The notes under the pieces: generated by a model
What the model was told of the DNA's origin: nothing
Databases searched by the model: none
What the model saw: only the letters and a program-made list of their open reading frames with translations
In this document: piece after piece, positions 1-64,000 of the stretch
How positions within the stretch are numbered: position 1 is the stretch's first letter
Layout of the letters: each line of letters opens with the position of its first letter
NCBI GenBank assembly: GCA_030650425.1
Contig: JAUSED010000005.1
Coordinates: 14,932 to 78,931 of the forward strand
Source: Candidatus Omnitrophota bacterium
GTDB taxonomy: Bacteria; Omnitrophota; Gorgyraeia; Gygaellales; Profunditerraquicolaceae
Length of the DNA: 64,000 bases
Direction of reading: 5' to 3'
Made by a program: the position numbers and the translations under genes

Positions 1-3000
1 GGTGTCGGGACAGCTCTATTTGATGAGTTCAAAAATAGGGCATTTGATGAAACCCGATGGAATGTAGAGCGTATCACAAGCAGTGAAATTTTTGAGAACG
101 GAGCGGCCCTTAAATTTTGGACAAAGAAGGTTGGGCCGGAGAATATTGAGAAAGAACATCTGTCTATCAATGGTAAAGAGGTCATTGTCCACTACGTAAA
201 TTATTTTAAAGATTCAAAAGGCGCCGCCTCCAGCCCCGCCGCAGCATTTACTTTTGGCGCGGTGATAAAGATGGAAGGTTCTATTCTGCGTGTGTCGACG
301 TCTTCGCCGACCTTGGTCTTACCCATACATCATGAAACCCATCAGTGGAATCAATACTTTGACATCTTAAGCGGTGATGAGGGGATCGCCGTTATCAAAG
401 AAATATTGGATCAAGATACAAAAGCCTATATAGGTTTTGGTGATATGGTTGGAGTCCGCGTGATGAATAAGGCCCATAGCGAATCTTTTATTAATGCCCT
501 TATCCCTTATTCTGTCCGTATCGTTAATAACGTTATGGTGAAGTATGGCGGCCGCGCGATCCGTATTGGAGGCGATGAAATCGGGATTATTCTGCCTTCT
601 GTATGGAAGCATAAAGAGGCGGAAGCTATCCGGTTGGAGGCACAGCAGGAAGTCGGGAATTCCATCTTGGGCAAATTCGGATTCGTAAAAGTTAAATTTA
701 CAAATATCCCGAAGAAGGAACAGGCTAGAGTCTTGGAGTTGGCGCGGCTGGAATTGGGCAGTAAAGAGAACTTTTTGGCCGGCTTATATCTGGACCATGA
801 TGGCATCCTTATTGTTTATGACAGGTTCGGCACGACTCTTGAGAAAGGCCTTGAAGATAATCTGATTCTTTTGGGCGCCCGGTTGGCCGCTGAAGGTATC
901 GGGGGTTCTGTAAAAAGCATTGGTAAGCCGGTTGAATTAGCCAGCCCGCGTGTGCTGTTTGGCGTAGTGAGAGCGCCTGTGTTGGAAAATGTGCACGCAT
1001 CCTACGGCGCTGCCATTAGCTACGCTGAGCGTATTTTAAATCTTGCCAAAAAAAGAAATATCCCGGGCGCATTAAGAGCACGGTTTTATAAAATCTTAAA
1101 GACTTCCACGCTGCCGCCTATTTCAGAAGAAGAGAAAGCCGCGATTATCGCGGATTTTCCGGAAGTTAAGCTTTATCCGGATCAAATTGAAGCGTATTAT
1201 CCGGTCTTTAACCGTAAGGCGCTGGTTAACATTGTCGGCCAGGCGTTTCAGTTCAGTGGAGCGCAGCTGGTCAAGATAGAGTCTAAATATATGCCAAGAA
1301 ACGGTTTCGCGGCCCGTGTGCAGCGAGCGATTTACCGGGGAAGGGTTACAGTTGATGCACTAAGGGGTGACGGTAAAGGCTGGTTTGGATTCAAAGTAAT
1401 CAATGACTTTAAGAATCACCAAACTGCCAACCAAGTTATTCTCTCAAATGCCCAAGCCATTAATAAGGTATTGAGAGATCAAAATATCGCAGGCGTCTTA
1501 GTGGTCAGGGCACCGCCGGATAGCTTCTATTTGGTTGTCCCCGGTACCAAGATGTCCATTTTTACTCCGCAAGAACTTGTGGCTCTGACAGACGCCATCG
1601 AAAAAGAAATGAATAATTCCAAACCGCTCCAAACTATTCAGGCCAGTGTGCGGCTGACGGTTAATTCTGTTTCCAGTGAGGATGAAGGTAAAGGCATTCA
1701 TCCTCTCATTTCAAAAGTGGATAATCTAGCTAAGGTAACAATGAGTATCCCGTTCTTGGCCACAAAGGGTGGCAATGAAGTCAAGATATTCAAGCGTGAA
1801 TTTAATAGAGGGTTTGAAAGAGAGCTTGGTAAGTCAAGGAGCGTCGAACGTAAGAAATTCCAGAGTATCTTAGGAGTTACAGCTTTGTCTTCCACCAGCT
1901 CTCCTGTGGGTTTTAGCCCGTATGCATTCGAAGTTAAAATTTCCAAAGATAGCCGTGACTTGCTAGATAAAGCTTTGGCAGAAAAACTATTAAAATTACA
2001 GTTTGAGATCGTTAAGACACCTGTAGCAGAAGACGTGCGCACCACGGTGGCCGCCTTCAAAGGTGTTGGTTCGGACGGTAAGGATGTTCTGGGATTGGCA
2101 CGTAGCGTACAGAATGCCGGCAGCTTAAGTGCTTCTGCTGATGCCGGTTATAGCCTGATTGAGATTATTGACCGATTATTGGCTGACGGCGTGCAGGATA
2201 TTAAGCTTGTGCTCATCTATTATCCGTCAACGGCCAGCACATACGTACCGTCCATGAAATACTTGAATAATGGGCTTCCTAGAGAGGCAGCTTTCCAAAC
2301 TGTGATTACGCCGGATAGTAAACTTGGGAAACAGGAAGCGCTCAAAGAGCTGAAGGATGTCGTTGTTAAGGTAACCAAGCACGGAACAATAATCAATGCC
2401 ACTAATATGAATGGCAATAAAACCACGGTCAATATTGCCTGGGCCAAGGGATCCTCTTCGCCGTTCACTTCCAGCCCCGCAGCCGCAAACCAGCTTAAGA
2501 TTCTGCTTGTAGATGATGAAAGTAGTTTACGCGAGTTAACGCGTATGTTTTTAGAAATGAACGAGAATAAAGTTGATGAAGCAGTAGATGGCCAAGAGGC
2601 GCTAGAAAAGTTAGGCAGCACTAAATACGATTTAATTCTTACTGACTTAGATATGCCTAGAATGGGTGGCCTGGACTTGGCGCTTGCGGTCAGTCAATTC
2701 AGCAGAGGTGAATTAAATGCAAATACTCCTGTCATTATGACAAGCGGCAGAGGAATTAAGGCGGATATTATTTATTATATTGAAAATGAACTATCTGGCG
2801 CAGCCGATAAACTAAAAGTAGTGGAAAAAATAGCAGGATTCTTGAGTAAGCCATACATGAATAAGGAACTTATAAAGATGGTGGATAAAGTTATCTCGGC
2901 CAAGGAAAATTCTTCTTCTGAGGATAGCGGCTCTAGCCCCGCTTCCACAAAGCTTGTTAGTATTAGCAAAATAGCCAAAGATTCATGGGCAAGATTTACT

Positions 3001-6000
3001 AAGGAAAAAAGAATACTTTTCTGGAGAGTATTTGCTATTTCTTTGGACACGATAAAATTTGGAGTAATCGATGGCGACTGGATTAAAGAATTGGATGCGC
3101 AAATTTCTCAGGAAGCCAAAAATTATGGAGTCTCAAAAATAGATCTGCAAGAAGCGTTAGCTAAAATGGCTAAGCAGGAATTTGGCGATAGGGAGGGTTT
3201 AATCTTCAGTAGAGGCTCTTCACCGGTAGTGAATCAACAAACAACGGAGTGGGAAACAATAAGAGCTGTCTTGTTAGCGGCAATTTCTACCCTCTTAGAC
3301 TTGACCGGCATTCTGTACGATATCCTTGGAGCTTGGGAATATTTGACGATTATTCCTTTGTCAGTATGGTTGGGCAGGAAATTTATGCAAATAACAAAGC
3401 CTTATATGCTCGATAATAGATTACGGAATAGGATGTATGAGGCATTCCCTCTAAATCGGCCGAGTATAAAAACATCTCAAGAGAATATTCCAAAGCACGC
3501 CTCAAGCCTGGCCGGCTCCAGTCCGATTAATAAAAAACAGAAGAGTCAGATTAGAGAATTTATAAATTCTACTATACAAAACTTCGGCTTTGTTAGAATT
3601 AACGAAATAAAGGTTTATACTAAACATATGTTAGGAGCAGAGATAACGCAAGGAGAGGCTGAAAAGTTGTTCATAGAGGCTGGTTTAACGGAGAAAGAAG
3701 GGTTTTGGAAGTTTACCTCTAGTCCGGCTCAGGGGCTTGATAAAAAGATTATAATTCAAGAAGAGGACAAGGATAAGATTGGGTTAAGAGATGCGGAGGC
3801 GATCAAGAAAAGCCTAGTAAAGGGTATCGTAGAGAATGGAAATGTGCCAATGGTTATTGAGGCTATCCGGTCTATTTATGGAAAACTTATTAAAGAGACG
3901 GAGATTAAACAAATCGAAGTTCGATTATTTAATGACGATGGCAGCCATAAAAGAGTCTTTTTAGTTAAGGTTATTGGCGCGCAAGACGCGCGTTGGGAGT
4001 TTATACTTAAAGTCTTCAGGCCGCAGCCCGATGAATCGAGCGGCAGGCATATCCTGACGCCAGACGATATCAAACGCTCTAGAAAATCAGCTTATATCTT
4101 AAGCGCGGCCAGCCTTCATCCTAGAATAGGACCGGATATAGAAGTAAAACTTGATTCAGGAGAAATAGTCTCGGTTTATTCAGAGGCACGTGCCGAGGGA
4201 GACACGTTAGCTCAATTACGCCAACGTCTCGCGCTTGATTTCGCGAATGGAATACTTTCCCAAGAAAGATATTTAGCGGCATTGGATAAATTAGAGCGGA
4301 CCGTAGTGATGGGTGTTATACGAATGTGGTTAGTCTTAGGCAATCGCTATATTACAGATCCCAAGCCGGAAAATATTATCATTACAGGGAGTTTTGAAGA
4401 CGGTTATCAAATATTCTTTATTGATCTGGATTACGTAACAAAAGATGAGGTAAGCTTGGCTGAGGTGTTGGATACCTTGCGCAAGTTCTATGGGAAAAGA
4501 GAAGGGAAATGGACCAACAATATTATATATGCCTTAATTGATATGTATGGACACCAAGATGCGAAGGAAGCTTTGGAAGATGTTCTAAATAAGCAAATCC
4601 CAGATTTAGACAAAGAGTTGCGCAGGCAAGATGGCATTAGAGAAGAAGATTTTCCGGCGGGGGCTTTCACATATTTTGTTGAGTTAAAAGAAATGCTTTC
4701 AGGGTATAAGGAAGTCTTAAAAACTTATCAACGCATGGATGCTCATCGTAATTCAAGCCCGATAAATAAAAATATTAGATATTTTGGCGCAATAGTTGCA
4801 GGATTAACAACTTCTTCACCGATGGCCAAAAATATTCCGTTGACTCGCAGAGGCTTTATTAAGCTTACTGCTTTTCTTGTTGGCTTAGGTGTCTTGGATA
4901 CTCAAGAAGCGCTTTCTGTCGTCTCTAAGTTATCTACTCAAGAGTTATCTTCATATGTGGAATTCTTCTTAAATCAGGGAGGGTTCCAAAACTTTATTCC
5001 TTCGCATTATCCTTCCACAAAAGAAAACAAATCTAATCCTGATTATGCTTACCGTTATTATGCCGCCTACAGCTATGATATGGCCATATACGCGATTGTT
5101 TTAAAGATGCTTGGGTTTAGCTCTCAAGCAGAGAAAATCTTAGGGCCTTATAGTCAGATTCTTAATAAGGATATTTATCAGTCGCAGCCTAATTATGGAC
5201 CGGTAGGGGGTATTTTCCGTTCTATAAGGGTCTTGGAAAGAGAAGGAGAATGGTGGAAGAAGTGGGACTGGGGAGTAGAAGTAGGCCCGATGGCTTGGTT
5301 AGGTATTACTTCGCTAATCGTAAATCCTTCTCAGTTTAAGAATCTTGCGGTATATATCGCTGATTGGATTACAAAGCTTCAAGACAAAGATGGTGGTTTT
5401 AGAATGGGGCCTCGCGGCCAGTACCATCCTGAGGGCCCAGAGTTTTACTATAATACTAAATCTACAGAGAATAATGAGAGCGCTATTGCCTTCTTAGATT
5501 TACTTTATAGTTCCACAAAAGAATCAAAATACAGGGAAGCCAGTGACCGGGCATTTACCTGGATTATGAAAATGTACGATAAAGAGGCGGGGGTATTCTT
5601 TAGAGGCTCCCGTTTTGTTAATGATAAATGGGTGTCTGACGCCCATAATGATTTCGCGTCAGATACATCCAGCTGGGCTCCGTTTGAGAGATTGAAAGGA
5701 AAAGTCGGCTTACAAGGCATTGAAAGAATGCTTACTGAGACTTTAAAATTAACAGGTGTTTATGAAAATAATAAACTTTTAGGTGTAAGCTTCTCAATTT
5801 CGTCTAAGCCGGCAATTTCCATTGAGTGGTCATCTCAGTTTGCGTTAAGGGCCTTAAGGTTAGCCAATGAAACAAAGAATGAGCATTGGATTAATGTTTA
5901 TAACGACATTTCGCAGGCCCTTTCCAAATACTTTATAGATGTAAAGACATCTAATCTGGTTCCCGCGGAATACAAAAAGTATAAAGGCCAAGTTGCCCCG

Positions 6001-9000
6001 TACGCGGTCAATACGCAAGGCGAGCCAATGAGCCTTCCTACAGGGCACGGAGCGGTTACTCCTTTAAGCCTTGCTTCTTTAGCCTCTCTATATTATGTTT
6101 TCGCGGCAGCAAGATTCGATCCTTTAGAGAATATCAAAGTGAGTTCTTCGGTACTGCGGAACCCGCAGAATGAAATTTTCTTAAAATATGCTTCTTCAGC
6201 CGGTTTAAACCGTGATGGGCCTATTGGATTAGCCTCTAGCCCCGTAAAATCTTTTAGTTCTTTAGTTACCTCCGTTTATAAATTCTTCAAAAATACTTTT
6301 ATACAAAACCCGCTTTACTCGTTTGTTGTGATAGCAACATTTGTCGTAAATATCTACGTTGCCAAACTACTTTCAGAGAATATAGTTGCGCTTCCATTTG
6401 TTGTCTTATCCGTTTTATTAACATTGCAGAGTTATTCTATGATTAGTTTCGGTATCGCAGCCCTATTTGTTAAAGGCGCAAGGCCCCTAGCTCAGTTAGA
6501 ACAAAATGATTTGCCTCAAGTTACGGTTCAGATCCCAACGCGCAATGAACCGTTTGAAGTCGTAAGGATGACCATTGAGTCGGCAATGTCTTTAGATTAC
6601 CCAAGGAACCGGCTTGAAATTCAAGTGATCGATAATTCTGATTTATACATAAAAGACGCGGCAGGGGAGTTACGGCCTAACGGAAATTATTTGAGAATTA
6701 AAGAGTTCGCGAAGAACAATGCTAATAAAGGATTAATTTTTATTCACCGCGATGGGACGCAGGGGTATAAAGCCGGTAATCTTAACTTGGGCATGAAAAC
6801 AGCCGCTGGTGAATATTTCTTAATTTTAGACGTAGATTCAACGGTAGCTAAAGATACCCTTTTAAGCGCGCTCCCCGAATTTAAACATAACCACAGCCTT
6901 GGATTTGTGCAATTTGCTATGGAACCTACAAACACAGAAAATAATTCTTTAACAAAAGTGCTGGCGATAGGAGCAAGAATATTACGTTCCCAACAGGCGG
7001 CAAAGACAAAATACGGGTTTACCCTTTTCTATGGCCATAACGGTATTTGGCGAAAGAGCGCGCTTGATAAGATCGGCGGGTGGCAGGCTACTGTTTCTGA
7101 AGATACTGATACAGCGATTGAGGCGCGCTTGGCAGGTTTTTATGGAAAATATCTGCCTTATGTAATCAGCGGAGAATGGTCTCCTACGAGCTTTGCGGAG
7201 GTACAGAAACGAACGCGAAAATTTGCATTTGGGACAACACAGTTATTCTTTCAGAAAGTTATAAGAATTTTAGCCTCAAAAGCGTTGCATTGGTATGAAA
7301 AAATAGATATCCTGTTACATTTATTGAAATATCCTCTTAGCGCGACTATCTTACTTTTAGTTTTCTTGCCGTTCTTTATTCCTTCGCAAACACCATTAAT
7401 ACTGGGGATTTTTATGATGTATATAGCTCCATTAACTCCTATTTGGCTTCTACTGGTCAAAGATTTAATAAAAAGTGATTATAGAAATGCTTTTGAGACG
7501 TTGCGGAGAATTCCTGCCATGACATCAATATTTAACGCAACGATTCCTGCTATCGCAATAGGAACTATATTTGCGTTGGTTGGCAAGCAGGAAGGATTTA
7601 AAATAACCTTTAAGGGAAAACTAACGAACCCTTTATTAGCCCAGGTTATTAAAATAAACGCATTCGGTATAATAACCGGTTCAGTTTATTTCGTTATTTT
7701 ATGGATATTTTCGCCTTTGCAGAACAATATTGCGTACTTACCGGCTATGACGATGGCTGCTGTTCTTATAGGGCCTTTTAGGCATAGTTTTGCCAGGGTG
7801 GCGCAGAAACAGCCCGATGTAGGCCTGCCGAATATACTTGATTTACTTGAAGAAGGGCTTATTCATACTCCTAAGTCTTATGGTTCTGTAAACACAAAAA
7901 ATACCAGAATTAATAATAAGTGGGCGAGCATCGGGTTTGATTTGACGCGGCCTGTTGATGTAACTCATTATGACTATTTAATTGTAAGGGTAAAGGGCGC
8001 GCAGGGTGGAGAACGCATTCAGGTGAATTTGCGCGATAATCTTTGGGAAGACTATGATACCCCGCAGGCAAAGAGTAATATCGTTCCTGATGCCGGATTG
8101 TTGAGAGAAAATTGGCAGGACGTAAGCATTGATTTAAGCGCGCTCCTCAATAGGGAACGCATAGACCTAAGCCATTTATCGCATTTGGCTATTGAAATCG
8201 GCCAAGACACTGTTGGTAACCTGTCCGGAACAGAGATTGAAATTGAGCGGATTTATTTTGTTAGCTCGCCTGTATCGCCACATCAAAGCGTTTCTTGGTC
8301 GCCAGCAGTTATAGAAAGCAATCTTAGGGAACTTACAGGCCTGATTAATAGGATTATTGCGTTAGCAAGGAATCCGAATGTGAATAATAAAAAGATAGAA
8401 GGATACGCAAAAGACGCCACGATCATAGCCCGAGAATTAAGGAATAATGAGGCAAATGAAAGCGCGTATGCTCGTGAATACAGGGAGCAGGAAAAGAGAT
8501 TAATCAATGTGCGGAATTCAATATATTATAAGAAGAATGATGGCGGAAGGAATATTGTCGGCAATAAAATAAGGCGTAATTACGAGCGTAAATTGATGTT
8601 CGGTTTCCTTTTAACCAGAAATGAAGTTAAGGACTTAAGAGCGCTCTGGAGAGAATTCGATGTCCAATGTCTCTATGGTTATAATTTCGAGAGTAAAAAA
8701 CTACTTACTCTGAAAACATTGGCCAAGGCTTACAATAGAGTAGGGGATATTGGTCTATTAAGGCCTATTTTGGATCAAGTAATTTCTTATCTTCCAACAT
8801 ACCTTAGGCCGTCAAGAAGGATAGCTTATATATCTTTAGAGAGGGCCTTAAAAGCATATGAAATGTCTTTATATGATCTAGAAGCGGTTTTGGAAGACTT
8901 TGAAGAAAAAACAAATGGATTTTTTACCGCAAAGAGGGCCTACACAACCTATTTACAGCCAAAAGCAGAGGAATTATACGCTACGGAGCAGCTTTGGGAA

Positions 9001-12000
9001 GATTTTGAAGAGGGATCAAATAAATTCTTTGACTTCGGGGATTATTATAGTTTTTATCATCTCTGGCGTAAAGAAGCATATTATAACGCAAATAGGGCTA
9101 GGAGAGGAAAGCGGGGAACGACGAAGAAATTCGATGATTCCAAACTAACCGCAAGGCCGATGGAAGCCACGTTGAGGCTCGCGAATGATCTTACAAGATA
9201 CAAACTACGTGAGGAAGGCAGGTTCGATGAATTATTTAAAGATAACGAAGGACATTCCGGTTCGCCTATAGAGAATACCGCAAGAGTGCCACAGAAAACC
9301 TTCGGCGCGGTGGTCAAATGGTTCGGGGAGGCAGCCTCCAGCCCAGTTGCTCCAAGGCCGTCATTACGAACGAGCGCGGCGAATGAAGCAATCTTGCTTT
9401 TAGGGATTGCTTTGTCGTCCGCCATAGAGCTTAGGCGGATTCCTCGCAATGACACAGGTGTTAATGCTAACAGCAAGCTTTACACGCAATTTGCCGCCTC
9501 ATCCGGCATAACGCGCGCCGGGCCGGCAAAATTATTAGCAGTTTCATTAGCCTCTTTATTTATCGCGGGCGCAGCCTTATATTTAGGTTATTTGCTACAG
9601 GCCTTTATCTCATTTAATATAGGCTATTTATCTGTTATTCTGATTACCCCATTTATATATATCGGGGTATTGTTTATCTCCGCGTTCATTCGCATTAAAT
9701 TAAGCAGCTACATTAGATTATCGAGGTTGCCTGATGTCTTACAAAATAATCTGCTTATCTATGAGAAAACGTATCTTGAAGGTAAAGGCGAATTCAGCGC
9801 ATATTGGGCGCAGATTAAAGATTTATTCTCTTCCAGGCCTTTTATAAGCCTTATTGGCATAGCTGGTAGTATCGGAATACTCCAATTATTATCCACAGCC
9901 ATTGCTTATACCATTCCCGCAGGGTTAATAACTGGGCCGTTATTGACAGCGGTCATCTTCGGCATACCCATTCTAGTTGCCCTCATTCCTTTACTAAAAG
10001 CATTGCTTTTAATTTTACCCGGTGGCGAGAAAGAAGAGCCGCTTGCGTATTTAAAATATTTAGGCTTTCATATCGCAGGGGTAGTTTTAGGAAGTATGCT
10101 CTTTTGGAAGGGGTTAGTTGTTATTTTACCTTTCCTGAAGTCTCCGATTTTAGCTTTTAGCCTGTTTGGCCTTTCTTTAGCCGGCTTAGCCCTGAATCGC
10201 TACTTACTCAAACGGCCGGGATTAGGCCTGGCCAGCGCTATTCTAGGTGTTTTAGGTTTAGGCTTAAGCAGTGACCCACTGGTAAAATATTTAACTTTCC
10301 TTACGCCCTATATCTTTGAAGATCTAATTTCTTATTTCATTGTGGCGACATATTTCTCCGTAGGCATAAGCATAGCGATAGTGGCATTAAACGCAATCTT
10401 CCACGATAAAGAAAATAGAAAATTGGCGATAGGGACCAAATTTACTATTCCAATTGCAGCCGTAATTACGATTTTAACTTCTTTACTTATCGGCCTTTAT
10501 TTCCTTAACCCCTCTATGGGGCATATCATCAAGCCGTTTATCGTTGCCGCGGGTTTTGGCGCAATTGCCTTGGTGGGTTATTTAAGGAGCGGTTACCGGA
10601 TAAAGAGCCTGGCAATTTCCTCTTTAAGTAAAAAAGAGCTAACAGCTAAAATTAAGAAAAAGTTGTCCCCGGAAGTATTTGCGGCTATCCCTTTCCATAG
10701 TTACAGCAGATTGCAGCTGCGTTCCATCTACCTATTTATTTTAGAATTAGAAGAAAAGCCGGGAGCTAAAGCGCAGGATACTGATGAACCTAAGGATTTA
10801 ATCAAGCGTTTGATGATGGCCAGGGGCGCTTTTCTCTTTGCCGGTATCTTTGCGGAAGTTATGGATGCGGTTTTGGAAGTGCTGGAGCTTATGGAAAGAG
10901 GCACCAAGTGCCTACCGCCTATTTTAACCATTCCTTATTATATCGCGGCCAGCTTTGCTCTCGTGCCGTATTTTGTGGGTAAGGTAGCAGTAGAATTCTT
11001 TACTTCCCATATACATAGGAATTATGAGCGCCTGGAAAAGCTTAATAACGCGCCTGCGCTTGAGGTCGCCAATTTGCAAGAAGAAATCTTAGCCAGGGCC
11101 AACCAGAAATATACTCTCCTCAGGCATTTAGAGGATGACGCCTCAGCCAGTAATAAAGAACATCCACTCTTATCCGGCTTAGTCAGGATTGCTTGGTCCA
11201 GAATTTTCATTGTTTTGGTCGGCTGGCTCTTTAGCGGCCCGGTTGCCTTGGCGTTAGTTACTCGCTTCCCGTATCTTTTTGCAGGTGAAGCTGATTTCTT
11301 AAGGAGCCTCTGCGATTTATTGCCGGCTTACTTGAGCCAGCATCTAGAGCCTAGCTGGTTTAATCTCTTAAGGGTCTATTTTCTTAATTTGGTGTTATCC
11401 TGGGGCATTGCCAAGAAAATCAGCGAAGATATCAAAGCAAATTTCGCGAGTAACTGGCACTATCTTTGGATTATCCCGTCAGCAATCGTAATTTATGCGC
11501 TTAGCTCTTTAGTCTTTCCGGCAATTGCCGCCGGCTTTGCCCAAGTCCTGCCGCAAGGAATAGCGATTATTCTTGCTATGGCTAGTTATTCGCTCTTGAT
11601 TATCGGAGTCTCTAAGATAGTCAAGAGGAATGCAGATTTTAAAGTCTTGGGGATATTGCACAACAGCTTGAGTTATCAAGTTGGCTTCTGGGTTTCTTTT
11701 GTAGGATTATTGATTATCGGCGTAGAAATCGGCTTAGCTGTTGTCTTGGCGCACATTGTAGAGGGGCCAATAGGCGATATCCTGATAAGCTGGGAAAGCC
11801 ATAATGGCGTAATTAATTTAGGTGATGATGTGGTTGGAGGCTTGGAAAGAGGGGGAGAGCAGGGTATCAAATTCGCCACAGGCAAAGAAGTTGAAATTAA
11901 CACGAGTGGCTGGCTGTATAAATTATTCGGCGGCATAGGCGAGTATCGGCAAGCGCAATGGGCCGCGCAATCAGGTTCATTGGAACTTTATACGGACAGG

Positions 12001-15000
12001 AATTTACGTAAGGCTGCCGCAGCTAAAAATAAGAATTTCGAAGCATTATTTGGTGAAGTGTCATTATGGGCCCGCTTCTTGCTGCGCGATAAATCAGTTG
12101 AGGCCGCAGAATTATTAACCAAGGAGATTGTTGGCAGTAAAACAAAGCAAAGTTCTGCTCAGGTAGCGCCAAAGGATCATACAGAAGAAGGTAAACAGCC
12201 AATAGCAAAAGAAGCAGTAAGAAAAGAGCCCTATATTGTGAAACCGGGGGACAATCTATCCACGATTGCCCAAAAGACATTAGGTAAGGCAGGATTATGG
12301 CCCAAGATTTATGAGCTAAATAAAAAGGTAATCGGGAGTAATCCGAATTTAATCTTTGCCGGACAGAAATTTTCCCTGCCTGAGCAAGAGAAAGCGCTGA
12401 AGAAAGAAGATGCGCGTCCTGTTGTAGGCGGCGCTAAAGAAACTAACGCCAGCCGCGCTCCTCAGGCGCCGGATAACCAAGAGATTAACTCCCTCATTAA
12501 GGAAACCAATAGTTTAGCCTCTCAAGTTAAGAATAAAGAGCCTGATCTTAAGTCTGAGCAACTTTTAAAGAAATATAAGTTAATTGATAATGCGCTTGAG
12601 AAGTTAAGCGATAGAATCCAGAATCTTAAAACCCCTATTCCTGATCCTAAAATTAATATTAGTTTACCGGATTGGTTGGAGCAAGGCATAATTTTTCGGA
12701 CTAAGCTTAACCGGTTACGTCAGAAGGTTATTGAAATAGGGGATAAGCTTGCTGAGATGACTAACCTGATTAAGAACGAGCAGGATGCCAAGAGACAAAA
12801 ATTCATCCAAGAAGCGGCAACTGAAGCAACCTATCTGGAGAATCTGAAGAAATTCCGCAGCCTGTTGCCAGTATCTTATGCCCAAGACCCGGCTGAATAT
12901 GGCAAATCTTATATTTATGACTTAGCGGTGTATATTGATGTGTTAAGTTACTCTGATACCAAAAAAGCAGAAGAGCTCCTGCGTTTATTCACTTTCTTCT
13001 TCGGCAAAGGCAAAGACGGCTTTAGCAATGCTTATAATCTTTCTAATTTAAGCGGCTTCCAGCAGAAAACTACCGGGCCGCTGGCGCACTTGATTATCGC
13101 GATTAGTAATTATGAGGCTAGGAAGCTAGCAGGACAGGAGTCGTATTTAGAGGTAGCCGAGAATATCGCGGATTATTTGTTAAAAGAATTGTATGCCGGC
13201 GATAAAGGAGTCTTTAGGTTTACCAGCGACAAGAAAGACCCGGATAATTATAACTTAGTTTCTACCGAGCATCAGATTTCCGCTTACGCGGCCTTTAACT
13301 GGCTAGTTACGCGGGTCCAAGATGCGGCTAAAAAGGCAAAATACTCGCAAGTAGAATCCGGCTTAATCAAATACTTAGTTGACAGCTATGATAAGGCAGG
13401 TTATTTCTATGCCGGTTATAAATTAGATAAGCATGAATTTGACCAACGGCCGGCTGCGGATTTAGGGCCTTGGGCAATGCTGGCTTTGGGAGAAAAGATT
13501 ACAGCCATTGAGCCTACGCCGAAGAAGATCGTTGAATATGCCAAAGCTAACCTGTTGGTCAAGGTAGATTATTATTCAGCCCGCGAGCAAAAAACTGAAA
13601 TAGAATTGATGCCCTTCGGTAAAGAGTCCAAGGCAGATAAAGTAGGAAGCTTTGAGTGGAGCGCCTTCTGGATTATGGCTGCGCGTATGGCTGGGGATGA
13701 GGATTTGGCAGGCAGGCTGCAAAGTTCACTGCAAAAGGTTAGCGTAAACGGTATTCTGCCTTATGCCTCCAAAGAGGGCCACCCAACAGGATTTAATTGG
13801 AACACGGCTAAGGGTCCGGCTTTGATCTCTACTTCGTGGAATATTTTGGCTGGCGAGGATATCAACATCTTCAATCCGCAGGCGCCGGCTAAAACCATCG
13901 CTGTGGAAAAATTAGAGCAAATTGCCAAGGTTTTTGCCTTCTCCGAAGAAAAATACCGCAAGTTAGGCATTGGTTATAATGTGGATGAAATTCAGCGTTC
14001 CCTTGAAGGAATACAACGCACTGTAAAGCAAATGCAGTTGATGCTTTCTACCACCAAGGACCGGAATACCCAGAGATTGCTGGAGTTTTACTTCAATTTC
14101 TTTACCGCGGATCCGCTCTTTAATACTTTAGGCGCCTTCACTTTTGGTAAGATGGGCGCAGGCATAAGTTTTGGCGGTAAATACGGCTCGCTAATGACTA
14201 TGGCTAACACTATTTACGGCTTAACCAGAAGCCTGAACTTCATTGGTATTGCCACCGCGGTAACTACAGCCGCGGATATCTATTCTATGCCGGGGATGGA
14301 AAAATTGGAAGGCAAGCATGGCGGTATCCTGAAAAGAAAAGGGAATGTTTTTGACGCGGGAGTGCTGGAAGTTGCTCGGCCAGAAGCAGAGCTTAATGCC
14401 ACCTATGATCCTAAAACCGGAGATATTTTGGTTAAAGAAAGCAAAGAGCATTTACTGCAGATTAAGCTGCCGCACAACGTAGCCTCTGATTGGATTAATA
14501 AAATTGTAGAGTATTTTAAAACTAAAATTAAAGGCGACGAAGACAATCAGATTAGCCCGCTGAAAAAATATGACGCGGTAGTCTTTTTCTCCGATATCCA
14601 CAAGGCAGCATATAAAGAAGCGTTCTTTGGCGAAGATAATAATGATAAGTATGTCTATTTTGCCAAGAGGCAGGGTAGATACCAATATATTATCAAGGTT
14701 AATGTGGATGACACCAAAGAGATTAAGGTAATTTCGCAGGCGCTGATGTTTACTGATGAAACCCGGCAGTTCCTGGTTGATGCAAAGTTATGGATGGATG
14801 ACGGAGAGTTGCTTGTTTTGCCTTCAGCCTTACGCTTAAGCTATGCCAAAGATTTTGTCAGGGCAGTAGCCGGGGCTATGAATGCTCAAGAATTTAATGC
14901 CGGAGCGGAAATCGACCCTCTAACCGGCAAGGTATATTTTTATAACGATATCAGCCAGATCAGCGCGATTGTGCGCAACCAGAATGCGGTTCCGTTTAAT

Positions 15001-18000
15001 CCTTTCACCGGCAGAGTGGTGATCGCCTCTTTGGATTTATCGGTTTTACGCTGGGCAATGGAGGAGAATAAAACCGGCAAACACAGGTTTACTATTCTCA
15101 ATACCTTTGACGGCGTAGAAATCAAAACCGATGAAAACTTAGCGGTCAAGGAATTAAGCGAGGATAAAAAGATTAAAGTCAAAGGCATTGCCCACACGCT
15201 TCCCAAGGGGACTAAGTATATAGAAGGGAAAGAAGGCATTCTACCAGTGGCCTATGATAAAGAGCTGAATGTGCCCAAGGCCATTGCTTATAGCCTTGAT
15301 CCGCAAGTAGGCACCAGTTTTATCTATAACTTGAAAGAACTAAAGAATGTGGAGATCATTAAAGAGAATAAAGAGGTTAAATTTAATAATGGTACCTCTA
15401 TTCTCCTTACGCCGGGTACTTCCGTAATTTGGTATTATGATCAGGATGGCAAGACTGCGGTTCCGTTGATCATTGAATATGCCAAGAACAATGAAAACAA
15501 AGGCGCCAGGATTGAGGATAACGAAGGAAACAGCCTGCCTTTTGCCCAGCCGTTTGGCGTAATGGATAGCAAGAAGGAGCCGGATAAAAAAGGCATTCCT
15601 TACGCGGCAAAAGCCACGCAGGAAACCAATATCCAGAATGAATATAAATCTAAGCTCTACAATGAATATATGCTGCAGGTAGTCAGGCTGAATCAACTGC
15701 GCCGGCAGATGGTGGCGTTTAATAAATTGGCAGAAGCAATTAATCGTTTGTCACTGGATCAAGAAAAGGCGCGCAATCTTTTGGATAAACTCTACGGTAT
15801 GGAGTATTGGAAGCAGCAGCTTAATTTAGAAATGCAGATGGCAAAATCTAAGGTGCAGGGAGAGCTGAATAATATCGCCAATGCCAAGTCAGCTTATCAA
15901 AATGAGTTAACCAAGGCTCAAGCGGGAATTGAGAGCGCCAATCAGGAACTGTCAACGGTAAATGCCAAGATTAGCGAAGCTGAACAGCTTTTGGCTAAGG
16001 CGCAAGCCAGCAATAATAAAGAACTGGCTGACTTTTTGCAGCGCATACTAAACGGCGATCTTGAACCGGGCAGCACTAATAAAGGGTTATATAATTCTAA
16101 AACTGTGGCGCAGGCCAATCTTAGCAATGCCCAAGCATATGTGGGTAAGTTAGAGAGTAAGGATGTTAGCGCAAGCGATGTAGTTTTGGATTATGTAACT
16201 GCTCTGCGTAACGAAGTAGGATTAAGCACTATCAGTAATTTTGCTGATGGCGTAGGCAAGGATTGGCAAAAGAATCCGCTGCAGGTGGTAGCCGCGTGGA
16301 AACAATATCAAATCGCAGGGCTTGACCCGAATGAAATTCAAAAAGGCATAGATTATTATAATCAAAAATTAGATTTCCTAAAAAATACTGCCGTAGCGGA
16401 TTTAGATACCAAAACAAGCGGCGCCCAGCAGAATCTGGCGGATTTGACCAAAGAGCAAACTGACTTAAACGGCCCGGCGATTGTGAATAATAACTTTAAT
16501 TCGGCTTCTGTCGCGGGCATCAAGGCGGAAATAGACTTCATTTCCGGCCAGAATCGGGTGGATACCCTGCATTTAGAAGCCCTGGATACCAAGCTTTACT
16601 ACGCTTCCGGAAGACAGCAGGATGTGGCGAAATTAATTCCACAGACGCAAAAATACCTTGAAGACCTTAATGCTAATAAAATAAGCGCGCAGGCAGCAAT
16701 CGCCGGACTGGAAAAGTCCATTCAGGATGCCCAAATTTACAAAGATTACCTCGCGCAAAATCAGCAGGTGGATACGGTATACCTTGATTGGCGGGAAAAA
16801 ATGATCAGCGATACCTGGGGCGCCTTGAACTTGAACAAAGATGCCAAAGCGCTTGTCGCGCAGGCGATGGATAACATTAGCCAATATCAGCGTGAACACC
16901 TCGTAGAAAAAAGAGGGCTTTATGCTCAAAGGGACAGGATTGTTAATTTAGGAGAGAAGATTAAAGGCCTAGCTAAAGAATACAAATTACCTGAGCCGTA
17001 TCTTTTCGGTAAGGATGAGCTGGATAAAGTGCTTAACGCCGCCTATCCTGAAGTTGAATATCTGGCTTTCCAAAATGACGGCGCGGTAGGAAATATGATG
17101 TGGACCAGGGATTTGGTCAGGGCCTTAGGTATCAATTTTGATTTAGGAATGTGGGGTATTCAGGAGGGCAAGAATAATCCGGCTGCCACAGGCTGGTCAG
17201 TGTTAATGGCCAAGGAAGGCGAAACTTGGACTTCCCTAACCAAAGCCGAATTGGTTAAGAGGATACAGACAAAACAAATCGGGCCGGGCGCGTCTGAAGT
17301 TGAAAAAAATACTGAATACCGCGTGGTGCTTCTGGAGAGTTTTGGCATTAATCCTAGCGGCAATCTTACTTTTGTTTACAACGGTTACGCGGACTTAGAC
17401 TTGGATGGCAGCGGCAATATCTACGCCCATAATCTTAACCTGCGCAACGAGTTTGGCAAAGACAAGCAGTTTTTTGGCGAGCTCAAAGCGAGTATGGTTT
17501 CACTCTCTAAATCCGGCACGGAGTTATTATATTGGAAAGACCAGCAGGAGATTAAACATATTCCGGCAGCGATTGATGTAGCGGAAAAATATTACGCGGT
17601 GGATTTGAACTTTGGTTATGAAAAGGATGGTAAAGGGATTAATTTCTTCGTGCGCTGGATTCAGGACACCTCGGATTATTTCGGATTTAATGAAATCTTG
17701 CCCGGCATTGGCGCAAAATATTCTTTCGGTAAAGTGGTAGGTTTACAGGGAGAGGCTACACCGAAGACTATAAGGATTAACACCTCAGTCAAGCTGCCTA
17801 AAGATGCTACGCTTGATTTTGGTTGGAAAAACGATAATCTCTACCATAAGAATTATTATAGCGCCAGCCTTGAGATTCCGCTTCCGGTTTTCAGGCAGAT
17901 GAAAGTGCGGATGGAGGCTAATCTCGGCGAAAAAGGGAGCAGTTTTTACGGCCTTAAGGTTGGGCCAATTTATAAAGTGGATAAGAAAGGCCAAGAGAAA

Positions 18001-21000
18001 AAGGCATTCCCGATTAATCCGGAAAATAAGCCACAGTTGATTGAGAACGTGAACGCCTGGATGGCCAAAACTACGCTTAAGCCGGCAAAATCCGCTGAAT
18101 ATCCTCAAGCGCCTAAAAATTTCCTGAACCAGACGATGGTTATAAACGGTAAAGAATTTACGGTAATTTATTCGCCTGAAGGCGCCTATGTTTACAGTAT
18201 GATGATGTTAGATTGGGGCGCGAAATATTCTCGGGATAAAGAGCCGGTAAAATTAAGCGAAGAAGAATTTTATACCGCGCGCAGGCTGAAAGACATTGTG
18301 GAGAAGGTTTCCGAAGACAAATTGAATCAGGCCGGGATCTATAAGGAAGTTAAGAGTAGGGAAGAATTTTATTATACCTTAATCAAAGGCCAGAAGGTTT
18401 ACCTGAATGCCAGATTTGTAAAGGGTAAGATGGTTGCGGATAGGGATGCAATGGAGATGCTTATCCTGCTTAAGGCGGATACCTTTGAAGTAGTTGACTT
18501 AGGCAAAGAAGCCTTGGATTTAGTAACCAAGATGCGCCGAGAAACCGGAGTTCTCTACGCGGATAAGATGCATATACTCAATAATACGGAGTTGCAGGAG
18601 ATTATCAATGGGGGATATTTGTATGGAGTTAAAAATAAGGAGAATAAGGTTGTCCTGAAGGCAAAAGGATATCAGGGAATGGAAGGGGTCTTGGAGCTGG
18701 GGATTGGCGGCGTATCTATCTTAAGGGATGTTGTCAAGTCTTCGTATGTCCGTTTAACCCGCGAAGACGGCCAGACGCGTTTTATTAAAGCTAATAAAGA
18801 ATTGCCTTATACCATTAAGGCTGAATTAATCCACGATAGCCGGGCGCCTCCGGAAACCACCTCTGGATTTACTTTAAGAGAGCTTACTCCTGCCGAAGTT
18901 AAGAGCCGCAAATTTGCTGTGGTTGACGCGATTTTCACCGAATCCGGAAAGCATTATTTAGTTGATTATCTGCCCTATCAAGCCGAAGAAGAATTAGGAA
19001 AACCTGCCGTATATTTGCATTCAGAATTAATTACTATTCCCGTCTCCGGGCGAGATTTAAGAAAAGGCGAGATTAACATTCCTGATTTTGCCAAGATGAG
19101 GCCAGCCAAGAAAGATGAGCTTAGGTGGGAATATAACCCTCTGCTTGGCGAAAAGGTAAAGATTAAGATCTCCGGCCAAGAGAATGCCGCTACTCTGTCA
19201 ATAAAGAAAGACGGCAAGGAGCATATTGTTTCTTATTCGCCTGAAGTCGAGGCGTTCTTTGATTGGGTAAATACTTATAATTACGCCTATCAAAACATCC
19301 CGCAAAAAGGGATCAAGGTTTACTTTAGCAAAGAGGAAATGCCTACCAGCTGGTATCCTGAGAAAATTGACCAAACGCTGATTGTCGGCAAGCCGCAATA
19401 TTTTAGCGATGACAAAAAATACGGAGAGGCAATTGTTAAGATTGCTTCCCTTTACGGCTATAAAGAGGCCAAGGCATTTGAAAAAGAATATCAAGGCGCT
19501 GTATTTGATTTAAGGACCAATGGCTTGGTGGTTTATACTGACAAAGGCCGCGATGCCGTATATATCATCCGCTATCAGGATGACCAGGAGAGGATAGTTA
19601 CTGAAGCCATCAAGTCCTTTAAAGTAGGCCAGAAATCTGAGCCGCTGACGGTTGCGCAGGAAACAATTCCTTACATCATCGCCTTAAATAATTTTAAGGA
19701 TGGTAAAGAAACCGATGCTAATACTATCTTTACTAAGGTGAAGTTGGAAGATTTACGCCGCCTTGATAATTACGAGCAATTCAAACAGCTAATATTAAAG
19801 AACCAAACAATGGTTACTGCACACTCGAAAAGCATTACCCCTCAAGAAATCCCATACCAGCAGATTAATAAGATCATCGAAAAATTTGCAAGCTTAGGAT
19901 ACAAGGCTCTTAACCGGGACAAAACTCCCTACAGGGCAGATAGTTTAAAGAAATTAGTTAAGATAGCCAACCTTAATCCTGACGGAAAACCGCGGAGCTT
20001 TGAGTATCAAGGTTTTGGCGACTCTAGCCTTCCCCGTATCAAGGTAATTGAAGGCAAGGTTCTGGCCTTTGGCGAGTATGAAATAGAAGGCCGTTTCGCC
20101 GATATCGTCTTTGACTACCAAGGCAAAAAACTAAGCCTGCGTTTTGATTTGGATAAACAATCGGATGAACCTATAGCCGTATCGTTCTTCATTGATAACC
20201 AGAGGACTTTAGTTATAGACCTTTATAAAGAGCTGTTATTTATAGATGTAAGAAACAAAGATCAGGGTTACTGGACAATGCGCCAGCACCTGAGAAAGAA
20301 CGGAATATTTGATAGTAAGTGGAATGAGATAATAGACAATATCAGCCATATTTTTGCTTATAAAATAGATAGGGAAGAGAGCTTTACTTATGATGGCCAT
20401 CCAGCTTACCATCCTTCTTTATTGAAAGCATTGGAGATACCTTCTATTACTAAAACTACTTATTTAAAGTATAACGGTGAAACTAAACCGATTGAAATCG
20501 GGTTGGGTAGATTGGTTACAATAGATTCTGAAAAAGGGCTTATACAGTCAGAAAGCATAGTACACATTTATAATAAACTTAATCAATTCTTGGGAGATGT
20601 TACTTATGTCGCGTATAGGGATTTCAAGGGTAATGTGAGAATCCAGACTTGGGAAGGCATAGTAAATGGAGAAAAAATTGATGTTGCAACTTATGTAATT
20701 GATTATGATAAATATGGCTTAGGTTACGATTCTTTCACTATTATCAATAACGAAATAAATTCTTACACCAAACATGTTGGTAAGGATAGGGATACCGGTT
20801 TATTCTTTTTCTTAACCTTGGAAGGAGTCTTCTCTCAAGTTCCCGGTTTACAGGCTGTCGCCATAAATAATTACGAATTACTTAGAGAAAAATTAAAAAA
20901 TAAGGATGCTAAGATATTCCCTAAAGGTTTGAGGAGTGTCAGTCTTGCTGGTAAGACCGGAGAAGGTAAGATGTCTAGGGTTCTGGAAGGGTTTGATGAG

Positions 21001-24000
21001 TCTAAGTCTGCCAGTTTGTTATCCGGAAAGGCTAACGGTGAATTATTCAAAAAAGACAATCTCTCCAGCCTATTTGATACTATTACCTTTATTGAGCATG
21101 TTCAGACAATTAATAGCGCTTATGAAGCAGGCCCGTTAAACTTAGGGTATGGACAGAAGGGCAAGGCGTACCGTTATAAAGGAAGTTTCCGAGAATCGGA
21201 TTACAAAAGAGCTAAGCTGATAAGCGAAAGCGATCTTTTCGACATTAGCGATGATCTGCTCTTTATCTATAATATTAATGATAGCCGTGTGGATAAGAAG
21301 AGCCTGAAACAAAAAGCGCTTCATCCCATAGGGTTGTTAGTCTGGGAGTTTTATAAAGACCAGACACTCTTTGGCCTAGAGCGTTGGGGGAAAGATCCGG
21401 TCAGAAAAGTTTATTATGATTCCGTACATCAGGTTGCCAGAGAGACATTCAGGGTTAATGGCGATAAGCTTGAGCCTTTATACAAGCATGTAGTGGTATT
21501 TATGGAAGACCTTCCGGGTTTCTATTGGGTTGGGGATATAGACGTATCTAACGGCTGGACGGATAAAGTAAATAAGGCTTTTGATAATACCATTGTCAAT
21601 GGGCCAAAGGTCAAACATTTAACCAGCCGCAGCATTTTCAATGACAAAAAAGAATTATTGGAGGTATTGGCCAGAGAGGAGCTTATCGAAAATAACAATT
21701 CTGACTATATATTCTGGAATATTAATAGTGCAAAAGAATTGGAGTCGCGTTTGTCAAATACTGGAATCAATGATTCAGATAAGCAACAGATAATGGATAT
21801 ATATGGCCATTCTTTGTTATCGGTTTCGCTGATGAATTCTAAAGATGCGAAAGAACTCTTGTTAAATCGCAGGGGACTGCTTTTCTATTTAGATAAACAG
21901 AAAGAAGAGAGGAAGGATCAGTGGAGGAAAGAGTATAAGATTCAAGCATCTGATCTTTGGGGCGAGTTTAAAGAGTATATAGTCAATGTAGGAAGATTAA
22001 CAGGAGTTAACAGTTTCTTCCCGGTTCATAGCACAGATATGAGCTTTGGCAAGGCATTGGCTATTTTAGCCCTTTTGATAGCGGGGAGTATATTATTAGG
22101 CATAAAACTTGCAAAGTTAAACGTATGGGCAGCAAGGGGATTGAGAATATTATTATGGTTTGGCGCTATTTTTACCATAGGCGCGATATTCGGCCCATTT
22201 AAAGCATTAGTGAGCTTGGCAGTATTGAGTTTGGGAGTAACGTTAATCCGTTTACTTATGTTCCCGCTCTTGCGGCTTTTAGTGAACGTATTCATCTTGG
22301 CATATGTAGCATTTGGTAAGAGGGTAATTCGATTTAAAGGTAATTCGTTAAAAGATGAAGCTCTTTATGTGATAGGCAAGGTCTTGAGGTTTATTGTGTA
22401 TCTGCCTATCACCTTACCATTTATACTTATCGGTCGCGTTTCAAAACTGTTAGTTGTAGCAGTACATAAGAAAATAGGAGCAATAGAAAATTATAAATAT
22501 GAAGGCTCTGAGCCTAAAATTATTGAAGAGCTTATCGCGCGCTTCCCGGCATTTTCTTACGCTAAACTATTCCTCCACTATTTAGAAAGATTATTAGAGA
22601 GAGATCTAAATGGCCTCAAAAATGAGTTCTATGGCGAGAAAAGCAAAGAAAACAAGAAGAGAGAAGCAATTGAAAAAAGAGAGGCTTCCCTGAGGGATGA
22701 GCTGCCGAAGCAGCACGTAGAAGATCTAGATAAGGAATTAAAGATTCAATTGATCCTAAGGCCGATTGTTGAGTTGTTCCAAATCGTGCTTAAGGATGAA
22801 GGTGATCGCTACGAGCGTTACGTTTCAGGAAAAGAAAGACGCGAAAAAGAGAGCATCCCTCTAGTAATGAGTTTCTTCAAGGACTTTATTGAGTACTACC
22901 TAAGGGATCAAGGTGCAGGAATAAATGTAGGCAATCCTCTAGATATTGCTGGAGCAAAAGATCTTCTTTGGAAGATAGCCGAATATCCTGCGGATGAGTC
23001 TCGCGCAGAGGAATCCAAAAAAATAGCGCAAAGAATAATGAAATATCTGCAAGGGAAATACGAAGGCAACGCGTTATATCTGCCGCAGTATCCTTATGGG
23101 AAGATTCGCGGCTACTTGTTACTGCACTATAGATTCGCCAAGTATATGTTTGACGCGGTAGCTCTTTCAAATGGACTCGATAAAAAACTTGATGAGCTAG
23201 AGAAGAATCCAACAACAAAGGAATGGGCTAAGAAACGCAAGGAAGAAATAGCGGTTAAACGCACCTTTATGGCAGTGATGTTTGCGACTTGGATTGGCTT
23301 TAATATTGCGCTCGGAGTGATAAGCCTTTTCTATGTCTATAACCTATTGCCTCTTTTGGCCCTGCCTTTTGGGTTATTGCTTTTTATAATGAATATGCGT
23401 TCGTCGTTGCGCACCTTCTGGTACCTATACTTAGAGGCCATTGCCACATTAGAGGATAAGGCCGCTTATAATGATTACAATAAGCTGCGTAAGTCCGCAT
23501 TAGAGCAAGTCATTTCCGATGATTACCTCAAGTATGCTTATGAAAATTTACTAATAAAAGAGACTTTAGAGCAATACGGCCTTGCCAGTGAAGAGGCAAT
23601 TAAGAAAATGCTAGATGAGCATAAAAAGGGCAATATCCTTTTGCCTGAGAAGGACGTTTCTATTCGTGGAAAACGAGTGATTATATATTTCTTCAATATG
23701 GCACAATTATACAAGGAAGGGCAGAAAGAAGGAAAGAAAGAATATATTGATATAAGTAAGTTGAAGTTCTTAACTATGCATATATCAGCTTATACAGATA
23801 ATGTGTTGCCGACTTCGGAAGTTTTGGATGGAGATGATCTGTCTAATCCTGTCGGTTCAGGCCGGGTGAGAGCGGTAAAATCGACATTCATAATGCTCAA
23901 AGAAAGTTTTTACGAAGAATGGATATTTTTTGTAGCCAAAAAATTTAAAGGACTTAGTATTGAAGATAAGGAGGTTATATTAAATCCAAAAACATCATTT

Positions 24001-27000
24001 AAAAATACTGTCAAGATATTATTAAAGGTTAATCCCGGTAAAAAAGAGAAAGAAATTAGAGAAGATATTATTAATAACTGGGTGGCTTACAGAGGAACAT
24101 ATCTTTACAATACCACAAAAACTATAGAGCACTCTGCGATCCCTGCGTATAAGCTTTTATTTATGAATAAATTAAGTAACTTTGTTACTCTCAAGGATGC
24201 CGAAAAAAGGATTATTATAAATTGGTTCAGCAGCTATTTTGCTACAGTAGTGAAAAGAATTGAAGATTTAAGCAAGGAGGAAGACGAGCTCAATAAAGCA
24301 ATGATAAGAAAAGAAGAAGAATCTAAAAAAGAGAAAGTAGCAGATAAAATCAATAGAATCAGTAAAGAAATTGAGGTAATAAAAGAAGAGCTTAAAAAAG
24401 TGCAAAGCGAAAAGGCAAAACTTGATGAATACAGAAAGAGACTAGAGAGTATCCAAACCTCCGGTAAATATCAAGTATTGATTAGTGAATGGGAATCCGA
24501 TAGTGAAGCTGGCAAGAAATTTAATGAGAAGATGCAGAATGAGATAATTGAAGACCTAATCTCTAATTATTTACGTATACTATTAATTTATAATTTTGAT
24601 ATGAACAGCCAGAAAAGGGATATTGACAATGAAAATATCTACAAAGAATTCTACAATAAGGGTTGGACAGTGAATAAAAAATCATTGCGGACCATTGCTG
24701 CTGCCACTGATGAATCTTCCCGATTTTACGATAGCAAGGTTCAGGCTTGGGCATTTGCCCGTCCGTATCTAGGCCCGCAAGAAAATAGCGGGGTTCTGGG
24801 AGCTGAAGGTTTACAAACTCCGGGGGTATTATTTTCAACTGACTGGTCGCATTTAGCCTTTCCCGCTAATTTCTTCCTGCTTCCTTATGATACTTACGAA
24901 TTCACTAAAGATCATAAATTGGGTATTCTTCTGGATAAATTATTAATAGGCGATGAAAATATTACTTCGGCTAATGAATGCGCCAAGGTTTCTGAAGATT
25001 CCTGGAATACCAGAGTTATTCCGCCAAAATCTGTGACTAATACTCCGAGTTATTATGGTAAAGGTATGATGCTGGTTGACGCACTGGATGCGGTTTATGA
25101 ATCTAAGATTGAAGATACGGCCTCAGGTAATGAAATCTTAAAACAGGGGTATGCCAGTCGTTACAGCCCGAGGACAATACTTTATCAGGCTAGAGAAAAG
25201 GTGTATGGAGCATTCCCGGCTTTCTTTGGCAGGTTTGGCGCTCCCATTGCCGATGATTTTTTATCTGTACGTTTCCAGAAATTTATTCGCTCGCCAGATT
25301 TGGATTGGTCAGAAAAAGCAGGGATTATCCTTGACTATGATTATTATCTTCATAAACCATGGATTCTAATGTTGAATTTTACCATTTATGTACTTGGTTT
25401 TTATCTTATGTGGAATGTATTCAGCTACTTGGCGCTTCCGCTTATTGCAGTGGTCTTGGGACAGATATTCTCCCAGTCTATTACCGGCTCTTCCGCCGGA
25501 TACTTTATCAGGGAAAGAGGATGGTTTAAAGGCTGGTCGTATCATATAGATTTATTCTTTAGGATGATATTTGTATTTGTTCCTTTTATACCGTTACTCT
25601 CCAATAAGATATTTCAGGCGTTAGAGGGACTATCTGGGGTCTTTACCCGCGGGCTCAAAAGTACGGATTGGGCAAAGGTTCCTTTTAGCGACCTGTTTCA
25701 GGTGTTTAGGCGAGGTATCATAATAGGGTTTTGGTTGGGATTGATATTTATTGTCTCGCCATATCATCCCTATGGCATTCTTGCTCCAGTGTTTTTCTTT
25801 TTCTTCCCGCTAGCTTTTATTATCGGCCCGTTTTTGAACAATGGTTCATACTGGGCTAGCCTTTGGCAAATTATATCCGTTATTCCCTATCTATTATTTG
25901 ATTGGGTGGTGAAGTTTACAGAAGAAAAGGCGTTAGTAAGGGCATTGAATAAAAATTGGGGGCAACTTAAAACTAAGATTAACGCGGATAAGGACCTTAC
26001 GGAAAAATCAAAAGAAATAATTATAAAGACTGTAGAAAATATTTTCCTCTATAAATTAATCTCTGATATTAAAGATAGAAGTAAGATAAATCTGGTTTGG
26101 GAGAGGTTTGATTCATTAATCCCAAGGATAAATATTACCAAAGATGGAAAGCTGCATAAGTTACTGTCTTTAGAAAACAAAGATTCAGAAAATAAGGATT
26201 CGAAACGAAAGATATATCCTTTTTTAAAGAGTTATATAGTTATAAATTCTGCAGGCGATCAAAATATAGGCGCCAAGAAGAAAAGAATATTGCAATGGAA
26301 TTTTAAGACTATACGGACCAAGAAGAATAATATTTCTGAAGAACTCGATAAGTATGTTGAGGGCTTATGGTTGAGAGAAATATTAAAACATTTACAAGAC
26401 ACAGGAAAGAGTATTAAGGAATTGACTGGAATAGCCGTTGAAGATTATCAGGTTTTTATTTTTGATATAGACGGAACGGTATCGAATAAAGTATCCTTGG
26501 ATGTCAGCCCTAATGCTGAAACTATTGAGCAGTTGTTACTGCTCAATAAGACGGTAGTGATAGTCTCTTTTGCCGGAATCGAAAAGCAGATACAACGCAC
26601 GTATGTTCCTTTAAAACGCTCATTAGAAAGAAAATACCGGGCTGATGTGCTGAAGAATTTCTTTATCTATTCCTGCGGAGCTGGAGCGCTTGCTACGTAT
26701 GACGCTAAAGTCAAACTTATAGATGACAGGGGCGAAAATACCCCCGGGTGGCTGGTCGCGGATAAAGAGTTTACTTTTAATAATGTTTTTGGAAAGACTA
26801 GCGCTAAGATAATTGGAGATATAGCGCAAGGGTTGTTGGATTATATGTATGAATCTGGCGCTAAACAAAGTATTTTTAGTGATGATGTGCTAGCTAAAGA
26901 TAGGGCTTGGGATACTGACAACGCTAATAAAAAAGTTGATCGGCGCGGAATTACATTACTGCTTCCTAAGGGCGAAAAAGCCGGTGATTATTATGAGAAG

Positions 27001-30000
27001 GCTAAACCACGGACAGTATCCCAGCTTGCATTTTACGCTCCTCCGGATTTAAGGTTGATGCTTTTAATGAAGATGAGGCTGTTAGTTAAGAAAGCAATTG
27101 GTTTAAAGTTAGAAGAGGTTAGGAAAGAGCTTAGAAGCCTTTTAGGTACTCAATCTGAAAAAGTTCTGCAGAAAATAGGCGGCGATAAGGAACTAATCAG
27201 AAATTTGGTTTTATGGGAATATTATAAGGCCATAAAGTCGGAGGATGATACAGAAGGATTGTTTAAGTTCGCAGAAGCAAAGATTACTGATAGCCTTGGT
27301 GCTTTGGTGGATAACGAGAATAAGGCAAAGATTATGGATCTTTTAGCTGCTTATGCGGATATTTCCCGTCCAATTGATGTCAGGGAAGGTGGCCAGGTCG
27401 ATAAAGGAAATACCGTAGAGGTCACTCTTATTACAAAAGGTGGAAAACTAAACGCGTTGGAGAATGCCGTTAAAAGATTGGCTAATAAAGAAATGGAAGG
27501 TATGTCCGGAGAGGAAAAGAAGAGGCAAAAAGAAGCAATTATCAAGAGAATAGGCAGTCACGCAATGTATTTTGGCGATGAATGGTGGCTTCCCGAAGAT
27601 CCAATCAAGGTAACATTAAATCCGAAAATTGACTATAAGCGAGTATTTGATCTTAATACATGGGAAATGACGCCGGAAGAAAAGTTTATTTATGAAAGCT
27701 GGTTTCTTGGCGACATAATCAAGGATGATAGAAAACTTACTGAGGTAGTCAAGCAGAGGGCTAAGGATACTGGCGAAGTCAGAGAAGGCGAATTGGCGGG
27801 AGATAAGATAAAAGAAAGAGTTGAGCTTATAAAAGGTAATCCTGCTAAATATTATTTTAGCCTTGACCAGAGCGGAAGTTTCATTTATGAAAATAAGCTT
27901 TATTGGCGCGGAGAAGGTAATGATGTTTCAACAGTATTCCATCCTGATGCTTTGAAGGTATGCGTAACAACCACAGATAGAATACCGCAAATTTCTAATA
28001 CGATAATGAAGGCAGTGGGTATAGGTAAAAAAGAGAAAGGGAAAGGCTATATCGTTTTAGACAAGCCGGAAGAGCTTAGCGCGGATTATCATGGAGTAAA
28101 GAAGATCAATACTCTAGCTTTTAAAAATGCAGGGGGGGATGGTTATTCTTATAAATTTGTCTGGATGCCGCAAGGTGATCCTGACGCTACCGCCAGATGG
28201 CTGACTAAGTGTATAAATGAAACAATACTGGAGCAAAAAGTTTCATCATCTTCCGCGTTAAGCTTAGGAAAATTGTTTATAGCGGCAGCCGTTCCAATGT
28301 TTGCTTTTTCAGCTTGTGCCCAGAGCGCAGTACAATCACCGTTAGTTACACAAATCTTTAACTCGATTTTAGATAATCCGTATATCAGCATTATTATAAT
28401 CGCAGCGTTGTCAGGAATATGGATTTATCTTAGAATAACTCGGGTACTAAGATTGATTAGGAAATTAACCAATTCAGAATCCGTTATCCGCCAATCCGCC
28501 TATGATGCTTTAGAAAAACTAGGTGCATTAACAACAGATTTAGAAATCAGTAAATATTCTGTAGATTTAAATATTAATAATATTGATATCACTGCAATCA
28601 ATGCCTTGAGTAAACTTAATGCCTTAACTACTGAACAACAAGAAAAGGCAGTCACATCTTTAAGGAATATGTTAAGTATTGCAAATGAAGAGATCCTATC
28701 TATTCCCCAATTTATCATTACTCATTATGCCGGAGAATCTTATAATCCTATTCCTTGGGAAAAGCCGAGAGGATATGAGATTGATGGTTATGAGGAAGAA
28801 ATTTTAACAGAGGAGAGGGTAGAAGAGAATTATGACTATTTTATAATTAATAGTCGCATAAATAGATTAGAAAAAGAAATTAAAGAAATAGAAAATCTTA
28901 AAACTTGCGATAGGGTTTTACTTCAAACTTCAAAGAATAGTTTTAGTGAACTAGAACAATTCTTAGCCGAAGCCCAAGCTCAAGGCAGAACAGTTTCAGC
29001 TAAGGCTTTAGCCGAGGAAATTGAGCGTAGGAATAAAGAGGGTCAGGAAAAGGAACAGAGGGAAAGAAAATTCGCTGAGTTGACCTCAGCAATGCAAGAA
29101 AAAGAAAAGATTATCGCTGAACTCAAAATCAGGGCAGTCGAGCTAGAAGCTAAACTCAATGAAAGCCGCCAACAGGAATCTAACGTAACCAGTGATTTAA
29201 ACCAAGCTCAAACCGAGAAAGCAAAAATTGAAGCTGCAATAACTGAGTTAACTGAAGATATGGCCGGGGCTACCCTAGCGAAAAGAAATATAACAGTCAA
29301 CGTTCTATCCGCTGCTCTTAATCAGAATCAGCAATCACTTCAACCATTGGTCCAGAAAGCTCAGGAATTAGAGAATCTAAAAATTACTTCAGCCAAACAG
29401 ACAGAAGTAATAGAAACAAACCTTTCCTTAATTCAACAAAACTTATCTACTGTTAAAAGAGAATTAGCAGCTCTTGATAAAGTGATGAGTGATTTACGAT
29501 CTTCCAGCCCTATCCAAACCGGTGCATTGGTTGGGACGAGGTTTGAGCAACAGGTTGCCCGGTTGATGGGCGTGGGGTCCCTTAGCGAAACCCTACGCGG
29601 TATTGATATTAGAACTAAGGAAGAATTGGCTAACGGGGCTATAGGGCAGATTAACTCGTTCTTAGCGGCAAAAGGCCTTTCCCTAGATATCATTACTCAG
29701 GAGCAATTTAACCAATTTTTTGGAGTGCGGCCCATAGTAATGGCTGCGGGTAATGCCACTAGATTCTCAAGGTTTATCCATAAGTGCCTTGCCTTCGCAG
29801 GGTTAGACCAGACTAATATCGCTAATGCCATCAAAGGCGCCTATACTTCTCCTGAAATTCTGCCGGTTGTAGCTGTCTCAGAAAAAATCTTTGGGATGTT
29901 GGTTAAAGATGAATATTTGAACGGTTATAATACCAGTAATTTTCACTATACTGTCAACGAAGATATTAAAAAAGAATATATCGTTGAACGCGCCTTGGGG

Positions 30001-33000
30001 AATAGCGAAAAAATCACCGGCAGATTAATATTACCTGATAATGAGATCATTGATCAGGGGAAAATGCTTAAGCTTTTCGGACAAGAGGCCATTCTGGCCT
30101 TAGCGAATTCCAAAGGCCATGGGGATGCTTTCATTATGATTGCTCAAAAACTTAAGGAAGTCGGTCTGCTTGCGCAGGTTGCCTATCTGCAGGTAGCTTT
30201 TGGAGAGATTTCGCCAGCAGTCTTGAATAAATATTATAACGCTTCATTTATTACCTATATGGAGGCGGTTGCCCATAATCATCTGGTTGTCAGTGGAGGC
30301 AAGATATCCAAGGGACAACTTAAAGCAAAGGGTCACTTTTTCTTCAACAATGGGCGCCTTATCTCTTATACAGATTGGGAACAGATTCCCCATAAGGCTA
30401 AGATGGCAGGTTATCAATATGATAAGATAGCCGAATTAGCCCCAGAGCAGGAATTATTGGAAAATAACTTGAGGGACCTTATCAAGGCGCATCAGGCAGG
30501 CGAAATTAACGACGCTGGTTTTAACGGTAGAATCACAGTTTTAAGGAATGAGCATCCCTATTATTTGATTTCTGATCAAGGCGTACTTTTTAGCCAAGAA
30601 ACGCTTGAGACAGCGGCAGAATATGTCAAAACAAGCTGGGCTAAAGGGTATAGCGATCTTACCGAAGGATTACGTAAAATAATCGATGATTACTTACTGC
30701 AAGTAAAAGATGCCAGCGGAGAAGAAATTACCGCGTTTTTAAATAAACATTTCGCCATTGAGATTGTTGATATGAAGAATAATAAAGCCGACATATTGAT
30801 TTCATCCAATACCGGAATCTTTAAATCGGAAGAGCTGATCCATTATCATGAAACAATAGCTCAACTCTATGACCAATTTAAAACGGCAGGTGAAAGTAAT
30901 CTGTTCTGGGGAATAGAACCGAAAGATAATTCAGAAAAAACCCTGACTTGGAATATTATCAGGATGATCGCGCAAAAGCCAGACAAGCAATCCCAAAGCG
31001 GCTTTCGTTTTGTAGGTGATGCGCCAGCATCTATCAAAGATGGTTCGCGTCAGCTTGGTTTTGTGAAAGAGTATCTTGAAGAATTCGGGATGCCTCAATT
31101 ATCGACAGTTATTGGATCTGAAGCGGAAACTATCGGTGCATCTTTAGAGCATCAGCAAATTGATCAGGCCTATAATCAATTCAAGTCTTCTATCGCGGAA
31201 AAAGATTTTGCCTTCCTACGCACACTTTTAGAGCAATTATTTATTTTCTGTTCACAAAAAGCTTCTCAGGGGAACCTCTTGGAGCTTATAGAAAGATTAG
31301 AAGCCAATCCGGATGAAATCGCTTCTTTAACCATTCTTAGCCAGCATTCTGCGCGGGCTCCTCCAGTAAACTTAATTAAAGGATTACTTATCCATACTCA
31401 ATATGAAGCCATTGATAAGGGTTATCTCTTTGAGGGGTTGGATAAGAGCCTTTGGATAGAAGAGAAATCTCCCCATCTTGCCGCATTATACAAACGTATT
31501 AAAGTAATCGCTGAGAAAGACAGCGATTACCTAATTGTCAGAATCAATGATATCGCCAGCCTGCTTAATGGAAATAATAACAATTCAGACATACAATCAT
31601 CCTCTGCCGTTATCAACCCGAGTTCGTACCTGCTAAATATCTTTTCTGAAAATCTAGCTCTATTAAATGCCTATATTGATAAAGCAGCCGTTGCCAGAGG
31701 GCTCAGCAAAGAAGAAATCATTAAAGGGATGTTTTATCCGGAAGATAGAGAGAGCGTACGGGGTAAGATAAAAGAAGAACTTTCTAATGGCCGGACCGGG
31801 CAGGAGAAGGAGAAAAGAGAGCGTTATCTTTGTTTTGGTGGTGGCAGCGGTACGTTGGCAATTTTGAAACCGCTAAATAAGCTTCTAACTTCTTTAAGTT
31901 CGGATAAGGCAGCTAAAAATGCTAAGAGATTTGTGCATGTGTTGCAGAGTTCTATTGATGACGGAGGCTCGACCTTTAAAATGATCACGGGATTGATCAA
32001 AAAAGGCTATGGCTGGATGCCTTCTGTAGGCGACCTAGTGAATAGCTTGTTTAAAGGCTTTGGGTCAACGGCAAAGTTATATAAGGTATTGGATGACCAA
32101 GGCCGCGTGAAATTAGCAAGTGAAGTTGACCTAGAGAAAGGCAAAATTCCGGCTATCGATAAGACCGGCAGGCCATTTGAAAAGGGAAAGATTGTATTTT
32201 TTGGGGAAGGATACGATACTGGCGATAAAAATGATGTGGTATACGTGGATACCTTTAGAGATTTAATGATTAGATTATTAAAACGTAATGTTACCTATAC
32301 TTTGGTTACGGAGGGCGGTATAGGTTATATGGAGCCCAAGATAAAGGCTTTAGACGAAGATTACGTGTATTTTATCAGCAGTATGATGAATCTCGTAGAT
32401 ATTATCGAAAGGTATATCAAAGATAAGGTTATTCCGTTGGATGGCGCCAGCATCAGAAATTTATTGTTGTTGGGGGCGATAGACTACCTCGGCTTAATTG
32501 ATATCCAACATCCGAAGTATAATGTTGGGGAACTTGAGTTCTTAGCGGCCGAAGAGAGAGAGTTTAAGCTTTTCCACGAAGGCTTAAAGGCCCTGGCTAA
32601 GATGGCGAAACTGGATGAAGTCGTTAAGGTGTCGCTTTCGCATAAGCATCCGACAACCGTGTATGCTGTGTTTGATGAGACTGTGATTTTGATTGAGGAC
32701 ACAAGTATAAATTCAGAAGAAAATAAGTACGTGGTTACAATAAAGGTAGATAAAAATCCCTTTCTCGAAGCGGAGGTTAGAGTCCACGGTGGTAAATACG
32801 GTCCTATAAAATACCCGCCGGTACGCCTCGGCTGGAAAGAGCTTATCGGAGTAGGGGGAGGAATCGAGATCTGTGTTCGGATCAATCAAGCCGGAGAGGC
32901 GTTAGTTAGTATTGGTAGGAAGGAAGATAAAGAACTTAGCAGGGAGATTAAAATCGTGGAACAAGAGTTTCTTGAAGAAAGCTATATTGAGTATATGGGG

Positions 33001-36000
33001 AAGAATTATCGAATGGTAACTGATGGGACCGGATTACTGCGTGAAGAAGTAAAAGATGCAAAGGGAGTATATGAATATAGGCCGCTTTCCATAGGGGCAT
33101 TGAATATTTTCATTCGTAATCGATTGGTCGCTATGCAGACGCATGTGACAGAGACCCCGAACTACTCTAAGGTTATAGATTTTGGGGTTGCAGAAAAAGT
33201 ATCGGAAGAATGGGTGAAAGTGGAAGAAAAACAAGAACCCCAGTTAAGGAATATATACAGGAAAAATCCAAAGCTGCGTTTGGTTTGCAATAAAGATGTT
33301 ATTCGGGATATCTTATCCAGTAAAACAAGGGGTATTACCTTTGGCCCCGGCTCGTTCTTTACCAGCACCATGCCTCACTTTTTGGTTAAGGGATTGGCTA
33401 AAGCCTTGGTCCAGCGTAGGAAGAGGGGTGATATTCCCATTATCTTTATTTTTAATCCTAGCGTAGATAATGAAACAGCAGGCTACAGCATAAAAGACTT
33501 GATGATTTTTGTTAAGACAAAAACCGGGTATAAATTTGACCAGATGTTTACCGGCATCAGCGTAACAAAGTTCGATACCGTAAAATTGGAAGAAAGTTTT
33601 GATGTTGACATAAAGAACCGGCCCTTAGGCGCCGATTGGTATGTTGAACGCGTACTGGAGAATTCGCATTTGATTGATGAGTTGGGGTTAGAATACATAA
33701 AGATGCTGATCGGAAAATATAGGGAGATGGAAAGGAAAGGAGAAGTAATCCAAGATGATGACAGGACAGAGATCATTGGTAAAGAGGCCGGCCGAAAGGC
33801 GAACCTGAAGGAGTATCTAGAGTATAAAATAGATCAGCTATTAAAAGCTCTTTATGAAAAACCCGTAGCAGAGATCCGCACAGACCCCGGTCAGGATTCC
33901 AAAGAAGCAAAGAAATCCCGCGGCCCCTTGTACTTAACTAAGGAAGATCAGTACCAGATTATGGAGGAATATAGGCAATTAAGGATCCACAAAGATGAGT
34001 TTATAGCAGGTGTTGAGTTTAGGCCGCCTCGAGGGACAGGAGATAGTTTAGGTTTAGGCATAGGGTTCTGGTCGGATTCTACGTTATACGGATTAGGGGA
34101 TGTGTTAGGGATTACAGGGTACGCCCAAAAATTAACCGAGGCCTATAAAACTATGGTTAAAGAAGAGGTGCCTGTGGAGCGCAGGGATGGACAGGATGAT
34201 TTCGCTTATATCTTTGACCAACTAAAACGGGCTATACTAATTAAATTAGACTCGGAAACACGAAAGTATTTTAACCAGTTATCGCTAAATGGCTTTAAAA
34301 GGGCGGTCAAAGGGGTCCTGATACGTGAAAATCTGGAAAAAAATAAGAAAGTTGGTTTTGGGATCGCCTTAAGGGCGAAGTTAGAATTTAATAATGAATT
34401 TATCTCTAGCCTAAAAGAGATTAAAGCGCAAATTTCTAAGATTATCCAGGGACGCGTGGAGTTTGATGATGAGTTACGGCTTAGCCTATTGGCTGTGGTA
34501 CGCACTAAGAATTACGAGGCAGGAAAAACAGAATCAGTTTATGCGGCGTATGAAGCAGTTAAAAGAGTTTTAGGAGAAATTGACAATTTCTTTGCGGAGA
34601 ATGTCTCGATTTATAACGGTAAGCTGATTAAGAGCGTAGAAGAAGGGATCAGAGAGATTGTGAAGGTTCATCAGCCTTTTGCCCTGAGGGTAACGGGTTT
34701 GAATTGTAGCGGTGGAAGTGGCCAAATCTATTTAGAGCTTGAGCCTATAAACCAATACGCGACAGAAGGAATATTGAAATTATTGAAGGTGCAGAAAGAC
34801 CTCGAACGCCTGCCTACAGAGTTAAGGATAAAAAGGTTGAATTTTACTTTGGGCCGCTTGACGCAGGCCTTAGATGATGAAGGACTTAAGGATTTGGATA
34901 GATTAAACAAAGACCTGGATTTTACCCATTTCATGCCGTTGAATGTACGTCAATTGGAGGCTTTGATTTATTGTGACCGACTCCACCGTGTTGTGGCAAA
35001 CAAGATTGATTTGACACTAGGCATAGAAAACGAGGTATTCAGTTTTACCGAGATGCTAGAGATTATCCGCACGCGGTATCCAAAGGCATTTGTAGCGTCA
35101 TCTTCTCCGGTTAATTCCAATAATATATTCAACGCCAATGGTTCGGTAGTTAAACCAATGCACATAGTCATGGTAAGCGCTGAGGCATATCCTTGTTCTT
35201 ATGCAGGATTCTTAGGGCAGAATTTAAATAGGCTAGCGAGGTCTTTTGGAGAAAGAGGTATCGAGGTAACGGTTATTATGCCTCTATACAAAATAACCAA
35301 AGATCAATATAGCGCCCAGTATAAATTTTATGGCCAGATTGATGTACCAATCGGTTATCAAACAGAGAAAGCAAAGATAGATATTCTTTCCGATGAGACA
35401 GCGGTATCCTATTATTTTATTGATAATGATAAGTATTTCGGAAGCGATATGTCTTATGGTGAATCTGGCAGATCTGATGATGCCAGTTATCAGAATCAAG
35501 CAGATCGGTTTGTCTATCTACAACGGGCCGCCTTGGAATTAATAAAATCCGGCATAGTGGCGCGTCCCGACGTCATTCATGTCCATGATTGGCCTATTTC
35601 CTTAATTCCTCTGCTGCTTAGCCCAAATACATCCGTATATAGTGATGACATAGCTTTAAAGAATATACCGGTTGTTTTAAGCATTACTAATTTCACCTAT
35701 AACGGAATATTTGATAACCCGTATCATGTCGCATATTTAACGGGTCTACACCGGCCTGCGCAGGCAGTTTATCCAGCGGCCTTGGAATTCTACGGCCAAG
35801 CAAATTGGTTAAAAGCAGGGATAATGTCCGCTAGAAAGATTGTTACTGTCGGGTCTACCTTTAGAAACGCGACATTAACCGCGGAATCGGGATTTGGATT
35901 AGAGAATATCTTAAAACTTAGAGAAAATGATTATTTAGGTATATTGCCTGGAGTTGATTATGAGGCCTTTGACCCGGTAGAGGACGTATGTATTGAAGAA

Positions 36001-39000
36001 CGATACACTGTAGAGACTATTGACCTTAAGAGTAAAAATAAGGAAGCCTTATTAAAAAGCTTTAATCTCCCTCTGGAGGATATAGGTCAACCGATATTAA
36101 CGATAATTTCGAAGCTGGATAAAATGAATGGTATGGATTTATTAGAACAAACAATGGAAGATGTGCTGAAATTGGATACTAAAATTATTATTATGGGAAC
36201 CGGGGAAGAAAGGTTTGAAGATTTTTTTAGGAGGATGAAAGAAAAATATCCAAAACGCGTCGGATTATATATCGGTTTTGATTCAAACTTAATGCATCTG
36301 ATGATTGCTGGCAGCGATATATATATAATGCCTCATTCTGCTGTGCCTGGTTCATTTGTCCCCCTGTATAGTTTAAGGTACGGCACAGTTCCTGTAGTAA
36401 ATGCCATTGGTATGTTGAATGATGCGATAATAGATTCAGGACTGCCGGGAGAGCAAACCGGTTTTAAATTTCATGGTTATTTGCCCAATAATTTACTCTA
36501 TAAAATAACCGAAGCAATCGAAATCTATAGAAGGGATCCGCAGAGGTGGGAGCAGATTATGAAACAAGGGATGCAGCAGGATTTTTCTTGGAATATAACA
36601 GCTCAAAAATTTGTAGAGCTGTACAAAGAAATACAAAATCTTAGCTGGCTGGAAGAGAGCATTATACCGCCATTTAAGATGGAGAGAGCCGAAGGGATAG
36701 GTAAGAATAATATATTTGATATTGCTTTACCACGGAGTAAAAAAGACAATTTAATTAGCGGATTCGAACAAGCTAAGCGCATAATCTCATTACGTTACGC
36801 GCAGGATATAATTAACCCCGATGATTTGTGGATAGAAATTCTCAATATGCAAGATTTATCAAGGCACCGGAAAGACCGGGATAAAAATATAATTTTACTG
36901 GATATGGAGGTATTAAATAACCCCGATTTGGTTGCCGCGCTGATGATTAAGGAAGCAGAAATAATCGTTAATAATGGGGTAAGTGGGGAAGAACAGGCAT
37001 TAAATTATATAAGAGTTTGGGTGGATCTTTTCCAGCATTTTCATGCTCTTAATCCTGATAAACAGGCAGGTTTCCTAGCTTCCCTCTTGTTTGATAAAAG
37101 GCATGATAATAAGTGGCTTATTTCATCATTAGTGAAAACTTATAATCAAGAGTTTATATTTAAAGAGATGTTAGATGTATTAAAGCATAATCCGCAATAT
37201 GAAGTGGTGGCAGACTCGGCTGATATTTTCGAAAAAGCATATGAAGAATCCGCAGAGAGAAATATCCTTACTTATATATTAGAATACGCATATTCTAATA
37301 ACCAGTTTAGTTCGTATTACTTGAATAAAAAAGATTTTGAAATCAAATTTAGTTTAATAGTTCATATGTCGGGGGTAATGGCGAAATGGAACTATGCCCC
37401 CGTTGTCTTTTGGGATGTCCTATACCAGGAATTAGTTAAAATTGGTTTTGCTAAAGAAGTTACCCTATATTATGATCGAAAAGAAGAGGGAAAAAGTGGA
37501 ATAAAGATCTTTATTCCCGATTTTGAGAAAGTACCGTATTATCAAAGAGAAGAGCAACAATTGATAGCCGCCAGATACATCGCGGCTTATATTAATAACG
37601 GAGCAAATTCGATAGGGGCTTGCCGAGTCCTAATAGAAGGTGTAGACGAGGTTTTCTTTTTAATTATATCCCAAGTATTTAAAAATGGATATGACAATCC
37701 TTTAAATAAAAACGCTGAAACCACCAGCCAATACTTAACTAATTACTACGGGGGAAACTTTATTATAGAATTAGTCAAAGGAAAAATACAGGCATTAGAA
37801 GAGATGCCAAGATTAACTATTGAGCGAGAGGGAATGTTTAATCCGTTCAGAAATGTGCTGGTGGGTTTAGATATGGGCGGCTCTTATATAAAGCTGGTAA
37901 TCATAATCAATGGCAAGATAGTGTCTCTTGAGCAAGATTCAATAGAGACGGGGCAATTTAAAAGACTGGAAGACGGCAGCCAGATTGTGCCTGAAGACTA
38001 TACAGGTGAAAATTTATTACAAAAAATTGATCATTTTGTGCGCTCATCTTTAAAAAAAGCTAGGATTAAACTAGAGGAGGTAGCCGCAATAGGCGCAGCT
38101 TGGGCGGGCGCGATACGTAACAATAGAATTGCAGGCTCTTCCACTATGCTTTTTAATCTGAGAGACTATTTTAGCAATCCAGAAGTGCAGATTAAAATGA
38201 AGAATTTGTCTGATACATTATCCAAAATATTTGATAACAAGCCTGTTTATCTTATAAACGATGGAGACGCAGATGCTTTTAAGATGAGCCTAGAAGAAAA
38301 TCTCGCTGATGTGCTTGTGTTAAAATTAGGAACCGGTTTAGCGGGCTCCTATATCGATAAGAGTGGTTCGATAGCCATAGGCCTCCATGAATTCGGGAGG
38401 ATACAATTGAATTTATCCCCTAATGCAACACGGCATCCATTTACGGGAGTGAAGGGATTAGGAAGATTATATGTTTCCAGCCAAACAGCAGTTGAATATG
38501 GCAAGAAAGCGGGATTAATAGATAAAGTAAAAGAATTGGGGAATATGTCATTTGAATCTAAAACGGTCAGTATGTTGATTGCGGCAGGATGGGATGCCCA
38601 GTATGTTTTTGAAGACGTATCCCGCAATATCGTTGATGCCATAATACATTTACATGAATTTTACAATAACAGGAACGTTTTACTATCAGGCGGGGTGTTA
38701 AAAGGGGCTACTGGATCATTTGTCCATGAAAAAGTACAAAAATTATTATATACCAAATACAGTGGTTACAAAATCAAAACCTACCTAGCAGCTGAAACGC
38801 AGATTGGTGGAGCAATAGGAGCAGCGCAATGGGCTAATTTTAATTACCAATTAAAAGAAAAGCCTACGATTAATGAGTCAGCTTCTTCTGTAGTTAACGC
38901 TCCTGGCCCGGATCTGTTAAATATTTTTTCCAATAATACCGAGTTTTTAAAAAGCTATACTAAAAAGGCGGCTAAATCCAGGAATATTATGGAAGAGAAT

Positions 39001-42000
39001 GTCGTTAGAGGAATGTTTCATCCTGATGACCGGAATGTGGTAAGGAAAGAGGTAGGGGAGCAGATTGTTTTAATGCATGCTCCTCCGAAAAATAAAAAGC
39101 GTATTATGTGTTTTGGCGGCGGAAGCGGCATGTTGGCAATTCTGGCGCCATTAAAGAATCTGCTATTGTTGTTGAAGGATAAAGAGACTTATGTGCATGT
39201 GCTGCAGACATCCATTGATGATGGCGGTGCGACATTCAAATTAGTGATGGCATTAATTAATAAAGGGTATGGTTGGATGCCGTCTCCGGGAGACTTGGTA
39301 AATTCGCTTTTCAAAGGATTTGCCAATATATCCAAGTCGTATAAGATTTTAGATGATCAGGGCAGGTTAAAGCTGGCTGCGCAGAAGGACTTAGATGACA
39401 GGAAAATACCAAGTGTTGATAGCAAGGGGACTAAATTCGAGGTAGGTAAGATTATATTCTTTGGCGAAGGATATGATCAGGATAGCAATATAGGAGACGT
39501 CGAGTATCTGGATAGTTTTAAGGATTTGATGGTCGCGTTATTGAAACGGAATGTAGAATACACTCTGCAAGCCGTTAACGCAGGGATAGGCTACATTCAA
39601 CCGAAAACGAAAGAATTAGATACGGATTTTGTGTATTTCGCTACCAGTATGCTGAATCTAGCGGATATTCTCCAAGAGTATTTTAATCGAGGAATCATTC
39701 CGTTAGAAGGGGCAAGTATCCGTAATTTATTGTTATTAGGTGCGATAGATTATCTGGGATTGATCGATATAAATAATCCTAAGTATAAAGAAAACGAGCG
39801 TAGTTTCATGGCAGATACAGAAGAAGAATATAAGTTATTCCATAAAGGGTTAGAAAAGTTAGCTGAGATGGCAGGGATCGGTGGTATTGCTAAGGTTTCA
39901 TTATCACATAGATACCCAGTAACCGTGTATGCCGAATATGAAGAGAATGTAATTCTGATTGACGATAAAAGCGTGAAAGAAGAAGAAAACAAATATGTAG
40001 TTACAGTAAAAGTAGACCAGAAAAATGGTAGGGTTACAGTTAGAATTTATAGAGAAGATAACCTTATCGAGGTATACCCGGTGAGTGTAGATTTGACAGA
40101 GGAGATTGATATAAGTGAAACGATTGAAATGAATGTTAAAGTAAATAAAGCGGGGGAGGTATTTATTGGGATAGTTAAACAAGGGGAAGGGAGCCAGCGT
40201 CAGTGGTTTAAGCTTGTAGAAAAAGAACAGCTTGAAGAGAGCTATGTTGAGTATAAAGGGAAGACGCATCGCTTGGCAATTGACGGGACTGGTTTGGTGA
40301 GGCATGAAGCAGGTAAGGATGTGTATGAGTATCGGCCGCTTTCCTTGGAAAGATTAAATGTGTATGTGAGGAATAGATTGGTTGTTATGCAGACGCATAT
40401 TACAGAGACAGCCAACTACTCAAAGATTATCGATTTTGGAGTAGCAGAGAAGATAGGTGAAGAAGCGGTAGTAGAGGGGGGTAAGAAATTTAGCAGGTAT
40501 ATTTACACTAAAAATCCAGACTTACGTTTAGAGGAGAATGAAGATATCGTTAATGAGATTCTCTCTCCAGAGACAAAAGGGATTACTTTTGGTCCGGGGT
40601 CATTCTTCACGAGCTTGATGAGTTACTTTTTGGCAAAGGGATTGGCGAAGGCTTTAGTTGAACGCAGGAAAAGAGGCGATATCCCGATTGTTTTCATTTT
40701 TAATCCTACGGTTGATAATGAAACAGTAGGGTATGAGATTGAGGATTTAACCTCTTTTATTGAAAAGAAGACTAATTATAAATTTAATAAAATGTTTACG
40801 GCCATCAGCGTAACAAAGTTTGATACCGTGAAGTTGGAGGAAGAGCGTTTATTAAAAGATAGTGGGAAACGGCTTCCAGCAAAATGGTATGTTCAGCAGG
40901 CGTTGAAGAAAGATTCGCAATTAATCGAAACATTAGGTTTAGAATACATAAAGATATTGATAAACAAATACAGATTTATGAAGAATCGTGGCCAGAAGAT
41001 TGTTGATGATGATGGAACGGAGATCGGCGGGGGCGAGGCAGGCAGGGATGAATATTTAGAATATAAGATCGCTCAGTTGTTAAAGGCGCTGTACGAGGTC
41101 CCTAAGGCAGAGATTCGTACAGATCCAGGCAAGGCGTCTAAAGAGGCAAAGAAATCCCGCGGGCCATTGTATTTAACTCGAGAGGGTCAAGGAAGTATTA
41201 TGGATAAGTATAAAGATTTGATGATATATAAAGATCAATTTGTAACAGGTATTGAGTTCAGGCCGCCTCGCGGAGCAGGAGATAGATTAGGTTTTGGTAT
41301 AGGTTTTTGGGGAGATTATACGCTGTATGCGTTTGGCGATATGCTAGGGATTACGCATTATGGACAGTTTATGGCGGAGATTTATAAGGATAAGGTAGGT
41401 AGTATTCCTTTGGAACGAAGAAGGGGGTGGAGAGGGGACTTTGAGCGCATATTTGATCAGATAAAGTGGGGGATGTTTGAATTAGCGCCAGAGGCCAGAA
41501 GGTATTTTAATCAGATGTCTTTACATGGATTCAAGAGGGCAGTCCGGGGGATCCTGATGTGTGAAAATCTCGCGAAGAACAGCAAGCCCGGGTTTGGAAT
41601 TACCCTTAGGGCGCAATTAAAATTCGCTGAGAAAAAACCCGAAGAAGACGCAGTTGTAGCTATGATAGAAAAGATTAGAGCGGAGATAAGTAACATTACG
41701 CATGGCCGCGTAGAGTTTGATAATGTGCTGCGGCTTAGTTTATTAGCTGTGGTGCGGACTAAGAACTATAAGAAAGGAGATGGAAAGTCGATTCGCAAGG
41801 CATATAGAGAGACGAAGCGTGTTTTAGAGGAGGTCAAGAAGCGCTTTGAGGACAATCTGCTGATTTATAATGGTAAGGTGATAGAGAAAGCCGAGGATGG
41901 AATCATAGAGATTATGAAAGAAAACCGGTCATTTAGTTTAAAGATTAGCGGGGTTAGTTATGAAGAGGCTTCTGGCGAGGTGTCTTTGGAATTAGAACCT

Positions 42001-45000
42001 ATTAATGAATATGAGGGGGATGAATCGTTAAAGTTGTTGAAAGTGCAGGGAGATTTAGAGAGGTTACCTACGGAGCAGAGGATCAATAGGCTGCGTATTC
42101 CTCTGGGATGGATGACGCATGCCTTGGACGATGAGCAGGTAGATGAATTAGAAAAAATAAATGGGAATAATAATTTAGAATTTTCTCAGTTAACCCCTAT
42201 AAAGGTAGATAAGCTAGAGGTTTTATTGTATGGTGACCGAAGACATCATAATATTATAGAAATTATTGAATTACAATTAGGTCAAGAAAACCCGCCTTTT
42301 AGTTTTGAGGAGATGTTAAAGAAGGCGCGGAAAAAATACCCGGAGGCATTTGAAACGACATCAACTTCGTCTTCTCCGCTTGAGATAGATGATGGATTCC
42401 GGGTATTGCCGGAAATTAAAGGAAGGACAAAATTAATCCGTACTAGTTATAAACGAACAAGAAACGGCTTTTACAAAGCCGCAAGTATTACTATTCCAGA
42501 TTATGATGTAAATGATCCCGTGAGTATTGAATCCACTGCCACTAGGCTTGCTATCGAGCTTAACAATAGGCTGGCAATCTTTGGCGGGGATAAGATTAGA
42601 TTAGCCGTAGACAAGAACCTTTTTAAGAGGGTTAATGAAATATTCTTTGGATTTGGAGCTCCCTGCTATTTCCAGAATAATGGATTTCTGGGTATGGTAA
42701 CATACTTGAAAACTGTTTATGAAAGCAAAGAATTTGTTATGGAACGCCTTGAAGAGGGGGCATTGGAGGATGAGTCCTTCAGTGAAGTGGAGGTTATCAA
42801 TTCTATTGATACAAGGGGCCTTTGGTTTGGGCTTGATATTGGCGGTTCTGATCTAAAGACTGTTGTAGTCTATGATGGCAATCGGATTCATCATAAGATA
42901 ACTAAATGGTCGCCTAAGACGATGATCGATCCGCATGCCGAAGATGGGCATATTCCTGTGATTAAAAATATTCTTGAAGGCGTGGTGAAGGAAGCTAAAG
43001 ATAAAGGGTGTGATACCTCTAAAGCCATGGGTATAGGTGTCAGCGTTAACTTGGCTGTAGTGAATAACAAAATAACCGGGGTTGGGCATTTAACCGCGGG
43101 ATTAAAGAACGCTGAACAGATTGACGTTGTTAGGGGTTTGGGTAAAATTTTAGAGCAAGAGTTTGGTTTGTCTGTTTATGTTATAAATGATGGCGACGCC
43201 GCTGCAATCCAGACAACCGTCGACATGGGGTTGCAATATGCTCTTAGTATCGCAGGCGGCACAGGATTAGCTATGGGTTATGGTTCAACACAGTTTTTGA
43301 CCGAGGGCGGTAAAATTATGATTGATGTATCCGAGACAGCGGCGGAACACGGTACAACAGGTATTAAAGGAAGCGCTCAACAATATATCTCTCAACGTGC
43401 TGTATTCAGGCTCGCAGCAAAGGCAGGTATTGGTTTAAGTAGCCTTGAGAGGGATGCCGATAAGCTAACTTATATGCAGAAATTATATGAAGAGAACGAT
43501 GAAAAAGCTGTTTTAGTTTTTAATGAGATGCCGAAATACCTCGCGGAGTTTATTAAAATTGTTTCAGAGATCATACGAGTTGACAATGTTGTACTCTTTG
43601 GGCGTATCAGTAAAGGTGCGGCTGGCCGTGACTACATAGATAAGGCTCAGGATATCCTTAACCAACGCGGTAGTAATATAAAGATTCTTTTCCCGAAAGC
43701 TCCTTATGGCGTTGACCAAGAGATTTACCTTGAGGTGGGGCAGGCCGTGGGAGCAACATATTATGCCAGCTATATGTTTCATAAGAATCTCAAAAGATTG
43801 AATGATTCTATAAATGTCAGCAGTCCTTTAGAAAGGATGACTATCGAAAAAGGTATTTTTAAAACCAATGATATCCGGGCTGCTCATGCCGAAAGTAGTT
43901 TAACAAAAGAGGTCACGCGGAGGATAGTCAGGGGTTTTGCGACTTTTAGTGCCGAAACCTTAAAGAAGAAAAATTTAGTATTGACAGTAGGCAGAGATGT
44001 GCGTTTGACATCAGATAAAATTCACAAGGATAGTGTAGAGGCTTTGAAAGCAAGCGGAGCCCGAGTAATTGACTTAGGGATAGTGACAACAGGGATGCTT
44101 TATTATTCTATACCCCTCTACAAGGCTGATGGCGGCATTATGATTACAGCAAGCCATAATCCTTATCATTACAACGGATTCAAGATGGTTTTGGGGTTAC
44201 GTAATACAGTTAGAGAAGAACTGGTTAGAATTCATGAGATCGCCGAAAGCGGCCGGTTTATTTCAGGAAGAGGCTGGAAGGAAAACAGGAATATCCTTAA
44301 CGAATACAGGAAATTATTAGAGAACGCATCCGGTGATTTAAATGGTTTAAAAATAGCGATTGATGTTTTAAATGGGGCAGCGGCTATCTTACCTCTTACG
44401 GAGATATTTGAATCTTTAGGCGCTAGGGTCATAATTATCAATGGCGAAGCGGATGGTAACTTTCCTAACTGCGTGGACCAGTCTCCCGATCCATCCCTAT
44501 TTGTCAATCGCCAGAATCTTGTAAACATTGTTAGGGAGAAGGGGTGTGATGTGGGCATTGCTTTCGATGGAGATGCTGATCGCTTGGTGTGCGTAGATAA
44601 TACTGGAGAATATATTTCAGGCGATATTGTTTTGGCAGTGTTAAGCCGGGATGGGCTGATTAAGAATCCGGGGGGAGTTGTGGTTTTTGATGCAAAGTGC
44701 AGCTTAGCGCTTACTAAAGTAGTGGAGGGGATAGGTGGCCAGGCTATTCGCTGGAAAACGGGTTTTTCTAACATTAAAGAGAAAATGGAAGAAACAAATG
44801 CTGTTTTAGGCGGAGAACAGTCAGGACATTTTTTCTTTAAGGATCATTATAATATTGATGATGGAGTTTACACAGCCGTTAGATTTTTAAGACTTATCGC
44901 TAAAGCAAAACAGCAGAATAAGAGGGCTCACGATTTTGTTTATGAAATACCGCATTTTCCTTCTACTCCGGAACTTAGATTTGAGGTTACCGGCGATTCT

Positions 45001-48000
45001 CCCGACGCGGAAAAACATCGTATTATCAAAGAGCTTAAAGAGTATTTCATCGGCCAAAATTATCCGATCGATGAAACGGACGGCCTTAGGATACTTTTCC
45101 AAAACGGATGGGCTTTGGCCAGGGCTAGCGGTACACAACCAATGATTATCTGTCGCGTTGAAGGAGGGAATAAGATTTCCTTGAGGACTAGCCTTTCCAT
45201 CTTATTTAGGAAACTTCGAGACTATCCCCGGATAAAAATAGGCCCTTGGAATGCTTATTTGGAAGAGCCCAAGGGATTAGCTAGAAGAATTGATTTAAAC
45301 GATCGTAATTTTTCTCTTAGAGAAACTGTTGGACAGGCGTTGCCTCTAGAATATTATTATCAGACAAATATGGAAGAGTTTGGGTTTAGTAAATACGTCC
45401 ACACTGAATATCCTTATGTTGGGCAAACAAGTTATTGCTTGGGGGGAGAATTTTTAGTGACTGAAGAGAACAAAGCCGATTATAAGGTGATTTATTTCGG
45501 AAAGATAAACAATCCAGATGGGCGCTACGAGGCAGAGATTTTGATTTACTACGCGGTAGTAAGTCATGCGATTCACATTGTCATAAAGGACGCAAGCAGA
45601 GATAGTTTTATTTTTGGGAGCAGTGCGAAGCGGGGCGAACTGGATTGGGATAAGGCTATGATTATTATGTACTTAGGAGAGGGTTTCAATGTTAAAAATG
45701 TGACGCATAAGGTAACTCCTATGGGGATGTCACGTTCTATGATAGCGATTGTTATCGAGGATGCGCATATTAGTAGATTTTTACCTGAACTATACCGGAT
45801 TTTTCGGATTCTTCTTGGGCTTCCAGAAGTCAATGAACAGACCAGAAGGGATGAGAAGATAGATAGCGCTATTGTTCCTTTAAGTTTAATCGTTAAAGCT
45901 AATGAAAATCCCGGAGATCTTAACGAAGATGAGATTGAGCGGGTCAAATCTTTTGTTTCTTATAAGAGTTGGGCGCTCAAGAGGATTGGGTTGGATACCT
46001 TAAAGAGGTTGCGTGGTGTAGGCAGGGTCACGGATAGCGACGTGGAAAAGTACGACAACGCAGGCCTAATGAGAAATGCTAATGAGGATTTATTACAGAT
46101 TGATAGATTGTTAAGGAGCGATAAGAAGTTATTGAACGAGGCTTTGAATAATTTAAATATACAGGCTGGTCCTGTTAAGCAGATGGAGCTGGAATATTTC
46201 GAGAGAGGGAATAATAAACAGGTGTATGTCAAATTTTGTGACGAAGAATTACCGACTATGGCTGTTTCTGTTATTCGCTATGGCAGCTTGGGAGTGGAAT
46301 TCAATAAACTGGCCATCATTGAATCGATGAGGCTCTGGGAAGACTTATCCGGAAATAGCATAGAAGAGATCGTGAAACTTGGCAGTTATCGCCTTATGGA
46401 AGATTATCGCCCTCGTTTTAGCGATATCAGCTTTTTGCCAAACGCCAGATATGAAGGCTATATCGATGTGAGTAGATTTATTTACAACAATATTGTTATT
46501 GTTTTCAGGGAATTTGCCGAAGGACGAAATTTGAAAAAGGTTTTAGATGATCCCCATGTTTCAGAAGCCCAAAAACATCTAGCGTTAGAGTCAGCCATTA
46601 GGACATATTTAAGGTTCTGGATAAAATCTAAGAATAAGGAAGGGCAGAGGCTATTTATTGGTGATCCCACGCCATTTAACATTGTTCTTCTTGAGAAGGA
46701 AGAAGGTTATTCCGGGAAGATCATTGATTTAGATGGTATTCAGGTAGTTAAGTCTCTTGAGGATTGTTTAACGATTCTTTTTAACGTTGGTTATGGCCGG
46801 AATACGATTTTAAAGATTGCGAAAGAGGTGAAAGATGCCGGAAACGTTAGTTCTCCCGTATCGTTAAGACACCGGATATATATAACAAGCCTTGGAGGAG
46901 GTTCAGGGCCCCAGAGACTGGCCAAGGGTATTATTCGCTATAACTGTTTTCTTTCTAATATTATAACCGTTTTTGATAATGCTGGGAGTACTGGCATTAT
47001 GCGCAGGGCTTTAGATATTCCTGCCGTAGGGGATTTACGCAATAGGCTTGTTACCCTGCTGCCTGAAATCAAAGAAAACAAAGTAATAGAAACGATATTC
47101 AATTATAGGTTTCCCGAGGAAAGAGAAACTAGAAAAAATAATGAAGAACTAACGGAGGAGTTAAGAAAAATAATTAAAATTAGTGAAAAAAGTTTAGGGA
47201 TAAGAGTGCCTAAAGTAAAAAAAGAATTTTTGCAAGGTTTAATAGAATACTTTATTCAGGAAAAGATTAAAAAGGAGCATGGATTCAGATTGTTTGAAGC
47301 GAATGTGGGTAATATCATCTTAGCGGGTAGATATTTCAGAGAGAAAGAAGATTGGGTTTCGATTATGAAAAAATTATGCGAGCTCTTTGGCGTAAATCGA
47401 TATGCGAAATTGATTCCTGTGAGTTCAGAGAATTTGGATATTGCCGCGCGTCTTGAGAATGGAGAGATTTTTTACGGAGAGCATGAGATTGCTTTTCGGC
47501 CAGATCAGGAAGCGAAGATTAAGGAAATATTCTTTGTTAAAAGAGGTTCACAAGAGAAAGCCGATTTACCTGAAGCCACAGAAGAAGCCTTAAATGATAT
47601 TGGAACCGCAGATATAATTATTATTGGCCCCGGGAGTATAACTAGTTATATCCCTGTTTTGTTAACTCGTGGAATTGCGGGAGCAATCAGACAATCTCAG
47701 GCGGCTAAGGTTTTGCCGGTCAATATTTCTTGGTATAACTTTAGAGAAGGCTTTGCGGAAGCCAAAGGATTAGCAGCTAGTGATATGGTGAGAATGGCAT
47801 TTGAATCGTTAAGAAACGCGGATGAACAGCCTAGTAATAGGATTAGCGATTACATTCAATATGCTTTATTGAATCTTCCAGTTTCCACTCAATTCTATCA
47901 TATTCCAGCTGATCTAGACAATATTCGCGCAATGGGGGTAGAGCCAATCGTTTCTAACTTTGAAGATGATTCTACGCCCGGTTATCATAATTCAGAAAAA

Positions 48001-51000
48001 ATCGCCAAAGCAGCTACAGAAATATATAAGCATTATCTTAATAATCGGACAGATAAGCCAAGTTCGCCTGTAGAATATAAAATTATTCCTATTGGTTTTG
48101 CCGATGATATTTTACAGATTTTAGACAAATTAAATATTAAAGGCGGTAGTATTGAAATTTCAAATGGCAAAGATTGGCTTACTAGAGAAGTGTATGAATT
48201 TGTGGATATATTGGTTCAATATCTCTTGTCGTTTGAGGATGTGAGGACTTTGAGATATTGGAGGGATGATTTAAAATTTGCCTTAAGGGAGGCGATCGAT
48301 AACTCGATTGCGCATGCAAAGGGAAAAGTTTGGATAATCTGGGGAGTAAAAGAAAACAAACTTATTTCTGAAGTTAAGGACGAAGGAGATAAAAAATTTG
48401 AATTGAATACTATAAGCTCGGGGAAAAGAATTTTAGACAAATTTTCTGATCCATTTTCGGATGGCAAAGGTATTGGGCTTAAAATTATAAAGAATTGTGG
48501 CGCGGATAATGTATATATTGTTCTTCTTCTGGATAGTTCTGAAAAAATTATTGGGAATAAGCTTGTTTTAGAGAAATCATTCTTCAGCTCTCCGGTAGAG
48601 GCAGCAGAAGGAAGGATGCAAATCTTGACTTATAGAATAAGTTATAACAGTAAATTTGAGGCAATGGTTATTACTGCTTCAAGCGCTATTTTACTAAAGC
48701 CAAGCGGAGCTAATTTTTATCTTTTGGATCAGCCTATCGCAGGCTCCCCGCTTAAAAATAGATTTACGGGGCTTGCTCCGCCTACGAAGATTGATCCTGC
48801 CGCAGCATTTAATCTTTCCAATACAGATGTTTCTTACACAACTTCTTCTTTACCAATAGGTTCCATAAACGCTCTACAATACCATTACTTAACTTTAGAA
48901 TCTGGAGATAAGTATTGTGTTCCCGGAATTGCCAGAATTGGCGTCTCCTCTTCTCCATTGTTATCTTCGGAGATATTGGGCTTAGTAGTATTATTATTTC
49001 TATTATCATCATTCGTAGTCGCTTGCGTAGTAGGATTGATTTATAAACTTATATCAACATTAGTATTGATTTCTAAACGTATATCAAAGAATGGCACAGA
49101 AGAGAGATCTTGGATAGAAGTTGCAGTAGAAGAGTTGGAAAACATGCCCATATTCCCCGTATACAAAGAAAGAGAAATAGAGGAGCTAAATAAACGTATG
49201 ATAATTTTTGGGCAGCTATTGAGAGAAAAAGAAAGAGGCATAATTGTTATTAGTAATTTGAGGCTGATAGGAAATGATTATTATGAAAGTAACCTTAGCT
49301 GTATGTTGGATAAATATATTAGGAATAATAATTTAGAAACCAATTTGCTTATTCAACTCGTAACCTCAGATGTTAAAAGTTTTGCAAGAGTTTCTTCAAG
49401 GATCTTACGTGAGAGAAGCGAGATTAAGCGTAACAAGATAGCTGTAGAGTTAATAGAAGATTTATCGAGGATGCCCAAAAGATTCACAGTGTTTGCTGAT
49501 CTGCATTCTGGAGGAAATACATCGATTGATAATGTTTTATATTTTAGCAAATTGGAAGAACTAAAGAGGCAGCTTACCGCTGAAAATTACATCTCTAGTA
49601 GTCCTTTAGTAGGAGATAATTCTTCTCTTCAAAGATTAAATATAAAGTTAACTAAGCAGGCCTTATCTCGGGGTAGAGTAGATTTAACCAAAATATATGA
49701 TTCTAAGCTTAAGTATTTTTTAAGATTCTTGGTTAAAAATAATCTTGAGGATATAATCCTTATGGGTGGTGGTGTCAGGGATATATTCTTTGATTCCGAG
49801 ATAACCGATGCGGATGTAAGCATTAAATTATGGCTAACTATAGAGGAGGTAGCCATTTTTGATAGATATCCGCGTTATCCCGCTAACTCAAGAATATACC
49901 ACCGCGTATTAGAGTTAACTGAAAAATTATCCTTGGCATTGGGAGAAGAAGAAAATAGCCTGCTATGTTTTAACCACAACCACAAAGTGTATTTTAACGG
50001 CTTAGAGGTTCAGTATGCCGGGCCAAGGGAGGTTACTGCTGTAAGCGGGCAAAAAGTTGTGATCAACCGTTTCACGGTAGATTCTACTACAAGAAGAGCG
50101 TTTACCTATGTCTGTGGGGCGTCTGCACTTTTAATGGGCCTGGATTGTTTTGGTAATTTATACGGGTTTTATCAAGAAGCGCTTGAAGATTTACTCGCAG
50201 GCAGGACAAGATTAATTGGCAGACATAATTTTACCTTTGGTATGTTATTGCGTATGCTTAGGCTAAAGCATCAATACGGACTTAAAATACCTAAAGATGA
50301 CTGGGGTTTTTGCCTTGAAGAACTACATAAATGGAAGCAGAGTGGTTTGTCTAACCTTATTTGGACTCCAGTAATAGATGAACAGTTAGAAAAGGTTATT
50401 TATAAAGCGCGAGATAAAAAGTCGGCAGAAAAGGAGTTACGCTTTTTAGGGGTAATAGAATTGGCTGCGAATTTGAAGAGAAGTTCTAGCCCTCTTAAGA
50501 CAGGCGCATTGGTTGGGACGAGGTTTGAGCAACAAGTTGCCCGGTTGATGGGCGTGGGGTCCCTTAGCGAAACCCTACGTGGTATTGATACTAGAACTAA
50601 GGAAGAATTAGCTAACGGAGCTATAGGGCAGATTAGCTCGTTCTTAGCGGCAAAAGGCCTTTCTCCGAATGAGAATAAAGCGGAATTAGCCAAACAAGAA
50701 GCTGCTGAAGGGGTAGAGGAATTAATACTTGACGTAGATAAAATTATGCTTAATCTTCGTCCCAGCTCGCCGGTAATAGGTAATGTTGGCGGCTTAAATG
50801 AAGAGAGAATAATCGAAGAAGACGCGCGGAGCATATTACATGATGCGCCTAGCTTCATAGGAGAAATAATCTTGAGGATATTTAACGATAAATTAAATCA
50901 AAATGATATCCGCAAGATGGATATTATTTCTATAGGCGAGGGCGGCTATTCTACTGTATTTAAAGTAACCATTAATGATAAATATGCCTTTGTTCTTAAG

Positions 51001-54000
51001 ATTACGGGTGGGAAAGGAAGGGAATTATTTCGTTCTGATTTGGAAGACAGGTCGGATTGCGTGCACATGATAAAGCTGTATTCACGGGATCACTTGGCTG
51101 TTCAGGGTAGCTGGAAGCCAGTAGAATATAAAAATAATTATTGGTATTTAAATACCCAAGAGTTCGTTAATCCTATTGATGCTAAAGAATTAAGCGAAGA
51201 AGATGGCCTATCGATTATCAAGGACACAGTTAAGGCCTATTTTATCACTTGCGGAATTGATGAGAAAGGATGGAGGAAAAATAAGTTACCTTATATATTC
51301 TCGTTCCCCATAGACGTAAAGCTCGCAAATGTAGGTTTTATTATAAAAGAGGGTAGAAAGATAATTAAAATATTTGATATTGATTTGGCTAGAGATTCCA
51401 CTCCTTTTAGGATTTGGCTTGTTTTAGGCACATTAATGATACGAGCTTGGAGTAATAATAGCGCAGAGGCGATATTTAAAGGGATAGAAGAAGCAATGGG
51501 CAAGAAGAGTGCTAACGAGTTTATAAATATAGCTTATAACGAATATACGGATTTACTTTCTGAACCAAACTTTACAATTAAAGAAAAAGAAGAGGGAGAC
51601 ATTGAGATGTCCGAAACAGTACCTGATTCTTACGGTAAGCATACCCGTATAACGAAGGTATCTAAGCAATTGATAAAATGGTTTGTTGAGCGATCAAGCT
51701 CGCCGGTGGGCAAATTTAGTATTATTAAAGGCATGGATGTAGATAGTAGATTAGTGGATGGAGTAACCAATATTAATTACGCTATAGGTAATCAAAGATA
51801 TGCTTGTTGGGTGGATGATAATGCAGCCATTATTAGTAGAGCTAGCGTTTACACTAATCATACCGTGATTGCCTATCTAGGAAATATAATAATAGGTTAT
51901 ACGGTGTTCGGGCCGCTATTTCATTATCCTATTTATGTATATCAAATGGCAGTTATGCCGAGGTATCAAAGTAGAGGTATAGGAGCAGGGCTATTTAAAA
52001 AATTAGTAGATTTTTCACAAGCCCAGAATATTCATAAGATAACCTGCCATGTGAGTATTAATAATCCCTCTGGAGAATTTTACTTTAAATTACCTTATAG
52101 GCTCAAAGAAATCGCTGATATTGAATACGTTCCAGATGGTATAGCTCCCGATAGTAGTCAGATTCTTAGAGTTGAATATAGGATAGAAGCTTCAGGCAAA
52201 AATGCTTTAAAATCCAGCTCTCCGGCGGAGAACTACCGAATTCACAATAGAAGTAGCCAGGAGCCAAAAGTATCTTTACTGTTTTCAGCAGTTACTACTA
52301 TTGATAAATTTACGCGGAATCACGTGTTTAGTATTATCGTCCTTGGTGTGTTTGCTTATGTATTTCTTAAACTGGGATTGTATCCGGATAGGATCATCAG
52401 CGGTAAAGCAAGCGGATATTTTGATATCTGCCTGGAAGCTGTCAAGGCCACAGTTCTTAATAAAGAATTTCTATGGAAAACGGGCCTTGTTTATCTTGTT
52501 TTCGGCACGCTAACGGATTATTTAGCAAAGCGCGCAAACAGAGAGACGTATTCATGGAAAGCGTTTAAAGGGGTTATAAAATATTCTATTCTAAAGGCCG
52601 TTTTTGTCTTTGTGTTCTTTATTGCCATTGCCGGGTTGGATAAATTTTGGCGCGTAATCTTCTCAGGAATTTTGCTTGGTTTTATCCTCTTGAATATCCG
52701 CAAATGGATGTTCTATTCTGAATATCAGGAAAAAAAATCAGAGGCATTGAAAAAGCGGACATCCGAGATGTATTGGCTGACGCGGATATGGATTTTTGGC
52801 CAGAATTTTATTGTGCAGGTTTTGTTTCCCATAGAGCGTAGGGCGTTAGCCAATGCCATAATTTCACAGCTGCATTCTTTGTACAATAGCTATGGATTGC
52901 ATGAACAGGGACCGTCTCTTATTAAAAGAGAGCTTTTGGTAACTAAGATAGAAAGCTCGCTATTTATAAGATGGCTAAGGTATGCCCAGAAGGCCTTAAA
53001 TGATTTCATTGTAGTTAAGTTTTCGCGCGCGAAGGTTAAATTTATTAATAAGTTCTTTGGCAGGGCTTGGGATAATTCTGCCGCACTCATAGTCTTTGGT
53101 TCTATTGCGCCATTTGTTATAGCGATTGATGCGCTGCGTAAAAATAGTTTTCTGAAGAATAAAGCAGCTGGGATCTTACAAGATCAACGGGGGAAATCTG
53201 TCGATCTTGATTCTGGCCCCTCCAGCTCGCCGGTGGAGTTAGAAAAAGCCAATAAGCAGTTTATACTTGAACAATTAAAAGAAGCTTTCTTGGGAGAATA
53301 CAATCGTTCCTTTGAAGGAACGTATGGAGTGGAATTGATAAATTCTGTTTTTGATATTGTTACACTTTTACAGGATGAAAATGTTATCCACAAAAAACAA
53401 ACAGCCCATAACCTACTCTTCACCAAAACAGAGCAAGGTTTATCAAAAGTCTATATCTTTCCCAGAAAATTCCAGACCCCTAGTGAACTTGGTACTGGTG
53501 TCGCTTTTTTTGAATTAGGCGGTGAGTTGATTGCTTTGATCAAGGAACATAAAGACATCCCAGCAGATAGTAAAATAACCAAAGCCTACGAGGATATTAC
53601 TAGCGTAGAAGAACTTATTCCAGAACTCGAAAATACCAGCTTGCCTGAACAGGAATTAAAAAATTTGAAAGAAAAGGTCGTTAAGAGGTTTATTGCCAGC
53701 TCACCGGTGAAGAAGATAATAAAGATTAACTTACTTCAGCAGCCCCTTGAAATCTTCTATGGAGATGGCTGCTCCTTTAAGAATAGCACGCAGGGTTCCG
53801 GGTTTGATAGAGCTAGAACCATGGAGAGGAACAACAACTCGGCGGGTCAAGTCTTGAGAATGGCCGGGATGGGCAAATTATCTTCTTTCATAGTTTCTAT
53901 ATATAATGAAACTGCCTCTTTTGCGTTACGTATAGCTTCCTCCAGAGTTTCTCCTTGCGTAGCGCAACCTGTCAAGCTGGGTATAGTTACAGAGAATCCT

Positions 54001-57000
54001 CCAGAAGGCTCTTTTTCAAGTATTATTTTAAATCTGCGTAGCATTTTTAACCTCCTTCTTGATAACATAGAGTATAACCTCTTCGGTAAAGTAAGTCAAG
54101 CCAAAACTGCGGATGCATTATTTAGCGTCCAATTTGCCCATAGCTCGCCAGTGGAGCCAAAAGGAACAAAATCGGCCTTACCTTATCTAATAAATATAAT
54201 AACTTTTGAGAGTAAACTTGGGGCAATGGTGATTGTTGCTTCAAGCAGCATTTTAGTAAAGCCGGATAGCAAGGCAAGTTTGTATCAAAAGAGTATTAGA
54301 GCAAGCTCTTCGCTTAAAGGTATCCACACAGGGCTTTCTCCCCCGGAAAGAATTTATTATACCGCCTCATTCAATCTCTCTATCGCAGATATTTCTTCCA
54401 AAACTTCCTCTTCGCCAATAGGTTCCATAAACGGTCTACAATATCTTGTGTCCCCGGAATTAACCCTTATGATTTTAACAGGCCTTAAATTTATTGTAGG
54501 GATATTGGGTATAGTAGGATTGATTTTGCTCTTTAAGATAATAAAACGAAGATATAAGCGTATAGAAAAATACAGAATTGAACATTTCTTTGCCCGAATA
54601 GATAAGGGAGATATCCGGGGAAAGGATGATTATGATAAATTGATAAAAATGATCAATAAAGAGATTTATATCTCGCCATCCCTTTTTCCATCCCCTTTCT
54701 CTTATAAAACATATTTCCACGAGGCAGCGCTGCAGAGATTTGGCAAATTCATAGGCTTTTATTTCTCCGAGATGCTTGGTTCTCTTACGTCTTTGAAAGG
54801 AAGGGGAGTCTCAGAGCAGAGGCATATTTTTAGAGGATACGCCTTCTTACCCATAAATGTTTTATATCGTGTTTTATCTAGTGATGAATATAAGGGTATG
54901 CAGAATATAGCTTCTAAGCATATGGAAACTTTGCTGGGAAAAATAACGGATATAGAGCCCTTAAAGATGCTGGTTAATTGTTACGATGGCCCAATTTGCG
55001 GTATGGTCGGTTTTCGTCTTGGCAAAATAGCAGATGTATCACTTATTCCTCTTATGGCAACTTGGTACAATAGCTGGGGAAATGAGCGTATTGCTGCTGC
55101 TGAAGCCTTAGGGTCTTTGATAGGCAAGATTATAAGCGATATGAATATTGATTATTTAGAGATGGTTTTGATGGACCCTCGACTTGGAGACTTTCATGAG
55201 CCTGTTTTTGGCGCTCTCTGTCTCGCGCTTGGGGAGAAACGCAGAGAGAAACATATTCAAGGAGAAAAACTGGAAAGGTTTGCCAAGCTTTTGGCAGGCT
55301 TTATCAAGGGTAAGAAAGGTGAGGTTACAACCCGTGCCGCAGGCTGTTTAATCCAATTAGGAGAGCCTGCAATGATGATATATCTTCAAGACTTGACAGG
55401 AACGAAAACTGGTATGCCTGAACAACTCCCTATACTGCCTGATATAATCAAGTGGGCTACCGAGAATCTTCAAGATATATCTATATTAGGAAAGCTTTTG
55501 TCTGAAGAGAGATATACCGGGGATAATGAGGATTTAAGAATAACAATTATTAAAAGCTTAGCTAAGATAGCTTCCCCTGAGGCTTTTGGGACTATGATTG
55601 AGTTTTTGGATAGAAATATAGGTCCCGGAGGTATCAATAAATGGGAAGTCGCGGAGGATATGTTTTTATCGCTAGTCCGCCGGAAGAAGGCAGAGGATAT
55701 GGTTTTATCGTTAGCCCTTAAGAATGTAAAATTATTGCCCTTTGCATTAGTTTTGCTAGGAGCAACAGCTGTTCGTAGTATTATTGTTTGGCGAAAGGTG
55801 ATGAAAAACCTTGGTGAAGGTTTAATAGATAGCATAGTGAAGCAATATGAAGAAGCGCCTAAAAATGAGCGCTTAAAAGTTGAAATTGTCAGGACCTTGG
55901 GAGAGAATAAGGTTAGGGTTAAAGAAGCGATTGATGTGCTTGAGCGAGCTCTTGAGGAGAAGTTTCCTTCCTTCCTTTCTTTACATGCCGCCTTGGCGCT
56001 TTTAGAAATCGATCCCTGCCGCTCCTGCCACTACAAGATGAAGTTAGAAAAACGTAATTTTTTAGATTCAATTTACTGGCCACGAAGAATTCTTACGGCC
56101 AAAAAAGGCAAATATGTTTTACAAATTGTAATAGATGCTAGAGGTGTTTATCGAATATTTAGGCCTGGCCAAAGACCAAAGAATTTTAGAAAGATACCCC
56201 TGAAATTAAAAAGCATATTTGATAGGGGTAGAGGGCTTATAGAACCAGCGATTGCCCCTGAGAAAAAATCAAGAATTGACGAATTCCTGGAGTTGGCAGC
56301 GCAATTAAACAAGAAAATTTACTCCAGCTCGCCGGTGGAGGCAAAAGCGGCTGGAAATCAGGGAGCCAACTGGCGGCGGGCCAATTTTTCACCCGAGACC
56401 TCACTGCTCTTTGCTATCTTTCCACTCCAAGAGCAAAAGAGGGCTCTTAAAAGATACAGGGCCTTAATGCGGGATGCGGCCAAGATTATCCCAGAGTATA
56501 ACAGGCCAGAAAAAAATGTAGACAGTTTATCCATCTCATCGCCTGTCAATGAGTTAGAAAACAAATCCGCAACGATAGGCCGCTCCAGCTCGCCGGCGGA
56601 AGAAAATAATTTGATAGAAAGGTTATTTCCGGTAGGCGTCTTCTCGAGTATCTACTCCATCGATGACAATGCTCCCGCTGACAAGATAGAAACAGATACG
56701 ATATTTCCCAACTCTAAATCTATGAGTGGCGGGAGGCAAGTTAACCAGAGGCTTTGCGAAATAAAGTGGTTTACCGGAAAAAATGTAGAGGTCGATCTTT
56801 TCTATGACGCGTTTCTGCAGTGGAAGAGAAAGCTTTTTAAATTCCCGTTCGCCGGCAGGAGTGAACTCAACCTTGGTAAGCATAGCAGGATTCAGGACAT
56901 CCCTAATTTATGCTTAATTTTATCAAAGGAGACCAATCCTAGCGCTTGGGCCTCCTCAATTCCTCTCTTTAATCTTGAAGCTAGTTTAGGATTAATCGGC

Positions 57001-60000
57001 AGGCGCTCTTCAATCCCATCAATAAGCCAGCCACCAGGATTAGAGAAGACGTATTCTTTAGCGGGAGCAGACTTCTCAAATCTGTCGTCAAACGCGCAGA
57101 GTAGATCCCACAGGGAGCCTGTATCAAAGATAAAATATTTCGGGGCTCCATTTTTATCCACAACGGCCGCGGCCTTGAAGTCCTTAAGTTCCGATTTCTT
57201 CAATTTTTTAGGAATAGCCGCGAATTTCTCAATGGGTTCTATTTTGACAGACTCTTTTGATGACTTAACTAATGATTTTGATCTCATTTCTTCATCCTCC
57301 CTTATTTATAAACAGTATAACACATTCTTTTTCGATCTGTCAAGCCGGATATCGTTAACGAATAATAGGGGTGGTTCTATTTTAAGTAATAAAAATCGCT
57401 CCAGCTCGCCGGCGAAAGAGATAAGATATGATGCGGATGAGGCACAGGATGTATCTCTTGGCCTAAAGCCAATAAAAGCTGTGGTTGAAGCTGCGCGGAG
57501 CCTCATTAATGGATTAGATAAAAGGACTATAGGATTAAGTAAGGTTAAGGGAGAGTCTGTTATCGTGCAGTTTAAAAATAAAACAAAGCAGGAGAAAGTT
57601 TGGCTTAACTTTGGCACAAAATTAAGAGATTTTGTTTCGCTGATGGAGGTAAGATTACTTTCAGATCCAGATATTAAGGTAAAAGTCTTGATCAATATGT
57701 TTAGCAAAGACAGAAAATTCTTGCTAATTTTTTATACTAATGACAAGGTTTATTTCTATGATACTTATGGAGAGATAGGGTCTTTAATTAAATTAGATAA
57801 GAAGGCACAAATATTGGGTCTTGAAAAGTTATTAAAAAATAAAGCGGTAAAAAGTTTTATTGATTACGTCCTCATTGGATATATTTCTCAACCAAAGTTT
57901 ATCAATGAAATTATTAAAATTTATCCTGCCCGTCCCTATAAGGCTAGGGGGGGTACAGAGCTTCGTTTTGATAAGACGGGCTATGAACTTCCTGATAGCA
58001 AAGAGACAGAGTTGGGAAGGATTCTGGAAAAAGAAATGGTCATCGTAACAGATAAAATAGCGGAGGGTAAAATATTTACTATTTTACTTGAAAAAGATTC
58101 GCTTAATAAAGCCGCTCCACACTATCTTTTATTTTTATCCCTATGCGATAGGGTACAACTTTATAACGAAGCCGGTTTTATTGTTGAATATATCAAAGAC
58201 GGGAAAAATCACGGCTACAGCGATAACCTATTCATCAACACCTTTCTTCTTAGTATCGCTTTTAAGCAAGAGTCAGCATGGAAGACTTTAGATTTAGGCC
58301 GCCAAGCGACGCACGCGATTGTTATTGGCGGGGCAGATAGAGGCTCTTTAACAATTCCAACTACAGGTATAACTTTAGAAGCATTGAATATTCGTAAAGA
58401 CGGCGGGGCGTGGATACCTGTTAAGCGGATAAGAAAAGGCGATATCATCTCGGGAGTTTGCGGTTTAGGGGGAGGCCAGTATTATGTTGACGGTATAGGA
58501 GCGCCTTTAGGAGACAAAAAATTCCCGGCTATTCTTTTAGAAGGAAAATTAAATCTTCCAAGTGTAATCCGCTGGCTATCGCAAGATGGCTCCAAAGAAA
58601 ACATCCCTGTTTCAGAATTTTTGAAAGAACTTTTTGGCAGCCGAGCAGAGAACGGCCAGAGTAAAAAGATTATGTATAGATTAGAAAAATCTAAATCCAA
58701 AAGGCCGGTTTATGATAGAAAAACAGCTCAATGGTTGGAAAAAGTTGTTTGGATCATCGTTGATTATGGCAGTGAAGAAGAATCAGGAATATATACATTG
58801 AATAAAGTCGTTGATAAGTTGGTAGAGATGAAAGGAAAGTTTAATCCCCTCTCTGTTTATATCCTTAAAGATTTACGCAGGGCTATTATTGAGCATCTGC
58901 CTTACGCAGCTTTAGCCCAACAGGAGGCAATTGAACGCATTCTTTCATTAGCTTTGCCGCAAGTGAGCCGAGAATTAGCCGAAAATCCACAAATGCAAAA
59001 ATGGATAGGAACGGCTATCCGCGGTTTATGTCAGGCAATAAAAATTAACCTAATCTCAGCTTTAAGACTACATGCTTTATTGGCAATCGAATATTTAATG
59101 GTTACAGAAGATGTCAAGCAAGAAATAAATGGGTTAATAAAATCCCGCGTTCTTAATGAAAACAAGGGAAATAAACTTCGAATTATAGATACGGCTTTGA
59201 TTTTAACAGTAAGGCTAAATTCAAGCCCGATTCTAGCCCCGAGAAGCACTTTAGTAAAGCCGGATAATAAAGATTATTTACTTCATCTAGAAAGTATTGA
59301 GGCAAGCTCTTCGTTTAAAGATATCCACACAGGGCCTTCTCCTCCGGGGATAAATTATTATCTCGCCCCATCCAATTTCTCCGCCATAAATATTTGTTTT
59401 ATAACTTCTAGTTCACCAATGGAAGAGAAGGCAGATAATTCTGAAAATAAGTATCGTGCCCCCGGAATTACGCGCTCTAGCTCACCTTTAAAACGAAACA
59501 ATCGCAGGCAAGATAGAACATACATACCATCATCTTTAGAAAGATACGGATATAATTTGGGCCAGTATTTCGATAAGTATTATGCTAAATACCTGTCCGG
59601 GGGGATTATTGCTAAACTTGAGGAAAACGGTTATTTCGAAACCCTTTTTGGTACGTATGTAAACACGCCTACGCCTAATTATATAGAACTGGTTAGTGAT
59701 ACAGAGCTGCAAAGAAAGATTGGCCTGCTCTACCTGAGCGGTTTGGGATTCCTGATTGAAGATGGGGTAAGTTTTGCCTGGACAGAGGGGAATTTTATAC
59801 ATCCGATATCAGCAAGGCCTCTTAATATAAAATACGCAGAAAGCGAAGATTTATTCCTTAGAGTAGAGCTTATATTGCAGAATATGCCTTTAGCTCAGCA
59901 GGATGAGTTTATAAAGATGCACTTGGCGCCGATCTTGTGTAAAACCCCGGAATTCTTAGATAAATTGATTACCTTAATTTTAAATATGCTCGATATAGAA

Positions 60001-63000
60001 GATAAAGAAGGATTGATTAAAGATTTAGAAAATTCCTATATTGTTGTTAAGGAGAGGAATTTACCTAAACCTTCGATGTATATTTTGCGGGAATATCTTT
60101 CTACCTTAGTCTTGCATGAAATTGGAGAATGCATCTTTTTTGTCTTACCCGACACTCTTAAGGAAGAGTGGAGGACTTTAGTTACCAGGGAAGTCCTTCC
60201 TTATCTTGGCATCATATATCTTAGGGGTTATGGTAAAGCGATTATACAAAGAGCGCAGGAAATATCTGCACAAGGTGCATTAAGGCTTGGCAGATTGGAA
60301 GAGGAGTTCTTTGCCGATGCCTTTACAGTAATCTTTGACAGGAGGAAGAATATTTTTGCAGAATTTGGAGAAGGGATCCGTGACGAATGGGAAGAGTTCA
60401 TGATTAAGAAAGTAAAGCCATACTTAATCAAAAAGCACAACTCTGGCAAGAATAGCTGGCAAGTTGAAAGCGGAGAGATCATTAGAATCTATAGAAATTC
60501 AGCCATAATTGAACCGAATGATGTAGAAGAGTCATCGAGGGAATCTTCCAGCTCACCGGCGAAGCAATCCTCTTCTCCAATCGAAGGCTATGCCGTTGTG
60601 ACGGATGGTAAAACTGATTCTGCCGCCGAAGAGGGCAATCCGGGAGCACATTGCTCAACAGCTTTAATCTCCAGCTCAGCGATGGGTATAAGCCGCAGAA
60701 GCTTTATTAAAAATAGCTCTTTGGTTTTATTGGGTCCGTCGAGATTAGCCTCTCTCTTGCGTTATTTAAGCGCGTTATCTTTGGCAGGCTGTGGCGGAGG
60801 CGGCGGCACGGAAAACCAGGCCCCTGCGCCTCTTCCGGCCCAGACTGAACTGGAGTGGATAAAGAGCAGGGTTAACCCCTCAACATTCCTTGCGGAAACT
60901 TACCAAGGCCTTTCATCAACAGACCTCTCCTTTAAAAAGTCCTTCATTTACGACCAAGGTTTGGCTATCAGGGCCTTAGTGGAATTTGGCGGCCCGGAAG
61001 AGTTTGCGCTGGCTGAAAAGATGATTGATGCAAACGGAAACGGAAACGTAGACAGTTTATCCAGCCCATTGTCTGCCATAGACTTAGAAAACAAATCCAA
61101 AATGACAAGCCGCTCCAGCTCGCCGGTGGAGAAACAAGGTGAAAGATTAGAACTGATCCTAACTTATATAGGCGATTATCTTTTACGCAGCAGCTCAAGA
61201 AATTCATTCGGAGATAGAATATCAAAGCCTTTGGCTTTGAGTACGAGAATGTCTTTGTCTAAGCTCACTAAGGGGACTTTTGATTCTGCAGCTAAGGACA
61301 GGATAAAATCATCTTCGCAATCTCTACAGATATCTAACTCGAGGCGGGTTTTGAGCTTATGGCTCTTGTCGTCAATTAACGCCACAAGTTCCTTTGCTTC
61401 ATTAGCGGGAATAAGCCTTTTAACCTTTGGTTTACTTAAAGTATCATTGAGCTCTTTTAGTAATTTCTCAGATACAATTAGCGTAAATTCCTCATTGATA
61501 AATGCGTTTAAGATAGGCCTGGTCAATGAGCTATTCATCAGCGCGCTTATCCAGATATTCGTATCAATGACAACCTTAAGCATATTAATTAGCTTTTCTT
61601 ACTTTCTTTACAATGCGTACAATTTCGTCGTTAGAAAGAACCCTGCGGTTCTTAATCCGCTTGTCGATTCTAGAGATGAGATTCTTAAAGCGCAATTGCC
61701 AAGTCTCCAAGTTCAACCTTCGGGCAATGATCAGTTTTTCTTCCAATGGAAGTTCTTCTATAAGATTCTCAACCTGCTTAGTATTAAGTTCCAAAGTTAC
61801 TTTAGACATGTAAAACACCTCCTATCATTAATAAACTACTCGTCAACAAATTATAACCCAATGCCGCCTTTGCGTCAAGTTTATAATCTTCAGAGGATTG
61901 TGAATAAAGAGGAGAATAAAGGTGACGGTTCTATTTATTTCCAGTATTTCCAGCGAGAAAATACAGACAGTTTACCTATCCCATCGTTTACCAAGGAGTT
62001 AAGAAATAAATCCGTAATGACAGGCCGCTCCAGTTCGCCTGCGGAATTGAGTTATAGATGGAGTTTATTTATAAGGATTAGGGAAGGGGCAGATTATTTA
62101 CTCAATATTTTAAGACAACTTTCAGCAGTTAGTACTTTAAATGGTAGGTCAGCAGAACGACGGGATAAAAAATGCCTATTTTCTGTTACCAATGCATCTG
62201 CGCCTGTATATTCTGAAAACGCGCCAATAAGCGCGTCTGCGGGCTTAAGCCCTAAAGTTTCATATTTTGTGCCTAGTTCAAATGGCACCTCAAAGTCTTC
62301 ATCAATTTTAGTCCAAGCATTGATGAGAAGTATAAATTCCTTAAAGGCTTCAGGCGTTAGATTATCGCGCACCTCTTCAATGATTAAGCGCAGGATTCGC
62401 ACGGTGATATCTTCTGGACGTTCTGCTATTTTTTCAATCAGTTTTTCAGAAGGCGGATATCTGACTGCGCCTAAGGCAAAGATGTATTCATTACTATCGA
62501 GAATGAGCCGCAAATTTTGCCTCCCAAATCTTTTCACGAGTTTTACGAATTTTCTCAATTATTTCTTGCTTGCTAAGACCCCGGCACGGGGAGCTGACTT
62601 TGGACATAAGTTGTCGAATCTTGTCGATGCGCTTTTTAACTTCTTGAATATTTTTTCTCATAATTCTTCACCTCTAAGTAAGGTTAACATACCTAAAAAC
62701 TTTAGTCAAGTGGTTATTACTAATGACTACTTCAGTCCTCTTAGCCGTGGTGCTTCGCCGATTAAGCAGGGTTATCGTAGCTTTGCGGTGGAAGCAGCAC
62801 CTTCTATAAAGAAAGATTCTGCGCGCAAAACGCCGTTTAGGCCGAGTTCAAGTAGCCCTCTTGGTTCTCTTGTTACAACTCTTGGCGGATATCATTATAT
62901 CGGGTTGCGCCAAAGAATAGGACTGGATGACCATTTTGCCAATGGGCCGCCTGCGGTAGATACCTCTAGCCTATCAAGGATTTTTTCCATAACATCTTCT

Positions 63001-64000
63001 CCTATAATAGATTACATAAAGCGTCTACCTATTCTACCTATTGTGTCCCTTTCGGGAGCGTCCCCTATTGCTACCCACTCAGTTTCTCTTTTTATTGAGA
63101 TTATCCGTAAAGGCGCTGGCGCCTCTAGCCCGGTAGTTTTAGAGGCTAAGAAAAACTATAGAGATTTGATGCATGATCTGAGGGGAAATTTTATTGTTGT
63201 TAGGAGTTGTATACTTAAAGGCCAGAATGAGCTGCCTCAATATTTTGACAAAACTAATGCTGATTATACAGTAATTCCGGAGCTGGAAGCTTTCTTAAAA
63301 GCGGCAGATGTATTTATTCAGATGATGGACAAAGATTCGCGTTTCATACAAGAAGAAATCAATCAGGGATTACCCAGGGAAGGGCTGCCAAGAGAGGAAA
63401 CAGAAGAAACAATAAGCAAGAACCTGGGCCCATTTTATCAAGCGCTAAAAGGCCTTGAGAAATTAAAAGATAATTTTACAGAGCGGGTAAATTTATATAT
63501 GAACCTATGTGTTAGCGCCAGTAATGCGGCGCTTGTGACAATGAACAAATTATTATTCTGGACAGGGTATTCGATGTGGCCATGTGAAGACTTGAATAAA
63601 TTTATTAAAGAGATAGTGGAGCCTTTTAGGGCGCAGCACTTTGGTTATCTTCGAGAAAGCGCATTCACTAAAGCAGAGCCGCAGAAATTACTGGACGCGG
63701 GAATAGCAAGGAAAGCGGATGGGCGAATACATTGGAGCGTCTCTAGCGAGCAGGAATTATATCAGAAATTAGCCGAACTAGAGAATTCAAACATTGAATT
63801 TGTGGTTAAACAATGGAAGGCCTGGCGCAAGATCGAATTTACGATCAAAATCTCGAAGTTCTTAAAGGCCGGAGAAGTTTCTGTCTATACAGATGTTATA
63901 AGGGATACTTTGACAGACCTTGCTAACAATGCCATAAAGTACAGCGGGGCAAACAAAATAGAGATTAAGGTTTTCCATAAAAAAGGCGAGGCGCATTTTA
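1..64000 (+). CDS. giant multidomain ORF in frame +1, partial at both ends (no in-frame stop anywhere in the window; at least 21,333 codons)
   Basis: ORF track has no +1 ORF with both ends in the window; only eight short +2 ORFs and none in +3. Codon-by-codon read of 53761-54180 and 60481-64000 plus about 15 scattered lines found no stop. The translation is protein-like with many recognisable domain motifs. Confidence 0.85.
300..800 (+). other. domain: degenerate GGDEF-like nucleotide-cyclase fold (GGDEI)
   Basis: ...YIGFGDMVGVRVMNKAHS...VKYGGRAIRIGGDEIGIILP at 541-600 matches the DxDxFK...RYGGDEF pattern with F->I. Confidence 0.45.
2497..2895 (+). other. domain: CheY-like response-regulator receiver (REC)
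   Basis: KILLVDDESSLRELTRMF...YDLILTDLDMPRMGGLDLA...TPVIMTSGRG...LSKPYMNKEL. The acidic pocket DD, the phospho-acceptor D in TDLDMP, and the conserved T and K are all present. Confidence 0.85.
3730..4750 (+). other. domain: protein-kinase-like fold (kinase-like 1)
   Basis: Catalytic-loop-like ITDPKPENIIIT at 4351-4386, followed by IFFIDLDY (DFG-like) at 4411-4434. Confidence 0.4.
4822..4875 (+). other. internal Met plus twin-arginine (Tat) signal-like segment
   Basis: In-frame ATG at 4822, then MAKNIPLTRRGFIKLTAFLVGLGVL. TRRGFIK matches S/T-R-R-x-F-L-K and is followed by an h-region. It sits directly after an SSP linker (TTSSP). Confidence 0.5.
4900..6230 (+). other. domain: alpha/alpha-toroid-like (six-hairpin glycosidase-like?) family, copy 1
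   Basis: YRYYAAYSYDMAIYAIVLKML ... DGGFRMGPRGQ ... ESAIAFLDLLYSS ... DKEAGVFFRGSR. It is paralogous to 12870-13900 and to the fragment at 60880-61040. Confidence 0.3.
6240..8270 (+). other. domain: family-2 glycosyltransferase, processive synthase-like, with polytopic membrane region and a C-terminal beta-rich module
   Basis: QIPTRNEP...QVIDNSD (6520-6650), ILDVDS (6820-6840), GHNGIWRKSALDKIGGW...SEDTD (7030-7110), QKRTRKF (QxxRW-like). TM helices at about 7300-7800. Confidence 0.7.
9480..11800 (+). other. polytopic membrane domain (many predicted TM helices)
   Basis: Long hydrophobic runs, e.g. LLAVSLASLFIAGAALYLGYLL, ITPFIYIGVLFISAFI, GIPILVALIPLLKALLLIL, WLFSGPVALALVT. The function is not recognisable. 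Confidence 0.5.
12229..12378 (+). other. domain: LysM peptidoglycan-binding
   Basis: YIVKPGDNLSTIAQKTLGKAGLWPKIYELNKKVIGSNPNLIFAGQKFSLP. Confidence 0.75.
12870..13900 (+). other. domain: alpha/alpha-toroid-like family, copy 2
   Basis: YGKSYIYDLAVYIDVLSY...DKGVFRFTSDKKD...TEHQISAYAAFNWLV parallels 5040-5600. Confidence 0.3.
15650..16900 (+). other. coiled-coil-rich region
   Basis: Q/E/K/L-rich heptad-like stretch (NQLRRQMVAFNKLAEAINRL...QELSTVNAKISEAEQLLAKAQA...). Confidence 0.4.
26440..27060 (+). other. domain: HAD-superfamily phosphatase-like (sugar-phosphatase type)
   Basis: Motif I VFIFDIDGTVS at 26452-26484 (DxDGT), with downstream small hydrophobic/S-T motif II candidates. Confidence 0.5.
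29497..29682. repeat. R2 repeat, copy A (about 185 bp; 157-bp core at 29524-29680)
   Basis: 96% identical to 50482-50663. Frame +1 encodes SSSPIQTGALVGTRFEQQVARLMGVGSLSETLRGIDIRTKEELANGAIGQINSFLAAKGLS. Confidence 0.9.
29730..30650 (+). other. domain: sugar-phosphate nucleotidyltransferase-like (NDP-sugar pyrophosphorylase fold)
   Basis: VRPIVMAAGNATRFSRF (29728-29780; the G-x-G-T-R signature) and a later KGHGDAF. Confidence 0.5.
31600..35110 (+). other. module P1: expanded CofD/YvcK (UPF0052)-like domain plus a conserved C-terminal region
   Basis: CFGGGSGTLAIL at 31831, VHVLQSSIDDGGSTFK at 31930, GITFGPGSFFTSTMPHFLVKGLAKAL at 33330-33410. Paralogous to P2. Confidence 0.6.
35158..36640 (+). 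other. domain: glycogen/starch synthase-like (GlgA, GT5)
   Basis: MHIVMVSAEAYP from ATG 35158; PDVIHVHDWPISLIPLL (35560-35620; compare GlgA DVVHAHDWH); GILPGVDYEAFDPVED; C-terminal MPHSAVPGSFVPLYSLRYGTVPVVNAIG (compare GlgA SRFEPCGL..LY.LRYGT.P.V). Confidence 0.75.
37850..38860 (+). other. domain: ROK-family sugar kinase-like (copy 1)
   Basis: VLVGLDMGGSYIKLV at 37855 and VYLINDGDADAF at 38245. Confidence 0.6.
38880..42380 (+). other. module P2: paralog of P1 (expanded CofD/YvcK-like)
   Basis: CFGGGSGMLAIL at 39110, VHVLQTSIDDGGATFK at 39190, GITFGPGSFFTSLMSYFLAKGLAKAL at 40585. Collinear with P1 and about 55% identical at the amino-acid level by eye. Confidence 0.6.
42800..43790 (+). other. 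domain: ROK-family sugar kinase-like (copy 2)
   Basis: LWFGLDIGGSDLKTVVV at 42820 and VYVINDGDAAA at 43170. Confidence 0.65.
43850..45250 (+). other. domain: phosphoglucomutase/phosphomannomutase (alpha-D-phosphohexomutase)
   Basis: GGIMITASHNPYHYNGFK at 44130-44185 (the active-site Ser loop), GIAFDGDADRL at 44560-44590 (the metal loop), GGEQSGHFFF at 44810. Confidence 0.85.
46200..46850 (+). other. domain: protein-kinase/APH-like phosphotransferase fold (kinase-like 2)
   Basis: RLFIGDPTPFNIVLL ... KIIDLDGI at 46648-46740. Confidence 0.4.
46880..47760 (+). other. domain: canonical-length CofD/YvcK (UPF0052)-like
   Basis: ITSLGGGSGPQRL at 46890, ITVFDNAGSTGIMRR...PAVGDLRN at 46960-47040, ADIIIIGPGSITSYIPVLLTRGIAGAI at 47610-47690. 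Motif spacing matches YvcK. Confidence 0.7.
48180..48540 (+). other. domain: HATPase_c (RsbW/SpoIIAB anti-sigma-factor kinase-like)
   Basis: LREAIDNSIAHAKGKVWIIWGV...EVKDEGDK...DGKGIGLKIIKN. Confidence 0.5.
48640..48960. repeat. R3 repeat, copy 1 (about 300 nt)
   Basis: Shares ..gaggcaatggt.attg.tgcttcaagc...ttagtaaagcc.., ..ccaataggttccataaacg.tctacaata.. and the terminal gtgttcccggaattgcc with copies 2 and 3. Confidence 0.6.
49700..50400 (+). other. domain: nucleotidyltransferase head (poly(A) polymerase / CCA-adding enzyme type)
   Basis: IILMGGGVRDIFFDSEITDADVSI at 49757-49830 (the GGxVRD...DxD signature). Confidence 0.5.
50482..50663. repeat. R2 repeat, copy B (core 50506-50662)
   Basis: 6 mismatches over the 157-bp core, 4 of them synonymous in frame +1. 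Confidence 0.9.
50880..51690 (+). other. domain: kinase-like 3 (APH/PKL-like)
   Basis: ISIGEGGYSTVFKVTINDKYAFVLKI ... KIIKIFDIDLARD. Weak match. Confidence 0.3.
51720..52200 (+). other. domain: GNAT N-acetyltransferase
   Basis: IYVYQMAVMPRYQSRGIGAGLFKKLVDFSQ at 51940-52020 (the motif A R/Q-x-x-G-x-G/A). Confidence 0.65.
52230..53220 (+). other. membrane segment (4-6 TM helices), function unknown
   Basis: VFSIIVLGVFAYVFL, GLVYLVFGTL, AVFVFVFFIAIAGL, FSGILLGFILL, ALIVFGSIAPFVIAI. Confidence 0.4.
53731..53877 (-). pseudogene. hicA-like toxin remnant (C-terminal half only; no start, overlaps the hicB 3' end)
   Basis: The minus frame gives FAHPGHSQDLTRRVVVPLHGSSSIKPGTLRAILKGAAISIEDFKGLLK, which matches the HicA C-terminus (..hp...vtvPvH...GTLRsILKqAgls.eef). 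No N-terminal helix or start codon. In-frame TAA at 53878-53880. Confidence 0.45.
53847..54044 (-). CDS. hicB: HicB-family antitoxin (UPF0150)
   Basis: MLRRFKIILEKEPSGGFSVTIPSLTGCATQGETLEEAIRNAKEAVSLYIETMKEDNLPIPAILKT. AGGAGG at 54051-54056 lies 6 nt before ATG 54044. The ORF-track start at 54068 lies at or upstream of the predicted transcription start. Confidence 0.8.
   Translation of the reverse strand: MLRRFKIILEKEPSGGFSVTIPSLTGCATQGETLEEAIRNAKEAVSLYIETMKEDNLPIPAILKT
54071..54099 (-). promoter_or_regulatory. sigma70-type promoter for hicB: TTGACT, 17 nt, TATACT
   Basis: Minus-strand read: cTTGACTtactttaccgaagaggtTATACTctatgttatcaagaAGGAGGttaaaaATG. -35 at 54094-54099 and -10 at 54071-54076. 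Confidence 0.7.
54175..54468. repeat. R3 repeat, copy 2
   Basis: Same blocks as copy 1; ends gtgtccccggaattaaccctt directly before the in-frame ATG at 54469. Confidence 0.6.
54469..56320 (+). other. TM-anchored HEAT/ARM-repeat segment
   Basis: In-frame ATG at 54469, then MILTGLKFIVGILGIVGLILLF (TM). Repeats with AAEALGSLIG, TTRAAGCLIQLGEPA, IKSLAKIASPEA, IVRTLGENK, LHAALALLEIDP. Confidence 0.45.
56505..56601. repeat. R1 repeat, copy a (about 90 nt; ends in the 19-nt SSP-site)
   Basis: aatgtagacagtttatcc...ttagaaaacaaatcc...ggccgctccagctcgccggcggaag. Lies immediately 3' of the relE stop on the minus strand. Confidence 0.75.
56623..56883 (-). CDS. RelE/ParE-family toxin
   Basis: MLTKVEFTPAGEREFKKLSLPLQKRVIEKIDLYIFSGKPLYFAKPLVNLPPATHRFRVGKYRICFYLVSGSIVIDGVDTREDAYRK. 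Only 8 nt downstream of the upstream ORF's stop (translational coupling). Confidence 0.7.
   Translation of the reverse strand: MLTKVEFTPAGEREFKKLSLPLQKRVIEKIDLYIFSGKPLYFAKPLVNLPPATHRFRVGKYRICFYLVSGSIVIDGVDTREDAYRK
56892..57287 (-). CDS. putative antitoxin (unclassified family) of the RelE/ParE module
   Basis: 131-aa ORF immediately 5' of the toxin. AGGGAGG at 57296-57302 lies 8 nt before ATG 57287. Consensus promoter upstream. Confidence 0.45.
   Translation of the reverse strand: MRSKSLVKSSKESVKIEPIEKFAAIPKKLKKSELKDFKAAAVVDKNGAPKYFIFDTGSLWDLLCAFDDRFEKSAPAKEYVFSNPGGWLIDGIEERLPINPKLASRLKRGIEEAQALGLVSFDKIKHKLGMS
57314..57343 (-). promoter_or_regulatory. sigma70-type promoter for the antitoxin-RelE operon: TTGACA, 18 nt, TATACT
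   Basis: Minus-strand read: gcTTGACAgatcgaaaaagaatgtgtTATACTgtttataaataAGGGAGGatgaagaaATG. -35 at 57338-57343 and -10 at 57314-57319. Confidence 0.65.
59215..59490. repeat. R3 repeat, copy 3 (more diverged)
   Basis: ...ttagtaaagccggataataaag...gaggcaagctcttcgtttaaagatatccacacagggccttctcctccgg...gtgcccccggaattacgcgc. Confidence 0.5.
60685..61040 (+). other. Tat-signal plus lipobox lipoprotein-like segment, truncated by the R1/PIN cassette
   Basis: In-frame ATG at 60685: MGISRRSFIKNSSLVLLGPSRLASLLRYLSALSLAGCGGGGG. SRRSFIK is a twin-arginine motif and LAGC is a lipobox. Then FIYDQGLAIRALVEFGG (alpha/alpha-toroid-family N-terminus) runs into R1. Confidence 0.55.
61040..61131. repeat. R1 repeat, copy b
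   Basis: aacgtagacagtttatccagccc...ttagaaaacaaatccaaaatgacaagccgctccagctcgccggtggag. Lies immediately 3' of the PIN toxin 1 stop. Confidence 0.75.
61176..61583 (-). CDS. PIN-domain toxin (VapC/COG1569-like)
   Basis: MLKVVIDTNIWISAL...CRDCEDDFILSLAAESKVPLVSLDKDI. The conserved D in beta-1, the DD and the LVS.DKD signatures are present. Confidence 0.8.
   Translation of the reverse strand: MLKVVIDTNIWISALMNSSLTRPILNAFINEEFTLIVSEKLLKELNDTLSKPKVKRLIPANEAKELVALIDDKSHKLKTRLELDICRDCEDDFILSLAAESKVPLVSLDKDILVLKAKGFDILSPNEFLELLRKR
61585..61809 (-). CDS. putative antitoxin of PIN module 1
   Basis: MSKVTLELNTKQVENLIEEL... AGGAGGTG at 61816-61823 lies 6 nt upstream of ATG 61809. The ORF track extends to a GTG at 61818. 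Its stop is 1 nt from the toxin start. Confidence 0.55.
   Translation of the reverse strand: MSKVTLELNTKQVENLIEELPLEEKLIIARRLNLETWQLRFKNLISRIDKRIKNRRVLSNDEIVRIVKKVRKAN
61850..61878 (-). promoter_or_regulatory. sigma70-type promoter for PIN module 1: TTGACG, 17 nt, TATAAT
   Basis: Minus-strand read: cTTGACGcaaaggcggcattgggtTATAATttgttgacgagtagtttattaatgatAGGAGGtgttttacATG. -35 at 61873-61878 and -10 at 61850-61855. Confidence 0.7.
61955..62046. repeat. R1 repeat, copy c
   Basis: aatacagacagtttacctatccc...ttaagaaataaatccgtaatgacaggccgctccagttcgcctgcggaa. Lies immediately 3' of the PIN toxin 2 stop. Confidence 0.7.
62094..62558 (-). CDS. PIN-domain toxin 2
   Basis: ...LRLILDSNEYIFALGA...GADALVTENRHFL. 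The likelier start is TTG 62513-62511, preceded by GGGAGG plus 6 nt; that gives MRLILDSN... Confidence 0.75.
   Translation of the reverse strand: MRKFVKLVKRFGRQNLRLILDSNEYIFALGAVRYPPSEKLIEKIAERPEDITVRILRLIIEEVRDNLTPEAFKEFILLINAWTKIDEDFEVPFELGTKYETLGLKPADALIGAFSEYTGADALVTENRHFLSRRSADLPFKVLTAESCLKILSK
62494..62661 (-). CDS. putative small antitoxin of PIN module 2 (55 aa)
   Basis: MRKNIQEVKKRIDKIRQLMSKVSSPCRGLSKQEIIEKIRKTREKIWEAKFAAHSR. GAGGTGA lies 6 nt before ATG 62661. It overlaps the toxin start. Confidence 0.5.
   Translation of the reverse strand: MRKNIQEVKKRIDKIRQLMSKVSSPCRGLSKQEIIEKIRKTREKIWEAKFAAHSR
62681..62709 (-). promoter_or_regulatory. candidate promoter for PIN module 2: TTGACT, 17 nt, TAACCT
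   Basis: Minus-strand read: caCTTGACTaaagtttttaggtatgtTAACCTtacttagAGGTGAagaattATG. -35 at 62704-62709 and a weak -10 at 62681-62686. Confidence 0.45.
63130..64000 (+). other. domain: sensor histidine kinase core (HisKA H-box plus HATPase_c N-box), partial at the window end
   Basis: YRDLMHDLRGNF at 63160-63195 (H-box) and DTLTDLANNAIKYSGANKIEIKV at 63910-63980 (N-box). Confidence 0.6.

Follow-up and report, generated by a model that had tools for sequence, protein, structure and literature searches.

Opposite-strand putative toxin-antitoxin operons in junction-delimited modules of a probable Omnitrophota giant gene

The open frame and the modules it encodes

We analyzed a 64,000-nt stretch of DNA, hereafter the window, and counted stop codons in all six frames over its full length. 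Frame +1 contains none of TAA, TAG or TGA in 21,333 codons, whereas the other two plus frames hold 1,693 (+2) and 2,196 (+3) stops and the three minus frames 1,588, 1,180 and 752, and none of these five frames stays open for more than 612 nt. At the window's GC content of 40.4%, base composition gives a stop probability of 0.069 per codon and a log10 probability of about -664 for 21,333 stop-free codons, and a codon-usage log-odds score placed frame +1 on top in 211 of 212 sliding 600-nt windows. The recount upholds the preliminary description, which had reported a window-wide open frame from a gene of more than 64 kb, stop-rich frames +2 and +3, and an open frame maintained by selection. Because the ORF continues past both window ends, its product is at least 21,333 aa long. 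Reassignment of a stop codon was rejected, since all three stops are absent from frame +1 yet are frequent in the other frames and end the nested genes described below. Rfam and tRNA scans of the 64-kb window returned no hits.

A Pfam scan of the frame +1 translation, which the preliminary description had proposed, revealed a chain of different domains: GGDEF, REC, GT2, CBM30, LysM, GT5/GT1, ROK, PGM, four CofD-like regions, GNAT and HEAT (Table 1). The claim of a chain of different enzymes thus stands, but its contrast with known giants as repetitive adhesins is outdated, as multi-enzyme giants have been described in Omnitrophota. The modules of this chain would be set apart by a short junction motif, the peptide [S/A/G]-S-S-P-[V/A/I/L] (SSP). 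The GT2 and CBM30 domains form one module (6514..8196) bounded by SSP at aa 2079 and 2755, an SSP at aa 14607 precedes the PGM/PMM module, and the two copies of a duplicated module of about 1,180 aa, each containing a partial CofD-like region, both finish just past an SSP (aa 11701 and aa 14124). The protein stretch between cassettes 2 and 3 (57289..60888) has five homologs (E 6e-18 to 3e-5), and each of its sub-modules lies within an SSP-delimited interval. A hydropathy scan (Kyte-Doolittle, 19-residue window, threshold >=1.8), applied without a topology predictor, marked 42 candidate hydrophobic segments in all, arranged in clusters. The giant product may be pictured as a membrane-anchored chain of sugar-handling and signaling enzymes, comprising GT2 with CBM30, LysM, ROK kinase, phosphoglucomutase, a GT5/GT1 glucan synthase, CofD-like, GNAT and GGDEF/REC modules. 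No protease or peptidase domain was found by Pfam in the 64-kb window, and the SecA DEAD domain (PF07517) has no match in this window, which shows only part of the gene. By eye, the peptide LANNAIKYS at the window's end resembles a histidine-kinase N-box.

Table 1 Features of the 64,000-nt window, with coordinates in nucleotides of the window unless marked aa
Feature	Position	Strand	Evidence and remarks
Stop-free frame +1	1..64000	+	Internal part, >=21,333 codons, of the giant multi-enzyme ORF
GGDEF	1390-1725	+	PF00990 7.6e-9
Response-regulator receiver (REC)	2500-2799	+	PF00072 8e-18; flanking SSP at aa 819/824 and 978
GT2 glycosyltransferase with flanking transmembrane helices	6514-7407	+	Pfam, hydropathy
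CBM30	7903-8196	+	Pfam
Cluster of about 17 hydrophobic transmembrane-like segments	9529..11766	+	Kyte-Doolittle
LysM	12232..12381	+	PF01476 8.4e-7
Further hydrophobic clusters	22039-23400, 25402-25839	+	Kyte-Doolittle; more segments scattered further 3'
Region of the duplicated module of about 1,180 aa	31594..42399	+	aa 10532-11710 and 12959-14133, 47-64% identical
GT5 starch-synthase	35161-35916	+	Between the two copies of about 1,180 aa
GT1	36085-36552	+	Between the two copies of about 1,180 aa
ROK kinase	37861-38835	+	Between the two copies of about 1,180 aa
Phosphoglucomutase/phosphomannomutase domains I-IV	43855..45165	+	PF02878 8e-29, PF02880 3e-25, PF02879 7e-19, PF00408 3e-8
Full CofD-family module	46849..48075	+	aa 15617-16025; starts exactly at an SSP, ends at an SSP
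GNAT acetyltransferase	51850..52092	+	Within a 173-aa module, SSP at aa 17233 and 17406
17-nt motif CTCCAGCTCGCCGGTGG, reference copy	53220..53236	+	Encodes S-S-S-P-V
17-nt motif copies	1893, 48582, 50760, 51693, 52212, 53220, 53694, 54138	+	
17-nt motif copies, continued	56322, 56583, 57399, 60546, 60669, 61113, 62028	+	
Cassette 1	53847..54099	-	HicB-like antitoxin gene 53847-54068, PF15919 1.6e-13
HEAT repeats of the giant frame	55864..56010	+	Between cassettes 1 and 2; PF13646 4.6e-7
Cassette 2	56569..57343	-	131-aa gene 56892-57287, then 86-aa RelE/ParE-like gene 56623-56883
Giant-frame protein between cassettes 2 and 3	57289..60888	+	Two sub-modules with remote homologs
Cassette 3	61104..61878	-	77-aa VapB-like antitoxin 61585-61818, then PIN_3 toxin 61176-61583
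Cassette 4	62094..62709	-	55-aa gene 62494-62661 and PIN-domain gene 62094-62558; PF01850 4e-4, below the Pfam cut-off
87-nt repeat D2, copy 1	56514..56600		Other copies 61044-61130 and 61959-62045, 79-83% identical

Nested antisense genes and the frame that crosses them

Four antisense operons with seven genes lie within 9 kb of the window's 3' part. Cassette 1 has the promoter TTGACT-17-TATACT (54099->54071) and lies between junction motifs at 53694 and 54138; no HicA ORF that could serve as its partner occurs between 53694 and 53847. Cassette 2 carries TTGACA-18-TATACT (57343->57314) followed by a GGGAGG ribosome-binding site, a terminator-like hairpin (56583->56569), and bracketing motifs at 56583 and 57399. 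Its 86-aa gene has no match in Pfam, NCBIfam or PADLOC and gave weak full-length matches to the RelE-family toxin Rv2866 (E 0.01) and a 'toxin-like protein' (E 0.035). In cassette 3, TTGACG-17-TATAAT (61878->61850) precedes an AGGAG ribosome-binding site, the 77-aa antitoxin gene, with a weak VapB15 match, stops 1 nt ahead of the PIN start, and the PIN_3 toxin (PF13470 6.8e-18, TIGR00305 3.9e-25) shows the acidic pattern IDTN...E...CRD...DKD conserved in the alignment by eye; a terminator-like hairpin (61124->61104) follows, and motifs at 61113 and 62028 bracket the whole. Cassette 4, lying between the motif at 62028 and an SSP at 62665, has a -35 element TTGACT (62709-62704) and an AGGTG ribosome-binding site, and the true start of its PIN gene is probably internal to 62094-62558. 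Of the seven nested proteins, five had no hit in PADLOC or NCBIfam. The first 53 kb also contain minus-strand ORFs of >=90 aa, which were dismissed as S/L-rich shadow ORFs, with no family matches and low coding scores.

We regard the four cassettes as real operons, predicted from their families and signals to be type II toxin-antitoxin systems: one HicB, one RelE-like pair and two PIN pairs. Like known VapBC/PIN, HicAB and RelBE operons, they place a small antitoxin gene ahead of a toxin gene, possess their own sigma70-like promoter and ribosome-binding site, and match PIN_3/TIGR00305, HicB and RelE-like families. They differ in lying wholly within another gene, in antisense, and in carrying a second constraint, namely no stop in the host frame. 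Each would fill a junction-delimited module of its own. The preliminary description had already stated that four antisense cassettes, promoters included, leave the frame open, and the families, promoters and ribosome-binding sites have now been identified. This openness is to us the really unusual part of the locus, and it was the sentence to which that description gave least weight.

The nested genes are real and under purifying selection. They are the highest-scoring segments outside frame +1 by codon usage; within 53-64 kb, both promoter matches of 11/12 lie immediately upstream of cassettes 3 and 2, and one of 10/12 lies upstream of cassette 1; the PIN_3 protein has 24 homologs of equal length; and differences among nested PINs fall on codon positions 1:2:3 as 1042:597:1637. 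That they are instead decaying, functionless relics, the giant frame alone being of consequence, is very unlikely, even though the HicB of cassette 1 is an orphan, the scores of the cassette 4 PIN and of the RelE-like gene are weak, below curated cut-offs, and gene callers missed the nested genes. Against decay, the reading frames are unbroken and their lengths are typical of their families, promoter, ribosome-binding site and operon order are all canonical, the acidic PIN residues are conserved, substitutions are third-position-biased, and over DNA shared with locus L011 the PIN frame is better conserved (78% identical) than the giant frame (56%). Standard gene callers hide such genes: for the exact nested PIN_3 protein, the one that was looked up, no called gene is on record.

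The nested arrangement recurs in independent assemblies. Seven distinct nested PIN_3 genes, one of them only about 35% identical, show no antisense stop in the giant's phase (phase 2), each on a contig whose open frame spans the cassette and takes in all or nearly all of the contig, up to 14.1 kb. By comparison, such stops number 4, 2 and 3 in three PIN_3 homologs that are not nested and have no open antisense span. Synonymous resampling of the three phase-0 nested genes gave P = 0.002, 0.001 and 0.16, and the 86-aa cassette 2 gene lacks any TTA, CTA or TCA codon (P about 0.002). Stop avoidance may thus take two forms: longer nested genes would be placed in the antisense phase naturally poorest in stops, and short partner genes would shun TTA, CTA and TCA codons. 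Other families are nested likewise in other giant ORFs (HicAB, DUF5647/DUF7718, DUF2283/DUF4258 and PIN), including a complete nested HicA/HicB pair in L005. Most likely, the giant ORF is translated straight through the cassettes: ribosomes on the giant mRNA would have to pass through the antisense of the toxin-antitoxin operons, which would explain why the cassettes are stop-free in its frame. As ways for the giant gene to cope with the cassettes, we rejected splicing, bypassing and excision from the DNA, since none of these needs a stop-free cassette.

Two further alternatives bear on the frame as a whole. An artefact of assembly or consensus, a chimera or a non-natural sequence instead of one gene is scarcely credible, since misassembly could not remove about 1,470 expected stops, codon usage favors frame +1 throughout, and the same architecture of nested cassettes in open frames occurs in independent JGI, ENA, NCBI and Logan assemblies. 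It is somewhat less far-fetched, but still improbable, that the frame is open while no single protein runs through the cassettes, with transcription termination or ribosome rescue effectively ending the gene further upstream, or internal starts giving separately translated modules, and with another cause for the openness of the tail. Homologous modules do occur as separate genes in L001, the cassettes of L012 and L017 sit within the last 0.25-9 kb of their giant ORF, where truncation is cheapest, and the +1 codon-usage score drops to about 0 within cassettes. However, ribosome passage is the only known selection against in-frame stops, and the mark of such selection is visible both in the synonymous sites of nested genes and in seven PIN lineages that have diverged from one another. 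Moreover, coding signal and homologs return between and after the cassettes (HEAT, the remote homologs and, by eye, LANNAIKYS), and inspection found no consistent in-frame start codon after the motif, which also led us to reject the motif as an internal translation start.

The SSP junction motif

The SSP peptide occurs 47 times in the window against about 3.7 expected and a maximum of 11 in 200 shuffles. At the DNA level, the 17-nt motif has 15 copies with <=4 mismatches, all on the plus strand and in one codon phase, and 11 copies with <=3 mismatches against 0.05 expected; in the motif logo, conservation is limited to the five residues. SSP lies at module borders and brackets all four nested cassettes, and the same coincidence extends beyond this locus: the CofD module begins and ends at SSP in four genomes, the motif also brackets nested cassettes in L005, L012, L013, L017 and L052, and SSP is enriched in every larger giant locus. 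Where homologous modules are split genes, it was not found (0 in 3.6 kaa of L001), and P0027-P0031 also have none. In low-GC metagenome DNA the exact 19-mer was found only within end-to-end open frames and in the right phase; as a control, 91 of the 95 metagenome loci carrying it had 54-75% GC and short frames and represent chance or unrelated matches. Since aa 3113-9835 (about 6,700 aa) contain no SSP at all, the motif is not the separator of all modules. We propose SSP as a candidate processing or linker site, with the meaningless peptide encoded by the cassettes' antisense being tolerated or removed.

That the motif acts primarily on DNA, as a recombination site for in-frame, integron-like cassette exchange with SSP merely as its translation, we consider rather unlikely, though such a role is compatible with a giant gene built of junction-delimited modules. 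Around the cassettes the motif is conserved at synonymous positions and is GC-rich in a gene of 40% GC, it keeps one orientation and phase and is identical in another species (L005, L052), homology between giants begins and ends at it with unrelated flanks, and 87-nt repeats lie at the 3' ends of three cassettes. Each of these D2 copies adjoins a toxin gene on its 3' side and terminates with the 17-nt motif; the repeats may fold, with weak covariation across only three copies, and on this basis an attC-like structure is not established. Furthermore, the window contains no integrase or recombinase, and the 5' two-thirds keep SSP with different codons (TCT-TCG-CCG, TCC-AGC-CCC, AGT-TCT-CCC and others), which points to selection on the peptide.

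Relatives, comparable systems and meaning

Omnitrophota MAG loci L003-L006 match the CofD module at 47-55% identity; three of these loci are fully open over 8-21 kb, and L003 is open for 13.2 kb before reaching a stop. For both the CofD module and the PIN cassette, the top relatives come from Omnitrophota/Omnitrophica MAGs, with one related bin labeled Planctomycetales; this taxonomic signal consists of best matches only, in a window with no marker genes. Neither collinear orthologs nor an 'empty site' was found, and relatives share single modules (CofD or a toxin-antitoxin cassette). Insertion of the cassettes is deduced rather than seen, because homologous cassettes and modules have unrelated flanks and no empty site.

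The giant gene itself is not new, as its kind is already described in Omnitrophota, where multi-enzyme proteins reach 85,804 and 147,155 aa and their Pfams include PF08323, PF00534, PGM/PMM, PF00072, ROK (PF00480), PF02518, PF00583 and HEAT (bioRxiv 10.1101/2023.11.21.568195; 10.64898/2026.06.07.730766). Class 1 of these giants comprises 'multi-enzyme metabolic clusters' (Nielsen & Lui 2026, 10.64898/2026.06.07.730766), and most full-length giants carry a divergent SecA DEAD helicase domain (West-Roberts 2023, 10.1101/2023.11.21.568195). Our locus resembles them in an ORF above 10 kaa (here at least 21,333 stop-free codons), in many transmembrane segments (here the 42 hydrophobic ones), in a Pfam repertoire equal to published Modules 1 and 2, of sugar metabolism and signaling with none dominating, and in being mosaic and sequence-unique. 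It differs in that SecA-DEAD and peptidase domains are not seen in the present 64-kb fragment; with only part of the gene visible, the missing SecA DEAD domain does not exclude membership. Term searches of West-Roberts 2023 and Nielsen & Lui 2026 found no mention of opposite-strand nested genes or of a junction or cleavage motif, and the nested antisense cassettes and the junction motif went unreported in the literature searched. Taken together, we consider it quite probable that the window comes from the interior of a real Omnitrophota-like giant gene of the multi-enzyme metabolic cluster class, with toxin-antitoxin operons nested in junction-delimited modules.

Several known systems share parts of this design. 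Chromosomal integron arrays, such as Vibrio superintegrons, carry toxin-antitoxin cassettes, and like them our locus has several promoter-bearing cassettes in one orientation, each bounded by a repeated site, with a possible stabilizing effect on a large deletion-prone region. In contrast to those arrays, it shows neither an integrase in the window nor an established attC, its cassettes are kilobases of coding sequence apart, and the whole array is in-frame within an ORF. Viral polyproteins have short conserved cleavage motifs, and here too many enzymes share one ORF with a short motif repeated at module borders; the gene is cellular, its motif is [S/A/G]SSP[V/A/I/L], and no protease was found in the window. 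Bacterial antisense overlapping protein-coding genes are rare, short, usually single and debated. The present locus likewise yields two proteins from opposite strands of the same DNA, but its nested genes belong to old, well-known families, form four operons (seven genes) in 9 kb, and recur across diverged lineages with a clear dual-constraint signature.

More tentatively, some giant ORFs could be stop-free 'operons', in which the five-residue junction motif would replace gene boundaries and SSP would serve both as a processing site and as a DNA-level docking site for module exchange. Specialized antisense cassettes, their nonsense peptide being cut out, could then act as addiction modules and protect the gene from deletion. 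Independently of that possibility, the cassettes would form a lineage of selfish or stabilizing elements specialized for life inside giant ORFs.

These findings correct the reading of giant 'proteins', as about 4% of the stretch is the antisense of other genes and not meaningful protein. They also provide an unusually clear natural case of long-term opposite-strand dual coding, in which the families are well known and the second constraint leaves a signature that can be measured. Whether giant bacterial proteins remain one chain or are cut, and where, is an open question, with cleavage points stated as unknown (West-Roberts et al. 2023, 10.1101/2023.11.21.568195), and SSP offers concrete candidate sites for it. 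The locus suggests that giant genes are assembled as modules joined at a common in-frame junction, and that embedded addiction modules possibly stabilize them.

The open frame and its encoded modules

The preliminary description claimed that frame +1 is free of stops throughout, and a count per frame over the whole window bore this out, with no TAA, TAG or TGA in 21,333 codons. The other five frames carry 752 to 2,196 stops each and their longest open stretch is 612 nt; at a window GC of 40.4% the stop probability is 0.069 per codon, giving a chance of about 10^-664 for such a stop-free run. With the first 52 kb of the window as training set, a codon-usage log-odds score put frame +1 first in 211 of 212 sliding windows. 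The giant ORF continues past both window ends, and its length is therefore at least 21,333 aa. Plus-strand GC skew declines from about 0.2-0.39 at 32-52 kb to 0.03-0.13 in 52000-64000, the region with the antisense cassettes.

To characterize the encoded protein, we ran Pfam scans on overlapping 1,000-aa pieces of the frame +1 translation. The 5' portion encodes, in order, GGDEF, a response-regulator receiver, a family-2 glycosyltransferase with CBM30, and LysM; the middle, a partial CofD-like domain, GT5 starch-synthase plus GT1, a ROK kinase, a second partial CofD-like domain and a ROK-like piece; the later portion, phosphoglucomutase domains I-IV, a complete CofD-family domain, a weak HATPase_c, GNAT and HEAT repeats. 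Large parts of the protein had no Pfam match, no protease domain occurs in the window, and a hydropathy scan of the window gave 42 clustered transmembrane-like segments. Self-comparison revealed one large old duplication and only a few smaller repeats, which rules out a repetitive adhesin; given this low self-repetition and the varied Pfam domains, the earlier wording, a chain of different enzymes, was correct. At the window's 3' edge, the giant-frame translation ...DTLTDLANNAIKYSGANKIEIKVF... resembles by eye a histidine-kinase ATPase N-box, suggesting that a further signalling module may begin there.

The best relatives of the CofD module are proteins and loci from Omnitrophota MAGs (41-55% identity), and best matches likewise point to an Omnitrophota assignment of the window. 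Three such loci (21.2, 16.2 and 8.0 kb) have one frame open end to end, and in a fourth the frame is open for 13.2 kb; homology is limited to the CofD module, with flanks that are not collinear. Such giant genes have been described at up to 85,804 aa (West-Roberts et al. 2023, bioRxiv 10.1101/2023.11.21.568195) and up to 147,155 aa (Nielsen & Lui 2026, bioRxiv 10.64898/2026.06.07.730766), and the latter study sets up "multi-enzyme metabolic clusters" as a class, in which the most frequent Pfams are those found in the window. The giant gene as such is therefore already known in kind, and belongs to the multi-enzyme type of Omnitrophota. L001 (Logan SRR22388255 contig, 11.1 kb) shows the counterpart of the fused architecture in separate genes: the CofD module has a 918-aa gene to itself, a 1,106-aa radical-SAM gene starts 53 nt further on, and a third gene of >1,583 aa comes next. 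Giant ORFs can also lie head to tail, since in L003, one of the CofD-sharing loci, and in the giant locus L017 the end of the giant ORF overlaps the start of the next long ORF by 140-210 nt in a different frame.

Antisense cassettes and the frame that crosses them

Seven protein-like ORFs on the minus strand at 53.8-62.7 kb make up the four cassettes, several of their proteins being identified weakly by sequence matches. These nested genes are the highest-scoring segments outside frame +1 by codon usage, and the frame +1 score falls to about 0 over them. Of the sigma70-type matches in 53-64 kb, the two at 11/12 are on the minus strand and immediately precede cassettes 3 and 2; cassette 1 is preceded by a 10/12 match. 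No comparable nested genes were seen in 1-53 kb by minus-strand ORFs, Pfam or codon usage. As judged from their sequences, the antisense cassettes are real toxin-antitoxin operons under selection.

Features of the window and of related loci (a slash separates the two bracketing motif positions of a cassette)
Feature	Position	Strand	Content	Predicted promoter (sequence match)	RBS before first gene
Cassette 1	53694/54138	minus	HicB-like antitoxin gene (PF15919, 1.6e-13)	TTGACT-17-TATACT	
Cassette 2	56583/57399	minus	131-aa gene, then 86-aa RelE/ParE-like gene (weak full-length matches to RelE-family structures, E 0.01)	TTGACA-18-TATACT	GGGAGG
Cassette 3	61113/62028	minus	77-aa VapB-like gene, then PIN_3 toxin gene (PF13470 6.8e-18; TIGR00305 3.9e-25)	TTGACG-17-TATAAT	AGGAG
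Cassette 4	62028/62665	minus	55-aa gene, then second PIN gene (4e-4, below Pfam cut-off)		AGGTG
17-nt motif	53-64 kb	plus only	CTCCAGCTCGCCGGTGG, one codon phase, encodes S-S-S-P-V (repeat analysis)		
87-nt repeat	56514-56600, 61044-61130, 61959-62045		79-83% identical, all in one phase of the giant frame		
~160-nt block	29520-29682, 50500-50664		~95% identical, sharp edges, 21 kb apart		
Ser-rich module	48472-48882, 54028-54444, 59158-59490		~140 aa, two or three SSP motifs, 34-46% identity		
Large duplication	aa 10532-11710, aa 12959-14133		47-64% identity		
Putative signalling module	63900-64000		Resembles N-box		
L031 nested genes	434-628, 1712-1954	minus	Small membrane proteins, 64 and 80 aa; second a weak DUF6722 match		
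ORF overlaps	L003 13024-13234, L017 1208-1388		Giant ORF end with next ORF start		

Cassette 1 holds the antitoxin gene only, with no HicA toxin present, unlike the giant locus L005, which nests a complete HicA/HicB pair antisense in its ORF. The -10 box of cassette 1 ends only 2 nt before the annotated ATG, so the true HicB start is probably the internal Met9, and the transcript is possibly leaderless. In cassettes 2, 3 and 4 the toxin gene is immediately followed on its 3' side by an 87-nt repeat that ends in the junction motif and overlaps terminator-like hairpins on the minus strand. On that strand its three copies can fold into a long hairpin, with a few compensatory changes; the repeat could serve as a terminator or a recombination site, or have a different role.

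Nesting recurs antisense in other giant ORFs, namely a PIN gene in L012, DUF2283 in L017, and DUF5647/DUF7718 and DUF2283/DUF4258 in L052. No nested genes were seen across about 45 kb from three further giant loci, which indicates that cassettes occur in islands; those of L012 and L017 fall within the final 0.25-9 kb of the ORF. The 12.7-kb open frame of L031, which has two exact copies of a 19-mer form of the motif, nests two small membrane-protein genes antisense, so nested genes are not only classical toxin-antitoxin pairs.

The giant frame was also said to stay open across all four cassettes and their promoters, and no frame +1 stop interrupts them. Antisense phase 2, which of the alternative frames has by nature the fewest stops (1,180, 1,587 and 752 stops in antisense phases 0, 1 and 2 of the giant gene; 1,693 and 2,196 in the sense off-frames), is the one occupied by the four longer nested genes; they contain no antisense stops in that phase and 6-13 in each of the other two. 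Their three short partners occupy phase 0 and leave TTA, CTA and TCA codons all unused (P = 0.002, 0.001 and 0.16 by synonymous resampling). What decides the matter is the comparison with PIN_3 homologs, by which selection keeps the giant frame open through the cassettes. Seven distinct nested copies from JGI, ENA, NCBI and Logan assemblies, 58-78% identical to the window copy except one at ~35%, all (7/7) have zero phase 2 stops, and their contigs are open on the antisense strand across the cassette for (nearly) their full length (3.6, 6.5, 4.1, 14.1, 3.6 and 1.5 kb). Three non-nested homologs, more distant and set among ordinary genes, have 4, 2 and 3 phase 2 stops and no open antisense span. 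At the sequence level, this establishes a lineage-wide and recurrent lack of host-frame stops across such cassettes. Differences among the nested copies fall at PIN codon positions 1:2:3 as 1042:597:1637, and the window PIN is 78% identical to its closest relative, as against 56% for the giant-frame translation of the same DNA. Selection thus acts mainly on the PIN protein, in the form of ordinary purifying selection; the main constraint on the giant frame is to avoid stops. Homology among the PIN_3 loci is limited to the cassette, the flanking giant-frame sequence being unrelated, and no empty insertion site was found among related loci.

A recurrent motif at the edges of modules and cassettes

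The 17-nt motif occurs in 53-64 kb in 11 copies at <=3 mismatches, against 0.05 expected, and the window contains 47 SSP, where 3.7 would be expected and 200 shuffles gave at most 11. A logo of 123 sites from seven giant ORFs limits conservation to [S/A/G]-S-S-P-[V/A/I/L]. Because the window's 5' part spells SSP with different codons, the peptide is the conserved entity; the 17-mers around the cassettes are nearly identical, which suggests that they were copied or exchanged recently. All sites lie outside the Pfam domains. In the window, L003 and L004, an SSP marks both the exact start of the CofD module and its end, and in L006, whose contig stops before the module end, one marks the start; SSP also ends both copies of the large duplication, and remote homologs of the inter-cassette protein lie within SSP-delimited intervals. 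Motifs bracket nested cassettes in L005, L012, L013, L017 and L052 as in the window. These positions establish the motif as a feature of module and cassette borders.

Other larger giant ORFs contain 12, 23, 8 and 23 sites against ~1 expected, and SSP is absent from the 3.6 kaa of L001, where the CofD gene precedes two more separate large genes, and from five other large homologs; the motif is specific to the fused architecture. In a metagenome collection the exact 19-mer hit 95 loci, 91 of them unrelated matches in 54-75% GC DNA; the low-GC loci number only three, all open end to end in the motif phase, and L052 has nested cassettes to either side of the motif. Nine high-GC contigs (L037, L038, L055, L070, L072, L081, L090, L106 and L113) share an identical 465-nt open frame with two SSP, probably one conserved gene of a high-GC lineage with the same 19 bases by chance. 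Each copy of the ~160-nt block begins directly after an SSP motif and encodes 62 aa at 94% identity between unrelated flanks; it has the look of a small module that was copied or gene-converted recently. In the Ser-rich module, copies 1 and 2 are followed by a transmembrane-like segment, and copy 2 overlaps the 5' end and promoter of the nested HicB gene.

What the nesting may mean

To our knowledge, no other force selects against in-frame stops, and we therefore consider it likely that ribosomes read through the cassettes. Splicing, hopping or excision of the cassettes was rejected, as none would require them to be stop-free. The motif may be a processing site or a linker, and either would make a stop-free insert between two junctions harmless; cleavage at the motif is a tentative reading towards which we lean less than not. 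Somewhat less probable still, and in our view rather unlikely, is that cassettes move from one giant gene to another along with the motifs that flank them, so that the frame is kept. West-Roberts et al. (2023, bioRxiv 10.1101/2023.11.21.568195) reported their analysis as blocked by missing cleavage-point information, and neither genes nested antisense in giant bacterial ORFs nor a junction or cleavage motif in giant ORFs was found described in the relevant preprints and a wider full-text literature search of limited coverage. We infer that the cassettes are either selfish elements, which would occupy the sole insertion-tolerant space of small genomes, or addiction modules, which would stabilise a very large gene.

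Follow-up and report, generated by a model that had tools for sequence, protein, structure and literature searches.

A Ser-Ser-Pro-aliphatic mark before the units of an Omnitrophota giant multi-enzyme protein, a candidate processing site

The 64,000-nt stretch analysed here (the window) carries dozens of complete proteins strung together in one reading frame. This raises the question of what marks the place where one protein ends and the next begins, and whether the chain is cut there. Omnitrophota giant genes of 30,000–147,000 codons are a recent discovery. They have been described as "Archaeovorins" (West-Roberts et al. 2023, bioRxiv 10.1101/2023.11.21.568195), with the statement that it is unknown whether and where the giant proteins are cleaved, and as a "multi-enzyme metabolic cluster" class (bioRxiv 10.64898/2026.06.07.730766). 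For their describers it is unknown whether one chain or cut products exist, and they note that, with no cleavage points known, the proteins cannot be dissected in silico. Neither report contains a junction motif or a cleavage site; C39 and S8 domains have been proposed in the giant-gene literature as processing enzymes.

Reading frame and gene type

The window-wide ORF check showed that frame +1 is free of stop codons over all 64,000 nt (21,333 codons; 0 stops), with 750–2200 stops in the other five frames. This ORF is an Omnitrophota-type giant multi-enzyme gene, of which the window is a part. Its 21,333 open codons exceed the 10,000 by which such genes are recognised and, like them, it is a single ORF (>20,000 codons) with its best homologs (45–54% identity) in Omnitrophota. 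The named homologs came from Omnitrophota/Omnitrophica MAGs, including Ca. Aceula meridiana, and several further related loci were found in records labelled Planctomycetia/Planctomycetales. Also as in the described genes, the chain was tiled by Pfam with PF08323 GT5, GT1, PGM/PMM, REC, ROK, HEAT and GNAT domains and had many TM helices (hydropathy gave about 40 TM-like stretches). The units range from cytoplasmic enzymes and signalling proteins to membrane units and Tat-exported ones. Unlike the described giant genes, the window had no dockerin, C39 or S8 domain, and its motif is confined to a subclade. Pfam matched neither dockerin (PF00404) nor TSP3 repeats in the window, which places it outside the dockerin-type/Archaeovorin architecture cluster of the 2026 preprint. 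Homolog searches with the 5′ region returned generic REC matches only, and a separate search with aa 16520–17250 returned no matches.

The SSP-aliphatic tetrapeptide and its coding

Our analysis revealed that SSP is the top enriched tripeptide of the window, occurring 47 times in frame +1 against 3.5–3.7 expected from composition (Poisson P 5e-35). At 43 of these sites the next residue was Val, Ala, Ile or Leu (SSP[VAIL]; 1.1–1.2 expected, Poisson P 5e-51), an enrichment of about 37-fold. The maxima reached in 500 shuffles were 12 for SSP and 5 for SSP[VAIL]. A preliminary description had reported about 40 copies of this motif and suggested a comparison with shuffled translation; the motif is real and far exceeds the shuffles. 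Its range begins at nt 229, not at 2463 as given there, and its spacing, which had been called regular, varies from 5 to 6,722 aa, with only two sites between aa 3116 and 14123 (Table 1). In the other five frames SSP was at or below expectation, so that the excess is confined to the coding frame. None of the one-residue variants (ASP, TSP, GSP, SxP, SSx) was above background in the window; TSP[VAIL] had no occurrence, and STP and the other S-x-P variants were likewise not above background. Glu was found at +4 in 13 of the 47 sites (SSP-x-E) and Arg at −2 in 11. The flanks were 2–3 SD more polar than average, and the sites lay in short polar stretches outside long low-complexity stretches.

There were 30 distinct 9-nt encodings among the 47 sites, with both TCN and AGY codons at both Ser positions. 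This indicates that selection acts on the protein, as had been claimed earlier from the varied codon sets. A pure DNA repeat or RNA element was ruled out by the 30 encodings and the coding-frame-only enrichment.

In the 3′ part, ten of the 24 sites shared the 18-mer TCCAGCTCGCCGGTGGAG with ≤3 mismatches, three of them exactly, between unrelated flanks, and AGC-TCG-CCG was used at 10/24 3′ sites against 0.7% expected from codon usage. The near-identical 3′ form noticed before therefore exists, with a length of 18 nt instead of 19 and at these ten sites. Such copies would be left if in-frame cassettes had been shuffled at a short conserved junction encoding SSP, the motif being an assembly scar or recombination handle and the 18-nt copies active or recent. 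The unit order indeed differs between the window and the relative L012 while SSP stays at the junctions, and a 97%-identical conversion tract, shared with nt 50.52 kb, abuts the junction at aa 9835. However, this tract starts about 15 nt after the SSP and not at it. Most sites have diverged in DNA yet keep the exact Ser-Ser-Pro and aliphatic residue, which shows that it is the peptide, and not the DNA, that is under selection; switches between TCN and AGY Ser codons also occur, each needing two substitutions. We consider shuffling an improbable explanation of the motif, and one that could coexist with a protein-level function without replacing it. The 18-nt version probably represents recently created or homogenised junctions with no separate DNA or RNA function.

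The 18-mer, which contains GGAG, is conspicuously GC-rich for a gene with about 40% GC, and ATG directly follows two sites. These features would suit an RNA or translation signal whose codons pause ribosomes or mark mRNA processing, internal (re)initiation or stop-free release, the units being made separately. But the ten near-identical 3′ sites each folded differently (z-scores −2.3 to +1.8), which rejected a common RNA hairpin, and no excess of Met was seen in the 5, 10 or 20 residues that follow SSP, which rejected internal translation starts. The codons are highly diverse at most sites, and we know of no stalling motif that consists of a single Pro. By eye, no consistent spacing was seen between the GGAG of the 18-mer and a start codon. 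A 2A-like ribosome-skipping peptide (D(V/I)ExNPG↓P) was rejected as well, NPGP being absent from the contexts of all 47 sites. Signalling at the level of RNA or translation is thus very improbable.

Table 1. SSP sites, internal Tat signals and the open reading frame of the window (nt positions are those of the window)
Feature	aa	Position (nt)	Strand	Remarks
Single ORF		1..63999	+	21,333 codons; runs past both window ends
SSPA	77	229..240	+	
SSPT	101	301..312	+	Non-canonical 4th residue
SSPV	633	1897..1908	+	GGDEF match ends 58 aa upstream
SSPF	819	2455..2466	+	Double site with aa 824 SSPA
SSPA	824	2470..2481	+	REC model position 1 is 10 aa downstream; extrapolated CheY residue 1 is the very next residue
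SSPA	978	2932..2943	+	~20 aa past extrapolated C-terminus of CheY-like unit
SSPV	1073	3217..3228	+	
SSPI	1173	3517..3528	+	
SSPA	1240	3718..3729	+	
SSPI	1585	4753..4764	+	
SSPM	1605	4813..4824	+	Immediately before Met of Tat-signal unit
Internal Tat signal		4822..4896	+	MAKNIPLTRRGFIKLTAFLVGLGVL; strict consensus TRRGFIK
SSPV	2079	6235..6246	+	Membrane GT2 unit starts
SSPV	2755	8263..8274	+	CBM30 match 23 aa upstream
SSPV	3113	9337..9348	+	Opens 6,722-aa SSP-free, TM-rich stretch
SSPI	9835	29503..29514	+	
SSPV	11701	35101..35112	+	Follows paralog P1; Met 17 aa downstream aligns with glycogen synthase residue 1
SSPL	14124	42370..42381	+	Between paralog P2 and ROK-like module
SSPL	14607	43819..43830	+	ROK-like module end / PGM start; PMM/PGM residue 5 aligns 2 aa after
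SSPV	15617	46849..46860	+	11 aa before CofD model position 1; residues 6–8 of YvcK-family chains align 8–10 aa after
SSPV	16021	48061..48072	+	35 aa after CofD match; 175-aa RsbW/SpoIIAB-like unit starts
SSPV	16196	48586..48597	+	18-nt family, 3 mismatches
SSPL	16317	48949..48960	+	Two TM-like helices directly after
SSPL	16533	49597..49608	+	~13 aa before conserved core of CCA-adding/poly(A)-polymerase-like nucleotidyltransferase unit
SSPL	16829	50485..50496	+	~8 aa after conserved core of nucleotidyltransferase unit; SSP at same place in P0037 and P0038
SSPV	16922	50764..50775	+	311-aa unit starts; residue 1 of Met-starting stand-alone-size proteins P0096 and P0116 maps here
SSPV	17233	51697..51708	+	GNAT unit starts; 18-nt family, 3 mismatches
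SSPA	17406	52216..52227	+	GNAT unit ends; 18-nt family, 2 mismatches
SSPV	17742	53224..53235	+	Exact 18-mer TCCAGCTCGCCGGTGGAG
SSPV	17900	53698..53709	+	18-nt family, 3 mismatches
SSPV	18048	54142..54153	+	Copy 2 of repeated ~120-aa module starts
SSPI	18137	54409..54420	+	SLP at paralogous position in copy 1
SSPV	18776	56326..56337	+	Exact 18-mer; HEAT match 106 aa upstream
SSPV	18846	56536..56547	+	
SSPA	18863	56587..56598	+	18-nt family, 2 mismatches; extended element ENKSATIGRSSSP
SSPA	19135	57403..57414	+	18-nt family, 3 mismatches
SSPI	19741	59221..59232	+	Inside repeated module (paralogs: AMV)
SSPM	19804	59410..59421	+	
SSPL	19827	59479..59490	+	Copy 3 of repeated module ends
SSPA	20184	60550..60561	+	18-nt family, 3 mismatches
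SSPI	20191	60571..60582	+	Second Tat signal ~35 aa downstream
Second internal Tat signal		60682..60792	+	With lipobox; MGISRRSFIKNSSLVLLGPSRLASLLRYLSALSLAGC
SSPL	20354	61060..61071	+	
SSPV	20373	61117..61128	+	Exact 18-mer; extended element ENKSKMTSRSSSP
SSPA	20678	62032..62043	+	Extended element RNKSVMTGRSSSP
SSPL	20889	62665..62676	+	
SSPL	20951	62851..62862	+	
SSPI	20999	62995..63006	+	
SSPV	21042	63124..63135	+	Then ...LMHDLRG... (H-box-like; no Pfam HisKA)

Placement at unit boundaries in the window and in relatives

None of the 47 SSP sites in the window, and none of the 14 in L012, lay inside a Pfam domain. SSP stood 10–20 aa before model position 1–3 of REC, GlgA, PGM and CofD. When solved stand-alone homologs were used for the mapping, their residue 1 fell 0–17 aa after SSP in five out of five units (REC/CheY, GlgA, PGM, CofD/YvcK and GNAT), and the 170-aa NAT spanned from SSP to SSP. 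In the unannotated units, matches began and ended at the SSP-delimited segments, including those to Met-starting proteins of stand-alone size (288–334 aa). The structure prediction that had been suggested for the domain boundaries agreed with this: in the AlphaFold model, both SSPs flanking the ROK-like module (aa 14124 and 14607) were in coil with pLDDT <50, outside the folded core, and neither capped a confident helix. SSP[Val/Ala/Leu/Ile] is therefore a protein-level punctuation, lying in a short unstructured stretch 0–20 residues ahead of a unit's native N-terminus.

The sites named in the preliminary description (nt 2455/2470, 2932, 4813, 35101, 42370 and 63124) all exist. Their placement between domains, as proposed there, holds in that no site falls in a Pfam domain, and is more precisely one at N-terminal unit edges; it fails at aa 19741, where SSP lies inside a conserved repeated module. 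No HisKA was detected by Pfam at E≤0.1 after nt 63124, where one had been placed (at 63121). Nor do all unit boundaries carry the mark: SSP was absent across GlgA, ROK1 and P2 (2,423 aa) and from the membrane region of 6,722 aa.

Among Omnitrophota giant proteins, both the motif and its placement are repeated in a subclade with 40–56% GC (L012, P0001/2, P0037 and P0076); the GC content was 56% in L012 against 40% in the window. SSP also headed the tripeptide ranking in L012 (14 against 0.97 expected), P0037 (17 against 1.0) and P0076 (7 against 0.57). In the SSP-rich relatives P0037, P0076, P0038 and P0084 together, V, L, I or A came next at 26 of 32 SSPs. The two SSPs on either side of the ROK-like module were kept in P0001 (53% identity) and in L012 (52% identity), where the neighbouring modules differ, and the one at aa 14607 was also kept in P0002 and P0004.

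Related Omnitrophota giant ORFs of 4–8 kaa contained 0–1 SSP, and no substitute junction peptide stood out in these SSP-poor ORFs. This indicates that giant multi-enzyme ORFs can do without the motif.

Cleavage, tethering or modification at the mark

We infer that a polyprotein processing site is the most economical reading: the short motif lies at the boundaries of complete functional units, is exposed in linkers and, aa 19741 excepted, is rare inside folds. We give a probability of about 0.45 to the reading that this punctuation is cleaved by a lineage-specific endopeptidase, an S8 enzyme being a speculative candidate. An endopeptidase reading SSP-aliphatic would release the units from the chain, and the gene would be a bacterial polyprotein. 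As P4–P1, S-S-P-[VAIL] may be likened to the small-small-Pro-aliphatic pattern of elastase and subtilisin substrates, X-X-Pro-(Val/Ala/Leu). From this pattern, cleavage is predicted after the aliphatic residue, and speculative candidates for the enzyme would be the S8 subtilisin-like domains that complete giant genes are reported to carry close to their N-terminus, beyond the window. The S8 proteases AprV2/AprB2 hydrolyse MeOSuc-Ala-Ala-Pro-Val-pNA (PMC2991261). Unlike what the window motif would demand, enzymes of this type are secreted and of broad specificity, with no known absolute requirement for Ser-Ser. To our knowledge, absolute Ser-Ser at P4/P3 is untypical of elastase-like enzymes.

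It is a tentative proposal that the gene is a true bacterial polyprotein, with at least 40 complete proteins in one chain released by a lineage-specific endopeptidase that reads SSP-aliphatic. The proteins would be an operon's worth of enzymes, regulators and membrane proteins, together with Tat/lipoprotein-exported ones. Over its 21,333 aa the window yielded neither a peptidase family nor a catalytic signature, whether by Pfam, by Pfam and NCBIfam at relaxed thresholds on unannotated segments, or by catalytic-motif regexes, and Pfam found no peptidase in the SSP-rich relatives L012, P0037, P0038 and P0084; within the window and these relatives, the search for a protease domain that had been suggested earlier came out negative. 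Comparison of the modules shared with SSP-rich and with SSP-poor relatives singled out no candidate enzyme. Of the cleavage-site claim in the preliminary description, selection at the protein level and the placement at N-terminal unit edges are borne out, while the outcome of the protease search and the existence of SSP-free giant ORFs speak against it.

The window contains two matches to the strict Tat consensus (0.006 expected), one immediately behind SSP-Met and the other with a lipobox. This shows that units keep their own export signals. As a point against cleavage, internal Tat signals can in rare cases work without a free N-terminus, e.g. in actinobacterial Rieske proteins. The first signal matched TIGR01409 with 13.5 bits, under the cutoff of 16.7, and the unit behind it is weakly GH88/alpha-alpha-toroid-like. 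In general, stretches resembling signals or TM helices were not significantly enriched after SSP (4 against 2.6, P=0.25).

The mark could also be left uncleaved. SSP-aliphatic would then be an inter-unit linker or "insulator" in which Ser-Pro breaks structure or caps a helix, the units folding independently in an intact chain, as a tethered metabolon. The short, polar, unstructured stretches between folded units are consistent with this, as are the SSP-x-E sites, which resemble an S-P-x-E helix N-cap box. SSP-free giant ORFs further show that fusion works without processing marks, and the hunt for a protease in the window and its relatives found none. However, a generic linker should tolerate S/T/A/G exchange and length change, whereas the one-residue variants were at background and the exact tetrapeptide survives heavy codon turnover and the shift from 40% to 56% GC. 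Neither modelled site caps a confident helix, and units with their own Tat/lipoprotein signals fit a permanently tethered chain poorly. The flexible S/P linker that had been offered as an alternative is weakened in the same way: Ser/Pro/Thr-rich linkers are of low complexity and variable length with interchangeable S/T/P/A/G, and the motif is an exact tetrapeptide outside such stretches. We regard an uncleaved linker as unlikely.

Phosphorylation, O-glycosylation or partner binding at the Ser-Pro motif, by which the units would be regulated or organised, would fit a short, exposed, Ser-rich, Pro-containing motif in disordered segments, and the Arg at −2 gives some sites an R-S-S-S-P flavour. 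But Ser/Thr kinases and O-glycosyltransferases usually accept Thr, and Thr was tolerated at neither Ser. The placement at N-terminal edges would be left unexplained, and periplasmic O-glycosylation is hard to square with the many cytoplasmic enzymes among the units. Modification or docking therefore appears quite improbable.

The cleavage reading has counterparts among known systems. Like viral polyproteins (picornavirus 3C Q↓G, potyvirus NIa), the window has complete functional units translated as one chain, with a strict motif of about four residues recurring in accessible linkers at unit boundaries. Unlike them, the gene is cellular (bacterial) and has at least 40 units, including metabolic enzymes, and cleavage is a prediction. 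In MARTX and large clostridial toxins, the protein's own cysteine protease domain cuts at Leu sites in the linkers between effectors. These toxins share with the window a large modular bacterial protein and unstructured linkers with a short, aliphatic-containing candidate cleavage determinant, but the window's units are enzymes and regulators of housekeeping type instead of toxin effectors, its sites are about 10 times more numerous, and its motif is another and a much stricter one. No MARTX-type inositol-phosphate-activated cysteine protease domain (CPD) or RTX-like repeat was matched by Pfam in the window. The P97/P102 adhesins of Mycoplasma hyopneumoniae (S/T-X-F↓X-D/E) and the gingipain/HagA precursors are processed bacterial surface polyproteins. 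Endoproteolysis there likewise occurs with short motifs in disordered regions of a large multi-domain bacterial protein; unlike this chain of complete cytoplasmic enzymes, they are surface adhesins or proteases with few sites per protein.

The SSP-aliphatic mark is the first concrete, testable candidate for possible cut points of such giant proteins. The tetrapeptide provides a parsing rule by which they can be divided into units for structure and function prediction; its sites give exact predicted neo-N-termini, and SSP-rich against SSP-free lineages give a phyletic marker for the responsible enzyme. If the polyprotein reading is true, the motif lets the cleavage map of one clade of these genes, the largest known, be read off. 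If cleavage were confirmed, it would be a cellular polyprotein strategy at a scale known only from viruses, with bearing on stoichiometry and on the control of gene expression in ultra-small cells, and a possible tool for multi-protein expression in bacteria.

Some minor observations were made on the related loci. The ORF of P0002 was open to the contig edge. An ASP excess in P0052 was found to be a recurring TM element. A widely conserved 296-aa module, suspected to be a possible enzyme, was identified as the CCA-adding/poly(A)-polymerase-like nucleotidyltransferase.

The giant open reading frame and its Ser-Ser-Pro motif

Frame +1 contained no stop codon over the 64,000 nt (21,333 codons), and its ORF runs off both ends of the window; each remaining frame has 750–2,200 stops. 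The amino acid composition is that of ordinary proteins, unlike a repeat protein, and self-comparison of the window revealed only a few paralogous stretches. The chain is tiled by Pfam matches to GGDEF, REC, GT2, CBM30, LysM, GlgA-type GT5 and GT1, GNAT, HEAT, ROK (two), PGM/PMM I–IV, a HATPase-like unit and CofD (one full CofD-like match and three fragments), with large parts unannotated. This domain set is that of the giant "Archaeovorin" or "multi-enzyme metabolic cluster" proteins known from Omnitrophota (bioRxiv 10.1101/2023.11.21.568195; bioRxiv 10.64898/2026.06.07.730766). Candidatus Omnitrophota MAGs are the source of the named homologs, Planctomycetia labels are attached to some related loci, and the closest homologs in the collections searched share 45–54% identity; the protein itself was absent from a 5.8-billion-protein database. 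The window represents a section of a giant multi-enzyme gene of Omnitrophota. The CofD-like part of the paralogous modules P1 and P2 resembles stand-alone Omnitrophota proteins of ~2,100 aa (P0003–P0006), some of them annotated as "ROK family".

Ser-Ser-Pro (SSP; SSP(n) denotes its position in frame +1) was found to be the most over-represented tripeptide of the giant protein (12.7-fold, P = 5e-35). It occurs 47 times against 3.5–3.7 expected, and 43 copies are followed by V, A, I or L against 1.1 expected (P = 5e-51); the maxima in 500 shuffles were 12 and 5, so the recurrence reported in the preliminary description holds. The excess is confined to frame +1, with none in the other five frames. 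Since the variants A/T/G-S-P, S-x-P and S-S-x are all at background level, the motif is exact. SSP is followed by V in 18 cases, by A and L in 9 each, by I in 7, by M in 2, and by T and F once each; Ser precedes it in 21 of 47 cases, and Arg is common at −2. A site of modification is disfavoured, given the total exclusion of Thr.

Thirty different 9-nt encodings were found among the 47 sites, with TCN and AGY codons at both Ser positions. This indicates constraint on the peptide, in line with the earlier claim of protein-level conservation. A signal acting on RNA or translation is disfavoured by this codon diversity, and no common RNA fold or enrichment of Met was found. Ten sites, all 3′ of 48.5 kb, share the 18-nt form TCCAGCTCGCCGGTGGAG with at most 3 mismatches (0.01 expected), and AGC-TCG-CCG encodes SSP at 10 of the 24 3′ sites, where codon usage would predict 0.7%. 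The near-identical 3′ sequence described earlier thus exists at these ten sites but not at the remaining 3′ ones. The flanks of the ten are unrelated, except for an extended ENKSxMTxRSSSP element at three sites. In its general form, (E/R)NKSxxxxxRSSSP, this element is also conserved in DNA (GAAAACAAATCC...CGCTCC).

The 18-nt subset suggests a recombination handle or assembly scar, as do the shuffling of units between the window and the related locus L012 and a 97%-identical conversion tract adjoining one junction. Such a handle could coexist with a role in the protein, but would not explain why SSP is kept through codon turnover. The tract itself (~160 nt) indicates, from its identity, a probable recent gene conversion or duplication within the ORF. 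One SSP is found per ~225 aa in aa 1–3115 and 14124–21333, with only two sites in aa 3116–14123; the motif thus recurs, but without the regularity first described. The SSP-free segment aa 3116–9837 may form a single membrane unit of very large size.

Units, repeats and signals located in the giant ORF
Feature	Window (nt)	Chain (aa)	Remarks
SSP-free segment	9346-29511	3116-9837	6,722 aa; at least 24 TM-like helices; LysM sole match
~160-nt tract, two copies	29530-29690; 50515-50675		97% identical; starts ~15 nt past SSP in both
P1	31594-35091	10532-11697	~1,160 aa; 51-65% identical to P2; CofD-like fragment; SSP after it
P2	38875-42351	12959-14117	~1,160 aa; CofD-like fragment; SSP after it
RsbW-like unit	48070-48594	16024-16198	175 aa; resembles anti-sigma factor kinases RsbW/SpoIIAB, E 9e-5, below family cutoffs
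~120-aa module, three copies	48595-48957; 54151-54480; 59158-59487		45-52% identity; SSP-bounded
Nucleotidyltransferase unit	49606-50493	16536-16831	296 aa; CCA-adding/poly(A)-polymerase-like; GGxVRD...DxD; PDB profile E 2.5e-7
(E/R)NKSxxxxxRSSSP, three copies	56554-56595; 61084-61125; 61999-62040		ENKSATIGRSSSP, ENKSKMTSRSSSP, RNKSVMTGRSSSP; before three 3′ SSPs
Second internal Tat signal	60682-60792	20228-20264	MGISRRSFIK...LSLAGC with lipobox; ~35 aa past SSP(20191)

Position of the motif relative to protein units

Our analysis showed that complete units are marked at their N-terminal edge, in unstructured linkers, by a strictly conserved tetrapeptide on which selection acts through the protein. 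All 47 SSPs fall outside Pfam matches, and SSP stands upstream of model positions 1–3 by 10 aa (REC), 20 aa (GlgA), 12 aa (PGM) and 11 aa (CofD). Residue 5 of P. aeruginosa PMM/PGM aligns 2 residues past SSPL(14607), and residues 6–8 of YvcK/CofD-family chains 8–10 residues past SSP(15617). By extrapolation, residue 1 of CheY is the residue following SSP(824), while residue 1 of A. tumefaciens glycogen synthase aligns with an in-frame Met 17 aa past SSP(11701). A 170-aa N-acetyltransferase covers SSP(17233)–SSP(17406) almost exactly. Cutting at SSP yields pieces of ordinary protein size (REC 154 aa, CofD 404, RsbW-like 175, GNAT 173).

Structure prediction, a check put forward in the preliminary description, agreed with this at two sites: in an AlphaFold2 model of aa 14060–14720 (mean pLDDT 64), both SSPs are in coil with pLDDT below 50 and flank a confidently folded core. 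As flank polarity is also only modestly above average, the motif marks a point within a short linker and does not belong to an extended low-complexity one. The placement between domains stands for Pfam matches but not throughout, because SSP(19741) lies inside the thrice-repeated ~120-aa module, one copy of which has SLP in place of SSP. Several unit boundaries are without SSP, for example those from GlgA to ROK1 and on to P2.

We also searched for homologs of aa 16199–17235 among 1.84 billion representatives. The boundaries of the matches coincide with two SSP-delimited segments, and among them are Met-starting proteins of 288–334 aa whose residue 1 falls within a few residues of SSP. One segment is the nucleotidyltransferase missed by Pfam, whose conserved core lies between two SSPs, beginning ~13 aa downstream of the first and finishing ~8 aa upstream of the second; this unit recurs in 70 or more divergent proteins, most of them very long. 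The unit that follows the RsbW-like one is, at 121 aa, as large as an anti-anti-sigma (STAS) partner, but no match to it was found.

Conservation among relatives

The ROK-like module between SSP(14124) and SSP(14607) also occurs within ~2,100-aa proteins that stand alone in other Omnitrophota (P0003–P0005). Two relatives, the protein P0001 and L012, with 53% and 52% identity respectively, have both flanking SSPs at the same places, whereas their surrounding linkers and even neighbouring units differ from those of the window. L012, from a metagenome contig (Ga0172367_10000100; 125 kb) with 56% GC (vs ~40% in the window), is open throughout the 14.6 kb examined; SSP is its top tripeptide (14 vs 0.97 expected), and 0 of 14 are inside Pfam domains. 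The same peptide, (M/L)GNVNQTR, occurs ~15 aa past each of two L012 SSPs (aa 26–47 and 1548–1569), a second recurrent element near junctions.

Among the divergent nucleotidyltransferase-unit relatives, P0037 (17 vs 1.0 expected), P0076 (7 vs 0.57), P0038 and P0084 are SSP-rich; V, L, I or A follows in 26 of 32 cases, and a small residue usually precedes. Many other giant ORFs of 2.5–7.8 kaa (L005, L007, L010, L014, P0034, P0041 and others) contain 0–1 SSP each, and no alternative stand-out peptide was found in them. Thus, the motif marks a subclade and is not general to giant genes. Among the SSP-free lineages are Ca. Aceula meridiana (JAVCDE01), MHFI01 and the source of P0034. P0052 (3,508 aa) has a TM element, ...GFLASP(A/G)G..., five times (aa 605, 1210, 1946, 2505 and 3187), unrelated to SSP. 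The C-termini of stand-alone P0003, P0004, P0005 and P0084 (e.g. L002) share GGID(L/M)N...P(V/I)IIN(L/V)TP...LP(L/M)LGL, which has SSP upstream in P0004 and P0084, is absent from the window, and may be an Omnitrophota-specific sorting signal.

Internal targeting signals and putative cleavage

Two copies of the strict Tat consensus [ST]RRxF[LIVM]K are present in the window, against 0.006 expected. The first signal, MAKNIPLTRRGFIK..., directly follows SSP(1605) (TIGR01409 13.5 bits, below the cutoff of 16.7). Both are of N-terminus type and buried >1,600 and >20,000 residues into the chain. Units thus carry their own predicted Tat and Tat-lipoprotein signals, and signal peptidase II processing at the lipobox of the second would itself cut the chain.

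SSP[VAIL] would serve as a site of recognition; the most economical reading is that an endopeptidase uses it to release the units. A cleavage site fits better than a passive linker because of the motif's exactness, exposure, boundary placement and lineage restriction, together with the internal export signals. The motif might instead be a structural insulator that stays uncleaved, a reading poorly matched to its exactness. Pfam and motif searches of the 21,333 aa of the window and of the relatives scanned yielded neither a peptidase family nor a catalytic signature; looking for a protease domain in the gene or genome had been proposed as a check. Of the earlier polyprotein reading, the protein-level, boundary-placed motif stands, while cleavage is a putative step.

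The giant gene class is already known, and the two papers describing it report no junction motif or cleavage site, one calling the cleavage points unknown (bioRxiv 10.1101/2023.11.21.568195; bioRxiv 10.64898/2026.06.07.730766). In the literature searched, nothing else was found on such a motif, a putative junction or cleavage mark of polyprotein type in a giant gene of a cellular organism. The motif makes directly testable whether one chain or many products are made. Read as P4–P1, S-S-P-aliphatic would be the classical elastase/subtilisin pattern, which predicts cleavage after the aliphatic residue. By analogy, elastase/subtilisin-type substrates are likewise small-small-Pro-aliphatic: MeOSuc-AAPV-pNA is hydrolysed by the S8 subtilisin-like AprV2/AprB2 (PMC2991261).

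Follow-up and report, generated by a model that had tools for sequence, protein, structure and literature searches.

The twin-arginine (RR) signal-like segment at site 1, deep inside a giant bacterial reading frame, is on balance best explained as a Tat-type export signal that a gene-sized cassette has kept after in-frame fusion. Site 1 and a second such segment, site 2, are located in the window, i.e., the whole 64-kb stretch of DNA that was analyzed. For site 1, an origin by capture of a cassette is very likely, and the comparison with relatives suggests that its signal is probably maintained by selection. The segment may well act as a Tat-type export signal, and we propose only tentatively that it would need cleavage at the preceding junction.

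Frame +0 contained no stop codon over 63,999 nt, the other five frames contained 752 to 2,196, and by codon usage frame +0 was the best frame in every 900-nt window. Coding in another frame or strand near 61 to 63 kb, where the protein looks odd, was considered and rejected, since frame +0 was still best by codon usage. Because this frame is stop-free and runs off both window ends, both RR peptides lie deep inside the ORF. The sequence-only reading, which had described a Met plus a twin-arginine-like sequence at such a position, directly after an SSP linker, was right in both respects. The giant ORF consists of gene-like modules, one after another, with S-S-P junctions between them. Pfam modules in frame +0 were GGDEF, REC, GT2, CBM30, LysM, two CofD, starch synthase plus GT1 (glycogen synthase), ROK (kinase), PGM I-IV (phosphoglucomutase), and GNAT, with the ids PF08323, PF00534, PF02878-80, PF00480, PF00072, PF00583, and PF02518 among them, and there were many hydrophobic segments.

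The tripeptide S-S-P occurred 47 times in frame +0 (3.7 expected) and not once inside the 15 recognized domains (6.3 expected; P = 0.001). Its Ser codons are TCN in some copies and AGY in others; therefore, conservation is at the amino acid level, and a DNA-level repeat was rejected as a general account of the motif. As judged from its positions and codons, S-S-P-[VAIL] is a module-border mark selected at the protein level. The corresponding junction motif of the P0087 lineage is G-A-R-L. The idea that the post-junction codon is a former start codon was also rejected, since NTG was present in only 11 of the 47 cases. A subset of the junctions, in the 48- to 62-kb region, had the DNA core CGCTCCAGCTCGCCGGYGGA in common, together with an 87-nt element. 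The S-S-S-A junction before site 2 (TCC AGC TCA GCG ATG) resembles the common junction TCC AGC TCG CCG GTG.

In the 21,333 aa, the pattern RRxF[LI]K was found exactly twice, at the two sites, while 0.036 matches were expected from composition (0.004 with a leading S/T). Site 1, MAKNIPLTRRGFIKLTAFLVGLGVL, begins at nt 4822, which is aa 1608 of the window frame (translation ...GLTTSSP-MAKNIPLTRRGFIKLTAFLVGLGVLDTQ), and site 2, MGISRRSFIK…LAGC, begins at nt 60685, aa 20229 (translation ...ALISSSA-MGISRRSFIKNSSLVLLGPSRLASLLRYLSALSLAGCGGGGGTENQ). The excised peptides of both sites scored 18.2 bits with the NCBIfam model TIGR01409 (TAT_signal_seq; curated cut-off, 16.7), and in a context of 570 to 590 aa the scores were 13.1 bits for site 1 and 7.2 bits for site 2, which is below the cut-off. 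The alignment covered positions 1 to 19 of the 29 model positions at site 1 and 1 to 12 at site 2; the Pfam Tat model matched neither. A chance origin of the RR motifs was rejected by the motif statistics and the HMM score. Both sites carry the Tat consensus S/T-R-R-x-F-L-K of TIGR01409 signal peptides, as TRRGFIK (aa 1615-1621) and SRRSFIK (aa 20232-20238). Such peptides have an uncharged, moderately hydrophobic h-region of about 12 to 20 residues; the uncharged core has 11 residues at site 1 and is interrupted by two Arg at site 2, which in turn has a lipobox. Unlike Tat signal peptides, the two segments are not N-terminal: the polypeptide has at least 1,607 residues before the first and at least 20,228 before the second, and each comes right after S-S-[PA].

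The cassette at site 1 comprises 474 aa, from the SSP at aa 1605 to the SSP at aa 2079, and matches standalone secreted proteins of ~450 aa colinearly over their full length. The RR segment occupies the position of their Sec signal peptide, and their C-termini fall just short of the closing junction, at which the homology to two embedded relatives (P0015 and L003) also stops. The suggestion that the two segments look like the N-terminus of a Tat-exported protein, with homologues in which they open a standalone gene, thus stood for site 1, with a Sec signal at the RR position, but not for site 2, for which no homologue was found. An origin from separate genes fused in frame, one of three explanations that had been offered, is supported by the gene-like modules between S-S-P junctions and by flanking modules that vary between relatives. 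The best 10-residue Kyte-Doolittle mean of the site-1 h-region was 2.29, which is typical of the internal RR group, and the segment stayed under the 19-residue cut-off applied to membrane helices; the hydropathy values and helix counts given here come from this heuristic, not from a trained predictor. No clear A-x-A signal-peptidase site was present at site 1.

As modeled, the passenger domain of the cassette is a six-hairpin (α/α)6 barrel resembling glycan enzymes. The AlphaFold model had a pLDDT of 74 and a pTM of 0.77, and the best Foldseek matches in the PDB were GH88 unsaturated glucuronyl hydrolase, cellobiose and GlcNAc 2-epimerases, GH76, and GH105 (probability 1.0; TM 0.5-0.62; 9-14% sequence identity). 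Pfam returned only weak, sub-threshold hits to GH88, SQHop_cyclase, and Prenyltrans. Downstream, aa 2104-2157 matched the cellulose-synthase model TIGR03030 (model positions 58-159) and look like a two-span hairpin, three spans being possible, ahead of the GT2 domain. The order barrel then GT2 was also found in four relatives (P0015, P0017, P0020, and P0026). In exopolysaccharide systems, BcsZ with BcsA is a pair of periplasmic glycanase and GT2 synthase. The arrangement described here appears similar, with an (α/α)6-type glycan enzyme of secreted type next to a membrane-embedded processive GT2; it differs in that enzyme and synthase share one reading frame, and the likeness is drawn from fold and gene order. 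Upstream of site 1, a single weak hydrophobic segment was detected in 1,600 residues; downstream, where at least 19,000 residues follow, there are dozens. The features are listed in Table 1.

Table 1. Coordinates of the giant ORF and of the features at and around the two twin-arginine sites (positions in the window)
Feature	Position (nt)	Strand	Remarks
Giant ORF	1..63999	+	At least 21,333 codons, open at both ends; mosaic of gene-sized modules
S-S-P junction before site 1	4813..4821	+	aa 1605-1607; abuts site-1 Met
In-frame ATG of site 1 (Met1608)	4822..4824	+	Aligns no more than a few residues from where standalone homologues begin; putative vestigial start codon
Twin-arginine motif T-R-R-G-F-I-K	4843..4863	+	aa 1615-1621
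h-region LTAFLVGLGVL	4864..4896	+	aa 1622-1632; uncharged 11-residue core, moderately hydrophobic
(α/α)6-barrel glycan-enzyme-like domain, predicted passenger of the signal	5086..6126	+	aa 1696-2042; homologues with E down to 1e-96, placed by tblastn
S-S-P junction closing the site-1 cassette	6235..6243	+	aa 2079-2081; standalone homologues stop ~35 residues earlier
Hydrophobic segment pair opening the next module	6310..6471	+	aa 2104-2124 and 2128-2157; hydropathy scan
Family-2 glycosyltransferase, processive-synthase type	6514..7407	+	aa 2172-2469; Pfam PF13632, PF00535, PF13641
Junction variant S-S-S-A before site-2 Met	60673..60684	+	aa 20225-20228
Site 2	60685..60792	+	Met, S-R-R-S-F-I-K, interrupted h-region, lipobox L-A-G-C (Cys20264 = nt 60790-60792)
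87-nt in-frame repeat ending R-S-S-S-P-V-E	61044..61130	+	Copies at 56514, 61044, and 61959; 79-83% identical

The nearest embedded relatives of the cassette were found in other stop-free frames and were 68% (L001), 65% (P0015), and 64% (L003) identical to it. In all three, the similarity runs from the RR motif to the C-terminus of the barrel, [LI][ST]RR[GS]FI[KR] and the h-region are kept, and the flanking modules are different. The motif reads LTRRGFIK in L001 and P0016 and ISRRSFIR in P0015 and L003, and more distant embedded relatives have RRxF[LI]K-type forms. Among the 64-68% identical relatives, motif and h-region were as well conserved as the enzyme domain, and they persisted in relatives that are ~40% identical, in which the surrounding linkers were unalignable. 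The relatives carried the taxon labels Omnitrophota, Planctomycetia, and Acidobacteriota, and the nearest public locus was labeled Planctomycetia. On the contig of P0015, the neighbors were uninformative and the giant ORF was spread over three frames. Scans of metagenome contigs yielded no further orthologues. The relatives' loci that were fetched contained no TatA or TatC, a result that covers these loci and says nothing about whole genomes.

In an exhaustive HMMER search, 15 of 45 embedded representatives but none of 38 standalone ones had the RR motif plus h-region directly before the barrel (Fisher P = 3e-5), the 15 not being as many independent events, since several have a common N-terminal domain. 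The standalone family members were all signal bearing and secreted, with signals of the Sec type, and one of them adjoins a monofunctional transglycosylase, PBP1, and MipA, i.e., an envelope context. In a neighbor-joining tree, the RR-bearing copies did not form one group, and Sec-type standalone copies were nested among them. When the homologues' signals were excised, 5 of 10 scored above the TIGR01409 cut-off (19.9 to 32.0 bits). Mean h-region hydropathy was 2.20 for 19 internal RR signals versus 3.01 for 29 standalone Sec signal peptides (Mann-Whitney P = 2e-8), and such low values are expected for Tat signals (Tooke et al. 2017, PMC5449189).

The start codon was treated differently. At the position of the site-1 Met, the relatives have CTA, ATH, or ACN codons with the RR intact: CTA in L001, SSP-TIS-RR in P0015, SSSA-IS-RR (the arrangement of site 2) in L003, and Ile-Thr in P0017. 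Homologous giant genes lacking the Met or the RR motif at the equivalent positions had been named in advance as evidence against an internal signal; the Met was indeed missing, and the RR motif was retained.

Based on these comparisons, we propose that nt 4822-4896 would be the original N-terminal Tat-type signal of a gene-sized cassette that was captured in frame. The cassette product, a putative glycan-processing enzyme with an (α/α)6 barrel that is secreted when standalone, would here be placed before a membrane GT2 polysaccharide synthase. We infer that the signal may still work as the module's own export signal, because the cassette origin is accompanied by conservation of the RR and the weakly hydrophobic core over a long distance and by the confinement of RR signals to embedded copies. 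The folded barrel would then cross the cytoplasmic membrane posttranslationally via Tat, and the neighboring cytoplasmic-type modules would remain inside. As a preferred route, cleavage of the chain at the S-S-P junction or close to it would make MAKNIPLTRRGFIK... a true N-terminus. Cutting is favored because an uncut chain cannot keep every serial RR on the cytoplasmic side: L003 has the order RR-barrel-SSSP-RR, and P0017, P0020, P0026, and P0090 have a Sec signal peptide, a ~370-aa domain, and (SSSP-)RR-barrel, in each case with no membrane helix between the signals. The direct link, without a helix, from the barrel to the GT2 catalytic domain in P0017 and P0026 adds to this. Processing of the chain, another of the options offered by the sequence-only reading, is favored to this extent, the cleavage itself being a matter of inference.

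In an alternative that we regard as unlikely, the RR helix would be an uncut internal Tat-dependent signal-anchor. It would be oriented N-in/C-out after the upstream modules, Tat would move the folded barrel, and later hydrophobic segments would return the chain for GT2. This would extend an established mechanism, since the dual Sec/Tat membrane proteins, i.e., the actinobacterial Rieske protein Sco2149, the Sco3746 family, and polyferredoxins, also have an internal RR ahead of a weakly hydrophobic helix and of a globular domain that belongs outside (Keller 2012, PMC3471235; Tooke 2017, PMC5449189). The h-region hydropathy of site 1 fits, the modules upstream (GGDEF and REC) are of cytoplasmic type, and Pfam at E<0.01 detected no protease domain anywhere in the 21,333 residues. 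Furthermore, the hydrophobic segments before GT2 could bring the chain back: if aa 2104-2157 form three spans, the order cytoplasm, RR helix, periplasmic barrel, three helices, and cytoplasmic GT2 is self-consistent in the window, but a two-span hairpin has the wrong parity. In the known cases, however, an even number of Sec-inserted helices is followed by the Tat-dependent helix as the last one and by a C-terminal cofactor-containing passenger. This arrangement was not found at site 1, where soluble cytoplasmic-type modules come before, at least 19,000 residues follow, and the barrel is glycan-enzyme-like with no predicted cofactor. The serial signals of L003, P0017, P0020, P0026, and P0090 also argue against an uncut chain, which would place an RR outside.

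It is rather improbable that the segment is a nonfunctional relic, an uneroded fossil of fusion by stop loss that leaves the barrel in the cytoplasm beside GT2. Such decay is seen at site 2, and an RR signal is lacking in 30 of the 45 embedded copies. In addition, the barrel of P0017, P0018, and P0026 is joined without a membrane helix to domains expected to be cytoplasmic (GT2 catalytic or kinase-like; in P0017 and P0026 no helix separates it from the GT2 catalytic domain). Neutral decay, however, would not be expected to produce the association of RR signals with embedded copies, nor to keep the RR and h-region like the enzyme domain at 64-68% identity and still present at ~40%, where linkers no longer align; the secretion of all standalone family members speaks against it as well.

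Internal translation initiation at ATG 4822 (and 60685), the remaining option of the sequence-only reading, would yield a Tat precursor of its own from the shared mRNA. It is highly improbable here even though the in-frame ATG lies exactly at the start position of the standalone gene. In the closest relatives the RR is conserved and the Met is not, no Shine-Dalgarno-like sequence is present in the 20 nt before either ATG, promoter-like sites are no more frequent than chance predicts, and NTG codons are rare behind the junctions. A Met 2 to 5 residues before the RR is kept by 5 of the 15 RR-bearing embedded relatives, all more distant ones, and these may have internal starts. These observations point instead to a retained, selected module-level signal, in which the site-1 Met would be a leftover, nonworking start codon.

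Site 2 was previously regarded as the clearer of the two cases, which did not hold. Its n-region and lipobox (LAGC, aa 20261-20264, followed, as in bacterial lipoprotein signals, by a flexible linker, GGGGGTENQAPAP) are intact, but the h-region contains two Arg and no uncharged run of more than 10 residues, and the model alignment ends early. The best 10-residue hydropathy, 1.51, was the second lowest of the 19 internal RR signals. The lipobox pattern [LVI][ASTVI][GAS]C had two matches in the window (1.2 expected), one 27 residues past the RR pair of site 2 and the other midway along a membrane helix. The N-terminal position and unbroken hydrophobic core that characterize lipoprotein signals are absent at site 2. 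No homologue was detected in 5.8 billion proteins, and the 87-nt repeat truncates the module ~120 residues past its signal. A by-eye likeness to the site-1 cassette was considered as a sign of paralogy and was not supported by BLAST self-comparison, tblastn with 14 homologues, or hhalign. Site 2 is probably a Tat-lipoprotein-type signal that persists as a decaying relic, a reading based on the two Arg in the core, the missing homologues, and the truncated module; it would have the same kind of origin as site 1, in a Tat-lipoprotein precursor of which it would be a decaying copy.

Giant proteins with a "multi-enzyme metabolic cluster" have been described in Omnitrophota (Nielsen & Lui 2026, preprint; West-Roberts et al. 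2023, preprint). The ORF in the window is similar: it is stop-free over tens of kb, contains starch synthase, GT1, phosphoglucomutase, ROK, REC, GNAT, HATPase, and many membrane helices, and combines at least 10,000 codons with sugar-metabolism and signaling Pfam modules, as is typical of giant multi-enzyme ORFs. Twin-arginine signals, linkers, and junction motifs are unmentioned in the two preprints, according to which no cleavage points are known, and in one of them internal signal-peptide calls were suppressed as chunking artifacts. We found nothing in the literature on Tat in Omnitrophota and no earlier description of module-level Tat signals inside a giant ORF.

Internal signal sequences occur in the polyproteins of Flaviviridae, and cleavage of bipartite chloroplast transit peptides uncovers a thylakoid Tat signal. 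As proposed here, these systems have export signals at the module borders of one product, active or cut during maturation; they differ in being eukaryotic or viral and in using Sec61 or a defined stromal peptidase. To our knowledge, there is no known bacterial chromosomal polyprotein of such a kind. A speculative and on the whole doubtful extension of our proposal is that the giant ORFs of this lineage would be such polyproteins, whose modules would be freed in the cytoplasm by cleavage at S-S-S-P|[VAIL]. Modules destined for the outside would have switched from Sec to Tat, being already folded at release; S-S-P would then be the site of cleavage that has long been sought in giant bacterial proteins, with the internal RR signals as its functional signature.

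The results bear on the open question of whether giant bacterial proteins of 20,000 to 150,000 residues are single chains or are cut up, and they provide two testable handles: the S-S-P-[VAIL] border motif and the conserved export signals right behind junctions, which are of the Tat type only in embedded modules. If the signals do not work, they still date and record the growth of giant genes by in-frame capture of complete precursor genes. If they work, one reading frame would supply both cytoplasmic and periplasmic enzymes, and Tat targeting would extend beyond the N-terminal and last-helix cases.

Frame +0 ran without a stop codon across 63,999 nt of the window, compared with 752 to 2,196 stops in the remaining five frames, and codon usage favored frame +0 in every 900-nt window of the 64-kb stretch. 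It follows that the window lies inside a giant ORF and contributes at least 21,333 codons to it. The Pfam domains strung along it are of types usually found as separate genes, and the ORF fits the "multi-enzyme metabolic cluster" class of giant proteins that a 2026 preprint reports from Omnitrophota, a phylum whose giant genes were first surveyed in 2023 (preprint). Two tracts of ~1,180 aa are ~55% identical and both end in an SSSP junction ahead of the following module; an older pair of ROK-like modules is 27% identical. A part of ~6,700 residues holds no S-S-P junction and many clustered hydrophobic segments, and seems to differ in construction from the rest of the ORF. No Pfam match at E<0.01 was found in aa 5001-10000.

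Features of the window and of related proteins
Feature	Position	Strand	Basis or remark
GGDEF	aa 464-575	+	Pfam
Receiver	aa 834-933	+	Pfam
Family-2 glycosyltransferase (GT2)	aa 2172-2469	+	Pfam
Starch/glycogen synthase plus GT1	aa 11721-12183	+	Pfam
ROK kinase	aa 12621-12945	+	Pfam
Phosphoglucomutase (PGM), all four domains	aa 14619-15055	+	Pfam
CBM30, LysM, CofD (x2), HATPase, GNAT	within frame +0	+	Pfam
Duplicated tracts	aa 10532-11710, 12959-14133 (nt ~31594-35130, ~38875-42399)		
ROK-like modules	aa 12617-13003, 14272-14640		
Part lacking S-S-P	aa ~3113-9835 (nt ~9340-29500)		
Weak second barrel copy	aa ~4283-4675 (nt 12847-14025)		tblastn E ~0.01
87-nt in-frame repeat, 79-83% identical	56514-56600, 61044-61130, 61959-62045	+	encodes ~DSLSxSPxxELENKSxxxxRSSSP[VA]E
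180-nt direct repeat	nt 29502-29681, 50484-50663		93% identical, 21 kb apart
Ser-rich stretch	aa 20400-21040 (nt ~61200-63120)		
154-aa ORF	62094-62558	-	
~30-residue spacer	window aa 2053-2081; P0015 aa ~3366-3400, ~3840-3880, ~5394-5440; L003 aa ~390-420		

The sequence-only reading had placed two twin-arginine (RR) peptides deep in the ORF, and both were confirmed, at nt 4822 (site 1, aa 1608) and nt 60685 (site 2, aa 20229). RRxF[LI]K has just these two matches in the 21,333 residues (0.036 expected; 0.004 with a leading S/T). Excised, both peptides scored 18.2 bits with the Tat-signal profile TIGR01409 (cut-off, 16.7); in longer context both fell under the cut-off, and the Pfam Tat model matched neither peptide.

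For the module behind site 1 (aa 1605 to 2079, junction to junction), homologues reach E values as low as 1e-96. As the sequence-only reading had proposed to look for, homologues in standalone genes were found: six ~450-aa proteins encoded on long contigs, most of them in Desulfobulbales MAGs and one in Omnitrophota. They align end to end with the module, stopping ~35 residues before the closing junction, and their Sec-type N-terminal signal peptides occupy the position of the RR segment. One of them adjoins a monofunctional transglycosylase, PBP1 and MipA. AlphaFold modeled the module as an (α/α)6 barrel (pLDDT 74, pTM 0.77), with GH88, GH76, GH105 and AGE-type epimerases as best structural matches; the first ~35 residues were of low confidence, in line with a signal. 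The weak second barrel-family copy sits downstream of the LysM domain and a hydrophobic-segment cluster and has no RR motif.

Among the closest embedded relatives, L001 (a JGI contig, open but for one frame change, 68% identical) reads TSSS-GLTRRGFIKITLLFAGLGIF, L003 (a 12.7-kb stop-free stretch, 64% identical) GKASSSA-ISRRSFIRSLIQLATFL, and P0015 (6,364 aa, 65% identical, colinear with the window across the barrel and GT2 module) RTSSP-TISRRSFIRITAFLAGLGVF. L003 has a second signal immediately behind the barrel (HISSSP-VGGIFRAGISRRQFLIVAAMFVPSFL), and P0015 has VSSP-LKVTRRSFIKSIGGLGAAFVLAAFTGEVSAQ at another place. The neighbors of the cassette are not the same in the window, L001 and L003, and similarity runs from the RR motif to the barrel C-terminus, so the conserved, mobile unit is RR signal plus barrel. 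In the locus encoding P0015 (L024; ENA ERZ24794671 NODE_2206, 1-39095), three long frames are open (+2, +1, +2) and overlap by about 150-180 nt; we read it as a giant ORF broken by two frame changes, which may be assembly errors or true frameshifts or may mark distinct genes.

Exhaustive HMMER screening of 1.84 billion representatives yielded 199 matches; counts were limited to those whose alignment covers the N-terminal part of the barrel, namely, 45 embedded (barrel >120 residues into a longer protein) and 38 standalone copies. RRx[F/A/G][L/I] with an uncharged core lay directly upstream of the barrel in 15 embedded copies (13 by pattern, P0018 and P0020 by eye), while an RR-consensus signal was present in none of the standalone copies, most of which have strongly hydrophobic Sec-type signals (Fisher p=3e-5, the 15 copies not being independent events). 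In a neighbor-joining tree, the RR-bearing copies did not form one group and Sec-type standalone copies were nested among them, indicating that RR tracks embedding and not one recent clade. TIGR01409 was passed by 5 of 10 excised homologue signals (19.9 to 32.0 bits). Furthermore, the mean best 10-residue hydropathy was 2.20 for cores behind internal RR and 3.01 for Sec signals of standalone homologues (p=2e-8); Tat-dependent segments are set apart from Sec-dependent ones by their lower hydrophobicity (Tooke et al. 2017, PMC5449189).

Site 2 repeats the order of site 1 (junction, Met, SRRSFIK, core), followed by a lipobox, LAGC, one of only two matches in the window, 27 residues past the RR pair, and then a Gly-rich linker. 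It had been taken for the clearer of the two signals, but its core contains two Arg, its hydropathy is second lowest among 19 signals compared, and TIGR01409 aligns to the n-region only. No homologue of its module was detectable, and the 87-nt repeat breaks the module ~120 residues in, with Ser-rich sequence of odd composition after it. Given the Arg-broken core, the low hydropathy, the lack of homologues and the interruption, site 2 is best read as a putative decaying copy of a Tat-lipoprotein precursor. In the Ser-rich stretch, frame +0 is still best by codon usage; a minus-strand ORF also lies there. Intact internal lipoprotein-type signals occur in the relatives P0087 (TRRQILQRGVVGAVLTALGGLGALTGC) and P0072 (MKKAVLTMVAGAWLCTAAGCGGGS), and P0087 combines its Tat-lipoprotein-type signal with an internal Tat signal ahead of the barrel.

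S-S-P directly precedes the Met of site 1, where an SSP linker had indeed been noted, and S-S-S-A that of site 2. SSP occurs 47 times in the window (3.7 expected), with the consensus [R]-[S]-S-S-P-[V/A/L/I]-[E/K], often with Arg in front (RSSSP). It is absent from the interior of 15 recognized domains (6.3 expected, P=0.001), and the receiver, glycogen-synthase, phosphoglucomutase and CofD domains have copies 8-18 residues ahead of them. Vestigial Met residues mark former N-termini, e.g., SSPLERMTIEKG ahead of PGM and KPMHIVMVSAE ahead of GlgA. Junction Ser codons alternate between TCN and AGY, so S-S-P is kept at the protein level. Some junctions at 48-62 kb are also alike in DNA, including the three 87-nt elements. 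The 3' core of these elements (CGCTCCAGCTCGCCGGYGGA) is found again near 51691, 53218, 56303 and 57380; part of the junctions thus arose by copying at the DNA level. SSP is likewise enriched in the closest relatives (P0015, 20 versus 1.7 expected; L003, 8 versus 0.8; P0016, 3 versus 0.2) but not in other giant ORFs with the same barrel domain. We consider S-S-P-[VAIL] a candidate processing site or linker. Both copies of the 180-nt direct repeat open with an SSSP junction (SSSP[IL].TGALVGTRFEQQVARLMGVGSLSETLRGI). In the window lineage, a conserved spacer (NPQN.hY..YAASSGL[NT]R.GP....SSP) precedes some junctions, and the distant relative P0087 (2,380 aa, JGI) has another recurrent junction-like motif, G-A-R-L-[AT], in at least 7 copies.

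Cleavage of the chain at or near the junction is the reading we tentatively prefer: the signal would become N-terminal and the folded barrel would exit by Tat. Pfam identified no protease domain in the window. In L001 1-830, a JAMM/MPN-like metalloprotease motif (HTHPxxxxxxxPSxxD; P0001 aa ~225-245) lies in the module that precedes the RR signal, so that a protease-type module adjoins a junction there. By hydropathy, no helix lies between the two serial RR signals of L003. In P0017, P0020, P0026 and P0090, an N-terminal Sec signal is followed by a ~370-aa domain and an RR signal, again with no intervening helix, and P0017 and P0026 also lack a helix between barrel and GT2 catalytic domain. The latter domain requires cytoplasmic sugar nucleotides.

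Alternatively, the chain stays uncut and the site-1 segment serves as a Tat-dependent anchor within it, in an extension of the mechanism of dual Sec/Tat membrane proteins, in which internal RR motifs are already described (Keller 2012 PMC3471235; Tooke 2017 PMC5449189). This is rather unlikely. In the window it needs three spans in the hydrophobic stretch at aa 2104-2157, which looks like two and aligns to the helix pair preceding the cellulose synthase catalytic domain. Moreover, no single uncut topology keeps both GT2 and all RR motifs inside with the barrel outside in L003, P0017, P0020, P0026 and P0090. As judged by hydropathy heuristics and the positive-inside rule, the relatives' layouts thus appear to favor cleavage.

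That the RR signal is a nonfunctional relic is improbable and hard to reconcile with the persistence of motif and core down to ~40% identity, where adjoining linkers are unalignable, with the confinement of RR to embedded copies and with the secretion of all standalone members. Internal initiation at either ATG, an option of the sequence-only reading, is the weakest explanation and highly improbable, since relatives do not conserve the start codon of site 1, neither ATG has a Shine-Dalgarno-like sequence in front of it, and promoter-like matches are no more frequent than chance predicts. Five more distant embedded relatives retain a Met 2-5 residues ahead of RR. Such a Met is missing in P0017 and P0026 (SSSP there instead) and in the closest relatives; in L001, the codon ahead of Thr is CTA, so the start codon is missing. 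Loss of Met or RR in giant homologues had been named as evidence against internal signals: the Met is indeed lost in the closest ones, but the RR motif is kept.

Giant multi-enzyme ORFs are already described, and of the 2023 and 2026 preprints, one conjectures cleavage without known sites and the other is silent on it; neither mentions twin-arginine, linker, junction or polyprotein. In these preprints and a full-text search, we found no module-level Tat signals conserved deep in giant ORFs, no secreted enzyme family with Tat signals in its embedded copies only and no S-S-P motif ahead of Tat signals. Signal peptidase II, cutting at internal lipoprotein-type signals, would offer ready-made splitting of the chain at the outer membrane face. 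A bolder reading, which we regard as possible though somewhat doubtful, is that the giant ORF may encode a polyprotein.

Follow-up and report, generated by a model that had tools for sequence, protein, structure and literature searches.

A sugar-enzyme block in an Omnitrophota giant gene, most likely for NDP-sugar supply or sensing rather than glycogen synthesis

A sugar-enzyme block within one giant reading frame

The window analysed here, a 64,000-nt stretch of a Candidatus Omnitrophota contig, contains no TAA, TAG or TGA codon in frame +1 (positions 1..64000, + strand), and the five other frames hold 752–2,196. The sugar-enzyme region therefore lies within a single open reading frame (ORF) of at least 21,333 amino acids (aa), open past both window ends, and all domains identified in a Pfam scan lie in frame +1 (nt = 3 × aa − 2; all features below are on the + strand). 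A preliminary description of this DNA had assigned the sugar domains to one reading frame, and no in-frame stop separates them. The five motifs that it quoted are all present where it had located them (AAGNATRF at aa 9915, nt 29743; HVHDW at aa 11860; LRYGTVP at aa 12125; TASHNP at aa 14716; DGDADR at aa 14856). Its domain order was also borne out, with a CofD-like module (P1), a GT5+GT1 domain, a first ROK-like unit, a second CofD-like module (P2), a second ROK-like unit and PGM_PMM I–IV all scoring above Pfam cut-offs; the leading pyrophosphorylase-like domain matched no model. The sugar-enzyme region is a genuine, unbroken part of a Candidatus Omnitrophota-type giant gene.

A Kyte–Doolittle scan of the ORF found 41 transmembrane (TM)-like hydrophobic segments, which are clustered. 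The final membrane anchor upstream of the block is a hairpin (aa 9422–9440 and 9462–9480; 28264..28440) with five K/R residues in its C-terminal flank and none in the inter-helix loop. The next TM-like segment (aa 16329–16347; 48985..49041; hydropathy 2.98) closes a block of 6,850 aa without TM segments, and its positive-inside signal is ambiguous or contradictory. Elsewhere, the ORF encodes signalling domains (GGDEF, REC and a weak HATPase_c; Pfam) and, as had been proposed, a membrane-embedded GT2 synthase (aa 2172–2469; 6514..7407; Glyco_trans_2_3 66 bits, Glycos_transf_2 52 bits), which is flanked by TM clusters and has DVD and SED motifs with an inexact QxxRW. Two other neighbours suggested for the block fared less well: the alpha/alpha-toroid glycosidase-like domains gave only sub-threshold matches (GH88 18 bits, SQHop_cyclase_C and Prenyltrans), and the HAD sugar-phosphatase-like domain has a motif-I-like FIFDIDGTV at aa 8819 but no HMM match.

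Nucleotidyltransferase-fold and CofD/YvcK-like modules

The block opens with an orphan-family segment, the N-segment (aa ~9843–10518; 29527..31554), which has a core of nucleotidyltransferase (GT-A-like) fold (aa ~9898–10131) and, after it, a helical extension. The core bears the signature AAGNATRF...HK, whose R and K are kept across the family. The segment had been read as an NDP-sugar pyrophosphorylase-like domain, an assignment supported at the level of fold only. No match was found in Pfam, NCBIfam, PDB sequences or PDB profiles; HMM searches of the window with Pfam and NCBIfam models likewise found no GlgC-type domain. The helical lead-in of this family (29497..29682) matches positions 2–55 of the A2 profile and recurs in frame at 50479–50664, where the copy is near-identical (93.5% aa identity; 169 of 186 nt) and the flanks are unrelated.

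P1 (aa 10532–11710; 31594..35130) is a CofD/YvcK-fold domain interrupted by large insertions, with a C-terminal 2H-phosphoesterase-like domain (aa ~11451–11672). It carries GGGSG (aa 10612), DDGG (10653), GPGSFFTS (11115) and DNET (11156), together with a conserved EIRTDPG...AKKSRGP segment, and its structure model is of low confidence (pLDDT 61). P2 (aa 12959–14133; 38875..42399) has the same motifs at aa 13038, 13073, 13531 and 13572. The two modules are duplicates, with 57% aa identity across ~1,180 aa and 68–74% nt identity. The Pfam CofD model covers only ~110–130 aa of each (aa 11068–11179 at 37–41 bits in P1, against a cut-off of 30; aa 13486–13617 at 36 bits in P2). Both modules resemble GlmR/YvcK (UPF0052) and CofD/FbiA proteins in their common motifs (GGGxG, DDGG, GPGSxxTS and N...(N)ET), in fold matches to SP_1565, FbiA and CofD, and in a context of hexose-phosphate metabolism. 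They differ from these proteins in length (~1,180 versus ~320 aa), in the ~500 aa between GGGSG and GPGS, in a C-terminal extension of ~590 aa that includes the 2H-like domain, and in falling below the NCBIfam YvcK and CofD cut-offs. Their motifs resemble those of YvcK/GlmR more than those of CofD, with TIGR01826 and TIGR04357 ranking higher than TIGR01819, and the catalytic D-D...N residues of GlmR are retained in both. GlmR binds UDP-GlcNAc and produces it from GlcNAc-1-P and UTP (PMC10128056); it has also been described as a UDP-GlcNAc-binding regulator (PMC7525490, PMC6171935). Unlike members of the 2H phosphoesterase superfamily (Usb1, LigT, CPDase and the AKAP18 central domain), the 2H-like domains here lack both HxT/S motifs and their histidines, the corresponding strands reading LRLSLL and LNFTLG.

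A third, complete CofD/YvcK-family domain lies in the same block, just beyond the end of the region described previously (45250). This compact domain (aa 15628–15986; 46882..47958) matches Pfam CofD over its full length (162 bits) and YvcK 2o2z (E 2e-24), scores below cut-off with TIGR04357 (162 bits) and TIGR01826 (143 bits), and has DNAG in place of DDGG.

A degenerate GlgA-like domain beside an intact mutase

The GlgA-derived GT5+GT1 domain (aa 11720–12216; 35158..36648) exceeds the TIGR02095 cut-off (378 versus 328 bits), matches 1rzu (E 8e-59) and contains Glyco_transf_5 (aa 11721–11972, 159 bits) and Glycos_transf_1 (aa 12029–12184, 31 bits). Compared with 120 standalone GlgA proteins, it differs at 26 of 80 near-invariant columns, against a median of 0.5 and a maximum of 16 among the references. 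All nine ADP-glucose contacts defined in Escherichia coli glycogen synthase (PMC7137382, PMC6210743) are replaced (K15Y, G18F, H161T, N246P, R300K, K305N, E377V, G380S and L381F), each of which is kept in 117–120 of the 120 relatives, and the KxGGL motif reads YAGFL. The domain is therefore a probable pseudo-enzyme with a degenerate donor site. With its NDP-sugar site destroyed, it is predicted to be unable to polymerise the product, and binding or scaffolding is its most likely role. The chain proposed in the preliminary description, from glucose through G6P, G1P and NDP-glucose to alpha-glucan, breaks at this polymerising step, and with the contact residues absent the glycogen reading fails on the catalytic-residue check that the same description had put forward. 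A Pfam search of the window found no branching enzyme (GlgB).

Two ROK-like ASKHA kinase units (27% identity to one another) retain the ASKHA phosphate motifs and the catalytic Asp. Unit 1 (aa 12482–12958; 37444..38874; Pfam ROK aa 12621–12945, 43 bits) keeps DMGGS, NDGD, GTGLAG and LSGGV but contains no Cys and hence no zinc motif. Only three weak relatives were found among 5.8 billion proteins, and its NCBIfam matches were confined to allose/ManNAc kinases, far under cut-off. Unit 2 (aa 14141–14618; 42421..43854; Pfam ROK aa 14277–14538, 38 bits) keeps DIGGS, NDGD and GGTGLA with a weakened adenosine motif (LFGRI); its single Cys lies outside the zinc motif, and no NCBIfam subfamily matched. 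Both units had been called glucokinase-like. The ROK assignment stands above the Pfam cut-off, but the glucokinase label is unproven because there is no zinc motif, no confident subfamily and no characterised glucokinase among the few relatives.

The alpha-D-phosphohexomutase (PMM/PGM type; aa 14619–15055; 43855..45165), named phosphoglucomutase in the earlier account, is well supported: its PGM_PMM I–IV domains exceed their cut-offs (100, 70, 89 and 33 bits), it matches Pseudomonas aeruginosa PMM/PGM (E 6e-84, 285 bits), and TASHNP, DGDADR, GEQSGH and RASGTQP are intact, so that the phosphoserine, metal, sugar and phosphate loops are all kept. Subfamily scores are near-equal and both under cut-off (PgmG 337 bits against 600; archaeal GlmM 315 against 439; NCBIfam). 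The 572 aa that follow (45166..46881) have no Pfam or NCBIfam match and no assignable domain.

Relatives of the block

An N-segment followed by a P module was found in eight giant-gene fragments (P0002, P0003, P0004, P0006, P0007, P0008, P0014 and P0020), and P, N-segment and PGM co-occur in two more (P0027 and P0028); all carriers that have a name are Candidatus Omnitrophota 'partial' proteins. PGM domains in related giants retain the Ser and DxDxDR. An unfused counterpart occurs in the Omnitrophica MAG GCA_023819145.1 (JAMWCW010000001.1, locus L004), in which a CofD-family protein (876 aa), a ROK-like protein (609 aa; E 1e-35 to ROK2) and a hexose-phosphate isomerase (PGI) are encoded on one strand with tight spacing, mirroring P2, ROK2 and PGM. 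In contrast to the giant ORF, these are separate genes, PGI takes the place of PGM and there is no N-segment homologue; the neighbours encode a glycoamylase, a Glucosamine_iso protein and a PRPP-synthetase-like protein.

The ORF shares with the 'multi-enzyme metabolic cluster' class of Omnitrophota giants (Nielsen & Lui 2026, 10.64898/2026.06.07.730766) a length above 10,000 aa, a large number of different Pfam families and TM helices that occur in clusters. Their co-occurrence 'Module 2, sugar metabolism' has PF08323 starch synthase, PF00534 GT1, PF02878/9/80 PGM, PF00072 receiver and PF00480 ROK in common with it, as Module 1 has GNAT and HATPase_c. That catalogue works at the Pfam level and does not mention CofD/YvcK, nucleotidyltransferases, catalytic-residue status or inter-module motifs; unlike those giants, the window has no radical SAM domain. 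Among the Omnitrophota giant genes that include the 'Archaeovorins' (West-Roberts et al. 2023, 10.1101/2023.11.21.568195), domains of the GT5 glycogen-synthase-like and GT1 types rank second in abundance. PGM/PMM domains, numerous TM regions and many unannotated segments needing structure prediction are shared with these genes, whereas dockerin, TSP3 and SecA-DEAD gave no Pfam matches in the window.

Proposed role and alternative explanations

We propose that the block is a recurrent cassette of a nucleotidyltransferase-fold domain, duplicated P modules, duplicated zinc-less ROK-like kinases, a PMM/PGM mutase and a compact CofD/YvcK domain. The ROK-like units may phosphorylate a hexose, and the mutase, with its catalytic motifs intact, would turn hexose 6-phosphate into the 1-phosphate. 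The nucleotidyltransferase-fold domain, the GlmR-like P modules or both could then activate this to NDP-hexose, a role suggested for the P modules by their retention of the D-D...N needed for GlmR uridyltransferase activity. Speculatively, use or sensing of the NDP-sugar might take place elsewhere, with the GT2 synthase of the same ORF as one candidate. The block is probably cytoplasmic: the K/R-rich flank of the upstream anchor suggests that side for what follows it, and ATP- and NTP-dependent chemistry in a TM-free block argues likewise. A topology proposed for Omnitrophota giants has them anchored in the inner membrane with cytoplasmic enzymes. Against this picture, West-Roberts et al. predicted an extracellular location for many such domains and favoured roles there in digesting prey cell walls, the signal at the downstream TM segment is contradictory, and the YvcK family may serve in regulation and not in catalysis. 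We hold this explanation as a whole, including a non-polymerising GlgA-like domain, with modest confidence. Sugar-phosphate to NDP-sugar supply or sensing is the most likely role of the block, rather than glycogen synthesis.

A complete, active glycogen pathway making alpha-glucan in cis from glucokinase, PGM, NDP-glucose pyrophosphorylase and glycogen synthase has some appeal, as the kinase, mutase, nucleotidyltransferase and GT5 domain types stand in a plausible metabolic order and conversion to glycogen was raised as a speculation by West-Roberts et al. The GlgA-like domain passes its family cut-off, and the intact PGM, nucleotidyltransferase fold and ROK-like kinases are all present. We nonetheless judge it improbable: compared with the classical pathway of separate genes (Glk, Pgm, GlgC, GlgA and GlgB), the GT5 domain has lost all nine ADP-glucose contacts (E377 being Val), the nucleotidyltransferase is not GlgC-like by HMM, the kinases are not glucokinase-like, GlgB is missing and three CofD/YvcK-family units are interleaved. 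Alternatively, the enzyme-derived domains might form a non-catalytic sensing or scaffolding array that binds sugar phosphates and NDP-sugars and regulates the rest of the giant protein, as Bacillus subtilis GlmR senses UDP-GlcNAc. The degenerate GlgA-like and His-less 2H-like domains, the ROK-like units without zinc sites (the second with its weakened adenosine motif), the DNAG of the third CofD, the regulatory precedent of GlmR and the signalling domains in the same ORF all fit such an array. It is unlikely, given that every PGM catalytic motif is kept here and in related giants, as are D-D...N in P1 and P2, the signature R and K of the N-segment family and the kinase phosphate motifs with their Asp.

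A CofC/CofD-like two-step reaction would instead have the nucleotidyltransferase-fold domain make an NDP-activated phospho-compound such as an NDP-sugar, from which a P module moves the phospho-moiety (sugar-1-phosphate) to a hydroxyl acceptor, yielding a phosphodiester-linked glycan or a modified lipid or protein; the released NMP would be bound by the His-less 2H-like domain. This scheme is rather doubtful, as the P motifs lie closer to YvcK/GlmR than to CofD, there is no known acceptor, P2 is not accompanied by a separate N-segment and the P1 model is of low confidence. Finally, the chain might be a polyprotein cut at a recurring SS(S)P boundary motif to release enzymes that act separately. 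SSSP occurs 21 times in the ORF against 0.28 expected and SSP 47 times against 3.8, and between aa 9800 and 16400 every module boundary that was defined independently, with a single exception, falls at an S-rich mark. However, related Omnitrophota giants show no enrichment of the motif, multidomain proteins often contain Ser/Pro-rich linkers, and the peptides in the literature come from a whole giant protein, without processing data, which leaves this the most improbable of the readings.

The preliminary description had set the fusion against the usual operon of separate genes; such fusions are documented content of Omnitrophota giants, two preprints having already listed these Pfam families as their 'sugar metabolism module' (10.64898/2026.06.07.730766, 10.1101/2023.11.21.568195). 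The giant protein is a member of this already described Omnitrophota kind, and its fusion of such families is not an isolated oddity.

A sugar-enzyme block within one giant reading frame

Frame +1 contains no TAA, TAG or TGA codon over 64,000 nt and the other five frames contain 752–2,196 stops each, so the sugar-enzyme block lies inside a single open reading frame (ORF) of at least 21,333 amino acids (aa) that is open at both ends. We considered recoding or an assembly artefact and rejected both, because none of the three stop codon types occurs in frame +1 across the 64 kb and all domain matches fall in that same frame. Only three ORFs of at least 150 aa lie wholly within the window, all of them on the minus strand; every domain described here is on the plus strand. 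GC skew is above zero in all 2-kb bins of the 64 kb.

The block comprises, in order, a helical lead-in and the N-segment (an orphan family at the start of the block), the module P1, a GlgA-like domain, ROK-like unit 1, the module P2, ROK-like unit 2, a phosphohexomutase (PGM) domain, a 572-aa segment with no assignable domain and a compact CofD domain. The Pfam matches agree with the preliminary description, which had read this region as a glycogen-biosynthesis pathway fused in one frame in that order; every motif it quoted was found in place, and no in-frame stop separates the domains. ROK, PGM_PMM I–IV, Glyco_transf_5, Glycos_transf_1 and CofD pass their HMM thresholds, but the domain proposed as an NDP-sugar pyrophosphorylase fails.

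Hydrophobicity analysis identified 41 clustered transmembrane (TM)-like segments in the ORF, and the block occupies a 6,850-aa stretch without any (aa 9480 to aa 16329). By the positive-inside rule, the upstream anchor favours a cytoplasmic block and the downstream TM segment gives a contradictory signal. Elsewhere the same ORF encodes GGDEF, receiver, GT2 synthase, CBM30, LysM, GNAT and HEAT domains. Upstream of the block are the GGDEF (aa 464–575), receiver (aa 834–933), CBM30 (aa 2635–2732) and LysM (aa 4078–4127) domains, together with the GT2 synthase (aa 2172–2469), which lies between TM clusters and carries DVD and SED motifs; the layout of this region (window 1390–12381, aa 464–4127) resembles that of c-di-GMP-linked exopolysaccharide synthases. 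The neighbouring alpha/alpha-toroid domains suggested previously appear only as sub-threshold HMM matches (aa about 1750–1880), and the suggested HAD phosphatase could not be upheld: a motif-I-like FIFDIDGTV occurs at aa 8819–8827 (window 26455–26481), with no HAD-family HMM match in aa 8751–9150.

The GlgA-like domain lacks the glycogen synthase donor site

By profile and alignment, the GlgA-like domain resembles a glycogen synthase. It scores 378.4 bits against TIGR02095 (curated cut-off 328.45), has the two-domain GT-B layout (Glyco_transf_5, PF08323, aa 11721–11972, 159 bits; Glycos_transf_1, PF00534, aa 12029–12184, 31 bits) and aligns end to end with Agrobacterium tumefaciens glycogen synthase (1rzu; E = 8e-59). 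Its closest relatives are standalone GlgA proteins (31–38% identity), and a scan of GTDB representatives returned only standalone GlgA genes, from Acholeplasmatales and Anaeroplasmataceae (33–35% identity).

We compared the domain with 120 standalone GlgA relatives, in which 80 alignment columns are at least 93% conserved. It deviates at 26 of these 80 columns (reference median 0.5, maximum 16), and the deviations are located on functional motifs. In the Escherichia coli enzyme, ADP-glucose is contacted by Lys15, Gly18, His161, Asn246, Arg300, Lys305, Glu377, Gly380 and Leu381 (PMC6210743, Table 2; PMC7137382, section 3.2). The corresponding residues here are Tyr, Phe, Thr, Pro, Lys, Asn, Val, Ser and Phe, whereas each contact residue is retained in 117–120 of the 120 relatives. 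The KxGGL motif that holds Lys15 and Gly18 is absent and reads YAGFL (K in 117/120 and G in 118/120 relatives). The claim of an active GlgA-type synthase therefore does not survive inspection of its catalytic residues, as all nine ADP-glucose contacts are replaced. On these sequence grounds, it is very unlikely that the domain is a working NDP-glucose glucan synthase, and we infer that 'pseudo-enzyme' or 'binding module' describes it best.

A general degeneracy of GT5 domains embedded in giant proteins was also considered and rejected. In P0003, another giant, the GT5 domain is far more divergent overall yet keeps the His, Arg, Lys and Glu, so the loss of the donor site is peculiar to the copy in the window.

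An intact phosphohexomutase and two atypical ROK-like units

The PGM domain (aa 14619–15055) matches PGM_PMM I–IV at 100, 70, 89 and 33 bits (Pfam cut-offs 22.5, 29.3, 20.7 and 23.1) and aligns with Pseudomonas aeruginosa PMM/PGM (E = 6e-84). All four functional loops are intact: the phosphoserine loop TASHNP (aa 14716), the metal-binding DGDADR (aa 14856), the sugar-binding GEQSGH (aa 14938) and the phosphate-binding RASGTQP (aa 15041). The proposed phosphoglucomutase is thus borne out as a phosphohexomutase of the PGM/PMM/GlmM superfamily, with its catalytic motifs in place. Among NCBIfam subfamilies it scored 337 bits for PgmG (cut-off 600), 315 for archaeal GlmM (439) and 199 for bacterial GlmM (448). 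An impression from strict pattern matching that the PGM domains of related giants are dead was discarded, because alignment shows that two of them also retain the Ser and DxDxDR.

The two ROK-like units (aa 12482–12958 and aa 14141–14618; 27% identical by self-comparison) score 43 bits (aa 12621–12945) and 38 bits (aa 14277–14538) against the Pfam ROK cut-off of 22.9. Both keep the phosphate-1 motif D(M/I)GGS, the catalytic Asp in NDGD and the phosphate-2 motif GTGLA. Neither contains the zinc motif GHx(9–11)CxCGxxGCxE; the second has one Cys, outside the motif, and the first has none. Cysteine makes up only 0.3% of residues across the whole window. ExGH reads EFGR and EGGK, and the adenosine motif is weakened in the second unit. 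In NCBIfam, neither unit matched a glucokinase: the second had no match at E ≤ 0.01, and the first matched only allose kinase and N-acetylmannosamine kinase (17–20 bits; cut-offs 253–450). The best PDB matches reached only E of about 1e-3, and a search of 5.8 billion proteins yielded only three weak relatives, the closest from Omnitrophica and none a characterised glucokinase. Of the earlier assignment to ROK glucokinases, the ROK part stands on Pfam and the ASKHA motifs, but the glucokinase part lacks the zinc motif and homology at glucokinase level.

Expanded CofD/YvcK-like modules

P1 (aa 10532–11710) and P2 (aa 12959–14133) are paralogues by self-comparison, with 57% protein identity over 1,180 aa and 68–74% identity at the DNA level. 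Both pass the Pfam cut-off for CofD/YvcK (PF01933) as partial matches (aa 11068–11179, 37–41 bits; aa 13486–13617, 36 bits), with the motifs GGGxG, DDGG, GPGSxxTS and N...ET; the complete match is the compact third CofD domain (aa 15628–15986, 162 bits). At about 1,180 aa, P1 and P2 are not compact domains of around 300 aa, and they miss the NCBIfam YvcK/CofD cut-offs; for TIGR01826 (cut-off 196), P1 scores 35 bits and the compact CofD 143. Their hallmark motifs (GGGSG, DDGG, GD-x-x-N, G-A-S-x-R-N-L, GPGSFFTS and N...DNET) extend across about 550 aa, and the spacing from GGGSG to GPGS is 503 aa, compared with about 245 aa in the compact CofD. The only residues that are invariant in the P family lie in a segment after the YvcK/CofD motifs, EIRTDPG..S..AKKSRGP.

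Because the structural model of the P module has low confidence (pLDDT 61), we keep claims from it at the level of fold. It matches CofD, YvcK and FbiA folds (SP_1565, 11.3; FbiA, 10.0; CofD, 8.8), and its better-modelled C-terminal part matches 2H phosphoesterases (Usb1, 12.5; LigT, 12.3; CPDase, 10.8; AKAP18, 10.2). The HxT/S motif is found in the 2H-like domain of neither P1 nor P2, where the matching strands read LRLSLL and LNFTLG, so this domain is non-catalytic by 2H criteria. In Listeria monocytogenes, GlmR (YvcK) converts GlcNAc-1-P and UTP to UDP-GlcNAc and requires D40, D41 and N198 (PMC10128056). Equivalents of these residues, D-D and N, are present in P1 and P2, whereas the compact CofD has D-N.

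A metagenome scan with the P1/P2 alignment found a P-like module at one further locus (L003; Ga0172381_10000209, 7292–16621), in an ORF of more than 3,110 aa that runs off the contig end. The module shows 34–35% identity over about 1,150 aa; the N-segment, GT5, ROK and PGM are all absent within the 16.6 kb examined. An ORF of more than 2,350 aa without Pfam domains precedes it.

A hidden nucleotidyltransferase-fold family

For the N-segment (aa about 9843–10518), Pfam gave no match even at E ≤ 10; NCBIfam, the PDB sequences and a profile search against the PDB were equally negative, and a word-indexed database returned a single relative. When 1.84 billion representatives were searched exhaustively with HMMER, 29 relatives emerged, most of them within proteins of 1,000–7,679 aa. 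Their alignment defines the signature FG-x-R-P-V-x-AAG-x-(G/A)-(S/T)-RF-S...(H/P)-K, of which the R and the downstream K are retained in most of 17 aligned sequences. The window copy reads AAGNATRF...HK, with Ala in place of the second Gly of G-x-G-T-R, and several relatives have the canonical form AAGLGSRF or AAGQGSRF. An AlphaFold model built from the relatives' alignment (pLDDT 84.8, pTM 0.72) predicts a GT-A-like nucleotidyltransferase fold. Given this confident model and the family signature, the initial guess of a nucleotidyltransferase holds at the level of fold; as an NDP-sugar pyrophosphorylase, the domain failed the HMM test and has no GlgC-specific tie.

The cassette recurs in fused and unfused forms

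In P0002, P0003, P0004, P0006, P0007, P0008, P0014 and P0020, a P module comes after the N-segment (23–37% identity), and P0027 and P0028 carry P and the N-segment together with PGM I–III. All named carriers are 'partial' proteins from Candidatus Omnitrophota metagenome-assembled genomes (MAGs), each filling a short contig. The scans of GTDB representatives and of the metagenome collection did not recover the window itself, but these carriers and the Omnitrophica relative of the ROK-like unit make an Omnitrophota origin highly probable. An unfused cluster is present in an Omnitrophica MAG (L004; GCA_023819145.1, JAMWCW010000001.1, 38815–60644), where tightly spaced genes on one strand encode, in order, a glycoamylase, a 1,074-aa unknown protein, an 876-aa CofD-family protein, a 609-aa ROK-like protein, PGI, Glucosamine_iso and a PRPP-synthetase-like protein (Pribosyltran_N). 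The CofD-family protein matches P1 and P2 in both motif regions, the ROK-like protein matches ROK-like unit 2 (E = 1e-35), and the gene order mirrors P2, ROK-like unit 2 and PGM of the window. This cluster appears to be an equivalent, in separate genes, of one portion of the fused block. Because the cassette recurs both fused and unfused, we regard it as a unit that functions in hexose-phosphate and sugar-nucleotide metabolism and to which GT5 is an optional accessory.

Repeats and a boundary motif

An in-frame direct repeat (window 29497–29682 and 50479–50664; 169 of 186 nt and 58 of 62 aa identical, flanks unrelated) encodes the helical lead-in of the nucleotidyltransferase-fold family. Its copies are far more alike than the P1 and P2 paralogues and flank about 21 kb that contains the whole block, which points to a recent gene conversion, to a scar left by duplication or to a docking helix that is reused. 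After the second copy (window about 50900–50950, aa about 16970), the sequence ISIGEGGYSTVFK resembles a protein-kinase glycine-rich loop; aa 16827–17300 have no Pfam match at E ≤ 0.1. Downstream of the block are two families of diverged direct repeats with 63–83% nucleotide identity (window 48722–48881, 54284–54443 and 59285–59420; window 56514–56600, 61044–61130 and 61959–62045). They match protein-level repeats at aa 16158–16294, 18010–18148 and 19720–19807, with a TM-like segment after each of the first two (aa 16329 and 18163).

By residue shuffling over the whole ORF, SSSP occurs 21 times (0.28 expected) and SSP 47 times (3.8 expected). In the block, SS(S)P marks lie at aa 9834, 10533, 11700, 12960, 14123, 14607, 15617, 16021, 16196 and 16316, usually as [RKV]-SS(S)P-[VLIA], and of the block's module boundaries, which were defined independently, only one lacks such a serine-rich mark. 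Related Omnitrophota giant fragments show no such enrichment. The motif may act as a linker, be a target for modification or be cut by a protease.

Discussion

We consider it somewhat better than even that the block makes an NDP-hexose from sugar phosphate without synthesizing glycogen. The PGM domain would convert hexose phosphate to the 1-phosphate, a well-supported step, and the N-segment, the GlmR-like P modules or both may then form the NDP-hexose. This product would not be polymerized by the embedded GlgA-like domain; more speculatively, it could supply the ORF's own membrane-embedded GT2 synthase, or the YvcK-like modules could act as its sensors.

The alternatives share parts of this evidence. 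A purely non-catalytic array of sensors and scaffolds would suit the replaced donor site and the 2H-like domains, and it sits poorly with four intact PGM loops; we judge it unlikely, although the most plausible of the alternatives. Slightly less probable is a CofC/CofD-like cassette, in which activation precedes phosphotransfer: the conserved N-segment–P pair is analogous to CofC/CofD, but the motifs of P1 and P2 lie nearer to YvcK/GlmR than to CofD. An elaborated form is a doubtful conjecture by analogy. Here, the N-segment and P would be an unrecognized two-step cassette that activates a sugar phosphate with NTP and then transfers the sugar phosphate to an acceptor; the giant protein would be a membrane-anchored assembly line for a surface polymer with phosphodiester links, with the dead GlgA-like domain holding the glycan and SS(S)P punctuating or processing the modules. 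The active glycogen pathway first proposed has the intact PGM domain and the TIGR02095 score in its favour and is improbable in view of the lost ADP-glucose contacts. Least probable of all is a processed polyprotein, for which SS(S)P at module boundaries might supply cleavage sites; the lack of SS(S)P enrichment in related giants weighs against it.

Giant Omnitrophota multi-enzyme proteins with GT5, GT1, PGM and ROK domains are already described. In these giants, GT5 glycogen-synthase-like and GT1 domains were reported to rank second in frequency among domains, with PGM/PMM also present (West-Roberts et al. 2023, 10.1101/2023.11.21.568195). Nielsen & Lui 2026 (10.64898/2026.06.07.730766), whose giants include 153 with PF08323, define a 'multi-enzyme metabolic cluster' class and a 'Module 2, sugar metabolism' (PF08323, PF00534, PGM I–III, receiver, radical SAM and ROK), and favour an inner-membrane-anchored, cytoplasm-facing arrangement. 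The window ORF has the features of such giants (more than 10,000 aa, many Pfam domains, TM helices and Module-2 sugar domains). In a full-text literature search that paired Omnitrophota with YvcK/CofD, the West-Roberts preprint was the sole result, and it is silent on YvcK/CofD. Absent from both giant-gene papers are the hidden nucleotidyltransferase-fold family, the architecture of expanded CofD/YvcK plus 2H-like domain and the way it pairs with the N-segment, residue-level evidence for a dead GT5, the unfused counterpart cluster and the SS(S)P boundary motif. These additions are useful leads and no surprises of principle.

The giant proteins of Omnitrophota rank with the largest that have been predicted. 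Our analysis indicates that reading a 'pathway' off the Pfam matches can be misleading for such a protein: one domain exceeds the glycogen synthase HMM cut-off without a donor site, whereas another is invisible to HMMs yet has a predicted nucleotidyltransferase fold. The recurrent cassette of nucleotidyltransferase fold, expanded CofD/YvcK and phosphohexomutase, with ROK-like kinases, and its unfused counterpart offer expressible targets for a first biochemical study of the giants' cytoplasmic enzyme blocks.

Follow-up and report, generated by a model that had tools for sequence, protein, structure and literature searches.

A duplicated module with an expanded CofD/YvcK-type core inside a giant gene of the Candidatus Omnitrophota type

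GlmR, also called YvcK (UPF0052; structures 2O2Z, 2HZB, 2Q7X, 2PPV and 2P0Y), forms UDP-GlcNAc from GlcNAc-1-P and UTP, and CofD, the 2-phospho-L-lactate transferase of F420 biosynthesis (PF01933, TIGR01819), moves a phospho-group from a GDP-linked donor. GlmR has been shown to bind UDP-GlcNAc, and its uridyltransferase activity requires D40/D41 (PMC10128056). Giant genes of Omnitrophota have been described as ‘Archaeovorins’ (West-Roberts et al. 2023, 10.1101/2023.11.21.568195) and as a ‘multi-enzyme metabolic’ class whose members contain PF08323, PF00534, PGM and ROK, and whose internal repeats are ancient duplications (10.64898/2026.06.07.730766). Neither of these two studies mentions CofD/YvcK domains or the module that we describe here, whose architecture is undescribed so far.

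We analysed a 64,000-nucleotide stretch of DNA (the window), in which all features reported below lie on the + strand. A six-frame scan found zero stop codons in frame 0 of this strand over 63,999 nt (1..63999; 21,333 codons), with 752–2,196 stops in each of the remaining five frames. The window is the interior of one giant ORF of 21,333 codons or more, which continues beyond the window in both directions. Along this frame, >15 different Pfam families occur, including GT5, GT1, PGM/PMM, ROK, REC, HATPase_c, GNAT and HEAT domains; with at least 10,000 aa and many families, among them PF08323, PF00534, PGM, ROK and REC, the ORF belongs with the multi-enzyme giants. The nearest homologues in protein collections (P0001, P0007, P0010, L005 and L006) are labelled Candidatus Omnitrophota in public annotation, and the window lies wholly within a giant multi-enzyme gene of this type. 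A crude hydropathy scan predicts many membrane helices in the giant ORF and none in the ~6,850-residue stretch holding the duplicated modules. The ORF resembles the described giants in its length (>21,000 codons), its many enzyme domains, its predicted membrane helices, its old, diverged internal repeats and its Omnitrophota-labelled homologues; however, where those giants repeat short domains (Dockerin, TSP3, WD40), here a 1,180-aa multi-domain block is duplicated. Within the giant gene, a 180-nt repeat is 93% identical, showing that conversion or recent copying does happen there.

An initial annotation had proposed that nt 31600–35110 and 38880–42380 are collinear paralogues with 50–60% amino-acid identity, estimated by eye, and low nucleotide identity. 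Indeed, comparing the translation against itself (chunked self-BLASTP), the check which that annotation had suggested, reveals one dominant collinear diagonal linking copy M1 (nt 31594..35130, aa 10532–11710; module HMM score 1,872 bits) with copy M2 (nt 38875..42399, aa 12959–14133; 1,892 bits) at an offset of 2,413–2,428 aa, or ~7.27 kb. The similarity is far above chance, with E values of 1e-131 to 2e-161 and identities of 47–64% per 400-aa chunk. In a MAFFT alignment, 663 of 1,159 aligned columns are identical (57%, within the range estimated by eye), gaps are confined to 16 + 20 columns, and identity is fairly even over the 1,159 columns, at 47–71% per 100 codons. The nucleotide identity is low as proposed, at 63% overall and 43% at third positions of the codon alignment. 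Synonymous sites are saturated (Nei-Gojobori pS = 0.77, dN = 0.33), one 100-codon stretch having a lower synonymous divergence (pS 0.59). Each copy retains 52 of 53 family-conserved positions, the departure in M2 being H to Y at aa 13542, and there is no consistent rate asymmetry between the copies (p > 0.1 with five of six outgroups). The SSSP motif reported for each end of both units is present, by alignment and motif inspection, at the C-terminal ends (nt 35098..35109 in M1, 42367..42378 in M2); at the starts only degenerate versions are seen (QSSSA, ESASS).

Each module opens with a short helical segment, after which come a nucleotide-binding domain of the CofD/YvcK(GlmR) type, the conserved middle region and, last, a domain resembling 2H phosphoesterases. 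The earlier description of the 3.5-kb module as CofD/YvcK-like is thus apt for its first half, while overlooking the middle region and the degenerate 2H-like end. The expanded CofD/YvcK-type domain spans nt 31819..33711 in M1, as delimited by Pfam CofD, alignment with YvcK structures and AlphaFold2, and nt 39091..40983 in M2, as delimited by Pfam CofD and alignment. Both copies pass the PF01933 gathering score of 30 bits (38.7 bits for M1, 32.6 bits for M2), a second overlapping M2 tile scoring 27.0 bits, under this cut-off; the alignment is limited to profile positions 139–254, which in M1 correspond to nt 33202–33537 only. Searched as a profile against the PDB, the core matches YvcK structures 2O2Z and 2HZB in both of its halves, aligning to 2O2Z residues 3–60 and 178–244. 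The GGGxG, DDGG and GPGSxxTS motifs follow one another as they do in solved YvcK structures, with GGGSG, DDGG and GPGSFFTS at aa 10613, 10653 and 11115 in M1, where NPSVDNET is also present, and at aa 13039, 13073 and 13531 in M2.

The shared features with YvcK/GlmR include GGGxG, DDGG(S/A), the GDxxN helix, GxS(I/L)xN, GPGSxxTS and NxxxxNET, together with a carbohydrate and nucleotide-sugar context. Unlike YvcK/GlmR, the module has ~310 extra residues between DDGG and GPGS and ~480 further C-terminal residues, and it lies within a giant ORF instead of a yvcJ-glmR-yvcL operon. It resembles CofD in passing the Pfam threshold and in having relatives annotated ‘CofD family protein’, but it has no F420 context, its neighbours being a sugar kinase, a mutase and a glycogen synthase. 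Subfamily models place the copies outside both groups: M1 and M2 score 34.6 and 38.6 bits against TIGR01826 (YvcK/GlmR; cut-off 196 bits), neither matches TIGR01819 (CofD proper; equivalog cut-off 257 bits), and both match TIGR04357 weakly (21–24 bits).

Pfam, structure alignment and insertion mapping agree that the core is expanded in both copies. It spans ~630 aa in M1 and M2 versus a domain length of ~310 aa in the TIGR01826 subfamily, and the distance from DDGG to GPGS is 462 aa in M1 and 458 aa in M2, compared with 147 aa in YvcK 2O2Z and ~215 aa in a third CofD/YvcK-like domain further downstream. The initial annotation had placed a single insertion of ~250 aa between DDGG(S/A)T and GPGSFFTS; the excess is real (~310 aa over YvcK, ~250 aa over the third domain), but alignment with canonical-length CofD-like proteins distributes the extra residues among four or more sites, of which two are large. 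In M1, insertion A (nt 32089..32397, ~100 aa), alpha/beta in the secondary structure of the model, sits between the GDLVNSLFKGF and GASIRNLLLL helices, and insertion C (nt 32617..33132, ~170 aa) wraps a native β-hairpin of the CofD/YvcK-type fold. Insertion C is the least conserved part between M1 and M2 (47–50% amino-acid identity). A structure model of the inserted region, which the initial annotation had called for, was obtained by AlphaFold2 for the M1 core (nt 31753–33711) with good confidence (pLDDT 86.2, pTM 0.82), and shows a β-rich insertion C. In this model, the extra ~310 residues are predicted to fold into an added β-rich sub-domain; a Foldseek search with the expanded-core model including insertion C returned no significant match.

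The middle region (nt 33712..34323 in M1; 40984..41559 in M2, placed by alignment and homologue motifs) has no Pfam match and carries motifs that are kept across homologues, in M1 IRTDPG..SKEAKKSRGP and FRPPRG. The C-terminal domain that follows (nt 34324..35097 in M1; 41560..42366 in M2) recalls 2H phosphoesterases (LigT/2′-5′ RNA ligase), since homologues of the module recurrently match the same part of these profiles, mostly with both motifs at the expected spacing. Six of them (P0001, P0002, P0004, P0005, P0008 and P0027) show weak matches to LigT_PEase (PF02834) or 2_5_RNA_ligase2 (PF13563), scoring 15.8–23.4 bits against gathering cut-offs of 23.3 and 27 bits, respectively; only LigT_PEase of P0001 reaches its cut-off (23.4 vs 23.3 bits), and no single matched stretch passes alone. 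Both motifs, LHMTI and LHISL, are kept in P0001, P0002, P0004, P0005 and P0027, and the second only in P0006, which has no Pfam match, and in P0008. Unlike true 2H proteins with two H-x-[TS]-x motifs, both catalytic His residues are replaced in each copy (LRLSL and LNFTLGR in M1, LRLSL and LRIPLGW in M2), neither copy matches PF02834 or PF13563 in Pfam, and the PDB profile search matched no 2H structure. At motif 1, M1 and M2 have in common a His-to-Arg change and a 5-aa deletion, suggesting that the 2H-like domain had already lost both His residues, and with them catalysis, before the duplication.

The extent of the repeat differs from the 7.27-kb tandem unit proposed initially. The duplication covers the 3.5-kb module alone. 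Its copies stand 3,744 nt apart, neither abutting nor homologous over the whole period, and in self-BLASTP the spacer shows no homology with the stretch following M2, an older ROK paralogue excepted. The spacer contains a complete GlgA domain (GT5 + GT1; nt 35158..36633), which matches TIGR02095 over model positions 1–477 of 477 (377 bits, cut-off 328.45) and PF08323 at 159 bits, then ~400 aa with no family match (nt 36634..37848; zero Pfam matches over nt 36550–37872), and the sugar-kinase domain ROK1 directly upstream of M2 (nt 37849..38874; PF00480 profile positions 2–291 of 294, 42.5 bits, cut-off 22.9). ROK2 lies downstream of M2 (nt 42814..43812) and passes the same cut-off with a partial match of 23.8 bits. 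M1 is flanked by no ROK domain, contrary to the view that both units carry one. The event is an interrupted duplication of the module, not a 7.27-kb tandem repeat.

Among 17 module copies, M1 and M2 are sisters with 96% bootstrap in a neighbour-joining tree built from simple distances and few taxa, their nearest outgroup being the Omnitrophota protein P0007, whose annotation reads CofD family. Together with the saturated synonymous sites, this bears out the proposal of an ancient duplication yielding true paralogues, and of a gene that grew by duplication followed by divergence, M1 and M2 being diverged sister copies within one frame. The tree is silent on the site of the event, and the duplication could predate fusion, in a free-standing gene. 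The module architecture is rare: 1.84 billion proteins contain 91 representatives. They include a free-standing gene of 1,273 aa located 37 nt downstream of a separate ROK gene, and an Omnitrophota metagenome-assembled contig (P0001) with two directly abutting copies at 96% nucleotide identity. The module shares its polypeptide with PGM in P0012 and P0014, and with ROK in L005, P0027, P0039 and P0084.

We consider it likely that a lone module was duplicated anciently in this lineage and that both copies were kept as a putative nucleotide-sugar core in the giant gene. The ~1,180-residue module would have been duplicated once, long ago, most plausibly starting head-to-tail as in the related metagenome-assembled genome; insertion or rearrangement between the copies would then have introduced the 3.7 kb of GlgA, no-match segment and ROK1, and both copies appear to have been held under purifying selection since. 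So read, the locus is a clear yet fairly ordinary case of how giant genes grow. A different origin, by independent fusion of two paralogous free-standing module genes (compare P0002 and P0003) to the ORF as it grew, is unlikely. Such genes do exist, and other genomes carry the same set of domains distributed over successive large genes only 22–130 nt apart, which makes fusion through stop-codon loss plausible; however, the closest relatives (P0007, P0004, L005 and P0001) already hold the module inside long multi-domain ORFs, tandem in-frame copies are directly visible in P0001, and the derived features common to M1 and M2, namely the lost 2H His, the 5-aa deletion and the SSSP ends, argue against separate fusion.

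The position of the ROK domains bears on whether module and ROK were duplicated together as a true 7.27-kb tandem, later remodelled by insertion of GlgA into unit 1, addition of PGM to unit 2 and faster divergence of the ROKs. There is one ROK domain per period, and ROK does evolve faster than the module between lineages (~26–29% vs ~50% identity, window versus L005), but this history is quite improbable, as the two ROKs, 29% identical, are not sisters: ROK1 groups with P0027 (80% bootstrap) and ROK2 with P0084 (97% bootstrap, 51.5% identity), so we regard them as older paralogues that were not co-duplicated with the module. Their offsets within the two periods also differ (~6.3 kb vs ~3.9 kb), and the spacers otherwise lack homology. 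More doubtful still is a history in which gene conversion homogenised M1 and M2 after an old split comparable to that between modules of type A and type B in P0004. Proteins with several types of module are common (P0004, P0007, P0010, P0014), and both the stretch of lower pS and the 180-nt repeat fit conversion, yet the even M1–M2 identity speaks against it, synonymous saturation nearly everywhere means that any conversion is itself ancient, and type B modules are only 25–32% identical to M1 and M2. If older paralogues had undergone conversion long ago, they could pass for sisters in the tree. Misassembly is a common hazard with giant repetitive genes, and the 4-kb P0001 contig with its near-identical ends shows how collapsed or chimeric contigs can arise; here an assembly or sequencing artefact is scarcely conceivable, since 37% of nucleotides and 43% of residues differ between M1 and M2, diverged paralogues are beyond what an assembler can create, no stop interrupts the frame and each copy has its own flanking sequence.

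Downstream of the preferred interrupted duplication lie a phosphoglucomutase/phosphomannomutase domain (PGM_PMM I–IV by Pfam and NCBIfam; nt 43846..45192) and the third CofD/YvcK-like domain (nt 46882..47958). The latter had been described as canonically spaced; its PF01933 match is indeed full-length (161.5 bits, profile positions 1–288 of 290), but with ~70 extra residues it is only near-canonical. Its best NCBIfam match is TIGR04357 (GAK-system CofD-like), of which it covers model positions 8–360 of 368 while scoring 158.6 bits, under the 340-bit cut-off; it scores 27.8 bits against TIGR01819 (cut-off 257).

The recurrent linkage of the module to ROK sugar kinases, phosphoglucomutase and GlgA would fit a nucleotide-sugar role between mutase and glycogen synthase, a step that the module may supply or gauge. 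A Pfam scan across the 64-kb window found no NTP_transferase-type domain, which leaves the nucleotide-sugar step without an assigned enzyme there. The gene or genome may still encode a conventional GlgC or GalU beyond the window. We equate D40/D41 of GlmR with the DDGG motif of the module and, by analogy with GlmR and CofD, a nucleotide-activated sugar is the probable ligand or product of the core; that it handles nucleotide sugars within a fused kinase-mutase-glycogen-synthase block is an assignment of low confidence. M1 and M2 may have specialised for different partners or substrates. In a by-eye mapping of the GPGS..TS..PN motif, the equivalent of GlmR N198 would be a position where most family members have His and M2 has Tyr.

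In the window, a single 3.5-kb multi-domain module was duplicated long ago within this lineage, inside a giant gene of the Omnitrophota type. Frame 0 of the + strand runs across 63,999 nt (21,333 codons) with no stop codon, the other five frames containing 752–2,196 stops, and an ORF listing returned just three short internal ORFs, all on the opposite strand; this places the whole window inside a single giant gene. Pfam tiling places in this frame GGDEF, response-regulator receiver, GT2 glycosyltransferase, CBM30 and LysM domains, the two modules (M1 and M2), a starch/glycogen synthase (GT5 + GT1; GlgA), two ROK kinases, a four-domain phosphoglucomutase/phosphomannomutase (PGM), and a full-length CofD-like domain, HATPase_c, GNAT and HEAT repeats. 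Scanning the frame crudely for hydropathy gave 31 candidate membrane helices and none between aa 9480 and 16329, suggesting that M1, M2, GlgA, both ROK domains, PGM and this full-length CofD-like domain, the third and near-canonical one (nt 46882–47958), lie in one predicted soluble block of ~6,850 residues.

Chunked self-BLASTP gave one dominant collinear diagonal, pairing aa 10532–11710 (M1, nt 31594–35130, + strand) with aa 12959–14133 (M2, nt 38875–42399, + strand) at an offset of ~2,420 aa (7.27 kb) and with E values down to 2e-161 per 400-aa chunk. The collinear paralogy claimed in the initial annotation was thus borne out, and its coordinates, identity estimate and motifs proved right to within a few codons. 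Aligned with MAFFT, the copies are 57% identical across 1,159 columns, with 36 gap columns in all; in the codon alignment, nucleotide identity is 63% overall and 43% at third positions, with Nei–Gojobori estimates of pS = 0.77, which is beyond saturation, and dN = 0.33. One stretch, codons 900–1000 (window region 34201–34500), stands out with a pS of 0.59, clearly below the saturated or nearly saturated values elsewhere; codon constraint, or a partial gene conversion long ago, may have left this mark.

While a tandem unit of 7.27 kb had been proposed, the module alone is duplicated: between the copies lie a complete GlgA domain (TIGR02095, 377 bits against a cut-off of 328), a segment of ~400 residues with no Pfam family match, and the ROK domain ROK1. 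Downstream of M2 follow a second ROK domain, ROK2, and then PGM. An HMM built from ROK-like domains detects exactly these two in the window, and the family HMM found no third upstream of or beside M1. We rejected co-duplication of a ROK domain with the module, since no ROK lies beside M1 and, in a tree of eight ROK-like domains, the two do not group as sisters: ROK2 pairs with the homologous protein P0084 (51.5% identity, 97% bootstrap), and the partner of ROK1 is P0027 (80% bootstrap). Together with the 29% identity between ROK1 and ROK2, this placement indicates that the ROK pair reflects an older paralogy and that the 7.27-kb period is not a repeated unit. The suggestion that both units carry a ROK paralogue therefore holds for the presence of two ROK domains in the window, but not for a partner of M1. 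An assembly artefact was also considered as the source of the repeat, and rejected.

To place the duplication in time, we used module homologues gathered from a protein search, a genome-contig scan and a profile search against 1.84 billion representatives. A neighbour-joining tree of 17 module copies joins M1 and M2 as sisters (96% bootstrap), and the nearest outgroup (90%) is P0007, a partial protein of a Candidatus Omnitrophota MAG annotated as ‘CofD family protein’ (MDZ4242050.1); scans of genome and metagenome contigs yielded no closer relative. On shared columns M1 and M2 are 60% identical, similar to the 57–62% between modules of different Omnitrophota MAGs, which, together with the saturated synonymous sites, justifies the term ‘ancient’ used initially. 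Of the 53 positions whose conservation reaches 85% or more across 19 further family members, each copy keeps 52, and relative-rate tests revealed no consistent rate asymmetry between the copies; both have been maintained by selection. The view that the gene grew by segmental duplication followed by divergence thus stands.

How the duplication probably arose is suggested by a relative. On contig QNCK01000101 of an Omnitrophota MAG, a 4-kb ORF fragment (P0001, locus L003) has the end of one module abutting the start of the next, at the junction ...NASSPLKS..., and the overlapping module parts are 95% identical in amino acids (99/104) and 96% in nucleotides (299/311). Head-to-tail, in-frame duplication of the module therefore arises independently in relatives. 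P0004, P0007, P0010 and P0014 each have two module copies, of different types. The simplest history for M1 and M2 would begin with a head-to-tail tandem duplication as in P0001, after which, we infer, insertion or rearrangement would have put GlgA, the ~400-residue segment and ROK1 between the copies.

Each module comprises an expanded CofD/YvcK-type core, a middle region and a C-terminal domain. Pfam recognises CofD in only ~110 residues of the core (profile positions 139–254), and neither Pfam nor NCBIfam has a match in the first 530 aa or the last 470 aa of M1 or M2. Against solved YvcK/UPF0052 structures, family profile positions 92–159 align to residues 3–60 of 2O2Z and positions 565–634 to residues 178–244. 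The DDGG-to-GPGS distance is 462 residues in M1 and 458 in M2, compared to 147 in 2O2Z. An insertion of ~250 aa had been proposed between these motifs; extra residues are indeed present, but alignment with canonical-length relatives resolves them into ~310 excess residues at at least four sites, the two large ones in M1 being aa 10697–10799 and aa 10873–11044. An AlphaFold2 model of M1 aa 10585–11237, built from a 21-sequence alignment, is confident (pLDDT 86.2, pTM 0.82), and in it the large insertion is predicted to fold as a beta-rich sub-domain, in answer to the structural modelling suggested initially. A whole-module model from a 4-sequence alignment was unusable (pLDDT 42.5) and was left out of the fold search. 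Foldseek found no match to the core model at E <= 1e-3 in the PDB or BFVD, and weak lipocalin-like beta-barrel matches were discounted (probability <= 0.77, TM <= 0.36). Among library matches, the GGGxG-to-GPGS distance varies continuously from ~250 to ~770 residues, so this region is evidently a hot spot for elaboration of the fold.

The middle region has no family match and contains the strongly conserved motifs IRTDPG..S.EAKKSRGP and FRPPRG. For the C-terminal domain, recurrent weak matches to LigT_PEase / 2_5_RNA_ligase2 occur in P0001, P0002, P0004, P0005, P0008 and P0027, most of which have both the H-x-T and H-x-S motifs, with P0008 having the second alone; P0006, without a Pfam match, likewise keeps the second motif alone. 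These scores fall under the gathering cut-offs except in P0001, at 23.4 bits against 23.3, where no single matched stretch passes by itself, and the domain profile retrieved no 2H phosphoesterase among PDB sequences, so the 2H assignment is tentative and its fold unconfirmed. Both 2H histidines are replaced in M1 and M2, and the two copies have the derived states in common (at the first motif, His changed to Arg and five residues deleted; at the second, the His lost), implying that 2H degeneration predates the duplication. On its sequence, the module appears to be a new architectural variant of the CofD/YvcK superfamily, and a rare one: 91 representatives among 1.84 billion belong to the family (E <= 1e-3), about a dozen with the whole module, and a word-indexed search of 5.8 billion proteins gave three matches.

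In other genomes the module also exists outside giant genes. P0002 is a free-standing gene of 1,273 aa with an N-terminal hydrophobic segment, and a separate ROK-like gene, homologous to ROK1 and ROK2, lies 37 nt upstream; P0003 is free-standing as well (1,327 aa). P0012 and P0014 combine the module with PGM. At locus L005, a module-bearing ORF fills all 22 kb fetched, with a ROK domain upstream of the module and an insertion of ~1,000 residues that separates its CofD part from its C-terminal part. On contig Ga0598270_0000168 (L009, 1–19616), P0005 (2,793 aa) follows two very large same-strand multi-domain genes (hexokinase + HATPase + HEAT; B12-binding radical SAM + DegT + HAD), with gaps of 130 nt upstream and 22 nt downstream of P0005, an arrangement resembling a giant gene whose parts are still unfused. 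The same toolkit thus occurs as separate genes, large genes and parts of giant genes, in varying order, which fits growth by fusion and duplication. A motif YHE(L/I)xSHI...EDAAxADT, resembling a metallopeptidase-like HExxxH signature, recurs shortly before or after modules in the Omnitrophota homologues P0007, P0009 and P0010. The unit immediately upstream of M1 (window 29500–30480, aa 9834–10160) has no Pfam match and is 27% identical to P0010 aa 688–992 and P0014 aa 431–757, both of which come after a module; it is probably another conserved unknown member of the toolkit.

Previous studies have shown that YvcK/GlmR binds UDP-GlcNAc, that purified GlmR forms UDP-GlcNAc from GlcNAc-1-P and UTP, and that a D40A/D41A/N198A triple mutant loses this activity ~100-fold (PMC10128056). 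We take D40/D41 to correspond to DDGG, a motif that does not vary in the module family; at the putative N198-equivalent position most of the family has His, and M2 has Tyr. CofD itself transfers a phospho-group from a GDP-linked donor. From its domains, the window is predicted to hold ROK kinases, a PGM/PMM mutase and GlgA, a polymerase that consumes nucleotide-sugar, and Pfam tiling found no NTP_transferase-type domain within it. Together with the GlmR and CofD precedents, this leads us to propose a nucleotide-sugar role for the core, which would bind or make a nucleotide-activated hexose for the neighbouring glycosyltransferase, the added beta sub-domain and dead 2H domain possibly providing surfaces for binding or scaffolding. 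Nucleotide-sugar handling by the core is a real possibility, which we advance tentatively on this analogy; that it would perform the pyrophosphorylase-like step itself seems improbable. M1 and M2 score far under the YvcK subfamily cut-off.

Giant proteins of Omnitrophota are known in outline to combine sugar enzymes with old repeats. GT5, GT1 and PGM domains have been reported in them, with elongation by duplication raised only for Dockerin and thrombospondin repeats (West-Roberts et al. 2023, 10.1101/2023.11.21.568195). A 2026 preprint describes a ‘multi-enzyme metabolic’ class with a sugar module of PF08323, PF00534, PGM, REC and ROK, and finds a Pfam family repeated in 65% of long proteins, such repeats being old duplications whose nucleotide similarity has dissolved (10.64898/2026.06.07.730766). 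Neither study mentions CofD/YvcK, which is present in the giant frame here, and the module, its architecture, its free-standing form and its ROK/PGM linkage are not described in the literature searched. M1/M2 illustrate one way in which bacterial genes may grow to lengths of tens of thousands of codons: in this cleanly dated, well-bounded case a whole 1,180-residue multi-domain block was copied, and both copies have been maintained by selection. Since the block stands free beside a separate ROK kinase gene elsewhere, this supports a scenario in which operon-like gene sets were fused and then amplified in-frame. The case also defines a rare, unannotated CofD/YvcK branch tied to sugar kinases, phosphoglucomutase and glycogen synthase; whether it performs nucleotide-sugar chemistry would matter for the disputed role of YvcK/GlmR-like proteins generally.

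The tetrapeptide SSSP is the most over-represented 4-mer of the frame, with 21 occurrences in 21,333 aa against 0.26 expected from composition (80-fold), among them those at nt 2452, 29500, 35098, 42367, 48946, 49594, 50482 and 62848 (+ strand, frame 0); [AS]SSP occurs 26 times against 0.5 expected. Its codons vary, indicating a signal at the protein level, and the next residue is almost always V, L, I, A or M. SSSP had been placed at each end of both modules; both copies do end in it, but their starts have only the degenerate QSSSA and ESASS. The motif falls at other unit boundaries as well: the start of a 60-aa repeat and a position just before a candidate membrane helix at aa 16329. The P0001 module junction carries ASSP, and the 7,478 aa of L005 contain no SSSP. 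SSSP may link units, be a site of processing or act as a recombination joint; an origin as former gene starts was rejected, as nearby Met residues follow no consistent pattern.

A broader reading joins the two themes. The module might supply the missing NDP-sugar enzyme, nucleotide-sugar-forming or -transferring, of an assembly line (sugar kinase, mutase, NDP-sugar, glucan synthase) covalently fused on a giant membrane-anchored protein, and the gene might consist of interchangeable SSSP-bounded units, in which SSSP(V/L/I/A) could be the joint at which modules duplicate and shuffle, a site of proteolytic processing, or both at once. We regard this combination as unlikely; if true, the duplicated module would be such a unit seen in the midst of this process.

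At the nucleotide level the window has just one near-identical repeat, a direct repeat of 180 nt (29502–29681 and 50484–50663, 92.8% identical), which encodes the 60-aa repeat starting right after SSSP at aa 9834 and aa 16828. Its copies flank a 21-kb helix-free block containing both modules, GlgA, the ROK domains, PGM and the third CofD-like domain; it is a recent duplication or gene conversion, and a possible recombination substrate. Downstream of the modules lie other internal repeats, themselves diverged (window 48472–48882 and 54028–54444; 54154–54420 and 59158–59421) of ~90–140 aa and 42–52% identity, each ending at SSSP followed by a hydrophobic segment.
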